DNA of 64,000 nucleotides from Laetmonice hystrix (taxonomy: Eukaryota), in the NCBI GenBank assembly GCA_965235115.1, contig OZ249447.1, positions 9,424,001 through 9,488,000 on the forward strand. Reading direction: 5' to 3'. Both the position numbers and the translations under genes were made by a program. Shown here in pieces: positions 1 through 64,000 of this stretch. The notes under the pieces were generated by a model that saw nothing but the letters and a program-made list of their open reading frames with translations, searched no databases and had not been told where the DNA came from. Each line of letters starts with the position of its first letter. Position 1 is the stretch's first letter.

Positions 1-1126
1 TGAAATAATTTGTTTCTTTTATATAGATCTGGACTATTTAGATTAAGTGAATGTAAAGCATGCAGGTTTCCCCGAACTTTCCTCTTGAATGGAAGAAACG
101 CTTTATTAGTGTTCATTGGTCTGATCTATAAGGAATAATACTATAAATTCTACACTTAGTGGGTACTTTATCAATTATGGTTGATCTGTCAAAATCTAAG
201 TGCGCTTTGATTACAATGAACTGCAGTGGCACTTTGTGAACATGAAGAGCATGAATTTATTTTATTTAAAATGCTGCAAATGTGTTTTACGCACATTTCA
301 AACTATTTCAGTCATTATCCACCGCTAAGCGTCTTCCATAGCCATAGGTCTACATTGTAAGAGATTGAAGAAAGCATTTAGGTTATACCTCTGCTCAAGA
401 TCCACACGTTTAAGTCCTGTTTTGGGATGCCCATCAAAAGTGCTGCTCGAGTCACAGCGGTGGCAGTGGGTTCCTGTTAATTCTAGTCAAGGATATAAGA
501 AGGGTGATTGAAGAACATTTAAATGGAGGCCTCATGGAGGCTGGGTAGGGTGGCAGCCGTCAGTCGAGACTTTAATAAATACCAGGTATTATCTGTGCTC
601 AGTCGGTGTGCTAGTTTGTTCAACATTTAAAAACAGCCTAATAATTGTCCTTGATAAATTGATATCTTTGATCTCTCTCGATGACAATGTGCTGGTGATG
701 TGTGGTTCCAAGTACGGTTTGGGTGAAAGAAAAACCTTAAAAATTTCGAAAAGGTAAAAATGTTTTGTAATTGTTGACCAATCATTCCATGTATTCATAC
801 CAAGGTTAGGTTTACAAGGTCACGTATATGGTGGCATGTATTAATTATTTAAATGATGTGACCCGACAGCAAGAATCTGATCTCTGTTTATCATGTTTAC
901 TTAGGTCATTACAAGCTAGCCTTTAATGTTGTATTTAAAAGGATGAGCCCCATGCTCCTGTTGGGACAAAGTGTTCAGACTACACATCACATTGTATGTG
1001 CACAGCAAGCTACCAGCCATGAAGGCTGCTGTGCTTGCAGTCAAGTCGCATACCCTTCCGTAGTAGAGACCAAGGTGAAAGTGCAGAATTATTGTAACAG
1101 TTCTATTGATAATGTATGTTAATGTG

Positions 1127-4100
1127 TGGTTCAGTATATTCAGATATTTATATTATTTATTATAACGTTCAGCATATACATTCGCTATTATTGTAAGGAT
1201 TTTAACTTGAGAAGTAACCATCAAGTACTCTCAAAGTTCATTGTGGCGTGTTTAATCTCAGTGCGTGTTTGAAGTCACATGAGTATACATTACATGTAAG
1301 GCTGGGTTTCCATAGAAGTTACGTTTTCACGTGTCATGCTTCACTTTCTTAACAGTTTCCACCAAGTTCACGTTGACGTTTCACGTCAGAGAAAGCCAGC
1401 AAGGTCATTCATTGATTCACGCGCGACTCGTGACATGAGGGTGAGGAGTAACATGTGAAAGCCTATGGAACCTGCACCTTGAAAATGACTTGTACATTCT
1501 ATTCACGCGTGAACTGTGAAACGTGAGCCGTGACACGTGAAGCGTGAACTATGGAAACCCAGCCTAAGGTTGCAAGATGAAAGTAAGATAACTGAAAGGA
1601 AGGTTACCTAAGGAAATAACCAGCAGAATTTGAACTACGAGGGGCAGACCAACGTACCGGTAACTTTGAGGAAGTAAACGTCTCGCTTGGAACGGTTTAA
1701 ACAATATTGTTGGTCCTGGCAATGGTTCAGGACATTTGTTACTATGTCACATTGCCATGGCATCCTACACAATGGTTTTTATCGACGTTATGGGTGCAGA
1801 GCGAGTCAGCTGCCAGGTTAGTGTTGGAAACTAAAAGGAACATTGACAAGGTCTTAGCTTATAGCAGCATGTTGGTTACAATTGAGTTTGGTGTATCTAA
1901 ATTCCTGTTAGGACTAATGTACTGCGGGGAATCTAGACTTGGTTAACAATTTGCTGTATACTTGTGTTTGTGGTATCTATATAGTATAGATTCATAGACG
2001 TGCATTACATCTGCCATCATATGAAAGACTGGTGTTCCTGCATCAGTATGGAATTCTTTCATAGTGTCTGCACTGTGCCATATAGTTTTTCTGTTGGCGG
2101 AGCCCGTTCTTAACAATAGCACCTTTTGGATGTAGTTATGTTTGTAAGTTTCAATGGTTTGGGCCAAGTGATTCTTTTGTAGTGTGATGTGGTAAAATAC
2201 CAATAGATTTCACAAGATTCACTTCTATCATGCTGCAGTACCATACCAGTACAGAGGGTGTACCATTACCATACCAGTAGTGTGCACAACATTCCCTCCA
2301 TCTGATGCTCTATCTGTAGAGGCTGGCGTGTTACAGTACATTGTGCCAGTTTTGCTTGCTGCGATTTTATGTGATAATGTAAAGGAACAACAGAAATTCA
2401 ACTGATAAGAACTGAGTTTGGGGATACAAATGTACTTCAATTGCTTTTACCGGTCTATAAATCCCTTTAACGTTGAGGGGAAAACACTTTTATCGGTACT
2501 TAAAAGTTTATTTAGAGCTGAGGAAAATGCTTTTGATTGTGTACCACTATGGTTTCCTAAGTACGTAAGACAAGTTTAAAGGTTAATATTTGAACAAAAT
2601 CGTGAGATAGTGTTTATGATGCAAAGAAATAAAAAAGGATCTCGATTCATAGACGGACATAATTTATCTAAACAACTGATCAATTCGATGTGTCTTTAGG
2701 AAGGAAATCCCACTGTTGTGGTAATTTAAAGTAGAATGTGATGTTTCTAACAGACTTCTTAATAAAAGACTCCTAGCTGTGATAGATGGAATAGGATGCC
2801 TTTAGTAAATGTTTAAATAAGAATTCATTTACCGATTGCTTGGTTGACGTGTTGAACTGTTAGAATTTGTGATTGTCTGCTTGTGTACCTGCAAATTTAG
2901 AAAAGTAATGTGGCCAGGAGATATGTGCGGTGAAAGTAAAAGGTATGGATTAATCTTAAATATTCTTAATGACTTGATGATGATACGGGAGGTGACAGTA
3001 ATTTAACAAAAATATATCAGATTTATACGTCATAATCTCCACATCCTCTGTTTAAAAATGTGGAGATTGTGATGGATGACGATGATTTCCAATGTTTGAT
3101 TAAAATTTAGCAAATGTAAATCACCATTGTTGGAAGTCATTTAGCACGTTCCGACAGTTTCAACATTTGATGCAGGAGTAAGGAACGACATGATTTGGAA
3201 ATGTTTGATGAGTCAGACAGAGAAGGTGTTCTAGCCTTCATAATGCTACCAGTCTGGTCTGTTGTTGTGATTTGTGGTTGGGCATTTGATCGGCATTGGC
3301 TTCACTGTTTACTAACCTAGTTGGCTTCAGCAAGCAATACCCCTGAATGGCTTCATTGGGAAATGACCTAATTGACGAGCTTCTTTGGTCTGTTACAGGA
3401 CCTTGTGAGTCAGTGTACTAAGAGAGAGAGAGAGAGTAAAGGAGAACAACTGGCTGGCTCTCTCATTCGTTACGTTTAGCCGTTGATCTTTGTTAAATGT
3501 TTCTTTTGATGTGTATATATGAAACGATAACGCATGCTCGTGATCGTCAATAAAAGGGTACGCATTTGCGATACAGTCCAAATATATTGTCATTTTGTAT
3601 TTCCTCATTCTTTGTTTTCTTGGTTTTTTGTTTGTTTGTTAATAAATGACTTTGTGCGTGTCCATCACAACACTGTTTTACCCAGCGACATAGGTCAACC
3701 TTTGGCTGTAAACGTCATGTAGGGCTTACCTGAGGGGAAATTATGTGGTTGAAATCTGTGGTATAACTTTATAATGAGAATAAATATCAGCTTGAGACAG
3801 TCAAGAGCAAAGCCTTGACCGTAAATCAAATTCTAGATGTGCCATTTTTAGCTGGATCAAGAATGGTGGAGTGTATTCTTCGCTAGAGGTCCAAGAAGTA
3901 CGTACGTATTCAATAACATGCACGAACAAGACAGAAAACATATTTTAGGTTCTAAGGGAGGGATACGCGGCACATTTTTATGGACAGTAGTAGGCCTACA
4001 GTGTGACTCCTAAGACCAGAGAATCACCAGGACAACCGTTTTTCCCAGGTGGAGAAGTTAAACTCGAGGTTTGTATCATCACGAAACATTTCCCTTCTCT

Positions 4101-4454
4101 ATTTAAGGAATCACGGGAATGAATAGGGGGCCTACTAGTTGGCACAAATACAGACAATTAACCAATCTTGTTTAGGCCTAAAGTCAGAGTTAACGTTTTC
4201 TCTGACGTGAAACGTCAACCTGAACTTGCTGGAAACCGAAAGTGAAGCGTGACACGTGAAAACGTGACTTCTATGGAAACCCAGCCTTACACGTATACTC
4301 ATGTGACTTCAAACACATACTGAGATTAAACACGCCACAAAGACTTCATGAACTTTGAGAGTACTTAATGGTTACTTCTCAAGTTAAAATCCTTACAATA
4401 ATCGCGAATGTATATGCAGAATAAATAATATAAATATTTTAACATACTGAACCA
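1127..4454. repeat. Long inverted repeat: arms 1127-1394 and 4197-4454 flanking ~2.8 kb
   Basis: 4197-4454 is the reverse complement of 1127-1394 with scattered substitutions and small indels (e.g. TGGTTCAGTAT at 1127 vs ATACTGAACCA ending 4454; GTAAGGCTGGGTTTCCATAGAAGT vs ACTTCTATGGAAACCCAGCCTTAC). Confidence 0.9.
1300..1564. mobile_element. PIF/Harbinger-type MITE (265 bp)
   Basis: TIR GGCTGGGTTTCCATAG / CTATGGAAACCCAGCC with TAA on both flanks (1297-1299, 1565-1567); interior rich in CACGTG/ACGTGA. A half copy lies at 4197-4286 and a fragment at ~4603-4627. Confidence 0.85.
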
Positions 4455-7177
4455 AACCACAACCACCCCGAGCTCTGAATGACCAACTTTCATTCAGCTC
4501 TGACCAAATCCATTCATCTACCCGTCTTATCCGCGTCTACTCCAGCCTCCCGGGCAGGGCTGGGCCAAGCACCGGGTACATCTAGGGCCCATAAAGGTCA
4601 CATTTTCACGTGTCACGCTTCACTTTCATGGCGGCTTCCACTTGACTAATCCCCCAGTAATCACCCAGCTTTGAAAGACATACTAAGCCTACCAGGTGTA
4701 ATGCTCACAAGAAATATATAATGTATTGGACGTTCTAGTTCAGATAAGGTCATGATTGAGTCCTCAGATTGAGAGTAGGTGAGGGTTTTATTGAAGGTTC
4801 GGTTAGGTAGAGTTTTAAGTTGTGTTTAGTCTCGGGCTCGGTTAGGTGAGGGTACAGTGCAAGCTCAGTGCGGAACGTCCCAGGTTCGGATGCACCCAAG
4901 GTGCTGAGTGACAGCACATTTAAAAACTTTAAAATAACACAGCAAGATACTATAGTTATTAAGCTTCTGCACTGTTGGTGCATATTTTATTTGTTAAAAG
5001 CATTTTAAAGATCGTGAAATATATACAATAATAATAATGATAATAAACAAAGAGAGAAATCCTCCCACAATTCAAACGAATGTGTAAGCTGCATAATCAA
5101 TCAGAACCTTGAAACATACACTGGCAGACCTACTTATTACTAGGATGAAAATATATCCCTCAACAAATCCATAAAATATCAATAAAATGTGGCAGTAATA
5201 TCTATGAACATATCGGCATATGAATGTATTTGGCAGCTGCCCAAAATTGAGAAGTGCTGAATCGAAAATTCACATTTTTAACTATATAAAGCAGTGCCTG
5301 GTCGTCTCGCTTACATTCACTGATTCGGATAACAACCTCACTGCGCGTTTATGTTTTTTTATTCCATGACCGTTATATATTATCCCACCTTTAAATTAAC
5401 CCAAACCATTGCTCCTACAGTAATCAATGAACACCTGCTACTACACACACAAAAACCACACTGGCACAGATGGTGGAAGAAAACAAATGCAATTTATTCC
5501 ACAAATGTGACCTGGCCTAGCACATCATAATACCCCACTCCTGTACCTAACACGCGCAAAGTCAGATGATAATATTTGATTGCTGCAAATTTATCGCCTG
5601 GTAGAGGTTGGTAGGTTAACTGAAATGCTGTCGTATAAATTATTATGTATCTTTATCTGTTCTGTTACTGTGGCCTTGAGGGCATACAACCGAAATATTA
5701 TCATATTAATCTGATCATAGAGATACATTAATACTTTTCCTGACAACATCTTTCTCTAACCTTTTATCATAAATATGATCTTTGCCCATTTGCGTATTGT
5801 AAGTACGCGCCTTATACAGCTTGGCTGTTAGTCTCAAAAAATAACAAATCAAATGCAATATTTTGTCACCATATACTCCAACAAAACTTTCATTCTTATA
5901 CAAAATTTAAATATCCAATCTAGTCTCGGTACAACCTGTGGGTACACCATGGGCACAGATTTTCTTCAAAGTCCGTCCTCCACACATCCTGTCCCCTTGA
6001 ATACGGCTACCATGACATGAAACACATGGTAACACTCGGGCACATTCTGGACATGCACGCTCCACGATCAGTTAAAGCTATTTACGATAAAGTATTTATC
6101 TTCAGACTTAAGTTTACACTCCAGGGTTTTACTTCTTGTACTACATTGGATTCCATTGCTCTGAGTGACATTTGACACCATCAACCAGATTAAGAGTCTG
6201 TAATACCTATTATCACTAGTTATGTCAGAAATTTTCACAAACTTTACAAACATGAGAACAGATGTAAGTATTTTTTCTACCAGCAGTTTAAAATCCAATA
6301 GATTGTCCATGTGTGGTCCACAAACATGTCTTGGTACATGTACACAGTACGATGTCCCAGCGGACTGACTCCCACTCAAACTTGCTGCAAGCTGAAGAAA
6401 TAACAACATTTGGCTAACGACATGAAAACATTCATTGAAAGCCAACGATGGGGCAACTAATGATGATATCTGAAATGAACTGAGCCGTACCACGTTCGTG
6501 TTACAGTTGATTTTGAAGGTCTAATATTCAAGGTAGGAGACTCGACAAGATCAAGACTTTTTTTAACAGCAGAGCTAACACTGCAATTCAGTAATAAAGG
6601 TCTCTTACTCCAACTTGAATGGAATGTTGAGTACTGTACATATCACATATTTTTCAAGGTCAAAGACAATTAAATTTCTACTTTCAACCTTGGGGGTACG
6701 TTCATTCTATTAAACCTGTAGTCTCACATACAATTATTTTGATTAGGCAGCAATGGAAACGTCTTCACCTCTTCCTCACAGGAAAGACAATATTGTCATT
6801 CCTACATCAGTTGTTGTAACAGCAGTGTTACCGCCTGGATTCCGTTGTTATAACATTACATGTATACAAATGTCAATGATGTACCTCCAGAAATGGTAGT
6901 GTTGCAGTGTCATGATGGTCTATGAACTAGCTAACAAAAACAGGACTATGCGAACATTGTATTGATGGGTTCCAGCAGTATATAAACAATATTTCCCAAA
7001 CCACTCATTATTCACGCAAATCTTAACTTGGGATAAATAAAATCCCCTTATTTACTCCATCCCCAGAGTACTTCTACATACCACAACCTCCCACCACAAT
7101 CTAATACCCTATCCCATGTCCTTGGACAGACCGTTTACCTTCAGCTCACGGCAACATTGTCTGTCAACATAACTTCC

Positions 7178-7379
7178 CCCCATAGACCACCTTTTTCATG
7201 ACTACATTTTGTCCAGGTAAAACTCAGACCAGTGTTCACTTCAATGTGTCCACTCAGAGAAGAGATTTCTAAAAACCATGCCTTTAGTAATCTTTCCCCA
7301 TAGCCCACCTTTTCATGGTTACATTTGGTGCAGGTAAAAGCTCCCACTATGTATATTTTCAGACCAGTGTTCAATTCAA
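7178..7379. repeat. Local imperfect tandem duplication
   Basis: CCCCATAG-CCACC-TTTTCATG...CAGGTAAAA...CAGACCAGTGTTCA-TTCAA occurs at 7178-7244 and 7296-7379. Confidence 0.65.
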
Positions 7380-7705
7380 GCTGTCCATGCTTTTAGTCAC
7401 GTGTCTTTAACTCTGTTCTGACTATAAAATATGAGAATATACTTTTATCGTTTACATCACAATATTACACATATCCATGCAGAGACAACATATGTGAGCC
7501 GTACACCGGTGCTCAATCAGGCCTGTGGAATATCTGTCTTTTCCTCAGTCAGTGCCTCAGCCTCTCGCACTCCGCCACTAGGACTAACTTTTGGCGGTGT
7601 CTGGGGTTGATGGCCAACAACACTGTAATGAGACAATCACAGCACCATGTTAAATAAACATGATTTCAGTATCAGTTACTGGGCTGGTATAAAATGATAT
7701 AGAGA

Positions 7706-7929
7706 CCTGGGGGGGGGGGGGTGTTCCTCATCATGTCGTTAGCTTGTCGTATCGTTAACTCCAATGTATTTTCAATGGGGATTTTAACGCATGACAGGAT
7801 AACGACAGATGAGGAACGCACCCCAGGGGTTTCCCAAGCTTAGCTTGTCGTATCTTTAACACCAATGTATTTTCAATGGGGATTTTAACGCACGACAGGA
7901 TAACGATGGTGTGTGATACGCACCCCTGG
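7706..7929. repeat. Small TIR element with a tandem partial second copy
   Basis: CCTGGGG...GTGTTCCTCATC (7706) and GATGAGGAACGCACCCCAGG (ending 7827) are imperfect inverted ends; the ~67 bp interior TTAGCTTGTCGTATC...GACAGGATAACGA repeats at ~7739 and ~7840. Confidence 0.6.
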
Positions 7930-9649
7930 CTAGTACAAGTACCCTTTAAAGCAGTTGTATGGAATGAGTCATGATCATGTAGACTGATGTACGAGATGTC
8001 TGTAATATGTGGTTTAGCAAAATGTCAGTGATTATCATATTATTCTACCAAGAAATATCATACTCTTGTGGCGGGTTATAAAAGGCTAGAGCTGCTTGTC
8101 AAATCATCACTTAGTTATACTCGTATATTAAACATGAACCCCACGACGTTTCTATCAAAATGCAAGAAAGGTTGGTACAGGAGGATTCAGGTTGAGAATG
8201 ACCCGGAGTACCGGTAGAAGACAACCGTCCACAGGTAACAGACAAGTAGCCTAGAGGGTCTGTGTGGGAGCCACAGATTTGGTAGCACTCTTTCCACGAA
8301 TTAACCTTTCTTGTAGTCTGATAGAAGTTTGGCACGAGTTATCACATGGGTCTGTGAATGATTGTTTCCAGGGTAAGGAAGCACAGAAGATATTGATTAT
8401 GCTCTCTGACACGGATTCTTTTCTAGCACAGCAAAATGTATTTTAACTCATAATGGGGGGGGGGGGGGGGGAGAGAAAAAGAATCCCCTGCATCTTTCTA
8501 TGAACTGTTCATGAACATATAAATGTGTCGCATCACTGAGAACATGGTATAAACTGCCTGCGTCGTCACAGAATGTTAATGTCTGAACTACCGGTAGTAG
8601 TAAAACTATGTTGGGCAAACTGAAATTGAGCAATAGTCATCTTGAATCGATTTCCAAATCGAAAAAAATCGATATGTAGGGTTTACTGCTGAAGAATAGA
8701 TAGAGTGAGTGATTTATGGGGATTATTCAGAAAGAGAAAAGACACCTAAAAATGCTCCCATCAGCCAAAAATGGTGGTGCCCATACTTGATTTGTGGTTG
8801 GATGGCGAATTCAATTCAGTTATTGTCAAATATACGTGTAAATTCAACTGAAATCGACTTTGACCAATTGTCACTCGCTTCACTGTCTCCCTTGGCTAAC
8901 CACATAAGTGATGCCACTACCATCCACTTTGCTGGATGGAGTTTATGAACATCTCATCATTAGGCTACCTCGAGCGAAATATTTCCTGCACTGACAAGAC
9001 AGAGGCACTCACCACAACCTGAGAAGCAAGTGTCAGTATGCTCTGGAATGAATACAATCAGAGTCCAAAGCAAGTGGTTTAGACAGGTTAGTCTACCCAG
9101 AAAGAGAAATAGGTCTACCAATATCTGCCCGAGATGGCTTTTTCTTACCACATGTCAATCAGCACTCTCCAGTTTGCAAGGTTTTACTAACTCCAGCCTA
9201 CAACAAATCAAGAGTCTTCAACTGCATTTACGAGAACTAATAATACAAGCACTCTTCATTCAAATTCAGGCGGTTTAAGCAAGGGGATATACCTATTCGG
9301 GCTTTAGTCATTTCTGACTTAGATGTATATGAATGGCACTCCCATTAAGCGTCTAATATAAAGACTTTTTCAGTTTCGATTCTGTTTGAAACTGCTGGTA
9401 CCTGTAACTGAGACTTATAAACTACTAATACAGACAGCAGTTAACTCTCAACAAACCAATTAACCCTTTAGTTAGAATAGTAAAAAGCTGCACCCATGGA
9501 TTATCTGAGATTAGAGATTTATAGGCATGCAGGTACCCTCCTCCAAAGCTTTGTTCTTGGAGTAATAAAAAAGTAAAACGATATTGAGTTTTGTATTCAG
9601 CTAACTTCATATTATGACATGCTGCTGCTGTTATTGTCCGTATCACGCC

Positions 9650-9830
9650 TAAAGCCCACTTCAGACGATGAACATACAAAATTCATGGTTTACTGCAGAC
9701 GATGAACATTTGTTCGGAAGTATTAAACATGTTGAATCGTTCGCAACAATTCTTCGGCCACCCCATGAGTGGAATTTTGTTCGTGAACAAATGTTCGTGA
9801 ACAAATGTTCGTCGTCTGAGGCAGGCTTTA
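9650..9830. mobile_element. MITE with imperfect ~26 bp TIRs (Harbinger-like ends)
   Basis: TAAAGCCCACTTCAGACGATGAACAT / ATGTTCGTCGTCTGAGGCAGGCTTTA; internal TGTTCGTGAACAAA repeats. TSD is ambiguous (TA, or TAA/TTA). Confidence 0.7.
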
Positions 9831-10516
9831 GACTATGGTGTGTTTCAATAGAAAATACCACGATTTTATTAGACTGATGAACTAGTTCTTTAATAGCGAC
9901 TTTTACCACATCGACTGTACTTCTGTCTTGGGAGATAAAAAAAAAAGCTGAACATAATCTATTTTAGTCCAGCTTTTGAGTTTAAATGTGCCCTCGTGTT
10001 AATACAAGTGAAACAAGTTCGGCTTGCAGCTTTTTCCATGGGTATCACACAAAGATTTTTAAGCTCTGCCTTTCCGTAAGTAATGATAGTGAGTAGTATA
10101 TCCCTCTGGCAGAAATTAAGACACTTGTAGCCTCTATCACAGCTATCCTTAATATCATATTTCATCAGAACAATATTAGGAAATGTTATCACACCCATAG
10201 CTTTTTACCAGTACCATGCTTTTACTGGAGAGCTCATTATGATTTTGGACTGTCAGCATTTACACTCACAGGTCACTTATATAAAATCATGTCAAACAGG
10301 TAGCAGTAATCGTTTACTGGTAATACAACATGTTTTCATTATTTATGAAACATGAAACAGCTAAGCAACTTTGCCACATTTGTCAAGTTTCTACAATATC
10401 ACCTCAAGTAAAATAGATATCTGCTATATACCGGTAAATTATATAAACTAATACAAAGGTAAAAGAAGTAAATTTTCTTACTCTCTATAAAATGAACTTT
10501 TTTGATTCCAACTTAA

Positions 10517-10857
10517 AGGTGCTATTCGTCTCGCACAGAATGACATTTCTCCTATCATACATTGTGCACATAGTACTAGAAAAAATTCCTACCGATACCA
10601 TTGGCCTGATAAACCTTCTATTAGTTTGTGTGCAGCATTTGAAACCTATCTCGGTGCGCACCGAGATAGAGCCATTTCCTATGGTGGGGCGTGTCAGGGT
10701 GTCCACAGGCCTTCTGAGAGAGCCCCATTTGTGCCGTTATCCTTGAAAAATTTTGATTTCCTTTGGTTTGAATCTATTTCCATGATAGGTGGGATCACAT
10801 AAACGTCAACAAAATTAAAAATAAAAAAATTGAATTTTTTTTTCACGAATAGCACCT
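10517..10857. mobile_element. Kolobok-type MITE (TTAA TSD, AG..CT termini)
   Basis: TTAA|AGGTGCTATTCGT ... ACGAATAGCACCT|TTAA; perfect 22 bp internal palindrome TATCTCGGTGCGCACCGAGATA at 10647-10668. Superfamily inferred from TSD and termini only. Confidence 0.75.
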
Positions 10858-12851
10858 TTAAAGCATGAACTGCATGTATACAAGATCCTAGTTGCACTGC
10901 CAACATGATCATATCAGGTATTCTCTGTATAAGATCAAGAGACATGCACTGTGATAATATTTGTTGTGAACAGACCATCCATCAGCAACAACATGAAGGA
11001 GTCAAATGACAATCCGCAAGACCAACACCATTTTCACCTTCATCACACTTGATTGAGGGTTTGACGGCAATGTATCATGAGTCTTCTACAAAACGTGCAT
11101 GTGAAATATGGCTACAAATACAGTTCAGAACATGTCTTATTTGTTTGGTTGTATTTGTAGATTCCTTAGCACTACTGTGTGCTGCTAAATGATCTAAGCT
11201 TGCAGCCAATCTTGGCTATCAGAAATCAAGATAAAGTGCACGATAATTATTCCAAGCCTAGCTCTAGTTTTGATTTTGATTAATTTTTCTGTTTTTTCCC
11301 CTTGCAATGTTCAGATGAGTTCAGGGAAGTAAACTGGCGATGAGTTTTGACAGTGAGCAATCTCACATGTCCGATCCCTGTCTGAAGGATAATGGTAGTG
11401 AAGGATGCAAGGAAGGATGGCTGGCTCTGCTATCACCGTGACTGCTGCTACCAGTTATTGGGGGAAGGTGCCTGGCGGGTGGAAAGTCTGCCTGGTGGAT
11501 GGCATGGAAACCAGCTAGCACACTTGAAGAGGCTATCAGGTGTTCATACTGCAACCAGAAATACAGAGAGACACGCCTGAGTTCGAGAGGGAGGCAAACC
11601 AGTGTGACGTTAAAAATCAGATTAAAATATAAAAAATAAAAATAAATACAGTTCAGAAGGAGTGATGGCTTTGGTGTACTGGTAAGCAGCGTTCCCACAG
11701 ATTGTAAAGTTGAATGAGGACAGAGTTTTAATAGTCTGAAGAGCGTACTAATATGTTATGTTTGAAAAATAAACCATATTAAGCTATATATAATTGACCA
11801 TGCATTTGTGAAATTTAATCCAGCAGACCAGAGTCAAACAGTCAGATGAATAGAGGACAGAGAGACAAAATTGAGAGGTGCTGGTAGAGTGGTACCGGGT
11901 AGTTGCTATATTTCCTGATTTGCTATGTACAATACATGTATAGTCTCCTGACAGACATGGGGCAGAGGTCAAATTAGAAACCTTGCTCCTACGAGTAACT
12001 GGGTTAGGGCTAATAAAACCGACCAAGTAAATGACTAAACATAACATTGGAATTGGAACCTAGCCCTGATCTGCCCGCTCAGTCAGGTGGCTTAAACAGT
12101 TCTTCAGAGTAACTAGCAAAATGTGGTGACAATGTGTAACTTAAACTGTAAGTTTCAACAACAATTACAGTAACAAAATACAAATATTTATGTTGATAAC
12201 TTAACTATACTTATACAATTACAGAAACCTAACCAAATTACCCTCTAGGCACCCCCTTTTTTAATATACAACCCATCTAACTTGCTCTGTACTAATGATA
12301 ATACATAGACAGCAATAAAAACAGAAGAATGGTCTTTACATCACACTGGCCAAAATCAGAACACCCTAGCTGCATTACTCAAGCATGCTCTGATTCTCCG
12401 CGATGTACGGTATAAAGAAATAATTGTTAGCTGCAGACAGTGCAGGGCCACTGAGGATAGGCCTATGACTGCAACGGGTGCCCACAACTGTTTCCTTAAC
12501 ATCTTGAAGACAAATTTGGGTGTAGGCTTACATTAATTAAGGACTCCCTGTCATTTTCCTCACACCAAAAAGCAGACCCTATCTTTTGAAGGGCACCCAA
12601 AGGCGCCCATGATTTTGAAGTTATGAGTACCGGTACTCTAAATGGTGTCTGACCTGTTAGCTTGAAAGGCTTTAGGCCCATAAGATTTTTAAGACTCTCA
12701 TGTAGCTCCTGTCTCTACTCTCCAGAGTCACTGATGGTGCTTGTGTTGTTTTCAAAAGACAGGGTCTGAAAAAGAGTTTTCATCCATCCCTTCCACTTAT
12801 TAGGCTGAATATGGCACTTATTCTAGATTCATATTAAATCATTTAACATAC

Positions 12852-15800
12852 TTAGGGAGTTGGTTTTGCTTTGAATGGTTCCAGTTCTTCAGTTTGCAGG
12901 GCCTGGTGTAACCTGTGCAACATGAGGTCAAGGTAGGTCACCCACCAGACTTCCCTGCCTTTACTTGTACTAAGTTGTAGATCCACATAAAAATGTACTT
13001 CACACATTACGGTACAACTACCAACTGATGTGAAATAAATGCCCTCACCCACCAGTAGCTACTTACTTGAATCAATCACCCTGCCCATCCCAGTGCTCCG
13101 GACTGGGTTCTATGCAATGGTGCATGTCAAGAACCCTTGGTACCTAGCTATTGAAAACCAGAGAGCCTTGTCCCAATGTCCCACTATATCATTCTGAAGG
13201 CCCGTTTATACTCCGTCACTAAATGTTTATGGTAGCAGCAATGTCCAGTGATCCGGCCGTCGGCCCACCGATTGCTGAGAGTTAAGTCTATGTGAACTTT
13301 GACCTCAGGTCAGGTGATGGTCGGCGGATGGACTATAAACCGGCCTTTATCATTTCCTCACAAATGGACTGAATATATGGAAACACTTGTTCTTGCCCTG
13401 AAGATGACCAATAGTTGTTCCAGACTGCACTTATCCAGGCATGAATAACATGATTAGATCCAATATGTATCCTCCACACACATACATACAACACTTGCAT
13501 AATGTTCCCCTGGGCATAATTTCCTTTGCTACATAATGTATTCATAAACTGAGTCCATAACTTGATATTCCTGTAGAACTGCAGGGCATTCATCTCAATT
13601 CTTCGGACAAAAAGGTAACAGTACAGGAGCATAATGACGCTTTCACTTCCAGATACCACATGAAATTTGTTTCAAACAGAAATACCTACACAATGCAGTC
13701 TTAGATTGCATGTACATGGCCACATAATTGTGAGGTTCCTCATGCCATACAGGTTCACATAATTGGCATGTCTTTGTATAGGGAGTTACATGCAGGTCAT
13801 ATGATAACGATTATGGATTGTGTTATCCTGGTTGGTTTAATTGTAGACGTAGTGTACTAACCTGAAGAGCCAATGTTGACAAACTGCTGCCACCATAAGG
13901 AAACCCACACAGCACTTGAATATCACAGCCATTGACAGATTCTGAAATTGTAAAATTTTATTGACAAGAAAATGTTCAGTGTCACCACCTAGGTTCCCAA
14001 GTATAAATGTAAATTACAAACAGAATTCAAACTAATGCATAATAACTTTTATATTTCTATTCTTGTTTCAAAGTGCTGGCTTTTTGCTTCCAATTCTGTG
14101 ACATAAGATATGCTTGGTGAGAACTTAAGCATTTAGATGAGTGGTACATGTACAGTTTATTTCCATATTTATGTATATAAAAGAGTTTTTTTGTTAAATG
14201 ACCATGAATCATGAGTTACCTGTGTAAGTATCACAACCACGATTAAGTTAAGTGGGACACGGAAGAAATTCATAATTGTAGCTCGAGCTGAAACACACGA
14301 ACACATTCATGACATTGACACAAAAAACAAACTTCATTATAAACCACCATTTCCAAATATTATAGTATTTTGTCATAGAAATTGTAAAATCAATATGAAC
14401 ATAATAATAACCACATCTTCAGACTGATACACACTTATATAAATGTACTTTACTGGGCTGGGCAAATATAAAGAATATCTGTGCCAATACTACGTTGCTA
14501 CTGTAAATATCTAAACTCTGCTATGCTTTGCTTCAAAACAAAACCAAAAACCGGATAACACCACGAGCTACAGATATTGTTTACAAATATGTAAAAATGT
14601 CACACTTACTGGCTTCAGGGACGTACTTTCCCCTCATGGTGCTCAGGGATGGCCAAAAGATGCCAACACAAGCCTCGAAGACAAGGAAGCCAGTGAAAAT
14701 CAACAACTGGTTCTGGTGAAGAAAAAACAAAAACCTTAAATCATCATCATTATTATCAACATCTTGTACCATAGTCATACCATATCAGGTCAAAAGATAT
14801 GGGAGATATTGAAAAGCTAGTATAAAATACTTAATTAATACAATATTAACATTCCAATCTTTTTGCCAGTGAGGGTCCTATGATCAGCATAGTTTTAAAA
14901 ATGAACAAAGTGTGGGTTCTGGTAAATGTCTATAGGGATTCCTAGAAACTTACCCCTGGGAAGATAATGGGTGTGATGAGGGCCAGGGCAGATACTAGTA
15001 ATACTGGCCTGTCACAAGACAAGATATTTGGTGAGACTAAAAACCAGAACATCAAAAGGCTGCCAAAATTACTATGATGGTTACAGTACTTTTAGAGTGT
15101 TATATTGGAATATGCTTAAAATATTCTTTGATGTTCATCAGTGTATTGTCAGTTATCAGCCATTCTTGGAAATTGTCTAACTTACCTCATAAAGGATTCT
15201 ATAGAGCTGTATTTTGACAAAATGTTGAATAATGATGCACCTATCATCACTGCTACCTGAAAGAGATATGAAGCAGAGTTAAATACTTTCATAGGATTTC
15301 ATTTTCACCATGAAAAAGGACCAATACTTTAAATTAACCTCTGCCAGTAATGGAATACAATGTAAGGTTCCTGTCAAAAAACCTTTTGATACGAACTGCA
15401 GACGTTATAATGGAATTTTAAATAATACAGGTTTCACCCAAATTTAACAATTATATGGCAATGACTGCATACTGAAAACCTAGGACAGAAATGTCCCAGC
15501 AAATACTCATTACGTATGAGGTTGTATCCCTTTCCCACATACACAACCTCACCATGAAAGCAGCAAATATATATCCATGTGGAATGGAGCCAATGTGGCC
15601 ATCATCCTCGGTTCCTGCCAGCAGATGTCTGGACCCAGCCACCTCTTGGACTGGCTGAATGGGGGTGAGGGCAGGAGTCCACTCCAGGACAAATGTATAC
15701 ATGGATCCCTCAAACAAAGACTGTATCAAACCAAGAGCCAAGATCTTTGGATCTGAGCAGGGGAAGAAAAGGAATTACCACTGTTAGAATTGAACGCACA

Positions 15801-18800
15801 GATTCAATCTCCTTTCTTTCAAAATCATAGAATAAATAATTACCAGTAATTTATATCTATCAATAACTTTCGATTTAAACTGTACCCTACATCAGTTTAA
15901 TGTTATCAGTAATGCCAGGACATTCTTCCATGACTGAATCTACTGATCCCAATTTTAATGGTTCATCATTTTTGAATTATTACAGTTTCCTTCACAACAT
16001 GTTGGTTAAAAGCTTTTAAAAACGGCTGCACTCATTTTTACATGCTCCATTGTATTTTCTCCTGAATCTCAATCTTTTATAGATTTGTTTCAGTGAGCCT
16101 TCAGCATTTTACCTTCTAAAACATTCTCTTTCTATGGATCACAAATTGTAATCATGGGTAATACGAATATTTCATTCATAACATACACTGATAACAAATC
16201 CTATTGAGTATATAGTTCTCTAGTAGTAGTACTAGTACTAGCCAATAACATGCACTTTCTGGTAGGTACAATTGTGTCTGGCCTGGGGCAATACAGTCAT
16301 CCAAATACAGCACAGAGTAACAGACTGCCGCTGGCACTTCCCACACCTGTAGCTCATTAGTCAAAGTCCCCTCACTGCTCTTCACCAGTATCCTGACTTC
16401 TATGGCATGCATAATTCATTCATTCCTTACAGCTAATATAGTTGACTTCTGGATAATGTATAATTTTGGTCTCATACAAAGATCTGTCTGACAGAAATCA
16501 ACAGATGACAGGGTTGTTCTCTAGGGTGTAGACAAAAAGTAAAAACTCATGTATTTGACAGGTCAGATTTACTCAATTTTACAGCAGAGTTTGGATACTT
16601 ACCATCCCGAATCGCTGACATTGCATTTTTAAGTGACTGGAGTGCTTTCACTGAGGAGTCTCCATAATTTTCACTCCAGGTGAAGACCAAGACAACGCAC
16701 ATCAAGGTCAGAATGGTCAGAGCAAGGTCAAATGGAGCCCTGGATACAAAACCCAACACATGTACTTCATAATTAACCTCTGGCTCTGAGAACCTTCTTT
16801 CTGTCAAACAAAATTTTCATTCATCAAAGTATTATGTATACTGAAGTGGACTAATGAAGTGCACAGAGAGGAACCACTCAAACAATTCACTGGATTTCTT
16901 ATTAAAGAAACTAAATCAGGTATGTATAACACTTTTCAGGAAGTTGAATATTAACTGACAACTTACACATAGCCAAAGTAATCTGCAAATTGTTGGGCAC
17001 AGAGCCCAGACAGGATGGCAATGATGGAGTTTCCAAGTACAGCATGAGCAAAGATTGTACCCAAATACTTGGAATCAAAACCACGCTGCAAATAAACACA
17101 GACATGTATTATGACAACACCAAATCCCGGCATTGAAGGGGGAAAGCTGCTCTGATGGACAATTTCTTACAAAACAAAACTGAACAATACGAGAAAAATA
17201 TTGTCTCTTTCTAAGTATAACCTCTCTAAGTCAAAGTCACTCATCAATAATTAGTTAGTTCTCTGCTAAATACAGCAGTCAGCTCACCTTATTGTGTTCA
17301 TATATAAGCCAGGATTCAAAGGCACTGTAAAGTATGGAGGTTGCCACCCCTCCCAGCAGACGGCCTAGCATCAGTACCCAGAAGTTATTGAAATGCTGCA
17401 GCAAACAATTCAAATACTTAACATGTAAACACAGAAAAACTTTCACCTTCGAAACAGTTTCTTCCAGCTTTTTCAAGCACAATAATAGTACAGTACTCAG
17501 CCTCTCGGATTATATTATATTATAATCTCATGGAGACTTTTCCCTCTAGTCTCATATACTCCTACAGATACAACAGGGACAAAAATAATGCCAGCCTTTA
17601 CTACAGGGGGGCAGAGGAGACCCTCCCAAAAATCAGGTACATCCCCACTTTTTTTTTGCTACTTTGCATAAGAAAATAAATCTCTGCAGCTGAACATTCA
17701 CGATTCAGAGCCAGAGTTAAAGTCCTGGGGTATTCAGCAGTTATGGCTTAAGTAATCTACATAATTCCTTAAACGTTATAGCAAAGATTATTGAATACCT
17801 TTTTTGGCTTTCATAATATCAGGGCAAACTTCAAAAGGGAGTTAGTGCCAAAAGTCCAACTCGAGTCAATGAAGCGTCTCACCTTTGTGATGCATGACAT
17901 ACCATAGAGAATGCCATACAATATGCAGTTGTTACGGCGACCACTGCAACACAAGTAAACAAAAACGCTCTTAGGTTCTGTCACACTACCAAGCTTTCAT
18001 TTGCAAATTTTTCATACCGGACATCATAAATACACCTAAATTCTGTCTTGGAATTTGGGACCTGCTAAGGTGTGGCCCTTACATTTTATAAAGTTTGCCA
18101 AATTATGTTCTGAATTATACTGACTGTTATCAAGAGAAAGGTCAAACTCTGTATACAATGAGATTAGACATGCATTGATGTACTGGAGGCCCAAATTCTC
18201 CACTTTTGAGTTAAAGGGCCTCAGGTCAGCTCTTTCAATACATGCTTTCATAAAATCTATATGGGTGTAGCTTGTACTGACAACGTGGACAGCTGCATAA
18301 CACTGAAATAACTACATGTATGTACACTGCTGACTATTGAGCAAACAAAGATAGCACGAGGGGGCCTGGCTGCCAGTGCTGATGGTTGGCACTGGACGTA
18401 TGATAGTCAGTGCTCTATATATCTGTTGAACTGTGAAAGATCTAACATTTTTACCCAAGTCTAAACTTGAATGAAAACTAGCAACACCTTGGACAAAGCA
18501 TTCCAAGGCATACATCTTAGATCTGACTAACACTTTAACTTTCACTACCACAAAATTGTCATAGACGATTGGGCTTGTCATTGACAAATAGGCAAAGAGA
18601 TAAATCAATTCACCCTATTGCTGCTTAGTTCTTTGCCCCCCAAAAAAGTCAACATCACTGTGCAGTATCTGAGGCCTGGAAGTTCATGGATATATCTATA
18701 CTGACAATTCTTCCCACAGAACAGGTCACAGACATTCTGTACAGAAATTCAAAATACTCACATAATACAAGTGCCCTGAGGCCATACTGGTTTAGCTCTT

Positions 18801-21657
18801 TCTTTCTAAGATTCTTGTCAACCCCTAAAGCTAAAGGACAGACGATGCCTAAGCCTAAGGCCTTTTCCACTCAGTGCATCACACACAAAAATGGTAGGAG
18901 TGCTAACATTCACACTCTTAAACTAGCAAGGAGTGTGAATAGCACTCCTTAAAATCATACTCCTAAAATTGACTAGGAGCTCTGTTAATATGACAACATT
19001 GGTGACCTGAACAGCAAAGAATGTAAATGCAGTTTGTACCACATAAAATAACTAAGCTTTTGTTTATAAATCATTTACCTCTTCATATGCCTCTTTACAT
19101 TCCATTTTCTAAATTCAAGATGTAAAATTCAAACACATGTAAAGGCCGCAGCACACTAGCCGATTATTTATCGTGACCGTGCAAGATTATATGTCGGGGC
19201 AGATCGGCCGACATTTCGTCTTTACCGCACACAGCCCGACAATTCGTCTAGGGTGTGTTACAGATGTGTACCGTTGGGAATAAATGCTTAGTTTTTCTGA
19301 CCTCGAGTGCTTCAAAACGCACTCGCGGTGGGAATAATAAATCAATTTACTTGAAAATTGTTGCATAAGAAACTAGAGATATAAGGCTTTTGTCCAGTAT
19401 GGAATTTAATAAATAGATTTAAGGATTCTTTTTCGTATGACCATTTGTAAACCATCAAAAAGTAAAAAAAAAACCTATAAAAACTTGTGATCTTTCTACC
19501 TATAGCAGCACTTGCCATGCAAAATCTGTCGCGACAACCTATACAAAAAAGTACTCAGAAGTATTCCCCACATCATAAGGTCTCCATAGATGTCTTTCTT
19601 TTAGCAAGAAGGTTATAGTTATTAATACAGCGAGCTTTGTTTGGAAATGTTAAAAGTGCCCAAAACTTTTTGGACAGGGGGCGATATAGACACGTGATCG
19701 AAAGCTTCCTTGCTATTGGTCAGGACGTTTGCATCCTCCGATATTTTATCAACACTGAGCGCACACTGACGACGTTCTGACGTGCCGACGTTTTGAAATC
19801 AAGCAGTGCCAGATAAGTCCCGACAACTCCTGATCTTGTCGGCGACATATCAGGAACAGCCGCACACCACGTGTGTTTTCGTCGGCAAGTTGTTGGCCGT
19901 CAAATAATCGGCTAGTGTGCTGCGGCCTTTAGTGTAGACACTCTGTAAGGAAGGCCTCTCCATTAAGTACACTAACTTAAATCCCAAATCAGTCAAATCT
20001 CTTCCTAATACCTCTCAATTAAAGATAACACAACTGACCCCAGTGAGTCCCAAAGGTGGCCTTAAGGCCGGTTTATAGTCCGTTGGCCGACCATCAGCTG
20101 ATCATTGCTAAACGTTTATAGTTGCAGTAATCCAGCCGTCGGCCGACCGATCGCTGAGAGTTAAGTCTACGTGAACTTTGACCTGACCTCGAGCGATGGT
20201 CGGCCAACGGACTATAAACCGGCCTTTAGGGAGTGCAGTTTTTCATCCTCCCAAAATTGATTTTGGGAGTGCTAAGGGGTGCGAGTGCGATCGTGCTCCT
20301 TAAACATAATGCACTGCACTGGGTATTGGATAATGCTTCAAATGGGGCATTATTTCCCTCTTGTTTCCTGAAAGTGAAGGTAAACTGGCAAAAAGGTCTT
20401 AATACACATTTGTATGATACTTAGAGCAGTCCTTACAGTCAGAAGCACAGGAAAACAACAACCAGATGGTCATAAATAAGAGTTTCTCCATACTTTCTGC
20501 ACATTAACATAATTTTACCTTTCCTTTCATGGACCCCAGTTAACCCCAGGTGCTGTTCTCACATTGGAGTTCTATGCACCTTCATGAGTGATAGTTTGAA
20601 GGAACTGAAAATATGGGAAATTAAGTCTGGCAGTGCTGGCAATGGAATGGAATGGAATAGAAATGACTCGGGGACCGTCTCATGATGGAAAACTTTCAGC
20701 CATGCACCTGGCTATGACTAGGAAGCATGATTGGAAGTAATAGTCCAGTACTTACTATTTATCAGCAAATGACCCGACAACGGTACCAAAAACCATGCTT
20801 GATCCAAACCCAGCAACAAACAGGACTTCTATTTCATGAGTTGTCATTCCGTAGTGTGCATATAGGGCATACACATATGGTCCCTGGAGCCAATCTCCAG
20901 CTGAAAATAATTACAAAAGAAAGATGACACATAAGGCCAATTAATACCAATTAAATTGACATATTACCCTGCCTTCCTGAACTCCTGGGGGAGGCACATC
21001 TATACAGACCTGTACAGTACCATAATACATTTTTAAAACGTTTCACTCATTAGTCATGGAATAATCATGGTATATAAAAATATAAAGCTAGAGAAGTTCT
21101 TCACTTGACTGTAATATGGGGTGTAAAAATGGTTGAGTTGGGGGAGTTGGTTAAAAATATTCTGAAACAGGGGGGGGGGGGAAAGAGTCCATCATGAGCG
21201 CCGAAGGCACAAAGTGTGCAAGTGCCAAAGGCGCAAAGCGTAGCTACAGGGTTTGGGGGCAAGCTCCCCCAGGAAAATTGTGAAATTTCAGGTTATTTTG
21301 GTGACATTTGGCATTTTTAATTTAGCAGACAAAATAAGATAGGCCTATATGATTAAAAATGTGGTGGGGGAGGCCAAAAGATACTCTCTCTGGCCCCCTC
21401 CACATTCCAAAGTGTGGGGGAGGGGGGCATGGCCGCCCCCGTCCACCTTCCTACGCCCTTGCTTAGTACAACTCTCCCTTGAAACTACTACACAGTCTAC
21501 CGGTCTTACCCATTGCCATCACATAGACGACTAAGTAGGTCCATTGGAAACTCCTGAAGTTGGTGTCTGTGCTGGTTTCCACCTTCTGTCGCGTGTAGAG
21601 ATACAGCAGGGCGCAAAGCACTACTAAAATCCAAAACCCCGTTATGAAAACACTCAT
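12852..21657 (-). CDS. MFSD5: MFSD5 / molybdate-anion transporter-like MFS protein, 13 coding exons, ~451 aa
   Basis: Exons (minus strand): 21657-21510, 20900-20756, 17943-17883, 17395-17288, 17085-16967, 16739-16603, 15752-15553, 15256-15186, 15008-14954, 14712-14610, 14287-14220, 13941-13862, 12912-12852. All introns GT-AG with consistent phases. Family motifs: DWLQGPYVYALY, GRLLGGVATSILYSAFESW, WSENYG, QSLFEGSMYTFVLEWTP, TIMNFFRVPLN. The last exon is the least certain. Confidence 0.93.
13198..13346. mobile_element. Harbinger-type MITE, same family as 20065-20225
   Basis: AGGCCCGTTTATA ... GGACTATAAACCGGCCT; shares GCTGAGAGTTAAGTCTA-GTGAACTTTGACCT with 20065-20225. Lies in the last MFSD5 intron. 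Confidence 0.75.
19140..19931. mobile_element. Non-autonomous DNA transposon (~790 bp) with 30 bp perfect inverted ends, in MFSD5 intron 2
   Basis: TAAAGGCCGCAGCACACTAGCCGATTATTT / AAATAATCGGCTAGTGTGCTGCGGCCTTTA. Internal ~19286-19669 is homologous to ~33062-33443. Confidence 0.85.
20065..20225. mobile_element. PIF/Harbinger-type MITE (161 bp)
   Basis: TTA|AGGCCGGTTTATAGTCCGTTGGCCGACCATC ... GATGGTCGGCCAACGGACTATAAACCGGCCT|TTA: 31 bp perfect TIR and TTA TSD. Confidence 0.88.
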
Positions 21658-23000
21658 TTTGACCTTCGGTATGACACTGTTGTGCGGTTGGTTGAGATCT
21701 ATAGGCAATTTAGGCGTTGTCTCAGGGTCCACTACTCGTTCCTGTCCTCATCGACTTCGTGCGGCTTCCACAGGAAGTAACGCCTTCCACCAGTGCTGCC
21801 ATCTGGTGATACCAGTATGACCACCAGGTGGCGCAGCTAGTGGTTCGGTAATCAGCCATTTGGCGTCATGCCATGCGGCTCCGCCACGTGCATAAAGGAA
21901 GGTGCAAGAGCGCTCAATCTATTGATCAAATTAAGCCAAGCTATAGCAGGCCCGTAATCAGCTCTGTGGTGTAGGCAGAACCACTGAGATAAGGGGGGGG
22001 GGGAGGGGGGGGGGGGAGCTAGGTCCCAAACGTAATACTAATTAGGCTATTTTAGTAATTCATAGGCCCTACAGTTATCTTTTTTGGGTGGGGGGTGGGG
22101 GGTGGGGGGGGGGTGGGGTTCCGGGCAACCCGAACCCCCCCCCCTGGCTATACCCTTGCGTAATTTCCATCAAATTATCCGTGGAGGGGCTATAGATTTT
22201 CCCCTTGAATGATCAGGAGGCTATAGTATGTTCTCCCCAGTAAAATAGGCAAATTATTAGGCACCACTGAAAATACTGGGGGGGGGGGGCTTAACCCCCC
22301 TAGCCCCCCCTCCCGAAATAAATTAAGGCCCTGTAGCCTACCCCCCTCCCTGTAGCAGACGACAAGATAATCACAAGACTGTCAAGAGCATGGCACAAAA
22401 AGAGTGAGCGTCCCTAGTCCAGTGAATCGTAGACATCACATAGCAGAAGACAGCCCCACGTGCATACGGACGTCAGCCTGAATTTTTAATGCACGCGTTT
22501 GTCACGTTTGACATTACGACCTCAGTAAAAATGGCCGGAGCAGAGAAGGTACAGAAGGTACTGGTACTACCGCTAAAGATCGCGATTGTGAGAGTATTTG
22601 GAGCATTTGGAGAGTATTTGGTCAGTATCTTTCGTAAATCTCTCTCAAGACCAAATACTCTCCAAATGCTCCACCAGGGCAGTGCGGGAAGAGGAGACCC
22701 TCTGCTGAGAGTTCGGTCAGCGGCTTCCTCTTCCGGTGCTGCATTGCTGGCTCAGTGTGTGCTGTCAGACCTGTGTTGACGGAGGACTACCGAACTCATG
22801 AGGTGGATTAGTAGGGCTGTGTCGATTTATAGTTCTTACCCGCACATTTCGTGTAGATGTTACCATAGAACTAGTTCTATGATGCAACCGCAGTCGAGAT
22901 CTACCCGTGTATATTATAGTCTATAGTCAGATGTAAAAAGAGCATATTGATAGTGATAGGCTATAAGCATAAGGCCTAAATTTTGCGGAATATTAAGCGA

Positions 23001-23152
23001 TTTTAGCATTGCAACCGCACGGTGCATTGTGGGATGGGTGGTGTGTTTTGGCTACCAAACAAGCCACGTGCTCTCGCAGCTACCCCTGAGTATCCAACGA
23101 ACCATGACTCGCACGGCTACCAAACAAACCATGCGCACTCGCAATGCTAAAA
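23001..23152. repeat. Small element with 12 bp inverted ends and an internal direct repeat
   Basis: TTTTAGCATTGC / GCAATGCTAAAA; GGCTACCAAACAA-CCA-G-GC-CTCGCA at ~23050 and ~23115. Confidence 0.55.
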
Positions 23153-23277
23153 CAATCCTAAGCTTGATAAAAAGTATTTGGGGAGGGGTTGCCATGCTTT
23201 GTAATTTCGTTAGTCGTCAGTAAAAAGTGCACTGGACGAAATTTTGTAGGTTCACGGTTGCAACCCTGGTTGATTAT

Positions 23278-23343
23278 CGGTAGTCTGCGGTAGTCTGCGG
23301 TAGTCTGCGGTAGTGATCGGTGTACCTCGGTAGTACTCGGTAG
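23278..23343. repeat. Decamer minisatellite upstream of EFL1
   Basis: Three perfect TAGTCTGCGG units (23281-23310) followed by three degenerate 10-mers. Confidence 0.85.
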
Positions 23344-23523
23344 AAAGGGTCACCGTGTCCGGGTAAATGGCGCCCATGTGGACGGCGGCGTGGTGCAACT
23401 TGCGTGGTGGATTGAAAGGGAAGGAAGTGCCAAGGGAGCTATATTTTAGCAGCTAAAGCCTGTGAGTTTTACAGCTCCGAGGGGAGCAGTTTTCGAGGAA
23501 GATAGTATCCGAACATTGACACT

Positions 23524-26500
23524 ATGAGGACAAGCATACAACAGTTGGCCGCCTTACAGAGGTTCCCAGCTAACATACGGAACATCTGTATTTTGGCCCA
23601 TGTTGATCATGGTAAAACAACACTGGCTGATGCACTGGTGGCGAGTAATGGAATCATTTCAAAACGCATGGCTGGCAAGCTTCGTTACCTGGATAATCGT
23701 GATGATGAGCAACTCAGAGGGATTACCATGAAGTCTTCGGCTATTTCTCTGCAATACATTAATAAAGATGAGAATGAGTACCTGGTGAACTTGATTGACA
23801 CTCCTGGACATATTGACTTCTCTAGTGAGGTTTCCACTGCAGTCAGACTCTGTGATGGGGCTGTTATCCTTGTTGATGTTGTTGAGGGAGTGTGTCCACA
23901 GACAGTTGTTATGCTTCGTCAGGCCTGGTTGGAGGACCTACACCCTGTCCTAGTACTTAACAAGATTGATCGACTCGTATGTGAGTGGAAGATGTCTCCA
24001 ACAGAAGCTCACATCCACCTTGCCCAGGTACTTGAACAAGTCAATGCTGTCACTGGAGAACTTTTTGCATCAGAAGTAATGAAGAATGCAAGTTGGGGTC
24101 CAGAACACAGTGCTGGTCAAGCTACTGAAAATACCATTTATGACTGGAGCAGTGGACTGGACGACGCTGACGATTCCAACATCTACTTCAGTCCAGATGA
24201 AGGCAATGTCGTTTTTGCCAGCACCCTTGATGGATGGGGATTTGGAGTAGAACATTTTGCAGTACAGTGGGCAGACAAACTCGGAATTGATGCAGGAGTT
24301 TTAAAGAAAACACTTTGGGGAGATTTCTACTGGGAATCCAAGACAAAACAAATAAGGAAAGGAGCCCAAGCCAAGGGTAGAAAGGCACTCTTTGTACAAC
24401 TTGTGCTTGAGCAAGTGTGGGCTGTCTATGAAGCTGTCATATCCAGGAATAAGGAAAAAGTTGAGAAGATAGTGAAAACATTGAAACTGAAGATTTTGGA
24501 GCGAGATTATCGTCAGAATGATCCTCGAGTGCTAATACAGGCTGTGTGCACACAGTGGCTCCCACTCTCTCAAGCTGTGTTAGAAATGGTCGTTTTGAAG
24601 CTTCCAAGCCCTTTAAACATCAGTTTGGATCGTGCGAAGAAACTGCTGTGCCCTGCCACAAAACGTTTTTCTTCACTTGAGTCTCAAACTCAAGGACTAA
24701 AAGACAATATTTTAGCATGCAGTCCATCAGCTGAGTCTCCAGTCGTTGTTCTTGTGTCAAAGATGTTGCCAATTTCAAAGTCTCTTTTGCCTGGCAATAG
24801 ACGAAGAATATTATCTCCAGAGGAACTGGCAGTACGGCATGAAGCTGCACGGGCTAGGAATGCGGAAAGGATGTCAGGCAGGAGTTTGACTTCAAACAGT
24901 GGTGAAACTGAGCTAAAACCATTCAAAGCTGCAGAAGATGTGAAATCCACAGAAGAACCAGCAAACAGCTCTGATGAGACTTTTGTAGCATTTGCACGTG
25001 TGTTCAGTGGTACAGTTCGAAAGGGTCAGAAACTGTATGTGTTGGGATCTAAACATGACCCAGCCAAGGCACTCAAGTTGATTGCTGAAAGTGTGGAACC
25101 TGGTAGCCCAAAGACAGTTCAACAACTGAGCGACTACAACCACATGACTGTGGCTACTATTGACAGTGTTTTCCTCTTCATGGGTCGAGAGCTTGAAATG
25201 CTTGAGGAGATACCAGCTGGAAATATAGTTGGACTTGGAGGCTTGGAAGAGCATGTCCTCAAATCGGCAACTTTATCCAGCACAGTAGCTTGCCCGTCAT
25301 TCACAGGCATGCGCCTTGAAGCAACTCCAATTGTAAGAGTAGCTATAGAGCCAAAGAAAGCAGAGAACATGAGTGCAATAATAACAGGTATGCGACTGCT
25401 GAACCAGAGTGACCCAAGCGTTGAGGTGTTGGTACAGGAAAATGGCCAACATGTTATCATTGCCACTGGAGAAGTACATCTACAAAAGTGTATTGATGAT
25501 CTACAGAATCAGTTTGCCAAAGTGGAAATAAAGCAGTCATCACCGATTGTGCCATTTCGTGAAACAATCATACTGCCTGAGAAGACAGCCAAAGTGAATG
25601 AATTCAATTCAACCACAGTAACAATGAAGGGCGAGCTACAAGAGGATGGGAGAGAAAATATTAAAGCGAAAGATCAGGGCACCATCAGCCTCACCACACC
25701 AAATCAAGCATGCAGCATTAGTGTCCTTGCCTTGCCATTACCAGAAACGGTTGTGAGTCTATTGGAGGAGAACAAGGACATGATTAAATCTCTTGTCCAA
25801 CATACCTCTGCACTTGTGGCAGGAAACAATGAACTTCAGCAAGATCACCTGAATGAGGAGACTGTTGCAGAAATCCTTGAGTTACGACATAAGCTCGATA
25901 AGGCATTCAGTTCTGCAGGTCCCCAGTGGGAAGGAGCTGTAGAGCAGATATGGGCTTTTGGCCCTCGAGGAAAAGGGCCAAATCTATTGTTAAATCAGAT
26001 CAAAGACTATGAACGGCCAAACATGTGGGATTGTCTTGAAGAAAACAAAAATGAGAAAAGTCTTAATTTGAGAGATTTCGACAGTAGTGTTGTGAGTGGC
26101 TTTCAAATGGCCACCCAGTCAGGACCTTTATGTGAAGAGCCAATGCGGGGAGTTGCATTTATTGTAGAAGACTGGAGAATCCTTCAGGTATCAGACTCTA
26201 ATGAAAAAACATTAGGTCAAAATGCAGAATGTCAAGATGAAAGTCAAGGAATGCCTGATGTCCAGAACCTTCTACTGTGTGATAATAAATCTAAGCAAGG
26301 TTCTGAGTCCGAATGTTTTAAGATGGGAGTGGCTGGGAAACAAGGAAGCCCTTTCTCCAGTGAAGAAGCAACAGCTTGTGCAAGAGAGCAAAAGGTAGCA
26401 GGAACTGTAGAAGACAAGACAGCCAGTATTTCTTCTAAGTTAAACATTCACGGCCCTCTTAGTGGCCAGCTCATGTCTATAATGAAGGATGCATGCAGAC

Positions 26501-26952
26501 GTGCCTTCCAGTGCCAACCTCAACGTCTTATGGTAGCCATGTATACATGTGACATCCAGGTCACAAGTGATGTGTTAGGTAAAATGTATGCTGTTCTTGG
26601 AAAGCGTCGAGGCAGAATCCAGGAGGAGGACCTCCTGGAAGGTTCATCTCTATTCAAAGTTAAAGCCACACTCCCTGTCATAGAGAGTTTTGGTTTTGCT
26701 GAGGAAATGCGGAAACGAACCAGTGGAATGGCAAGTCCACAACTGTGCTTTACTCATTGGGAGGTTGTGGACATTGATCCTTTCTGGGTTCCAAGGACAG
26801 AAGAGGAATACTTGCATTTTGGCGAGAAGGCAGACTCAGAAAATGTGGCGAGGCAGTATATGAACAAGGTGCGACAAAGGAAAGGGCTGAGGATAGATCA
26901 AAAATTTGTTGAATTTGGAGAAAAGCAACGTACACTCTCTAAAAATAAATAA
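23524..26952 (+). CDS. EFL1: Elongation factor-like GTPase 1 (EFL1/EFTUD1/Ria1), single-exon CDS, 1142 aa
   Basis: Uninterrupted ORF with translational GTPase motifs AHVDHGKT, RGITMKS, DTPGH and NKID, EF-2-like domains, and the EFL1-type C-terminus PFWVPRTEEEYLHFGEKADSEN...RKGL. AATAAA at the stop. Confidence 0.97.
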   Translation: MRTSIQQLAALQRFPANIRNICILAHVDHGKTTLADALVASNGIISKRMAGKLRYLDNRDDEQLRGITMKSSAISLQYINKDENEYLVNLIDTPGHIDFSSEVSTAVRLCDGAVILVDVVEGVCPQTVVMLRQAWLEDLHPVLVLNKIDRLVCEWKMSPTEAHIHLAQVLEQVNAVTGELFASEVMKNASWGPEHSAGQATENTIYDWSSGLDDADDSNIYFSPDEGNVVFASTLDGWGFGVEHFAVQWADKLGIDAGVLKKTLWGDFYWESKTKQIRKGAQAKGRKALFVQLVLEQVWAVYEAVISRNKEKVEKIVKTLKLKILERDYRQNDPRVLIQAVCTQWLPLSQAVLEMVVLKLPSPLNISLDRAKKLLCPATKRFSSLESQTQGLKDNILACSPSAESPVVVLVSKMLPISKSLLPGNRRRILSPEELAVRHEAARARNAERMSGRSLTSNSGETELKPFKAAEDVKSTEEPANSSDETFVAFARVFSGTVRKGQKLYVLGSKHDPAKALKLIAESVEPGSPKTVQQLSDYNHMTVATIDSVFLFMGRELEMLEEIPAGNIVGLGGLEEHVLKSATLSSTVACPSFTGMRLEATPIVRVAIEPKKAENMSAIITGMRLLNQSDPSVEVLVQENGQHVIIATGEVHLQKCIDDLQNQFAKVEIKQSSPIVPFRETIILPEKTAKVNEFNSTTVTMKGELQEDGRENIKAKDQGTISLTTPNQACSISVLALPLPETVVSLLEENKDMIKSLVQHTSALVAGNNELQQDHLNEETVAEILELRHKLDKAFSSAGPQWEGAVEQIWAFGPRGKGPNLLLNQIKDYERPNMWDCLEENKNEKSLNLRDFDSSVVSGFQMATQSGPLCEEPMRGVAFIVEDWRILQVSDSNEKTLGQNAECQDESQGMPDVQNLLLCDNKSKQGSESECFKMGVAGKQGSPFSSEEATACAREQKVAGTVEDKTASISSKLNIHGPLSGQLMSIMKDACRRAFQCQPQRLMVAMYTCDIQVTSDVLGKMYAVLGKRRGRIQEEDLLEGSSLFKVKATLPVIESFGFAEEMRKRTSGMASPQLCFTHWEVVDIDPFWVPRTEEEYLHFGEKADSENVARQYMNKVRQRKGLRIDQKFVEFGEKQRTLSKNK

Positions 26953-27844
26953 AATAATTGGTAAGCTCAAGATTTTGAACATCCCCCATTCAGAATCAGA
27001 GATGGAAATTCGCAGCATAGACACTATAGAACTGGCAAATGATATATGAGTGGGGGAGGGGGAGAATCCAGTTGAATTTTAGGTAATGATCAATCAACAA
27101 AGTTCAGTCAACATCAGCAGGCCTAAACAATTAGAAGTCAAGAAAAAAAATGTATATAGATACAGATCTAAGAAGGCCAAAAAGGACATCTCGGTGAATA
27201 AAATGAATAAAATTAGAAGTGGATTGGAAAAAAGTCTTCAATGTTTTATGCTGCCTAAAATGTTAGTACATTTTCCCACATTTTTTCAGAGAAAGGTGCA
27301 CCCCAAAAAAATGGGATTCATGCAGGAAAGGCATTACAATATTTGTCAAAAAGGAGGAGGATACATTTTATGTCCCCCCCCCCATACAGCCAAAAACCTG
27401 GACTGTGGGTGTACATTGAAGGGAATGGGAGCAATGCCCCGAATGAAAATATTGATTAGTTTGCTGACTGCATGATCAATGTGCACCTAGCTGACATCAG
27501 TCGTACTGGTTCTAATCTATATGGTTTATGATATCATGCTTAATCTCCCCCCATATATAGCTCCATTAAATAAGAAAAGCTGACAACCCATGTCTGCATT
27601 TTGGAGTCATTGAAATGAGAGATATTCGCTGATCGTTTTAAACATTTTCTTAGGGGAGACCTCCACCCCCCAAGAGAGGGGGAGTAAGACTATCCCCTCT
27701 TGTATAGGCCTACTCTCCCGCTGTGCCTTCTGAATGACGCAGGTTCGCCTTCGGCGCTGCATATGGGACTTCGCCGGTGTCAGATCCTCAAGGAGAACAC
27801 TGCACCCATAACCTTAATTGGCGGGAGGTGGGGTTGCGTAAGGG

Positions 27845-28074
27845 TATATATAGGGCCTCTACATTGTGGTCTTTACACTTGTGCGTTTGTAGCAGTCAGT
27901 GCCACTCGAGATAAGACTCGACCAGAAATATTTCTTTTATATATAGACTAGAGCTATGCCCTAATAGGCATATTTCTATTTGTCATATTTCATGGATCGT
28001 GCTGCCTTAGCCAGGACATCGTCTTCGCTGATTGTTAGTGAAAAGTCACTGTACCAAAACAAGTCCCAAGGAAG
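27845..28074 (+). promoter_or_regulatory. Putative TATA box and non-coding first exon of SLC43 copy 1
   Basis: TATATATA at 27845-27852 preceded by a GGCGGGAGG GC-box-like motif; donor AAG|GTAGGC at 28075; the ATG at 28427 directly follows an acceptor (TTACAG), implying an upstream UTR exon. Present in copies 2 and 3 (TATA 38530 and ~48550). Confidence 0.45.
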
Positions 28075-28426
28075 GTAGGCGTCAGGGCATGTACTTGCAC
28101 AGCCCTTTGAATTCTTAAACAGTAGGCAAATATCGGCATGGATATGCAGTTGTTTGTGAATACAGTATAGCCTCTATGTAATTTGTATCCCACTGCCTTT
28201 CTTTAATTTGCAAGAAAGGTCCATCAATGAACCAATTGCCTTATCTTTACCATAGGTGAATATTTTAGGCGCTAATTCATGAATATTGTGCGTCATTTTT
28301 GGCTCGTCTGTGCAAACATGCTCGTTGCGAAAGATATAGGCTTAGGTTGGCGTTAGTTGATTTTCTAAACGGAACGCGCAATTTAAAAAAATATTTAAAT
28401 AAATGTTTATGGTGCTGCCGTTACAG

Positions 28427-31400
28427 ATGGGTTACACTGCATCCCCAATAAGAACAGCCTTATCACTGTTCGTCGCATTCTGGGAATCATTTCTTTTCGG
28501 TGGAACCTGTGCTGGCTGGAATGTTTTCGTCTATGTCCTCAAGCAAGATGGTGTTTATTCCCTGCTTTGCACAAACACTCTCAATGCCAACAACTCCGGT
28601 GATTACGAAAAAAACTTTGAAACTCCAAGTCAACACTTGAACTCCACGACGGATCATTCGTTGACTGATTGCCCTGCACAGGATAGTAACTTTAGTCTGG
28701 CATACACAATTACTATATCCTTATTAGGAGTGCAGGCTTTCCCCATCGGTGCCGTATTTGACCGACTCGGGTTACGAGTCACAAGAACAGCATCCATGTG
28801 CGTATAATATTAGGCCTACGTGGTCATGTTTTCCTTATTTTGTCTGGGATTCAGAAATATCAAGAAAATCGAAAAATAGACATGCATCCTAAGTCTGTGC
28901 GTGTGTAGGCCTGTAGAGATCATTGTTCGTGATAAGTGTGGGCACACAGAAATATGAATCTCAGCATTTCAATCTAGGGTGATTGCTGGTTCCGTTGTAG
29001 GCCTATAGAGTTACTTTGAAGAGTGTAGGCCTGCCTACTTGTAAACTTGGCTGCTTAAATAGGCCGTATACAGTCTCCATCTTTATATACAGCATGGTTG
29101 CAATATTAAACTGCGAATTTGAATTTCAGACTTACTTTGATCGCCGCCTTTTTGATGTTGGCATTTGTTGACCCGTGTAAGTAGTCTAGACGTCTACAGA
29201 TCAGGAGCGTATCCCACATTTTCGGTTAGGGAGAGGGCAGGTTCAATCTAGGATATAACTAAGTTAGGGGAAACCGTGTTACATTTATGAACCCAAGCCA
29301 AGGCTGCCTCGTTCAATCCTATCTATACAGGAAGTGGCGTTTAATTTCCCATGCATTCCACACCAGATATGTTGAGGGGAGGGGCTTCTTTGACTACAGC
29401 CCCGAAGAAAGTATACTTAAAAGACCCCCAACACGCTTCCAAGGACCAGGGAAGAAGTCGTTCATCAAGATAAATCGTGATCACCTGTGGAGAATAACTT
29501 TTTAATACGTTGTAGACCTATACATTTTACACAGATTCCTCTTGGTTGATTTATCCGGGATTGGTCCTACTTGGTGTTGGCAACATAGCCATCAATGTCA
29601 CAAGTAATCATGTAAGTAACTATATATAGCCAATGTATATCACTGACATCCAAACTGTAAGACAAACCAAAAACACTATGTCTCGCCACGATATGACCTG
29701 CGTCCGTGATTGTGTCTTGAGTCTGTAGGCTATATTGCATAGATGGCTATACGTCCTTTAACATGTAGGATAAATAAAAACTGTATTCAGATTGCAGGAC
29801 TTGCAGGAAAGAAGGCCGGAACAGCCATTGCAATCTTTTCCGGTGGATTTTCAGCTTCGGGGGTTGTTTTTCTATTTGTAAAGGTAGGCCCTGGGTCAAT
29901 GACATCGGGGCCCATTCCTCTGAACCCAGTGTTTGCATTTTATGTCCCTAAATATAACTAAGCCAAACTAAGCCATTGATAGGCCTAACTATAGGTTTTA
30001 TTACGATGGACTTTTTCTCGTACATTAGTCGTTTTGTCTGCAAGCATTGTCATCTCTCACTGTGTTTTTCAGCTGGCCTCAGACGCTGGGTTTCCTCGAC
30101 GATATAGTATTCTGATTTTTGTCGGTCTACTCGTGGCCTCCTTTATTTTTACCTTCGTCCTTTTTCCAAGTTATAAAGTCCCTGAGTATATAAGCTTGAA
30201 TCGGCCGACCTGGGAGAAATCAGCCAAACGGGAAACAGGCGCTGGAGAGGGAGGTGGAGATGATATCCCTCACAGTGATGAAGTGTCTGAAAAGACGCCA
30301 CTGGTAGATTCTGCAGATCAAAGGTCAGCTGAAGCCGACCATCAGGCAAACGGAAATGTACAACCAGAAAGTTTCCTCCACCACGTGTGGTCGATACGCT
30401 TTGTGCTTCATGTATATTGGTTCTCATTTTCAAATTTGCGCGTCCAATACTACGTGGGAAGCTTCAATGCGTGGGTAACGGACATCAGTGACAACAACGA
30501 AAGTCTTGGTAAATCAAATTTAACTTTTGTTTGGCCCTCCAAAAATGTATTGGTATGCCTTCCGGGACCAAAGCAGCGCCCTCTATATCAGAAAATTCCA
30601 GCCCCCTCCCGTACACAAGCATCCCTCTCCAATACAAAGGCCTGGCTATACGGGCCCGCTTTTGATTCAGGCCTTATAGGCCTGCTTATAAATTATGCCT
30701 GTTGATGGGCGTAAATATGTTTCCTGTGATCTTGTGAAAAGGCCGTCCTAGAAACACACGAACGTATGATAAGATCTCGTTTAATTGTGCCTCTCAATAA
30801 CGCCTTCTCCTTAAAGTTAGTGCCCTCAGCAATGCGTTCGGTTATATGGTTCTTTCTACGCTTGTGTTGTCGCCAACGGTTGGAATTATCATCGACAGTC
30901 ACCGTCGGCGTATCGAAGGTAGGATATGTAGGCTCCAGATGTACGTGTATACATGGTTTACCATACCAGGACCTGGATTAGCACATGCCAGAATTGTTGC
31001 CAAGAGTTCGAATCTTATGAATTATATTATTTGAATTTTTATGTTTTTCTAGTCATGTTGAAAACATTGCACCTTAAGTTCCGTCTGATAATATTGTAGA
31101 ACTAATGAAGAAAGGATTTTGTATATTATAACCCGGCTCACACAAAACATTGTAAAACGTTATTCATCGTTGCTATAGCTGGGAAATAATATCAATAATC
31201 AAGACTTGTCATAAAGCATTGAATTAATAGAAATCAATCAATTTTATCTTTTTCAGATTCCGCTCCATATGAAAAAAGGGCAAAGGCCTCATTCGTTCCG
31301 GTTACGTTGGCCTGTGTACTTGGAATATTGATGAGTGCGTTTGTCTTGGTTGAGACCATGTGGTCGGCTTATGTGTCCATTGCTGTGGTACAAATATACA

Positions 31401-34176
31401 GATCGTTCGTCTATCCGGCCTGCTTTATCTACTTGTATATATCGTAAGTGACCAGTGTGATACGTTAGAGCTAAAACAGTGTATCTTGCCGTATCTTAGA
31501 AATCTATTCTCCTCCGTCACTAAATCGATAAAATTAGAAAGAAAATAATCTCAGAGTGACTCATCACATATGAAACTGATGAAGAATTTACGAACAGGGC
31601 CAAATGAAAATGGCAATGCCTCAAGAACCCAATATAAGGGTGGGGGCATTGCTAAGATTCTTTTAGCAGGTCAGTTGTAAATGATCGCGTATAACTTTTC
31701 TTCTCATTATGCAGCTATCCTTTGAGTCATTATGGAAAACTGTTTGGGCTTTCCTACTTCATTGGCGGAATTACAAACTTCCTGCAGTACGCTTTTTTCT
31801 CATGGGCAGAGGAGGTGAACTCGTTTTCCCCGGTAGGTGATCCATCATTGATATTGACGGAGATTCTTCTCTATAGACCTTCTATTATCTTTTTTTCATA
31901 CATTTTCCTTACTTCGATCCTGATGGGCTCATTTTGTGATGTGGACCCCTAAGCACTACATGGAGGCCTTACAGGCATGGGCATAGCTCTGTCGCCGAAC
32001 ACATCAAAACATGTCTTGATAATTAATGTGGTCATTATTTTATAGGCTACTTACAGAGTTGTAGGACCGATATAGGACCAGTGATTGAAAAATCAGTTTT
32101 TGTAATGATGATTCAACTTGTTGGGGTGACTAACATCACCAAGGACCAAAAAAAGTCACACGTAGGCTATAAGGCCTCGGGCAACACGGTCGAAATCCAA
32201 CAACGCCTATACTACTTTACAAAGTTAGGATGCTTCTTTTCACATAGGCCTAGGCCTAATCGTTATTGTGAATGTGTTATATGTTTAAAGCAGGAATCGA
32301 AGCAATAAGGCTCATCAGAGCCCCCTGCTAGATGACAGAGCTCAATGCAGACTTTCACTGCTCTCCCGCTAGGGGCGAAGGGAGCCCCCTGGCGGAGTGA
32401 GCCGAGTAACAGTCTAAATGTGAGCTGGTTCCCGGTTCCGTCGCTAGGTGGCTCTGTGGTCGACGCGAGCAGATCTCACTCGCGTTGACCACAGAGCCGT
32501 CTAGCCAGGGAGCCGGGAACCAGCTTAAACACCCTGTCGTGGTTTTATAGTTTAAAGTGAAAACGCCAGACGGCAGCTAGCTATCACGACTGTCAAAGCA
32601 TCGCCGCACGTGGCGCGTCCAAAAAAATTAAGCATAGATCTAATAAAAGCATTTCAGGAAGGGAGGGAGGCCTATATATAGGCCTACCCTAAGCTGATAT
32701 TATGCTCATCAAATTAACTTCGAGTGTAACTGAATCTCTAAATGGTCCGCGAACGTAGAACGTCAGTGTTGTTTGCGCCATGCTTATTCAGGTTTCTCAA
32801 AAATCCACCAGTCGGCGCTGCCAGGGTCGACCAGGGGAAGCCAGCATGCAGAGGCCTCTAAGGTGTTGAGATTTGGCCCTAACTTCACAAATAGGCTGTT
32901 CTATTAAGCCCGCCGTACACTTTCCCGATTTTGCCCAACTCGAGTCGGTAACCATGGTTCCCGACTGCTCCCGACAGCTCCCGACTGCAGTTGGAGCAAA
33001 TCGTAGCCGATTCGAAAAACGAATCGGGAGCCGAGCGTGGTTCCCGATTACGGCCGACTAAGCTTAGCTTTTCCAACCTTGGGTTCTTCAAAACACGCTC
33101 GCGGTGGTAATAACAATGAATCAATTCAGATGGAAATTATTGCAAAGGAAACTAGAGATATGTGGCTTTTGTCCAGTATAAAATTTAATAAATAGATTTA
33201 AGGATTCTTTTTCATACGGCCATTCGAAAATCATCAAAAACGTATAAAATAACTGAAAACGTGTGACTTCTCTACCTTGCAGGTCTTGCCATGCAAAATC
33301 TGTCGCGACGACCTATACAAAAAAGTACCCAGAATTTGTCCCCACATCGTAAGGTTTCCATAGATGTCTTTCTTTTAGCGAGACTCCTTTTAGTTATGAA
33401 TACAGCGAGCTTTGTTTGGAAATTTAAAAGTTCCCAAAACTTTGATAATGACGTTAAATATCACAATAGACAGCCAGGCTCCAATCGAAGCTGTGTAGGA
33501 TCAGGGGCCTATAATGATGTTTACACAGGTATTATAATGCTATAATTTTCAGAGAATATCTACTGACCTTTGAAGTTTCTGTGTCTGTAGTATTTTAATG
33601 CATCTGTTGATAAAACGAGAGCTAGACAGCAAAATAGTACAGTCAACGTTAGATCTAAGCCTTCTCTTCACGGCTCTGCCGCACGTCCTCATTATGACGC
33701 CACAGCCTTTTTGTCAGTGAAATATTGTAATATTATGTATCAAAATACGTAGTTAACTAATTATGATGTCACAAGTGACAATGAAAGCTAAACAGGTCGA
33801 TCAGTTAGTCTTCACACTATTATCACCTAGGCTAGAAAGATTATAATAACACTTTCTGGGCGTTCAAGTGGGGGTTGAACTGGATGACCTCCCAACTACG
33901 GTGCCGATCTATGGCCGCCCACACTGCATCAGTGCATGGGTCGGGGGCAAATAATCGGGAGAGTGTACGGTGGTCAGTCGGTAGTCGGGAGTCGGGAGTT
34001 GGGCAAAGTCGTGACAGTGTACGGCGGGCTTTAGGCTGCTTATACCCTACCTTTGTTGATTTCAGGGAAACATCCTATTGCTGTGTCTGACGGTCCTGAC
34101 ATTTGCTCATCCTATTTACATCTACACTCAAAGTCGGAGATCTTGCGAAAAGTCAGACGCGGTACCAACCGGATAA
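28427..34176 (+). CDS. SLC43A3-like: SLC43 family (SLC43A3/ENBT1-like) MFS transporter, copy 1, 9 coding exons, ~513 aa
   Basis: Exons 28427-28797, 29130-29176, 29535-29611, 29791-29883, 30073-30508, 30817-30918, 31257-31443, 31715-31832, 34066-34176; GT-AG with consistent phases. Family motifs ESFLFGGTCAGW..FVYVLKQDGVY..LC, FPIGAVFDRLG, SHYGKLFGL, LTFAHP. Exact subfamily and substrate uncertain. Confidence 0.88.
32423..32525. repeat. ~100 bp foldback palindrome in SLC43 intron 8 (also ~43678-43779 and 53302-53404)
   Basis: 45 bp arms 32425-32469 and 32479-32523 around loop CAGATCTCA; 39 Watson-Crick pairs. Confidence 0.85.
32907..34030. mobile_element. PIF/Harbinger-type non-autonomous element (1124 bp), copy 1 only
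   Basis: TTA|AGCCCGCCGTACACT ... AGTGTACGGCGGGCT|TTA; copies 2 and 3 show the empty site GTTCTATTAGGCTGC (~44143, ~53780), confirming the TTA TSD. Confidence 0.92.
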
Positions 34177-35524
34177 CAACTAATACCAAAAGATACTGCG
34201 TGATATTTTACTAGTCTATTCGTACGCGATATAATAGGCTAGACTCTGAGGCACATAGATTACGTAACGCTATTCTGACCATAATCTGACACCCCACCCC
34301 CGTAACGCTTTCAATGGAGCTTTATAATGGACTGTACAAGTGTAATGTTTGGACATCCCCCCCTCTACCCAGCATACCCTGACTGAGCGTTATTTACGTA
34401 ATTTATGGAGGCCCCTATGGACTAACCACTCACGCCTGTCTTAAAGGCAGTTGGCGTACTGAGTGTTTCGGCAGCATTAACCCTGATCCGAGGGTTAGTC
34501 CCTATATAATTGGTACATCGCCCGTGATAACTTAACCCCCGGGAAATTGGGTCGAAAATATAAATAAAGATCCATATAGCCCTAGCCCTTATCCCTAGTG
34601 GCCCGGGCCCTATACACCTCCCCAAACACATGCATATTCTATATCCCTATCCCTGACCTTAACCCGAACCCCTGCCCAAAAAGTTTGGGGAATAACCATT
34701 GGGGGAATAACCCCAACTCACGGGCGTTAGGCCTACCTGTCTGCGTAGACCTCCCAGCTAGCATAAGCTGGTTCCAGACCCTCTCGATAGAGGTCGCTGG
34801 CGCTTATCCGCTATCAACCTATGTCATAGCCGGAAACCTCCGGGGAAATGTCTTACTAACGAAGATCCTCAGCAAAATCTCCCCCCCCCCCCCAAAGTCC
34901 CCAGATCGGGGATATTCCAGTTGTGATGTTTCTGAAACAGAAATAAAACTCTCCATTGAAACAGTATTTGAGAGGTATCCTCAATATGGGATCGACGCCT
35001 CTGAGTGATATCAATCAAGCTCCAGCAGCGCCCCCTATCAGAATAGCCCAGTGCGGCAAAAACAAAAACGATTGCAAATTCGATCATGTTATTTTCTGAT
35101 GTTAAAATTTGAAGAGCTACCCGCGATTAGGCCTACTTCTGATTATACGATAAGCTTACCGACATGGACATTGAACATAATTGGAATTAGGCCTGCGTGC
35201 CTTTTACTTTTCCTCAGTAACCCGGATATGCCTATACTATAGGCTATATAGATCTAGGGGCCTATAATAGCTTAATAGGCCTAGGCCTTATGAAATAGGC
35301 CTTTATATAATGGTAGGCTATCTTGTAAAGATCACGATGAATCTTAAATAAAGAATATGCTGTGTCCGCCTGATGTCGAAAATCTTTCAATTTTTTTTAG
35401 AATGCCTTTTACTTTTTAAGTTTTATCTAATTTAGGTAGGCCTAATTAAGGTCCTATAGGGCCTATAGGCATGTCTAAGATCTGGGCCTAGATCGCCTAT
35501 AATCCTGCATCTCAAATTCAAGGA

Positions 35525-36940
35525 TCTCAAACTCAAGGACTAAAAGATTTAAAAGCATGTAGTCCATCAGCTGAGTCTCCAGTCATTGTTCTTGTGTCAA
35601 AGATGTTGCCAATTTCAAAGTCTCTTTTGCCTGGCAATAGACGAAGAATATGATCTCCAGAGGAACTGGCAGTACGACATGAAGCTGCACGGGCTAGGAA
35701 TGCGGAAAAGATGTCAGGCAGGAGTTTGACTTCAAACAGTGGTGAAACTGAGCTAAAACCATTCAAAGCTGCAGAAGATATGAAATCCACAGAAAAACCA
35801 GCAAACAGCTCTGATGAGACTTTTGTAGCATTTGCACGTGTGTTCAGTGGTACAGTTCGAAAGGGTCAGAAACTGTATATATTGGGATCTAAACATGACC
35901 CAGCCAAGGCACTTAAGTTGATTGCTGAAAGTGTGGACCCTGGCAGCCCAAAGACAGTTCAACAACTGAGCGACTACAACCACATGACTGTGGCTACTAT
36001 TGGCAGTGTTTTGCTCTTCATGGGTCGAGAGCTTGAAATGCTTGAGGAGATACCAGCTGGAAATATAGTTGGACTTGGAGGCTTGAAAGAGCATGTCCTC
36101 AAATCTGTAACTTTATCCAGCACAGTAGCTTGCCCGTCATTCACAGGCATGCGCCTTGAAGAGTAGCTATAGAGCCAAAGAAAGCAGAGAACATGAGTGC
36201 AATAATAACAGGCATGCGACTGCTGAACCAGAGTGACCCAAGCGTTGAGGTGTTGGTACAGGAAAATGGCCAACATGTTATCATTGCCACTGGAGAAGTA
36301 CATCTACAAAAGTGTATTGATGATCTACAGAATCAGTTTGCCAAAGTGGAAATAAAGCAGTCATCACCGATTGTGTCATTCCGTGAAACAATCATACTGC
36401 CTGAGAAGACAGCCAAAGTGAATAAATTCAATTCAACCACAGTAACAATGAAGGGCGAGCTACAAGAGGATGATGGGAGAGAAAATATTAAAGCGAAAGA
36501 TCAGGGCACCATCAGCCTCACCACACCAAATCAAGCATGCAGCATTAGTGTCCTTGCCTTGCCATTATCAGAAACGGTTGTGAGTCTATTGGAGGAGAAC
36601 AAGGACATGATTAAATCTCTTGTCCAACATACCTCTGCACTTGTGGCAGGAAACAATGAACTTCAGCAAGATCACCTGAATGAGGAGACTGTTGCAGAAA
36701 TCCTTGAGTTACGACATAAGCTCGAGAAGGCATCAGTTCTGCAGGTCCCCAGTGGGAAGGAGCTGTAGAGTAGATATATGGGCTTTTGGCCCTCGAGGAA
36801 AAGGGCCAAATCTATTGTTAAACCAGATCAAAGGCTATGAAGGGCCAAACATGTGGGATTGTCTTGAAGAAAACAAAAATGAGAAAAGTCTTAATTTGAG
36901 AGATTTTGACAGTAGCGTTGTGAGTGGCTTTCCAATGGCC
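35525..36940 (+). pseudogene. EFL1: EFL1 internal fragment (parent 24682-26112), disabled
   Basis: High identity to the parent but no 5' end, a 16 bp deletion (CAACTCCAATTGTAAG) at ~36161, a further 1 bp deletion near 36733, and truncation at ATGGCC. Confidence 0.93.
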
Positions 36941-37966
36941 TGCTAGTCAAGCAGTTTGAAGTTAGTATCTCGTTCACGGTATGCTCTTCACGATTCGCGA
37001 ACGCAGGATCTGATTCGCCACCTAGGATACGATTCGCAATTACGGCAGGGGGACTAATGAATGGTACCCACAGACTCCCCTCCTCTTGGGCTACCGCTGC
37101 CTAGGAGGAAAATGATTGGCAATTATTTTAAAGGGTCATGGTGGGCTAATGAAGTTGGTTCAAGTTCGGCGATTTCATAGTATAAGGCGTCCACCCGAAG
37201 TGTCTCTGACAGTCCCCTACGGCACAGGGGGACTAATGAAGGGTACCCACAGACTCCCCTCCTCCTGGGCTATCGCTGCCTATCGTTACCCTTGTACTAA
37301 AGATGTATGAATAAAATTATAAGTGCATTGAGAAAAAAAATCTTCAATTTTTTACACTGCCTAATATATTAGTATATTTTCTACACTTTTCAGAAAAAAA
37401 GTGCACCCAAAAAAAGGGAATTCCTACAGGGAAAGCATCAAAATATTTTTCAGAAACGAGTATACGCATTTGATGTCCCTCCTTACATTGGTACATACAG
37501 GTCGTGATACAGGTCTATGCAGGCCTATAAAGCATACGGCCAAAAACCTGGACTGTGGCTGTACACTGAAGGAGACGGGAGCAATACCCTGAATGAAAAT
37601 GTTGATGTTTGCTGACTGCGTTATCAATGTGCACCGAGCTGACATCAGTCGTACTGGTTCTATTTGGTTTATGATATCTGCCAACTTAATCATGCTTAAT
37701 CTCCTGCCCCCCCCCCCCCACCATATAGATCGATTGAATAAGTAACCTGACAGCCCATGTCTGCATTTTTGGAGTCATTGAAATGAAAGATACTCGCTGA
37801 TTGTTTTACGGCCACTCCCGAAGAGGGGGGGGGGTAGGCCTGTCCCCTCTCGTATAGGCCTACTCTCCCGTCTATCCCGCACGACGCAGATTCGCCTTTG
37901 GCAAACTATTGCTGCATGTGGGACTCCACCGGTGTCACATCCTCAAGGAGAACACTGCACCGATAA

Positions 37967-38491
37967 GGCCAAATAAAAAAAGTTACTTGTTTAGCGTCCG
38001 CCTCGTCAAATTTTTCCGGGTCGAGGGGGAGGTTTTTATTTTTATTTTTTACTCTATGGATGGAGTGGCGGCGTGGCTGTAGGAAAAAGACACCCATGGT
38101 ATTCATGGTCAGACGGCAAGTTAGGAAGGTACAGAAGACTATGAAAACTTCCAAGCTAGAATTTGAAGAAGTAAACATGAAACTTCTATACATTAAGTCT
38201 TTGTTCAAGCGAAAGTTAAACTTGTGCACATGTATTTTAAAATGAAATTTTGTCACTAGTCATCATACAACACAGTTCGAAGTGACACTGCTGGGACTCT
38301 TTTTGAACCAACTTTACTATCGTTAATGGGTTTACAAAGCACATTATACACTGTTCTTAGGCGGGAACACGTTGTTTTGACAGTTTTTACACTTTATTTT
38401 TTTTTTTAATAAAATAAAAAGAAATCCACAGGTCGGGGCATTTCACAGGTCGAGTGGGGACGCTAAACAAGTAATGTTTTTTTATTTGGCC
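37967..38491. mobile_element. MITE with GG..CC termini and TAA TSD (Zator- or Harbinger-like), 525 bp
   Basis: TAA|GGCCAAATAAAAAAAGTTACTTGTTTAGCGTCC ... GGACGCTAAACAAGTAATGTTTTTTTATTTGGCC|TAA; empty site CCATAACC in copy 1 (~27808). Confidence 0.85.
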
Positions 38492-39103
38492 TAACCTTAA
38501 TCGGCGGGAGGTGGGTTTATGTAAGGGCATATATATAGGGCCCCTACATTGTGGTCTTTACACTTGTGCGTTTGTAAGCAATCAGCGCCACTCGAGATAA
38601 GACTCGACCGAAAATATTTCCTTAGACTAGAGCTATGCCCTAACAGGCATATTTCTATTTGTCACATGTCATGGATCGTGCTGCCTTAGCCTTAGCCATC
38701 GTCTTCGCTGATTGTGAGTGAAAATTCACTGTACCAAAACAAGTCCCAAGGAAGGTAAGCGTCAGGGCATGTACTTGCACAGCCCTTTGAATTTAAACAG
38801 TAGGCAAATATCGGCATGCATATGCATAGTTGTTTGTGAATACAGTATAGTTCTATGCAATTTGTATCTCACTGTCTTTCTTAATTTGCAAGAAAGGTCC
38901 ATCGATGAACCAATTGCCTTATCTTTACCATAGGTGAATATTTTAGGCGCTAATTCAAAAATTTGTGCGTCATTTTTGGCTCGTCTGTGCAAACATGCTC
39001 GTTGTGAAAGATATAGGCTTAGGTTGGCGTTAGTTGATTTTTTAAACGGAACGCGCAATTTAAAAAAATATTTGAATACATGTTTATGGTGCTGCCGTTC
39101 CAG

Positions 39104-42100
39104 ATGGGTTACACTGCATCCCCAATAAGAACAGCCTTATCACTGTTCGTCGCGTTCTGGGAATCATTTCTTTTCGGTGGAACATGTGCTGGCTGGAATG
39201 TTTTCGTCTATGTCCTCAAGCAAGATGGTGTTTATTCCCTGCTTTGCACAAACACTCTCAATGCCAACAACTCCGGTGATTACGAAAAAAACTTTGAAAC
39301 TCCAAGTCATCACTTGAACTCCACGACGGATTATTCGTTGACTGATTGCCCTGCACAGGATAGTAACTTTAGTCTGGCGTACACAATTACTATATCCTTA
39401 TTAGGAGTGCAGGCTTTCCCCATCGGTGCCGTATTTGACCGGCTTGGGTTACGAGTCACAAGAACAGCATCCATGTGCGTATAATATTAGGCCTACGGGG
39501 TCATGTTTTCCTTATTTTTGTCCGGGATTCAGAAATATCACGAAAATCGAAAAATAGACATGCATCCTAAGTCTGTGCGTGTGTAGGCCTGTAGAGATCA
39601 TTGTTCGTGATAAGTGTGGGCACACAGAAATATGAATCTCAACATTTCAATCTAGGGTGATTGCTGGTTCCGTTGTATAGAGTTACTTCGAAGAGTGTAA
39701 GCCTGCCTACTTGTAAAAATTGGCTGCTTAAATAGGCCGTAGGCCTTATGTACAGTCTCCGTCTTTATATACAGCATAGCTGCAATATTAAACTGCGAAT
39801 TTGAATTTCAGACTAACTTTGATCGCCGCCTTTTTGATGTTGGCATTTGTTGACCCGTGTAAGTAGTCTAGGCCTCTACAGATCACAGTGGCGTACCCAG
39901 AAACTGGACCCAGGGGGTGCTGGAAATAACCAACGTCGTATAGGCGCTGCAAATTGTGAGGGGGCTGTGGCAACAAGCGCACCAAAAAAATGGGAAAATT
40001 GAGGGGTGAGCACCCCAAGCACCCCCCCCCCCCCGGGTACGCTACTGGATCAGGAGCGTATCCCACATTTTCAGATGGGGAGAGGGCAGGTTAAGTCTAG
40101 GATGGCTGGTTCAATCCTACAGGAAGTGCAAGGCGTTTAATTTCCCATGCATTCCACACCAGATATGTTGAGGGGAGGGGTTTCCTTGACTACAGCCCTG
40201 GAGAAAGTACTTAAAAGATCCCCAACACGCATCCAAGGGCCAGGGAAGAAGTCGTTCATGCAAGATAAATCGTGATCACCTGTGGAGAATAACTTTTTAA
40301 TACTATGCTGTAGGCCTATACATTTTACACAGATTCCTCTTGGTTGATTTATCCGGGATTGGTCCTACTTGGTGTTGGCAACATAACCATCATGGTCACA
40401 AGTAATCATGTAAGTATATAGCCAATGTATATCACTGACATCCAAACCGTAAGACATACCATAGACCTACTCTATAATCTACGTCTATGGACATAACAAC
40501 AACACTATGTCTCGCCACGATATGAAATTCTGCGTCCGTGATTGTGTCTTGAGCCTGTAGGCTATATTGCATAGATGGCTATACGTCCTTTAACATGTAG
40601 GATAAATGCAAACTGTATTCAGATTGCAGGACTTGCAGGAAAGAAGGCCGGAACAGCCATTGCAATCTTTTCCGGTGGATTTTCAGCTTCGGGGGTTGTT
40701 TTTCTACTTGTAAAGGTAGGCCCTGGGTCAATGACACCGGGGCCCATTCCTCTGAACCCAGTGTTTGCATTTTATGTCCCTAAATATAACTAAGCCAAAC
40801 TAAGCCATTGATAGGCCTAACTATAGGTTTTATTACGATGGATTTTTTGTCGTACATTAGTCGTTTTGTCTGCAAGCATTGTAATCTCTCACTGTGTTTT
40901 TCAGCTGGCCTCAGACGCTGGGTTCCCTCGACGATATAGTATTCTGATTTTTGTCGGTCTACTCGTGGCCTCCTTTATTCTTACCTTCGTCCTTTTTCCA
41001 AGTTATAAAGTGCCTGAGTATATAAGCTTGAATCAGCCGACCTGGGAGAAATCGGCCAAACGGGAAACAGGCGCTGGAGAGGGAGGTGGAGATGATATCC
41101 CTCACAGTGATGAAGTATCCGAAAAGACGCCACTGGTAGATTCTGCAGATCGAAGGTCAGCTGAGGCCGACCAGCAGGCAAACGGAAATGTACAACCAGA
41201 GAGTTTTCTCCACCACGTGTCGTCGATACGCTTTGTGCTTCATGTATATTGGTTCTCATTTTCACATTTGCGCGTCCAATACTACGTGGGAAGCTTCAAT
41301 GCGTGGGTAACGGACATCAGTGACAACAACGAAAGTCTTGGTAAATCAAATTTAACTTTTGTTGGGCCCACCCAAAAATGCATTGGTATGCCTTCCAGGA
41401 CCAAAGCAGCGCCCTATACCATCGTAAAATTCCAGCTCCCTCCCGTGCACAAGCCGTCCCCTCCAATACAAAGGCCTGGCTATACGGGCCCGCTTTTCGT
41501 TTATAGGCCTAAGCTGTATAGGTCTGCATGCATATAGATTATACCTGTTGATGGGTGTAAATACATGTGATCTTGTGAAAAGGCCGTCCTAGAAACACAC
41601 GAACGAATGATAAGATCCCGTTTAATCGTGCCTCTCAATAACGCCTTCTCTTTAAAGTTAGTGCCCTCAGCAATGCGTTCGGTTATATGGTTCTTTCTAC
41701 GCTTGTGTTGTCGCCAACAGTTGGGATTATCATGGACAGTCGTCGTCGGCGTATCGAAGGTAGGATATGTAGGCTCCAGATGTACGTGTAGTGACATGGT
41801 TTACTACCTGGACCTGGATTAGCACATGCCGGAATTGCTAGAGTTCTTTTTCTAGTTATGTTGAAAACATTGCACCTTAAGTTCCGTCCTATTGTAGAAA
41901 GAATAAAGAAAGGATTTTGTATATTATAACCCGGCTCACACAAAACATTATAAAACGTTATTCATCGTTGCTATAGCTGGGAAATAATATCAATAATCAA
42001 GACTTATCATGAAGGATTGAATTAATAGAAATCAGATGCTTAAAAACGATGTTTAAAAAAGAAACAAGGAAACAAGGAAGATGACCTCAGAGAAAATCAA

Positions 42101-44294
42101 TCAATTGTATCTTTTCCAGATTCCGCTCCATATGAAAGAAGGGCAAAGGCCTCATTCGTTCCGGTAACGTTGGCCTGTGTACTTGGAATATTGATGAGTG
42201 CGTTTGTCTTGGTTGAGACCATGTGGTCGGCTTATGTGTCTATTGCTGTGGTCCAAATATACAGATCGTTCGTCTATCCGGCCTGCTTTATCTACTTGTA
42301 TATATCGTAAGTGACCAGGGTGATACGTCAGAGCTAAAACAGTGTATCTTGCCGTATCTTAGAAATCTATTCTCCTCCGTCACTAAATCGATAAAATTAG
42401 AAAGAAAATAATCCCAGAGTGACTCATCACATATGAGTCTGATGAAGAATTTACGAACAGGGCCAAATGAAAATGGCAATGCCTCAGGAACCCAATATAA
42501 GGTGGGGGCATTGCTAAGATTCTTTTAACAGCTCAGTTGTAAATGATCGCGTATAACTTTTCTTCTCATTATGCAGCTATCCTTTGAGTCATTATGGAAA
42601 ACTGTTTGGGCTTTCCTACTTCATTGGCGGAATTACAAACTTCCTGCAGTACGCTTTTTTCTCATGGGCAGAGGAGGTGAACTCGTTTTCCCCGGTAGGT
42701 GATCCATCATTGATATTGACGGAGATTCTTCTCTATAGACCTTCTACGTATTATCTTTTTTTCATACATTTTCCTTACTTCAATTCTGTGGGGCCCATTT
42801 TTTGATGTGGACCCCTTTTTGCAGGGTAGGCCTATAGAGTCTATGTAGATCTGTAGGCCTAAGCATGCAGGCATGGGCATAGCTCTGTCGCCGAACACAT
42901 CAAAACATGTCTTGATAATTAATCATTGCAGGCATGAGAGTGACGACTGAAAAAAAAATTTGAAAATTTCCGGGGCTATGGAAAATGGCGAGGCCCTTGG
43001 GATATCAAGGGGCAAAGCACCTGTAAGCTGAGCAAACAAAATCAGGTACCTTAGAGTTTTCACAAAACACAGTTTGCATCGAGACTTTTGCCAGGATGAC
43101 GCAATGTTGCAACGTTTGCTGGCAAGTTTTGATGAATTCGAACAGGTTTTACCCTAACCCCCCCCCCCCCCCCGTCATAATGCATTTTGAGATCTCAACG
43201 GATTTGCATCGATCTCGATGACCACAAATTTGGATGTAAAAAAATCGGAATTCCGAGAATAATCGGAACACTCTCATGCCTGTATTAATGTGGTCATTAT
43301 TGTATAGGCTACTTATAGAATTGTAAGACCAATATAGGACCAGTGATTGAAAAATCAGTTTTTGTAATGAGGACTAACACCAAGGGTCTACCAAAAAAAG
43401 TAGGCCTACACACGTAGGCTGAGTCCAGAGGCAACACGGTCGAAATCCAACAACGCCTACTGGCGGGAAACTTTACGAAGTTAAGATGCTTCTTTTCACA
43501 TAGGCCTAGTCCTAATCGTTATTGTGAATGTGTTATGTTTAAAGCAGGAATCGAAGCAATAAGGCTCACCAGAGCCCCCTTGCTAGATGACAGAGCTCAA
43601 TGCAGACTTTCACTGCTCTCCCGCTAGGGGCGAAGGGAGCCCCCTGGCGGAGTGAGCCGAGTAACAGTCTAAATGTGAGCTGGTTCCCGGCTCTGTCGCT
43701 AGGTGGCTCTGTGGTCGACGCGAGCAGATCTCACTCGCGTTGACCACAGGGCCGTCTAGCCAGGGAGCCGAGAACCAGTTTAAACACCCTGTCGTGGTTT
43801 TATAGTTTAAAGTGAAAACGCCAGACGGCAGCTAGCTATCACGACTGTCAAAGCATCGCCGCACGTGGCGCGTCCAAAAAAATTAAGCATAGTCTAGATC
43901 TAATAAAAGCATTTCAAGAAGGGAGGGAGGCCTACCCTAAGCTGATATTATGCTCATCAAATTAACTTCGAGTGTAACTGAATCTCTAAACGGTCCGCGA
44001 ACGTAGAACGTCAGTGTTGTTTGCGCCATGCTTATTTAGGTTTCTCAAAAATCCACCAGTCGGCGCTGCCAGGTTCGACCAGGGGAAGCCAGCATGCGGA
44101 GGCCTAGGTGTTAAGATTTGGCCCTAACTTCACAAATAGGTTGTTCTATTAGGCTGCTCATACCCTACCTTTGTTGATTTCAGGGAAACATCCTATTGCT
44201 GTGTCTGACGGTCCTGACATTTGCTCATCCTACTTACATCTACGCTCAAAGTCGGAGATCTTGCGAAAAGTCAGACGCGGCACCAACCGGATAA
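39104..44294 (+). CDS. SLC43A3-like: SLC43A3-like transporter, copy 2, apparently intact
   Basis: Exons 39104-39474, 39812-39858, 40333-40409, 40623-40715, 40905-41340, 41658-41759, 42120-42306, 42577-42694, 44184-44294. Lengths identical to copy 1, splice sites intact, no stop or frameshift seen. Confidence 0.86.
39886..40047. mobile_element. CAGTGGCGTA-type MITE with 5 bp TSD (GATCA), in copies 2 and 3 (49897-50057)
   Basis: GATCA|CAGTGGCGTACCC ... GGGTACGCTACTG|GATCA; empty site ACAGATCAGGAG in copy 1 (~29196). Confidence 0.88.
42929..43282. mobile_element. hAT-like MITE, copy 2 only
   Basis: 14 bp perfect TIR CAGGCATGAGAGTG / CACTCTCATGCCTG; absent from copies 1 and 3 (GATAATTAATGTGG). 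No clean TSD visible. Confidence 0.75.
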
Positions 44295-45722
44295 CAACTA
44301 TAAGACCAAAAGATACTGCGTGATATTTTACTAGTCTATTCGTACGCGATATAATAGGCTAGACTCTGAGGCACATAGATTACGTAACGCTATTCTGACC
44401 ATAATCTGACACCCCACCCCCGTAACGCTTTCAATGGAGCTTTATAATGGACTGTAAAAGTGTAATGTTTGGACATCCCCCCTCTACCCAGCATACCCTG
44501 ACTGAGCGTTAATTACGTAATTTATGGAGGCCCCTATGGACTAACCACTCACGCCTGTATTAAAAGCAGTTGGCAGAGGAGGTGAACTCGTTTTCCCCGG
44601 TAGGTGATCCATCATTGATATTGACGGAGATTCTTCTCTATAGACCTTCTATTATCTTTTTTTCATACATTTTCCTTACTTCAATTCTGTGGGGCCCATA
44701 TTTTGATGTGGACCCCTTTTTGCAGGGTAGGCCTATAGAGTCTATGTTGATCTGTAGGCCTAAGCATGCAGGCATGGGCATAGCTCTGTCGCCGAACACA
44801 TCACTCTACTAGTTTCGGCAGCATTAGCCCTGATCCGAGGGTTAGTCCCTATATAATTGGTACATCGCCCGTAATAACTTAACCCCCGGGAAATTGGGTC
44901 GAAAGTAAATAAAGATCCATATATAGCCCCGGTCCCTACACCTCCCCAAACACATCCATATTCTATCCCTATCACTGACCTTAACCCGAACCCCTGCCCA
45001 AAAAGTTTGTGGGGAAGTTACCACTGGGGAAATAACCCCAACTCTAGAGCTAGGCCTACCTGTGTGCGTAGACCTCCCTCGATCGGCTCCCAGGTTCCAG
45101 ACCCTCTCGATAGGGGTCACTGGCGCTTATCCGGGGGCCTGTCTTACTAACGATGATCCTCAGCAAAATCCCCACCAAAGTCCCCAGATCGGAGATATTC
45201 CAGTTGTGATGTTTATGAGACAAAAATAAAACTCTCCATTGAAACAGTATTTGAGAGATATCCTCAATATGGGATCGACGCCTCTTGATTTATTTCAGGA
45301 GTGATGTCAATCAAGCCCCAGCAGCGCCCCCTAGGGGGCCTATCAGAATGGCGTATGAGAATGAGATGCCCAGTGCGGCAAAAGCAAATTCGATCATGTT
45401 ATTTTCTGATGTTAAAATTTGAAGAGCTCCCCGAGATTAGGCCTACTTCTGATTATACGATAAGCTTACCGACATGGACATTGAACATGATTGGAATTAG
45501 GCCTGCGTGCCTTTTACTTTTCCTCAGTAACCCGGATATGCCTATACTATAGGCTATATAGATCTAGGGGCCTATAATAGCTTAATAGGCCTAGGCCCTA
45601 TCAGATAGGCCTCTATATAATAGTAGGCTATATATATCTTGTAGAGATCACGATGAATCTTAAATAAAGAATATGCTGCGTTCGCCTGATCTCGAAAATC
45701 TTTCAATATTTTTTTAGAACGT

Positions 45723-47130
45723 AAGGACTAAAAGACAATATTTTAGCATGCAGTCCATCAGCTGAGTCTCCAGTCATTGTTCTTGGTCAAAGATGTTGCC
45801 AATTTCAACGTCTCTTTTGCCTGGCAATAGACGAAGAATATTAGGAAGTAGCCGTACGGCATGAAGCTGCACGGGCTAGGAATGCGGAAAAGATGTCAGG
45901 CAGGAGTTTGACTTCAAACAGTGGTGAAACTGAGCTAAAACCATTCAAAGCTGCAGAAGATGTGAAATCCACAGAAAAACCAGCAAACAGCTCTGATGAG
46001 ACTTTTGTAGAATTTGCACGTGTGATCAGTGGTACAGTTCGAAAGGGTTAGAAACTGTATATATTGGGATCTAAACATGACCCAGCCAAGGCACTTAAGT
46101 TGATTGCTGAAAGCGTGGACCCTGGCAGCCCAAAGACAGTTCAACAACTGAGCGACTGAGTTCAACAACAACCACATGACTGTGGCTACTATTGACAGTG
46201 TTTTCCTCTTCATGGGTCGAGAGCTTGAAATGCTTGAGGAGATACCAGCTGGAAATATAGTTGGAATTGGAGGCTTGAAAGAGCATGTCCTCAAATCGGT
46301 AACTTTATCCAGCACAGTAGCTTGCCCGTCATTCACAGGCATGCGCCTTGAAGAGTAGCTATAGAGCCAAAGAAAGCAGAGAACATGAGTGCAATAATAA
46401 TTAACAGGCATGCGACTGCTGAACCAGAGTGACCCAAGCGTTGAGGTGTTGGTACAGGAAAATGGCCAACATGTTATCATCGCCACTGGAGAAGCACATC
46501 TACAAAAGTGTATTGATGATCTACAGAATCAGTTTGCCAAAGTGGAAATAAAGCAGTCATCACCGATTGTGCCATTCCGTGAAACAATCATCCTGCCTGA
46601 GAAGACAGCCAAAGTGAATGAATCCAATTCAACCACAGTAACAATGAAGACCGAGCTACAAGAGGAAGATGGGAGAGAAAATATTAAAGCGAAAGATCAG
46701 GGCACCATCAGCCTCACCACACCAAATCAAGCATGCAGCATTAGTGTCCTTGCCTTGCCATTACCAGAAACGGTTGTGAGTCTATTGGAGGAGAACAAGG
46801 ACATGATTAAATCTCTTGTCCAACATACCTCTGCACTTGTGGCAGGAAACAATGAACTTCAGCTAGATCACCTGAATGAGAAGACTGAGAAATCCTTGAG
46901 TTACGACATAAGCTCGAGAAGGCATCAGTTCTGCAGGTCCCCAGTGGGAAGGAGCTGTAGAGCAGATATGGGCTTTTGGCCCTCGAGGAAAAGGGCCAAA
47001 TCTATTGTTAAACCAGATCAAAGGCTATGAATGGCCAAACATGTGGAATTGTCTTGAAGAAAACAAAAATGAGAAAAGCCTTAATTTGAGAGATTTTGAC
47101 AGTAGCGTTGTGAGTGGCTTTCCAATGGCC
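45723..47130 (+). pseudogene. EFL1: EFL1 internal fragment (parent ~24692-26112), disabled
   Basis: Shares the 16 bp deletion and the 3' truncation with the copy-2 fragment; has additional stops (CAG>TAG ~46048, CAA>CTA/TAG context ~46864) and private indels. Confidence 0.93.
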
Positions 47131-48002
47131 TGCTAGTCAAGCAGTGTGAAGTTAGTATCTCGTTCACGGTATGCTCTTCACGATTCGCGAACGCAGGATC
47201 TGATTCGCCACCTAGGATACGATTCGCAATTACGGCGCTGAGAGTCCCCTACGGGGCAGGGGGACTAATGAAGGGTACCCACAGACTCCCCTCCTCCTGG
47301 GCTATCGCTGCCTATCGTTACCCTTGTACCAAAGATGTATGAATAAAATTATAAGTGCATTGAGAAAAAAAATCTTCAATTTTTTACACTGCCTAATATA
47401 ATTAGTATATTTTCCACACTTTTCAGAAAAAAAGTGCACCCAAAAAAAGGGAATTCCTACAGGGAAAGCATCAAAATATTTTTCAGAAACGAGTATACGC
47501 ATTTGATGTCCCTCCTTACATTGGTACATACAGGTCGTGATACAGGTCTATGCAGGCCTATAAAGCATACGGCCAAAAACCTGGACTGTGGCTGTACACT
47601 GAAGGAGACGGGAGCAATACCCTGAATGAAAATGTTGATGTTTGCTGACTGCGTTATCAATGTGCACCGAGCTGACATCAGTCGTACTGGTTCTATTTGG
47701 TTTATGATATCTACCAACTTAATCATGCTTAATCTCCTGCCCCCCCCCCCCCCACCATATAGATCGATTGAATAAGTAACCTGACAGCCCATGTCTGCAT
47801 TTTTGGAGTCATTGAAATGAAAGATACTCGCTGATTGTTTTACGGCCACTCCCGAAGAGAGGGGGGGGGGTAGGCCTGTCCCCTCTCGTATAGGCCTACT
47901 CTCCCGTCTATCCCGCACGACGCAGATTCGCCTTTGGCAAACTATTGCTGCATGTGGGACTCCACCGGTGTCACATCCTCAAGGAGAACACTGCACAGAT
48001 AA

Positions 48003-48513
48003 GGCCAAATAAAAAAAGTTACTTGTGTAGAGTCCGTCCCGTCAAATTTTTCCGGGTCGAGGGGGGAGGTTTTTATTTTTATTTTTTACTCTAAGAATGG
48101 AGTGGCGGCGTGGCGGTAGGAAAAAGACACCCATGGTATTTATGGTCAGACGGCAAGTTAGGAAGGTACAGAAGACTATGAAAACTTCCAAGCTAGAATT
48201 TGAAGAAGTAAACATGAAACTTCTATATATTAAGTCTTTGTTCAAGCGAAAGTTAAACTTGTGCACATGTATTTTAAAATGAAATTTTGTCACTAGTCAT
48301 CATACAACACAGTTCGAAGTGACACTGCTGGGACTCTTTTAGAACCAACTTTACTATCGTTAATGGGTTTACAAAGCACATTATACACTGTTCTTAGGCG
48401 GGAAGACGTTGTTTTGACAGTTTTTACACTTTATTTTTTATTTTTTTATAAAATAAAAAGAAATCCACAGGTCGCGTGGGGACGCTAAACAAGTAATGTT
48501 TTTTTATTAGGCC
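48003..48513. mobile_element. Paralogous copy of the 37967-38491 MITE
   Basis: TAA|GGCCAAATAAAAAAAGTTACTTG ... TTTTATTAGGCC|TAA at the equivalent position in unit 3. Confidence 0.85.
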
Positions 48514-49123
48514 TAACCTTAATCGGCGGGAGGCGGGTATGTAAGGGCATATATATAGGGCCCCTACATTGTGGTCTTTACACTTGTGCGTTTGTAAGCA
48601 GTCAGCGCCACTCGAGATAAGACTCGACCGAAAATATTCCTTAGACTAGAGCTATGCCCTAACAGGCATATTTCTATTTGTCACATTTCATGGATCGTGC
48701 TGCCTTAGCCTTAGCCATCGTCTTCGCTGATTGTGAGTGAAAATTCACTGTACCAAAACAAGTCCCAAGGAAGGTAGGCGTCAGGGCATGTACTTGCACA
48801 GCCTTTTGAATTTAAACAGTAGGCAAATATCGGCATAGATATGCATAGTTGTTTGTGAATACAGTATAGTTCTATGCAATTTGTATCTCACTGTCTTTCT
48901 TAATTTGCAAGAAAGGTCCATCGATGAACCAATTGCCTTATCTTTACCATAGGTGAATATTTCAGGCGCTAATTCACGAATACTGTGCGTCATTTTTGGC
49001 TCATCTGTGCAAACATGCTCGTTGGGAAAGATATAGGCTTAGGTTGGCGTTAGTTGATTTTTTAAACGGAACGCGCAATTTTAAAAAATATTTGAATACA
49101 TGTTTATGGTGCTGCCGTTCCAG

Positions 49124-52100
49124 ATGGGTTACACTGCATCCCCAATAAGAACAGCCTTATCACTGTTCGTCGCGTTCTGGGAATCATTTCTTTTCGGTGG
49201 AACATGCGCTGGCTGGAATGTTTTCGTCTATGTCCTCAAGCAAGATGGTGTTTATTCCCTGCTTTGCACAAACACTCTCAATGCCAACAACTCCGGTGAT
49301 TACGAAAAGAACTTTGAAGCTCCAAGTCATCACTTGAACTCCACGACGGATCAATCGTTGACTGATTGCCCTGCACAGGATAGTAACTTTAGTCTGGCGT
49401 ACACAATTACTATATCCTTATTAGGAGTACAGGCTTTCCCCATCGGGGCCGTATTTGACCGGCTTGGGTTACGAGTCACAAGAACAGCATCCATGTGCGT
49501 ATAATATTAGGCCTACGGGGTCATGTTTTCCTTATTTTTGTCCGGGATTCAGAAATATCACGAAAATCGAAAAATAGACATGCATCCTAAAGCCTAGTGT
49601 GTGCGTGATCATTGTTCGTGATAAGTGTGGGCACACAGAAATATGAATCCCAACATTTCAATCTAGGGTGATTGCTGGTTCCGTTGTATAGAGTTACTTC
49701 GAAGAGTGTAAGCCTGCCTACTTGTAAAAATTGGCTGCTTAAATAGGCCGTAGGCCTTATGTACAGTCTCCGTCTTTATATACAGCATGGCTGCAATATT
49801 AAACTGCGAATTTGAATTTCAGACTAACTTTGATCGCCGCCTTTTTGATGTTGGCATTTGTTGACCCGTGTAAGTAGTCTAGGCCTCTACAGATCACAGT
49901 GGCGTACCCAGAAACTGGACCCAGGGGGTGCTGGAAATAACCAACGTCGTATAGGCGCTGCAAATTGTGAGGGGGCTGTGGCAACAAGCGCACCAAAAAA
50001 TGGGGAAATTGAGGGGTGAGCACCCCAAGCACCCCCCCCCCCCCCGGTACGCTACTGGATCAGGAGCGTATCCCACATTTTCAGATGGGGAGAGGGCAGG
50101 TTAAGTCTAGGATGGCTGGTTCAATCCTACAGGAAGTGCAAGGCGTTTAATTTCCCATGCATTCCACACCAGATATGTTGAGGGGGTACCGAGGGGTTTC
50201 CTTGACTACAGCCCTGGAGAAAGTACTTAAAAGATCCCCAACACGCATCCAAGGGCCAGGCCAGAAGTCGTTCATGCAAGATAAATCGTGATCACCTGTG
50301 GAAAATAACTTTTTAATACTATGCTGTAGGCCTATACATTTTACACAGATTCCTCTTGGTTGATTTATCCGGGATTGGTCCTACTTGGTGTTGGCAACAT
50401 AACCATCATGGTCACAAGTAATCATGTAAGTATATAGCCAATGTATATCACTGACATCCAAACCGTAAGACATACCATAGACCTACTCTATAATCTACGT
50501 CTATGGACATAACAACAACACTATGTCTCGCCACGATATGAACTTCTGCGTCCGTGATTGTGTCTTGAGTCTGTAGGTTATATTGCATAGATGGCTATAC
50601 GTCCTTTAACATGTAGGATAAATGCAAACTGTATTCAGATTGCAGGACTTGCAGGAAAGAAGGCCGGAACAGCCATTGCAATCTTTTCCGGTGGATTTTC
50701 AGCTTCGGGGGTTGTTTTTCTACTTGTAAAGGTAGGCCCTGGGTCAATGACACCGGGGCCCATTCCTCTGAACCCAGTGTTTGCATTTTATGTCCCTAAA
50801 TATAACTAAGCCAAACTAAGCCATTGATAGGCCTAACTATAGGTCTTATTACGATGGACTTTTTCTCTTACATTAGTCGTTTTGTCTGCAAGCATTGTAA
50901 TCTCTCACTGTGTTTTTCAGCTGGCCTCAGACGCTGGGTTCCCTCGACGATATAGTATTCTGATTTTTGTCGGTCTACTCGTGGCCTCCTTTATTCTTAC
51001 CTTCGTCCTTTTTCCAAGTTATAAAGTGCCTGAGTATATAAGCTTGAATCAGCCGACCTGGGAGAAATCGGCCAAACGGGAAACAGGCGCTGGAGAGGGA
51101 GGTGGAGATGATATCCCTCACAGTGATGAAGTGTCTGAAAAGACGCCACTGGTAGATTCTGCAGATCGAAGGTCAGCTGAGGCCGACCAGCAGGCAAACG
51201 GAAATGTACAACCAGAAAGTTTCCTCCACTACGTGTGGTCGATACGCTTTGTGCTTCATGTATATTGGTTCTCATTTTCACATTTGCGCGTCCAATACTA
51301 CGTGGGAAGCTTCAATGCGTGGGTAACGGACATCAGTGACAACAACGAAAGTCTTGGTAAATCAAATTTAACTTTTGTTGGGCCCACCCAAAAATGCATT
51401 GGTATGCCTTCCAGGACCAAAGCAGCGCCCTATACCATCGTAAAATTCCAGCTCCCTCCCGTACACAAGCCGTCCCCTCCAATACAAAGGCCTGGCTATA
51501 CGGGCCCGCTTTTCGTTTATAATAATAGGCCTAAGTATAGGTCTGCATATAGATTATATCTGTTGATGGGTGTCAATATACTTCCTGTGATCTTGTGGAA
51601 AGGCCGTCCTAGAAACACGCGAACGTATGATAAGATCTCGTTTATTCGTGCCTCTCAATAACGCCTTCTCTTTAAAGTTAGTGCCCTCAGCAATGCGTTC
51701 GGTTATATGGTTCTTTCTACGCTTGTGTTGTCGCCAACAGTTGGGATTATCATGGACAGTCGTCGTCGGCGTATCGAAGGTAGGATATGTAGGCTCCAGA
51801 TGTACGTGTAGGGACATGGTTTACTACCTGGACCTGGATTAGCACATGCCAGAATTGCTAGAGTTCGTTTTTCTAGTTATGTTGAAAACATTGCACCTTA
51901 AGTTCCGTCCTATTGTAGAAAGAATGAAGAAAGGATTTTGTATATTATAACCCGGCTCACACAAAACATTATAAAACGTTATTCATCGTTGCTATAGCTG
52001 GGAAATAATATCAATAATCAAGACTTATCATGAAGGATTGAATTAATGGAAATCAGATGCTTAAAAACGATGTTTAAAAAAAAGAAACAAGGAAACAAGG

Positions 52101-53930
52101 AAGATGACCTCAGAGAAAATCAATCAATTGTATCTTTTCCAGATTCCGCTCCATATGAAAGAAGGGCAAAGGCCTCATTCGTTCCGGTTACGTTGTCCTG
52201 TGTACTTGGAATATTGATGAGTGCGTTTGTCTTGGTTGAGACTATGTGGTCGGCTTATGTGTCTATTGCTGTGGTACAAATATACAGATCGTTCGTCTAT
52301 CCGGCCTGTTTTATCTACTTGTATATATCGTAAGTGACCAGTGTGATACGTTAGAGCTAAAACAGTGTATCTTGCCGTATCTTAGAAATCTATTCTCCTC
52401 CGTCACTAAATCGATAAAAATAGAAAGAAAATAATCTCAGAGTGACTCATCACATATCTGATGAAGAATTTACGAACAGGGCCAAATGAAAATGGCAATG
52501 CCTCAGGAACCCAATATAAGGGTGGGGGCATTGCTAAGATTCTTTTAGCAGGTCAGTTGTAAATGATCGCGTATAACTTTTCCTCTCATTATGCAGCTAT
52601 CCTTTGAGTCATTATGGAAAACTGTTTGGGCTTTCCTACTTCATTGGCGGAATTACAAACTTCCTGCAGTACGCTTTTTTCTCATGGGCAGAGGAGGTGA
52701 ACTCGTTTTCCCCGGTAGGTGATCCATCATTGATATTGACGGAGATTCTTCTCTATAGACCTTCTATTATCTTTTTTTCATACATTTTCCTTACTTCGAT
52801 CCTGATGGGGTCATTTTGTGATGTGGACCCCTAAGCACTACATGGAGGCCTTACAGGCATGGGCATAGCTCTGTCGCCGAACACATCAAAACATGTCTTG
52901 ATAATTAATGTGGTCATTATTTTATAGGCTACTTACAGAGTTGTAGGACCGATATAGGACCAGTGATTGAAAAATCAGTTTTTGTAATGATGATTCAACT
53001 TGTTGGGGTGACTAACATCACCAAGGACCAAAAAAGTCACACGTAGGCCTAAGTCCAGAGGCAACACGGTCGAAATCCAACAACGCCTATACTACTTTAC
53101 GAAGTTAGGATGCTTCTTTTCACATAGGCCTAGGCCTATATCGTTATTGTGAATGTGTTATGTTTAAAGCAGGAATCGAAGCAATAAGGCTCATCAGAGC
53201 CCCCTGCTAGATGACAGAGCTCAATGCAGACTTTCACTGCTCTCCCGCTAGGGGCAAAGGGAGCCCCCTGGCGGAGTGAGCCGAGTAACAGTCTAAATGT
53301 GAGCTGGTTCCCGGCTCCGTCGCTAGGTGGCTCTGTGGTCGACGCGAGCAGATCTCACTCGCGTTGACCACAGAGCCGTCTAGCCAGGGAGCCGAGAACC
53401 AGCTTAAACACCCTGTCGTGGTTTTATAGTTTAAAGTGAAAACGCCAGACGGCAGCTAGCTATCACGACTGTCAAAGCATCGCCGCACGTGGCGCGTCCA
53501 AAAAAATTAAGCATAGTCCAGATCTAATAAAACTGAGCATTTCAAGAAGGGAGGGAGGCCTACCCTAAGCTGATAGGCCCTATTATAAATGCTCATCAAA
53601 TTAACTTCGAGTGTAACTGAATCTCTAAACGGTCCGCGAACGTAGAACGTCAGTGTTGTTTGCGCCATGCTTATTCAGGTTTCTCAAAAATCCACCAGTC
53701 GGCGCTGCCAGGTTCGACCAGGGAAAGCCAGCATGCAGAGGCCTAGATTTGGCCCTAACTTCACAAATAGCCTAGGCTGTTCTATTAGGCTGCTCATACC
53801 CTACCTTTGTTGATTTCAGGGAAACATCCTATTGCTGTGTCTGACGGTCCTAACATTTGCCCATCCCATTTACATCTACACTCAAAGTCGGAGATCTTGC
53901 GAAAAGTCAGACGCGGCACCAACCGGATAA
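49124..53930 (+). CDS. SLC43A3-like: SLC43A3-like transporter, copy 3, apparently intact
   Basis: Exons 49124-49494, 49823-49869, 50349-50425, 50639-50731, 50921-51356, 51678-51779, 52143-52329, 52597-52714, 53820-53930. Lengths identical to copy 1, splice sites intact. Confidence 0.86.
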
Positions 53931-55144
53931 CAACTAAGACCAAAAGATACTGCGTGATATTTTACTAGTCTATTCGTACGCGATATAGGCTAGACTCTGA
54001 GTCACATAGATTACGTAACGCTATTCTGACCATAATCTGACACCCCACCCCCGTATCAATGGAGCTTTATAATGGACTGTAACGCTTGGACACCCCCCCC
54101 CCCTTTTCACCCGCACACCCTAACTTCATGAGCGTTACGTTATTTAGGCCTATGGACGGCCCCTATGGACTATAGGCACTCACGCTGTCCGCTTAAAAGC
54201 AGTATACTGAGTGTCTCGGCAGCATTAGCCCATTGTGGGGAAGTTACCAACTCACGGGCTAGAGCTAGGCCGCCTACCTGTGTGCGTAGACCTCCCTCGG
54301 CTCCCAGCATAAGCTGGTCCCAGACGCTCTCGATAGGGGTCGCTGGCGTTTAAATCCGCTATCAACCTATGTCCTAGCCGGAAACCTCCGGGGCCTGTCT
54401 TACTAACGAAGATCCTCAGCAAATTCCCACCAAAGTCCCCATATCGGAGATATTCCAGTTGTGAGGTTTTTGAGACAAAAATAAAACTCCCCATTGAAAC
54501 AGTATTTGAGAGATATCCTCAATATGGGATCGACGCCTGATTTTAGTGATATCAATCAAGCTCCAACAGCGCCCCCTATCAGATGCCCAGTGCGGCAAAA
54601 GCAAATTCGATCATGTTATTTTCTGATGTTAAAATTTGAAGAGCTACCCGCGATTAGGCCTACTGCTGATTATACGATAAGCTTACAGACATGGACATTG
54701 AACATGATTGGAATTAGGCCTGCGTGCCTTTTACTTTTCCTAACCCGGAGCCATACCTATATCTTTATTAATGAGAAGGCTATAATAATAGCCTAGTAGG
54801 CCTATAGCCTAACCTATAGTATAGGCCCCTAGCTATACCTGGTAGAGATCACGATGACTCTGAAATAAAGAATATAGGCCTATGCTGCGTTCGCCTGATC
54901 TCTTTTAATATTCTTTTAGAATGCCTTTTACTGTTAAAGTTTTATCTAATTTAGGTGGGCCTAATTAAGGTCCTATCTTATCTAGGCAGGGCCTAGACAT
55001 ATGTCTCAGATCTAGCATCTAGGCCTAGATCGCCTAGGCCTAATTAGCTGTATAGCCCTAGCCTGCAGTTCAAATTAGAGACGATCGAACCTGCTTGTAA
55101 AACATTTTAAAATATAAATTCAATTTTTAAAGGGCAGACGTGAT

Positions 55145-55277
55145 CAATGGCGGATTCGCGGGGGGTTCAAAATTGTCTTGGGGGGAGGACCCCCAGACCC
55201 CGCCTTTGGCGCTCGTAAGTTATGCTTTTCCCGATGCCCCCCCCCCCCCACACACACATTTTCTGGATCCGCCCCTG
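55145..55277. mobile_element. CAGGGGCGGATCC-type MITE with 5 bp TSD, upstream of MON1
   Basis: GTGAT|CAATGGCGGATTC ... GGATCCGCCCCTG|GTGAT (TIR 10/13 matched). Confidence 0.65.
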
Positions 55278-55438
55278 GTGATCTTTGGAGATCATTAAAT
55301 CGCTGAGCCGCAGTTCTTTTACTATGTTTTTCTGCCTCTAGGTACTCGGATAAGGCGTCTTGTTATTTCGCGCGTGTAGTAGGCGGTACGTCTTATACTT
55401 ATTTCTATTCGCGCACTTGACTGAATCAGCAAACAATC

Positions 55439-58400
55439 ATGGCGGACGGAGCCGAAAAAGAAAAGCTGCCCGCTGAAGATGTGCCTGAAGGGGACGAACC
55501 TGGTGCCAGCAGGAGCTCAATGTTAATATCAGACTCTTACGAAGATCTAGCTAGTATTCTGGCGGAGCAGTGCACGACAGCGGAGAGACAGCGATTGCGT
55601 AGTGGCACTATTAACGAGATTACGGGCGAGCAGGGGGAGGACTCAACGTCCGCCAGTTCACGAGCAGATGACGCCTCGGTGGCTGACTCCGTGGACAGTG
55701 AGGGGAGTGGACCGTCTAACAATGTCAACAGTGGCACTGGCACTGAGGTTGGCTTCTTGTTAGTCCATCATTTATGAATATTTTCTATGTAAAGGGAGGT
55801 CATAACTCATTATATTTATAAAGAAAGGGCATAGCCTATTTCATTTTGTTGGGGGGGGGGGGGGGTACTCCAACAAGTCAGAGTCCTAGTCCTTACGTCC
55901 ATACGGACTCTGACCGTCGAGGACAAATGTGCCAGCGACTGCTATGCTGCCGGGGTTCTATCTCGGTCCTATCGCGCATCATCGCCCCAAAGTCATGTTT
56001 CAGACCACTTTTGGCACTGAAACTTGCTGAGAGTACACAAAAGAGGTTACTTCAACAGATACGTAAATGTATTTTGTTGGATGTTATCTTAGTAGGTGAA
56101 ATTCTCAGTTTGTTTGGTCAAATACAGCGCAGCGTGGGTGACGAGCGGTGACCCAGTTTATCGCGTGTGCGTATTTTCGACCTCTAGAGTGGATCCGGAA
56201 CGGACCGCATAAGTAGGTTGCGCTCTGTTCAAGCAGACGCTGACGGCACAGAGTGAAGCTACCCGTTTCGGGTACCAGTAGCGATCTAACCTTTATCAGT
56301 TCCCGGTCACTCGGTGCACTGCAGATGGCTGACGGACCTACGGACCCGACATGCTCGTAAACAACCGGACCGTGTGGACGTTATATTTGTCCAATAATTA
56401 TAATCAAGGTCGGAATAGAAATTTCAATACCGTGGCTCTCTATAAAAATCGATTTCATACTCCGTGGAAGAAGTTTAGTACCAAAACGAAGGCCGCAAAG
56501 TTGCGATAACGGACCTCTTCGCAGAGGGTCGATGAGTCGCTAGGCCAGCGTCACTCGACAACTAAACGGTGTTCTGGAAGACACCGTTTAGAAACTGAAC
56601 TAGGGGGGGGGGGGTACTCCTACAACTTAGTCAGAGAAACAAATACACCAGCAACTGCTATCCTGCCGGGGTTCTATCTCGGTCCTATCGCTCATCATCG
56701 CCTCAAAGTCATGTTTCAGACCACTTTTAGCACTGAAACTTGCTGAGAGTACACAAAAGAGGTTAATTCAAGTTTCAACAGATACGTAAATGTATTTTGT
56801 TGGATGTTATCTTAGTAGGTGAAATTCTCAGTTTGTTTGGTCAAATACAGTGCAGCGCGGGTGACAAGCGGTGACCCAGTTTATCGGGTGTGCGTATTTC
56901 CGACCTCTACAGTGGATCCGGAACGGACCGCATAAGTAGGTCGCGCTACCTGCTTAAGCAGACGCTGACGGCACAGAGTGAAGCTACCCGTTTTGGGTAC
57001 CAGTAGCAATCAAACTTTTATCAGTTCTCGGTCACTCGATGCACCGCAGATGGCTTACAGAGCCTACGGACCCGACTTGCTCGTAATCAACCGGACCGTG
57101 TGGACGTTATACTTGTCCAGTAATTATAATCAAGGTCAGAATAGCCATTCTATCACCTCTGCTGTCTTAAAATATCGATTTCATGCTCCGTGGAAGAGGT
57201 TTAGTACCGGTACTAAAACGAAGGCCGCAAAGTTGCGATAACGGACCTCCGCAAGAATCGCTGGGAAAACGTCACTCGACAACTAAACGGTGTTCTGGAA
57301 GACACCGTTTAGAAACTGAACTAGGGGGGGTGGGCAGAACTCCCTATCCCCCCAAAAATTGTTGCGCCCCCCCCCCAAAGGTTTTCTGCTTGTATTTTGT
57401 TTTTAAAAAACTTCTCCCATACTCCTTCACCCCCCCTCCCCCCCCCCACCCCAAAGTCTGTTAACCCGCAAACCAAAGTGATGACCATGTTAAGCTGGGA
57501 AAATCTGGTTGCATTTAGTTAATATGTAATTGTAAGAATATAATATATTGTATTCAAAGAAATTTTAATGTTTTGTTTTCCTTTTGCCAGGTATCTGCAT
57601 AGAATATTTTAATAGCAAAATTTTGGGGCAAAGTTATAAAAAATTAGCCTGTTTTCCTTGCTTTGAGGTCACTTATCTGATTTGAACTGATGTTTGGGCT
57701 CTTATAATTTGTCTAAAAGGAGGTAAAAGAGCAATCTGCCGCAATCCAAGAGAACCATACTTTGGAGACAGAGGATGACGTTTTTAAAGGAGGAGGTAGT
57801 AATGCCAGCCCAGTACCTGATATGGAAGAAGCCGCTGAGGTATCTGAAACTGAAGTACTTGATTATGTACATACAGCAGAATGGAAGACTCAAAAAAAGC
57901 ACATCTTCATTCTCAGTGGAGCAGGAAAACCCATATATTCAAGGTAAAAATGTCATCATATAATTCTAATATTAGTCAGATATTGTTTAAATAAGGTGTC
58001 TTTTAGAGATGTTTTAATGTTTGCTAAAAATAGTTACACTGTTAGATACACAAGGCAAAGTTTGGTCTTATATGAAAATAATGTTAACAGAAAATTATGG
58101 TAAAAAAAGCATTCTGAAACTTCTTCATTCTTTTCTTTTCTATGTGTTACAGATATGGAAATGAGGACAAGTTGGTGACAATAACTGGAGTCATGCAGGC
58201 TCTTGTGTCATTTGTTCAGGATTCTAGCGATATATTGAGATGTATTGTTGCTGGTGATCATCAGTTTGTGTTCTTGGTTCGTGAACACTTGATCCTGGTA
58301 GCAGTCGCTCACACAGGAGAGTCTCAGCATCAGCTGTTGCTGCAGCTTACATATGTTTACAATCAGGTATGTCTTATGTATTTTAGAAAGCCTATCGCAG

Positions 58401-60458
58401 ATAGTCAACCTGTCTTATCAAGCCTAATGAGACCATATTGCCTCTTGGTCCAGTTTTGATTGTCAGCTCCTCACATGCAATATTATTCTCAGAAGTCTTA
58501 ATTTTTAGGGGCAGATTAGCCAGTCAAATGTATTTATGCAAGGGGAATCAAAATTGTTTAGTAGAAGAAAATAAAGTAGAAGGCCTTAGTTTATTTTAAT
58601 GCAGGCTGTTTGAGTAAGATAATGACTGAAAAGTTAGTGCTGCAGATGTGTGTTCAACTAGGTTAGTCTTACAAGCTATTGTTTTATTGCAGTGCCACAA
58701 GGTTTAAGAATGTGTTATGTTTTTATGCTGCTCTTTATAGTCTTGTGTCTATTTCTACACAGGTACTGAGTGTCTTGACTCACAGCCAGTTATCAAGGAT
58801 CTTTAAGCAGCGGCGAAATTATGACTTGAGACGATTATTGTCTGGTGCTGAGAAATTTTTTGACAACTTGCTGACAATGATGGACAGTGATCCAAGCTTT
58901 TTACTAGGAGCAGTACGGTGTTTACCACTTGAAAGCCACATCCGGGATCAAATATCAAATAGTATTGCACAGTATGGAAAAATAAAGGTTTGTCAAATAC
59001 ATAAACAAAATAATAGAAAGTACAAATGAAATAAATACCATAATTGTTTGCATTTTACAGACAAAAGTGAGATAAGCATGGACATTTTATTACCAATATT
59101 TCAAATTGCATATTTTATTTCTCATTATAAATAGTTACAGTGGACCTCTGTTCTATTCCAGGATCTAGTTTTTGCCATTTTAGTTGCTCAGTCACAACTT
59201 GTCACACTAGTTCGGCTAAAGAAGTACTTCCTGCACCCCCTAGACCTACATCTCATCTTCAACTTGGTTGCGGCCTCAGAATCTTTCAAGGCAGCAGAAT
59301 CATGGACGCCTATCTGTTTGCCAAAGTTTGACTCAGGGTGAGGAAATCACAGAAACCTGAACTTATAAGTAGCAGTAAAAAATTTGGATAATTCACTATC
59401 AGAGCAGAAATTTGGACATAAAGAGAAATAGAAATACTGTAATATAAGCTCATCAGCATCTAGGTCAGACCACCTGAAAGATTGACTATGACTGAGGTTT
59501 TATATGAGATGATGTCACTAAATGTGATTTGATTGTTTCAGTGGTTATCTACATGCTCACATCTCCTATCTCGATGAGGAATGCAACTGCTGTCTGCTGC
59601 TGCTAACTGTTGACAGAGACGTCTTTTTCACCTTGTCTGAGTGCAAACAAAAAATTCAGCAGGTATAATAATTCGCCACATTGAAGTATATTTTTCCTTC
59701 TCTAATCGTTAGATCTCATATACATGTTTGCTTTATGGTCAGTGTTGTCAAGTTTGGAGGTAAAATGGGTTGTGTTTCAGATATTCCTTTCCTATACTTT
59801 CAGCGCCTAGTCAAGTACCATTGCTTGCAAGCCATGAACGAATCACTGGCAAAAACAAGGTATCGGATTGGTCAAGTTGGAATTCCTGAGTTGCGCCACT
59901 TCCTTTACAAGGCTAAGTCTACTGCACAATACACGAGTCCCGAGTACGATGCCCCCTACAACACTGAGGAGGAAAGAAGCAGGTTGTTCAGTCTCTACCA
60001 TTACCTTCATGGTCGGATCCACAACACAGGAAGACCACTCAAGATTCTCTTCCATGTTGGACCACATGAAACCCTGTTAGGATGGGTAAGGGGCTTTACT
60101 GTGGATTATAGCATGTCGATAGTTGATAGTTGTTCACACTTCATTTTTAGAACACTGGTAAGAGTGACTGTTTTCTTTAACAGGAAATGACTATCAGGTA
60201 ATAAAAACTGTGTTTTTGTTTTTCTGTGAAACATATTTTCAGAAATAGTAAAGCCATTCAAGCCTGAATGCTGCATAGGGCTGTGTTGGTAAAATATACT
60301 CTTGTTTCTTTTTTCAGGTTACATCTGGATTCGAGTTGTATGCTGTGTTTGGACCACTTGTCACGAAACCAGTGGCCATCAGTTCTGTTAATAAGTTATT
60401 AAAATGGATCAAAAGGGAGGAGGACAAGCTATTTATTCTAAGCTCGCCAACGTTTTGA
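55439..60458 (+). CDS. MON1: Vacuolar fusion protein MON1 homolog (Mon1-Ccz1 Rab7 GEF subunit), 8 coding exons, ~563 aa
   Basis: Exons 55439-55747, 57720-57943, 58153-58366, 58763-58987, 59162-59337, 59542-59662, 59804-60085, 60318-60458; GT-AG with consistent phases. Motifs [72 protein letters not shown]. Confidence 0.95.
55851..57330. repeat. Two tandem ~720-750 bp units in MON1 intron 1
   Basis: Units 55851-56602 and 56603-57323, each starting G(n)TACTCC and ending CTAAACGGTGT-loop-ACACCGTTTAG-AAACTGAA-CTAG before the next G-run. Confidence 0.92.
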
Positions 60459-61570
60459 CGCAGGTTTCCAGCTGTAGAAGTTGGCAAATGGAAGGAGCAT
60501 ATGTCAGGTTTATCTCTGTGATTGATTCGGTGGTGTTCCGCTGGGGTTCATGAACACTTTCAATATAAGCGTAGATGTATATATAACAATGCCCAAGGTG
60601 TATCTGTGATTCCAATGGTGGAGGGATTAGTAACCTGAAGTAACATATAACATGTTTTGTGAATGTCAATCTTATTCTTCATGAAATGATAGAAGATTTG
60701 AGTAGGTGGGGGGGGGGAGTTATTAATTGGTGTTTCATGGTATTGGTGTATGTAGATGGACTAGACCAATGACTGAAACTATGTGTTATGAGGTTTGGGA
60801 ACCATACCAGTGACCAGAATTTACGGGTGAGGGGGTTGGGAAGTCATCTCTGGTTTCTTGTTGCACACAACGATTTGTTTGTGACCATAAAACGTGGTGA
60901 ACGATACACTGGAGCAAGGATGAGAGTATTCTGATTTTCCTCAGAAATACATTTTTTTACAAGGACGTTGCCCCTCGCCAGCTTAGGCATAGCCACCCGT
61001 CATAAACCCGGGAATCTTTTTTTTCAGTGGCCACTCTCGTGCCTGACTGGACAGAAAGAAGGTATGCCAGCACTTCAGATAGTGTCATTTAATGATAGCC
61101 ATGCACAAACCAGTGAAACAATATTACTTGTATGCATATGAAATTGTTCAGGATTGTGCTCTGTACATTTTGTGGATAGAAAATTAGATCATCTAAGATT
61201 TCACAAAGTTCCTCTCATTTTATTTTCCATGGTGAAGTACAAATGTTGGTGTGAAATGTTCTGAGCAGATGGTCTCCAGGATAAATGCCTACACATTAGG
61301 CAGATATATTTCGTAGATTGTAACTAAAGACACAATACATGTACTGGACGTGGTAAGGATTCATTGATTGGATACCTCAACTTGTATGGTGTATCTGATG
61401 GGATTGTCAGAGGTTCCTTTCTTGTACTGCAGGGTTGTCAAGAAGAGCAAAGTTTACCATAGCAGAAGGCAGTGTGGTTTTATAAATCACTTGAAATATA
61501 CCGAAAAGTAAATCGGTAAAGAACCATGGAAATAACCATTTTAAATCAGTTTAAAGAAAATAAGCTTCTT

Positions 61571-61819
61571 CAGGGTTCCCACGGTCATGAAAAGTCAAGG
61601 AAAATAGAAAAACAAGGGAACGTCATTAAATTTGAGATTTCTCTTGAACTACATTTCTGTTTCTGTTAGACCTAAATTATAAAGTTTCACGACGTACTAG
61701 CAGACAATTCTGGGATTTTAGTGTATTTTATTAATTTTATCCGGAATTGGTCATGAAATTTGGGAGTTTTGGTCTGGAAAATCATGAAATGTCAGTATAG
61801 CCAACCTGTGGGAACCCTG
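61571..61819. mobile_element. hAT-like MITE
   Basis: 12 bp TIR CAGGGTTCCCAC / GTGGGAACCCTG; subterminal GTCATGAAA motifs; no clean 8 bp TSD. Confidence 0.7.
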
Positions 61820-63879
61820 TAATACTTTTTACATTCCAGTGTAGTATACCGGGTAATAAATGTACATTTCTTAAATTCAGAAAAAGCTTATTTATTTAAT
61901 CTATGGCAACCCATATGCTCAGTTCTTGGTACCCCGGTAACTGAAATCGATCGTGGACAGAACCCAGGTATTATAGATGCCACATGTGAGTTTTGTAATC
62001 TTGAGCCGACTTGAATGTTGAAGTTAGTTTGATAGTTCTAACTCAGTACGTGGTAAACTCATGGTAAAGCTTTCTTTCAGCCATGAGGCAAAAATATGAT
62101 TTAGCTAGTAGGAACAAAATACATGATGTACATTCAAAAACTATACATATAGAGTATGCAAGAGGAGCTTGGGCTGGAGCATGTCTCTACTACTTTAAGT
62201 GACCGAGCACCTTCAGGCCTCCAAGTACTTTACTGAGTTTAATATGTTTGGGGTGGTCTAGAAAAAATACACAAACTTGACTGTTTCTTGGCTTTACGAT
62301 GTTCTTCGTAATTGTTAGTGGGGAAATGGTAACGCTATTACTATTGAGTAAATAAAAGGAGGGCCCTGAACATTGGAAAAAAGGAGTTGTCCATAAACCT
62401 GATATGAAGCACTCGGTATAAAGACAGTTGAAGCCATATACATGTACAGGTATTGTCCGTTTTGTACAGGTAAGGAGTAAATGGTGGGGCAGAGTGATTG
62501 TCACACTTGATTACACACGAGTCGTGGGATACGTGAAAACTTGGCAGAACCCAAGTACTGATAGCCCCGGACTGTTTGAACCCGTGCTTGAAACCCCTCC
62601 AATTTATAATTTGCCGATTTGGATATCAGGGGTTAAAGGCTAATACTCTTTTTATGGGGGGGGGGGGGGGTTAACCTGATAAAAAATTAAGAGTTCGAAT
62701 GATGCCATTCTCCTCATGTATTCCAATTGATGGCTACTATTAGGACATGTAAATCGATCCATGGGTAATACGATAAATAAAGGTACAGAATTCCATTGCT
62801 TTTTGTGAAGACTGGCGCTTGTATAGTCCAACCTTGAGAGTCTGTAAATAGCATACAGCATGAATTATAATGATGTAAATAATACCTCCATGAAATGAGG
62901 ATGTCGTGTGGCTTTCATACAAGAAGTGCGCCGGTAGATGCAGTGCCACGTATTTATTTGTGAGCTACTGGTACCTCCAGGTCTCTTATTGATTTTTGTA
63001 CTGAACTGATGAGGATCATGTGGTAGGCAGATGAACAGGTGTTACAGGCGACACTTTCATATTAAAATCGCAATACCAGTATGGCGTGGCACAAAATTCC
63101 TCCACTCTGGCGGGGAAATTGTCGTGGGAATAAAATATTACAAATTCCAATATTATACATGTACAGCCGCTTTTTTGTCGTTTCTATCGACTCTACCAAA
63201 AATTTGCCTAATTGATTAATCACGCTGTATCTTCTCAATATTGGATTATTTTATCCACTTTCTCCTTTCTCTTAAGAAAAATTCACTCGTGAAAAGTTTT
63301 TAAACAATGATTTACTGGTCAGAAACTACCGTGTACATGTACGATTGAGTGTCCCGCCCATTTCCCTATGTAATGACCCCTGATGCATCAGTCGGATCAT
63401 GGCAAAATAAATACAATGTATTTGCAAATTTTATTTGCCTTATTTGTACACAATTCGGCTATCTGTCTTGGAGCAAACAAAGCAGTATTTATGAGCTCTT
63501 TGTAACATTTTCCATAACGTGGTAAGAGGTAAGTCTGTCATCAGACTTTTTGTAAACGTTTGTGGACACGGTGGACTTCTACTATTACTAAACCCTAGTT
63601 CACTGCCAGTCTATAAAAATACTTGTCTACAATTAGCACCAATCAGTTAATAAACGGCTCCATAGAACCAATCAATTAATAAACGACCAGGTGAATACAT
63701 TGCACACATTCTGTACGTCATCCGTACACACGCACAACCAACCAACCGCACAACCGTATCTGTGATATATCTAACAAGATCAAACTTCAGATTAACTTTC
63801 ACAAACTTGCAGTGGTCAGGAAAACGTCAAACAAGTAATTATAGTTCATTAAAGAGTCAGGAAAAGAAATATTTCTTAC

Positions 63880-63931
63880 CATTAACTCTGAAGTGACAAA
63901 ACAGAACCATCAAGATAGCCGAAGTTAACAT
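63880..63931 (-). CDS. Possible first coding exon (signal-peptide-like) of an unidentified minus-strand gene
   Basis: ATG at 63931 gives MLTSAILMVLFCHFRVN-G followed by a phase-1 GTAAG donor; no downstream exon could be identified. Confidence 0.25.
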
Positions 63932-64000
63932 CTGAGCTTCAGTCTAAAGGGCGAGTTGCCGGCCTGAGCTCCACAAAACGCCAGGATCTCAGTAAATTCC

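Follow-up and report, generated by a model that had tools for sequence, protein, structure and literature searches.

The window, that is, the whole stretch of 64 kb that was analysed, contains a threefold tandem array at ~24.7-57 kb, delineated by self-BLAST and by a three-way MAFFT alignment. Each unit of the array, read on the plus strand, joins an SLC43-like transporter gene to a fragment of the adjoining EFL1 gene. Unit U1 (24682..35524) holds the 3' part of EFL1, then a copy of the SLC43-like gene with its downstream spacer; its open reading frame 28403-28807 matches LAT4/SLC43A2 (E=2e-10). Unit U2 (35525..45722) begins with an EFL1 pseudogene fragment (35525-36949), followed by an SLC43-like copy, and unit U3 (45723..~57400) consists of an EFL1 fragment (45723-47139), an SLC43-like copy and a unique tail, in which a high-copy repeat of ~720 bp lies at 55850-57334. 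The intronless open reading frame of EFL1 (elongation factor-like GTPase 1) spans 23524..26952 on the plus strand and codes for 1142 aa; its exact product has no database record, and the nearest EFL1 homologue on record is only 59% identical.

U2 and U3 diverge by 3.1%, and U1 diverges from each of them by ~6.6%. The tree relating the units shifts along the array unit through gene conversion; consequently, several states that are found only in U3 or only in U1 are not strictly polarised.

A palindromic word and its variants

The word TAGGCCTA occurs 44 times in the 64 kb, against 0.95 expected from dinucleotide-preserving shuffles of the window, the highest of which reached 4. A preliminary description of this DNA had listed 11 copies between 27.7 and 35.5 kb, and all 11 are exact. 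The array contains 40 of the 44, the other four being at 3991, 4173, 12458 and 21340. Because the units are paralogous, the 40 copies of the array reduce to ~21-23 independent sites, and the whole set to ~25. None lies within the EFL1 reading frame or its two pseudogene fragments. Scanning the window against Rfam and for tRNAs gave no match: the word thus belongs to no known structured RNA.

Among the hexamers of the window, GGCCTA/TAGGCC ranks fourth by frequency, with 138 copies. A census of the forms TA-G(n)C(m)-TA has a sharp maximum at (2,2), namely the 44 copies with GGCC; the forms (2,1) and (1,2), that is, GGC and GCC, together reach 23, and the longer forms (2,3), (4,2), (5,2) and (3,4) are rare. 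In a mirror control, which counts the forms TA-C(n)G(m)-TA, (2,2) has 6.

A second palindrome, TACATGTA, is scar-like and has the same architecture, with 10 copies in the window against 1.4 expected; all 10 are outside the array, whereas TAGGCCTA is concentrated inside. Both follow the pattern TA-XY-Y'X'-TA, but the tips implied by TACATGTA are CA..TG, and judged by its letters this word fits elements with such tips. A literature search on TAGGCCTA, TAGGCC footprints, TACATGTA footprints and over-represented footprint k-mers returned nothing relevant.

The distribution inside the array is uneven: a saturated zone at 35220..35500 packs at least 10 nested or decayed variants of the motif into 280 bp, and has counterparts at 45530-45720 and 54740-55060. 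The observed/expected ratio of CpG is 0.6-0.8 in the array and 0.26-0.63 in the flanks, which agrees with the bias to CpG-rich, unmethylated DNA that had been suggested, a bias that one locus cannot establish.

Gains at TA sites between paralogous units

The preliminary description had proposed that the motif is inserted de novo at TA, and the three-way alignment bears this out: the sister units have an empty TA at 28998, 53768, 54145, 54873, 45332 and 53576. The gains that are clean in the alignment typically add six letters (GGCCTA), with variants of +5, +7, +8, +9, +11 and +12 and, except at 43401, the added letters have a TA at either end, as a Tc1/mariner footprint demands. Every motif-bearing indel cited earlier was recovered (28998, +6; 54873, +8; 43401, +7; 32668, +12; 53768, +5; 39742/49753, +9), including the one near 53575, whose size is +11, GGCCCTA plus four letters, and not +7.

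The canonical +6 is found at 28998..29005, where U1 alone has TAGGCCTA and a plain TA stands in U2 (39675) and U3 (49686), and at 54145..54152, where U3 has GGCCTA at a TA that is empty in U1 and U2. The +8 of U3 at 54873..54882 is made of one extra TA plus GGCCTA, with no adjacent copy. At 39742..39750, nine letters (GGCCTTATG) separate two TAs in U2, as in U3 (49753-49761), and are absent from U1 (29068). The gain of U2 alone at 43401..43408 is AGGCCTA, and the empty sites of U1 and U3 read GT/CA, lacking a complete TA. Two gains are palindromic with their own flank: the +9 of U2 at 45332..45342, which produces TAGGGGGCCTA and whose added G5 mirrors the flanking C5, and the +5 of U3 at 53768..53774, which produces TAGCCTA at a TA and forms a 10-bp palindrome with the adjoining TAGGCT. 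The +11 of U3 at 53574..53588 (TAGGCCCTA plus four letters) is missing in both U1 and U2.

At 45332, U1 is the sister unit, and the gain is thus polarised. At 53576, contigs made from the public reads of one sample include a second U3 allele that lacks the letters gained at 53576-53588: the gain is therefore recent and heterozygous. Read contigs match the motif alleles without differences, among them the reference allele at 54145 (0 differences), so that these alleles are no assembly artefact. A second-allele contig over 54712-55837, which spans the gains at 54873 and 55035, has 14-15 gap letters. Motif-type events constitute 5 of the 23 well-flanked indels of 3-30 bp between paralogues, four of them flagged by script and the one at 39742 added by eye; among the well-flanked events classed as deletions, the count is 0 of 5.

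One could suppose that there was no recurrent gain, and that an ancestral motif was precisely lost or is a functional site under selection. Gene conversion, by leaving some unit-specific states without strict polarity, gives this supposition some room, as do three messy positions of the alignment that resemble motif loss in U3. It runs against the polarised gain at 45332 and the empty site of the second allele at 53576; moreover, it is unlikely that exactly six letters were removed at site after site so as to restore one TA each time, and point mutations under selection cannot make identical 6-bp insertions. We regard it as highly improbable.

Neighbouring copies may account for a minority of sites, through slippage, local duplication or gene conversion. 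The +12 of U1 at 32668..32686, with its extra TA repeats and second motif, adjoins an older AGGCCTA; TAGGCCTAGGCCTA stands in tandem at 32245; and a 232-bp segment with two motifs is duplicated inside U2. That slippage from adjacent copies explains all cases, an alternative raised in the preliminary description, is refuted by the sites 28998, 54145, 54873 and 53576, which have no adjacent template, and as a general account it is scarcely credible.

Candidate source elements

A PIF/Harbinger-type MITE of 525 bp at 37967..38491, with GGCC-tipped inverted repeats, has a copy in U3 (48003-48513), and in U1 the corresponding TAA, at ~27809, is empty. It had been put forward as the source: its GGCC ends are real, but it is flanked by a duplication of TAA and not of TA, and such a 3-bp duplication cannot yield TA+GGCC+TA. 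A 1127-bp inverted-repeat element at 32904..34030, present in U1 only, has a TTA duplication. The TA-flanked MITEs of the window have AAGG.. tips. Two high-copy repeats seen in the reads, a fold-back of ~100 bp at 53302-53405 and the repeat at 55850-57334, were also considered and rejected, neither having GG tips next to TA.

The search that the preliminary description had recommended, for an element with GG..CC ends between two TAs, was run within the 64-kb window: no element was found with inverted-repeat similarity of 12-24 nt at any of three stringencies, the sole matches being pairs of the palindrome itself. All TAGGC half-sites were clustered by the 30 nt on their inner side, which gave paralogous pairs only and no shared terminus, and the 29 poly-G/poly-C runs of at least 7 in the window have no consistent TA flank. 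No transposase domain was detected among the window's open reading frames that were scanned.

Transposons of the PIF/Harbinger-ISL2EU-Spy group (PHIS) deserve separate attention, since their inverted repeats mostly begin with GG (PMC4482050), some with GGCC, their targets are short and AT-rich, and the GGCC-tipped MITE described above and its U3 copy lie in the array. However, they duplicate TWA, AT, ANT, CWG, TNA or nothing, not TA (PMC4482050), and the matching scar words are essentially absent here. For PIF/Harbinger, the TWA-GGCC-TWA scar would read TTAGGCCTTA (0 copies) or TAAGGCCTAA (1 copy), and most empty sites have no TWA; for ISL2EU, which duplicates AT (PMC4482050), ATGGCCAT has 0 copies, and no phasing of the +6 events on AT is possible. 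An origin of the scars from the GGCC-tipped MITEs of the window, or from an ISL2EU-type relative, is thus largely refuted and very unlikely. Of the earlier proposal of a footprint left by an element targeting TA or TWA, the footprint remains the best explanation at hand, and the targeting of TWA is not supported.

Proposed excision scars and competing explanations

When a Tc1/mariner element is excised and the break is joined, two copies of TA remain around a few terminal bases of the transposon (PMC3408717, PMC2874221). The scars of this group (IS630; Sleeping Beauty, Tc1 and Tc3) resemble the gains described here by the TA on both sides, by a dominant product accompanied by minor variants, and by being heritable marks at the donor site (PMC2874221, PMC3408717). 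They differ in that neither a source element nor its supposed GG..CC tips are seen in our data, and in that the abundance, 44 in 64 kb with nesting in hot zones, is far above what is usually noticed for footprints. In our estimation there is an even chance that TAGGCCTA and its variants were left behind, after repair by end joining, when a Tc1/mariner-like element that targets TA and has GG..CC tips was excised.

The data show the gain at TA, the TA at either end, the range of products and the recency; the transposon, its tips and the stagger of its cleavage, as we infer them, would act as follows. A cut-and-paste DNA transposon, inserting at TA and duplicating it, would land at these sites; its inverted repeats would have tips 5'-GG...CC-3', possibly GGCC or a run of G. 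Staggered cleavage would then release it, so that the last 2-4 letters of either tip stay behind in the donor DNA, and host end joining would seal the break as TA-GG+CC-TA. Overhangs that are self-complementary (GGCC), or GGC overhangs paired through GC, would join by simple annealing into one dominant product, and the prevalence of +6 would be accounted for; TAGGCTA and TAGCCTA (+5), like the less frequent forms that are longer or templated by the flank, would be the usual minor products of end joining. Since each scar would offer two new TAs, hot zones would fill with nested scars. The process is long-running, because decayed copies exist, and has been active recently, because one gain is heterozygous.

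Several observations agree with excision scars: the product spectrum is one canonical form plus the minor variants typical of end joining, one gain (45332) is strictly polarised, and another (53576) is missing from U1, U2 and the second allele. Others count against them. Two events include an extra TA, and the empty site at 43401 (+7) has no complete TA. The copies are clustered so extremely that an element would have had to return many times to one and the same stretch of a few hundred bases. Products that retain a single tip are not enriched, TAGGTA having 6 copies and TACCTA 8 against ~20 expected by a hand calculation from base composition. Finally, the variants at 45332 and 53768 are palindromic with their own flanks, which, as far as their letters tell, points to templated synthesis rather than to transposon tips.

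Templated and palindromic insertions arise in alternative end joining, by snap-back synthesis of polymerase theta, and as the P-nucleotides of hairpin-forming transposases (hAT, Transib/RAG). The inserts at 45332 and 53768, as inverted copies of their own flank, look like such products, but the canonical GGCC at 28998, 54145 and 54873 is not derived from the flank.

In a micro-insertion process free of any transposon, TA would be broken, by some nuclease or because TA steps are fragile where chromatin is open, a polymerase or templated end joining would write GG/CC, and the site would at no time hold a mobile element. Such a process would account for the source element being absent from the window, for the strong regional clustering with its saturated zones, for the two events templated by their own flank, and for the gradation of G(n)C(m) forms, which resembles tailing from both 3' ends. 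Untemplated tailing should, however, produce a broad range of lengths and not an exact 2+2 peak, the parallel word TACATGTA agrees with known transposon tips, and we know of no enzyme that performs such writing at TA. We hold this explanation to be possible but doubtful. The same doubt applies to the broader claim that the process is sequence-specific and that the assembled genome has no transposon resident for it, whether it be an unrecognised break-and-fill activity at TA in open, unmethylated DNA, or GG..CC elements bounded by TA that are confined to the germline and cut out of the soma, in which case the absence of the source would be explained.

An unlikely third course is the collapse of fold-back (hairpin) MITEs without a transposase, by hairpin processing or slippage between arms, leaving the base of the stem, GG+CC, between the TAs. 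Short hairpin MITEs abound in this genome, such as the one at 53302-53405, and the product would be a perfect palindrome; yet a TA-bounded GG..CC parent would still be needed, and none is seen, asymmetric products such as (2,1), (5,2) and (3,4) are common, and the end points of hairpin deletions should be more variable.

This window newly contributes two gains, one clearly polarised and one heterozygous, and it excludes Harbinger and ISL2EU as sources. The undescribed system that the preliminary description had in mind is not shown: the anatomy of the scars matches a textbook mechanism, and the source element is missing. If the gains are indeed footprints, this genome preserves an unusually dense and readable record of the visits and departures of a DNA transposon, which would map, in the germline of an animal, both the preferred insertion sites and the results of end joining. 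The process would also be a sizeable source of small indels, since about one fifth of the well-aligned paralogue indels of 3-30 bp are of this type. The existence or absence of a source element is what separates an ordinary mechanism on an extraordinary scale from a mutational system that is new.

The array and its dominant word

Self-comparison divides the array into three tandem units, U1 (24682-35524), U2 (35525-45722) and U3 (45723 to about 57400); divergence is 3.1% between U2 and U3, and about 6.6% between U1 and either of them. Each unit opens with a copied segment from inside EFL1, after which come exons of an SLC43-like transporter (ORF 28403-28807 against LAT4, E=2e-10). EFL1 itself, at 23524-26952, is an intact intronless ORF of 1142 amino acids whose closest match is 59% identical. 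In animals EFL1 is not usually a single intronless ORF, so this one may be a retrogene. Since the tandem duplication began within EFL1, every later unit carries a 1.4-kb pseudogene piece of it (35525-36949 and 45723-47139). At the unit junction, 35510-35540, the sequence contains two near-identical 15-mers, TCTCAAA[T/C]TCAAGGA, suggesting that unequal exchange may have taken place at microhomology. The unit tree shifts along the alignment, U1 and U3 being nearly identical at columns ~8000-9000 and U3 the most divergent past column 11000, which indicates gene conversion. Beyond the array end, at 58.1-60.2 kb, lies a Mon1/Fuzzy-type longin gene.

The palindrome TAGGCCTA, composed of TA, GGCC and TA, occurs 44 times in the window, against a mean of 0.95 and a maximum of 4 in dinucleotide-preserving shuffles. 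It ranks second among 8-mers, and GGCCTA/TAGGCC ranks fourth among hexamers, with 138 copies. Forty of the 44 copies lie within 27.7-55.1 kb, and the eleven positions listed for 27.7-35.5 kb in the preliminary description are all exact matches. When the 40 array copies are assigned to alignment columns, 23 groups result, of which two are accounted for by a 232-bp internal duplication; this gives about 21-23 independent copies, or ~1.8 per kb of unique unit versus 0.11 per kb in the flanks. The CpG observed/expected ratio lies at 0.6-0.8 within the array, compared with 0.26-0.63 for the flanks. No copy falls in the coding sequence of EFL1 or in either of its pseudogene fragments, and stretches such as 35220-35500 and 54740-55060 are built largely of nested and decayed copies. 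The four copies outside the array are found at 3991, 4173, 12458 and 21340; the first two lie within an inverted repeat of ~270 bp (85% identity, arms 1124-1394 and 4197-4457) enclosing 2.8 kb. The only commoner 8-mer, and thus the commonest of the window, is poly-C; runs of poly-G or poly-C of at least 7 bases number 29 in the 64 kb, most of them within or at the edges of repeats.

Gains between paralogues and between alleles

We compared sites where one unit (two, for 39742/49753) carries the motif and the others a plain TA. U1 has 6 added letters at 28998, without an adjacent copy, and 12 at 32668, adjoining an older copy. U2 has 9 at 45332, with product TAGGGGGCCTA, and 7 at 43401, the exception, where the empty site is GT|CA, without a full TA. 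U3 has 6 at 54145, 5 at 53768 (product TAGCCTA), 8 at 54873 (GGCCTA and one additional TA) and 11 at 53576, and a gain of 9 letters at 39742/49753 is common to U2 and U3. Slippage or conversion explains a minority of these sites only, and is hardly credible as an account of the rest.

With a tree that changes from one part of the unit to another, strict polarisation is available for some gains only. The gain at 45332, missing in both U1 and U3, falls in a region that groups U1 with U2 as sisters; that at 53576 is missing in U1, in U2 and in a second allele. At the remaining variable sites, gain is favoured by parsimony, since loss needs an exact excision of the added letters that restores a single TA each time. 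Motif-type events make up 5 of the 23 well-flanked indels of 3-30 bp (four by script, and 39742 by eye) and none of the five well-flanked events classed as deletions; we regard the loss of an ancestral motif, or selection, as very improbable. A palindrome of another kind, GGTACC, is inserted at 50185 in U3 only, within a G-rich stretch, at a site other than TA.

The evidence for the second allele comes from three public runs of one sample, in which the region is covered as short contigs. At 53574, 53768 and 54145 some of them match the reference allele without a difference, and an assembly artefact is therefore ruled out. Other contigs, across 53320-54018, are without the 11 letters at 53576-53588 and show the U1/U2-like state at further indels (53532, 53984 and 54055). 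Only 0-5 substitutions separate them from the reference; for U1 and U2, across the same interval, the figures are 7-15 substitutions and no fewer than 23 gap letters. Such few differences rule out mis-mapped paralogues: the contigs must come from a second U3 allele, or from a near-identical unassembled copy. As the 11 letters are absent from the second allele, the event that added them is younger than the split of haplotypes ~0.7% apart. A second-allele contig across 54712-55837 has 14-15 gap letters.

Products, footprints and candidate sources

A census of TA-[G/C run]-TA words in the window returns the core GGCC 44 times, GGC 17 times, GCC 6 times, GGCCC or GGGCC 4 times, and GGGGCC, GGGGGCC and GGGCCCC twice each; the two GGGGGCC, at 4124 and 45332, are independent. 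As a mirror control, TA-C(n)G(m)-TA words were counted, of which only 6 have the core CCGG. Products with one side only show no enrichment in the window, with 6 TAGGTA and 8 TACCTA against ~20 of each by a hand calculation from base composition. No extended flank consensus was seen around the motif; C is depleted immediately 5' of the TA, and in a count by eye 7 of 10 empty TAs had T as the next base.

Tc1/mariner-type transposons insert at TA, which they duplicate. When they are cut out with a stagger, their outermost bases stay behind on the donor, and end joining then gives a few transposon letters with a TA on either side (PMC3408717, PMC2874221). We give an even chance to the reading that TAGGCCTA and its variants are excision footprints of a TA-inserting element, itself not found within the window; this reading accounts for the TA target and the palindrome, and also for the range of products and their nesting. 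A source with tips 5'-GG...CC-3' would leave TA+GG+CC+TA, and a self-complementary overhang (GGCC, or GGC paired via GC) could lead to a single product and to the peak at +6. As in the Sleeping Beauty scar, the +5 forms would correspond to fully overlapped 3-nt overhangs.

The variants at 45332 (C5-TA-G5) and 53768 (AGCC-TA-GGCT) are inverted copies of their own flanks, which points to templated synthesis in the sealing of some breaks. These flank-templated events, the clustering of the motif and the missing source element would all suit a transposon-free activity that writes GG/CC at TA breaks; with the sharp peak at 2+2 against it, such an activity is conceivable but doubtful.

The preliminary description had pointed to GG..CC ends at 37967-38491. 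They belong to a 525-bp insertion of U2 (U3 copy 48003-48513), whose inverted repeats of ~30 nt start with GGCC and which lies between directly repeated TAAs, the empty site in U1 being a single TAA. This is PIF/Harbinger behaviour. The element is not the source: it duplicates TAA, the expected words TWA-GGCC-TWA number 0 and 1, and most empty sites are without TWA. ISL2EU relatives have GG tips and duplicate AT (PMC4482050); ISL2EU is rejected on this duplication and on a count of 0 for ATGGCCAT in the window. A source among the PHIS (PIF/Harbinger-ISL2EU-Spy) transposons is largely refuted in the window, and we hold it to be improbable.

Window-wide searches for TA|GG..CC|TA inverted-repeat pairs returned only copies of TAGGCCTA paired with each other and no element, the interiors of TAGGC half-sites had nothing in common except paralogy, and no transposase domain was found in the scanned ORFs of the window. 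The TA-flanked MITEs (short inverted-repeat elements) of the window, at 10514-10860 and 19140-19931, have AAGG.. tips. An origin of the palindromes by collapse of fold-back MITEs is unlikely.

Several other repeats occur in the region. A fold-back MITE of ~100 bp at 53302-53405, with paralogues in U1 and U2, has very high read depth, and its left edge at 53302 is abutted by many different sequences. The interval 55850-57334 holds two-and-a-bit head-to-tail copies of a ~720-bp repeat, parted by TA-flanked G12-G15 runs (e.g. TA-G12-TA at 56601-56616); reads cover it several hundred to over 1000 times as deeply as single-copy DNA, which marks it as a very high-copy family. U2 and U3 have in common a 166-bp insertion (39881-40047 and 49892-50057), which carries inverted repeats of CAGTGGCGTACCC type, contains a C13 run and seems to have a 5-bp duplication, GATCA; U2 alone has a 366-bp insertion (42918-43283) with inverted repeats of ~17 nt and ATTAAT on each side.

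Other scar-like words

The word TACATGTA has the architecture of TAGGCCTA with tips CA..TG instead, and occurs 10 times in the window versus 1.4 expected, always outside the array: at 1291, 6335, 6857, 11933, 14145, 18313, 61336, 62439, 63156 and 63334. The inverted repeat 1124-1394 / 4197-4457 carries the copy at 1291 in just one of its arms. TACCGGTA, with 6 copies versus 0.5 expected (1655, 8209, 8589, 10429, 12628 and 57205), is also confined to DNA outside the array. These separate locations imply that the places of accumulation are not the same for all scar types; as the unique length of the array is only ~12 kb, the lack of TACATGTA there is weak evidence. Both words are possibly scars of other TA-inserting families, differing in regional preference or age.

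The papers searched contained no description of TAGGCCTA scars, nor of footprints as dominant k-mers. The window contributes polarised and heterozygous gains, a measured share of indels, and a product census set against a mirror control. It also excludes the Harbinger MITE and ISL2EU as sources, and shows TAGGCCTA and TACATGTA in different parts of the locus.
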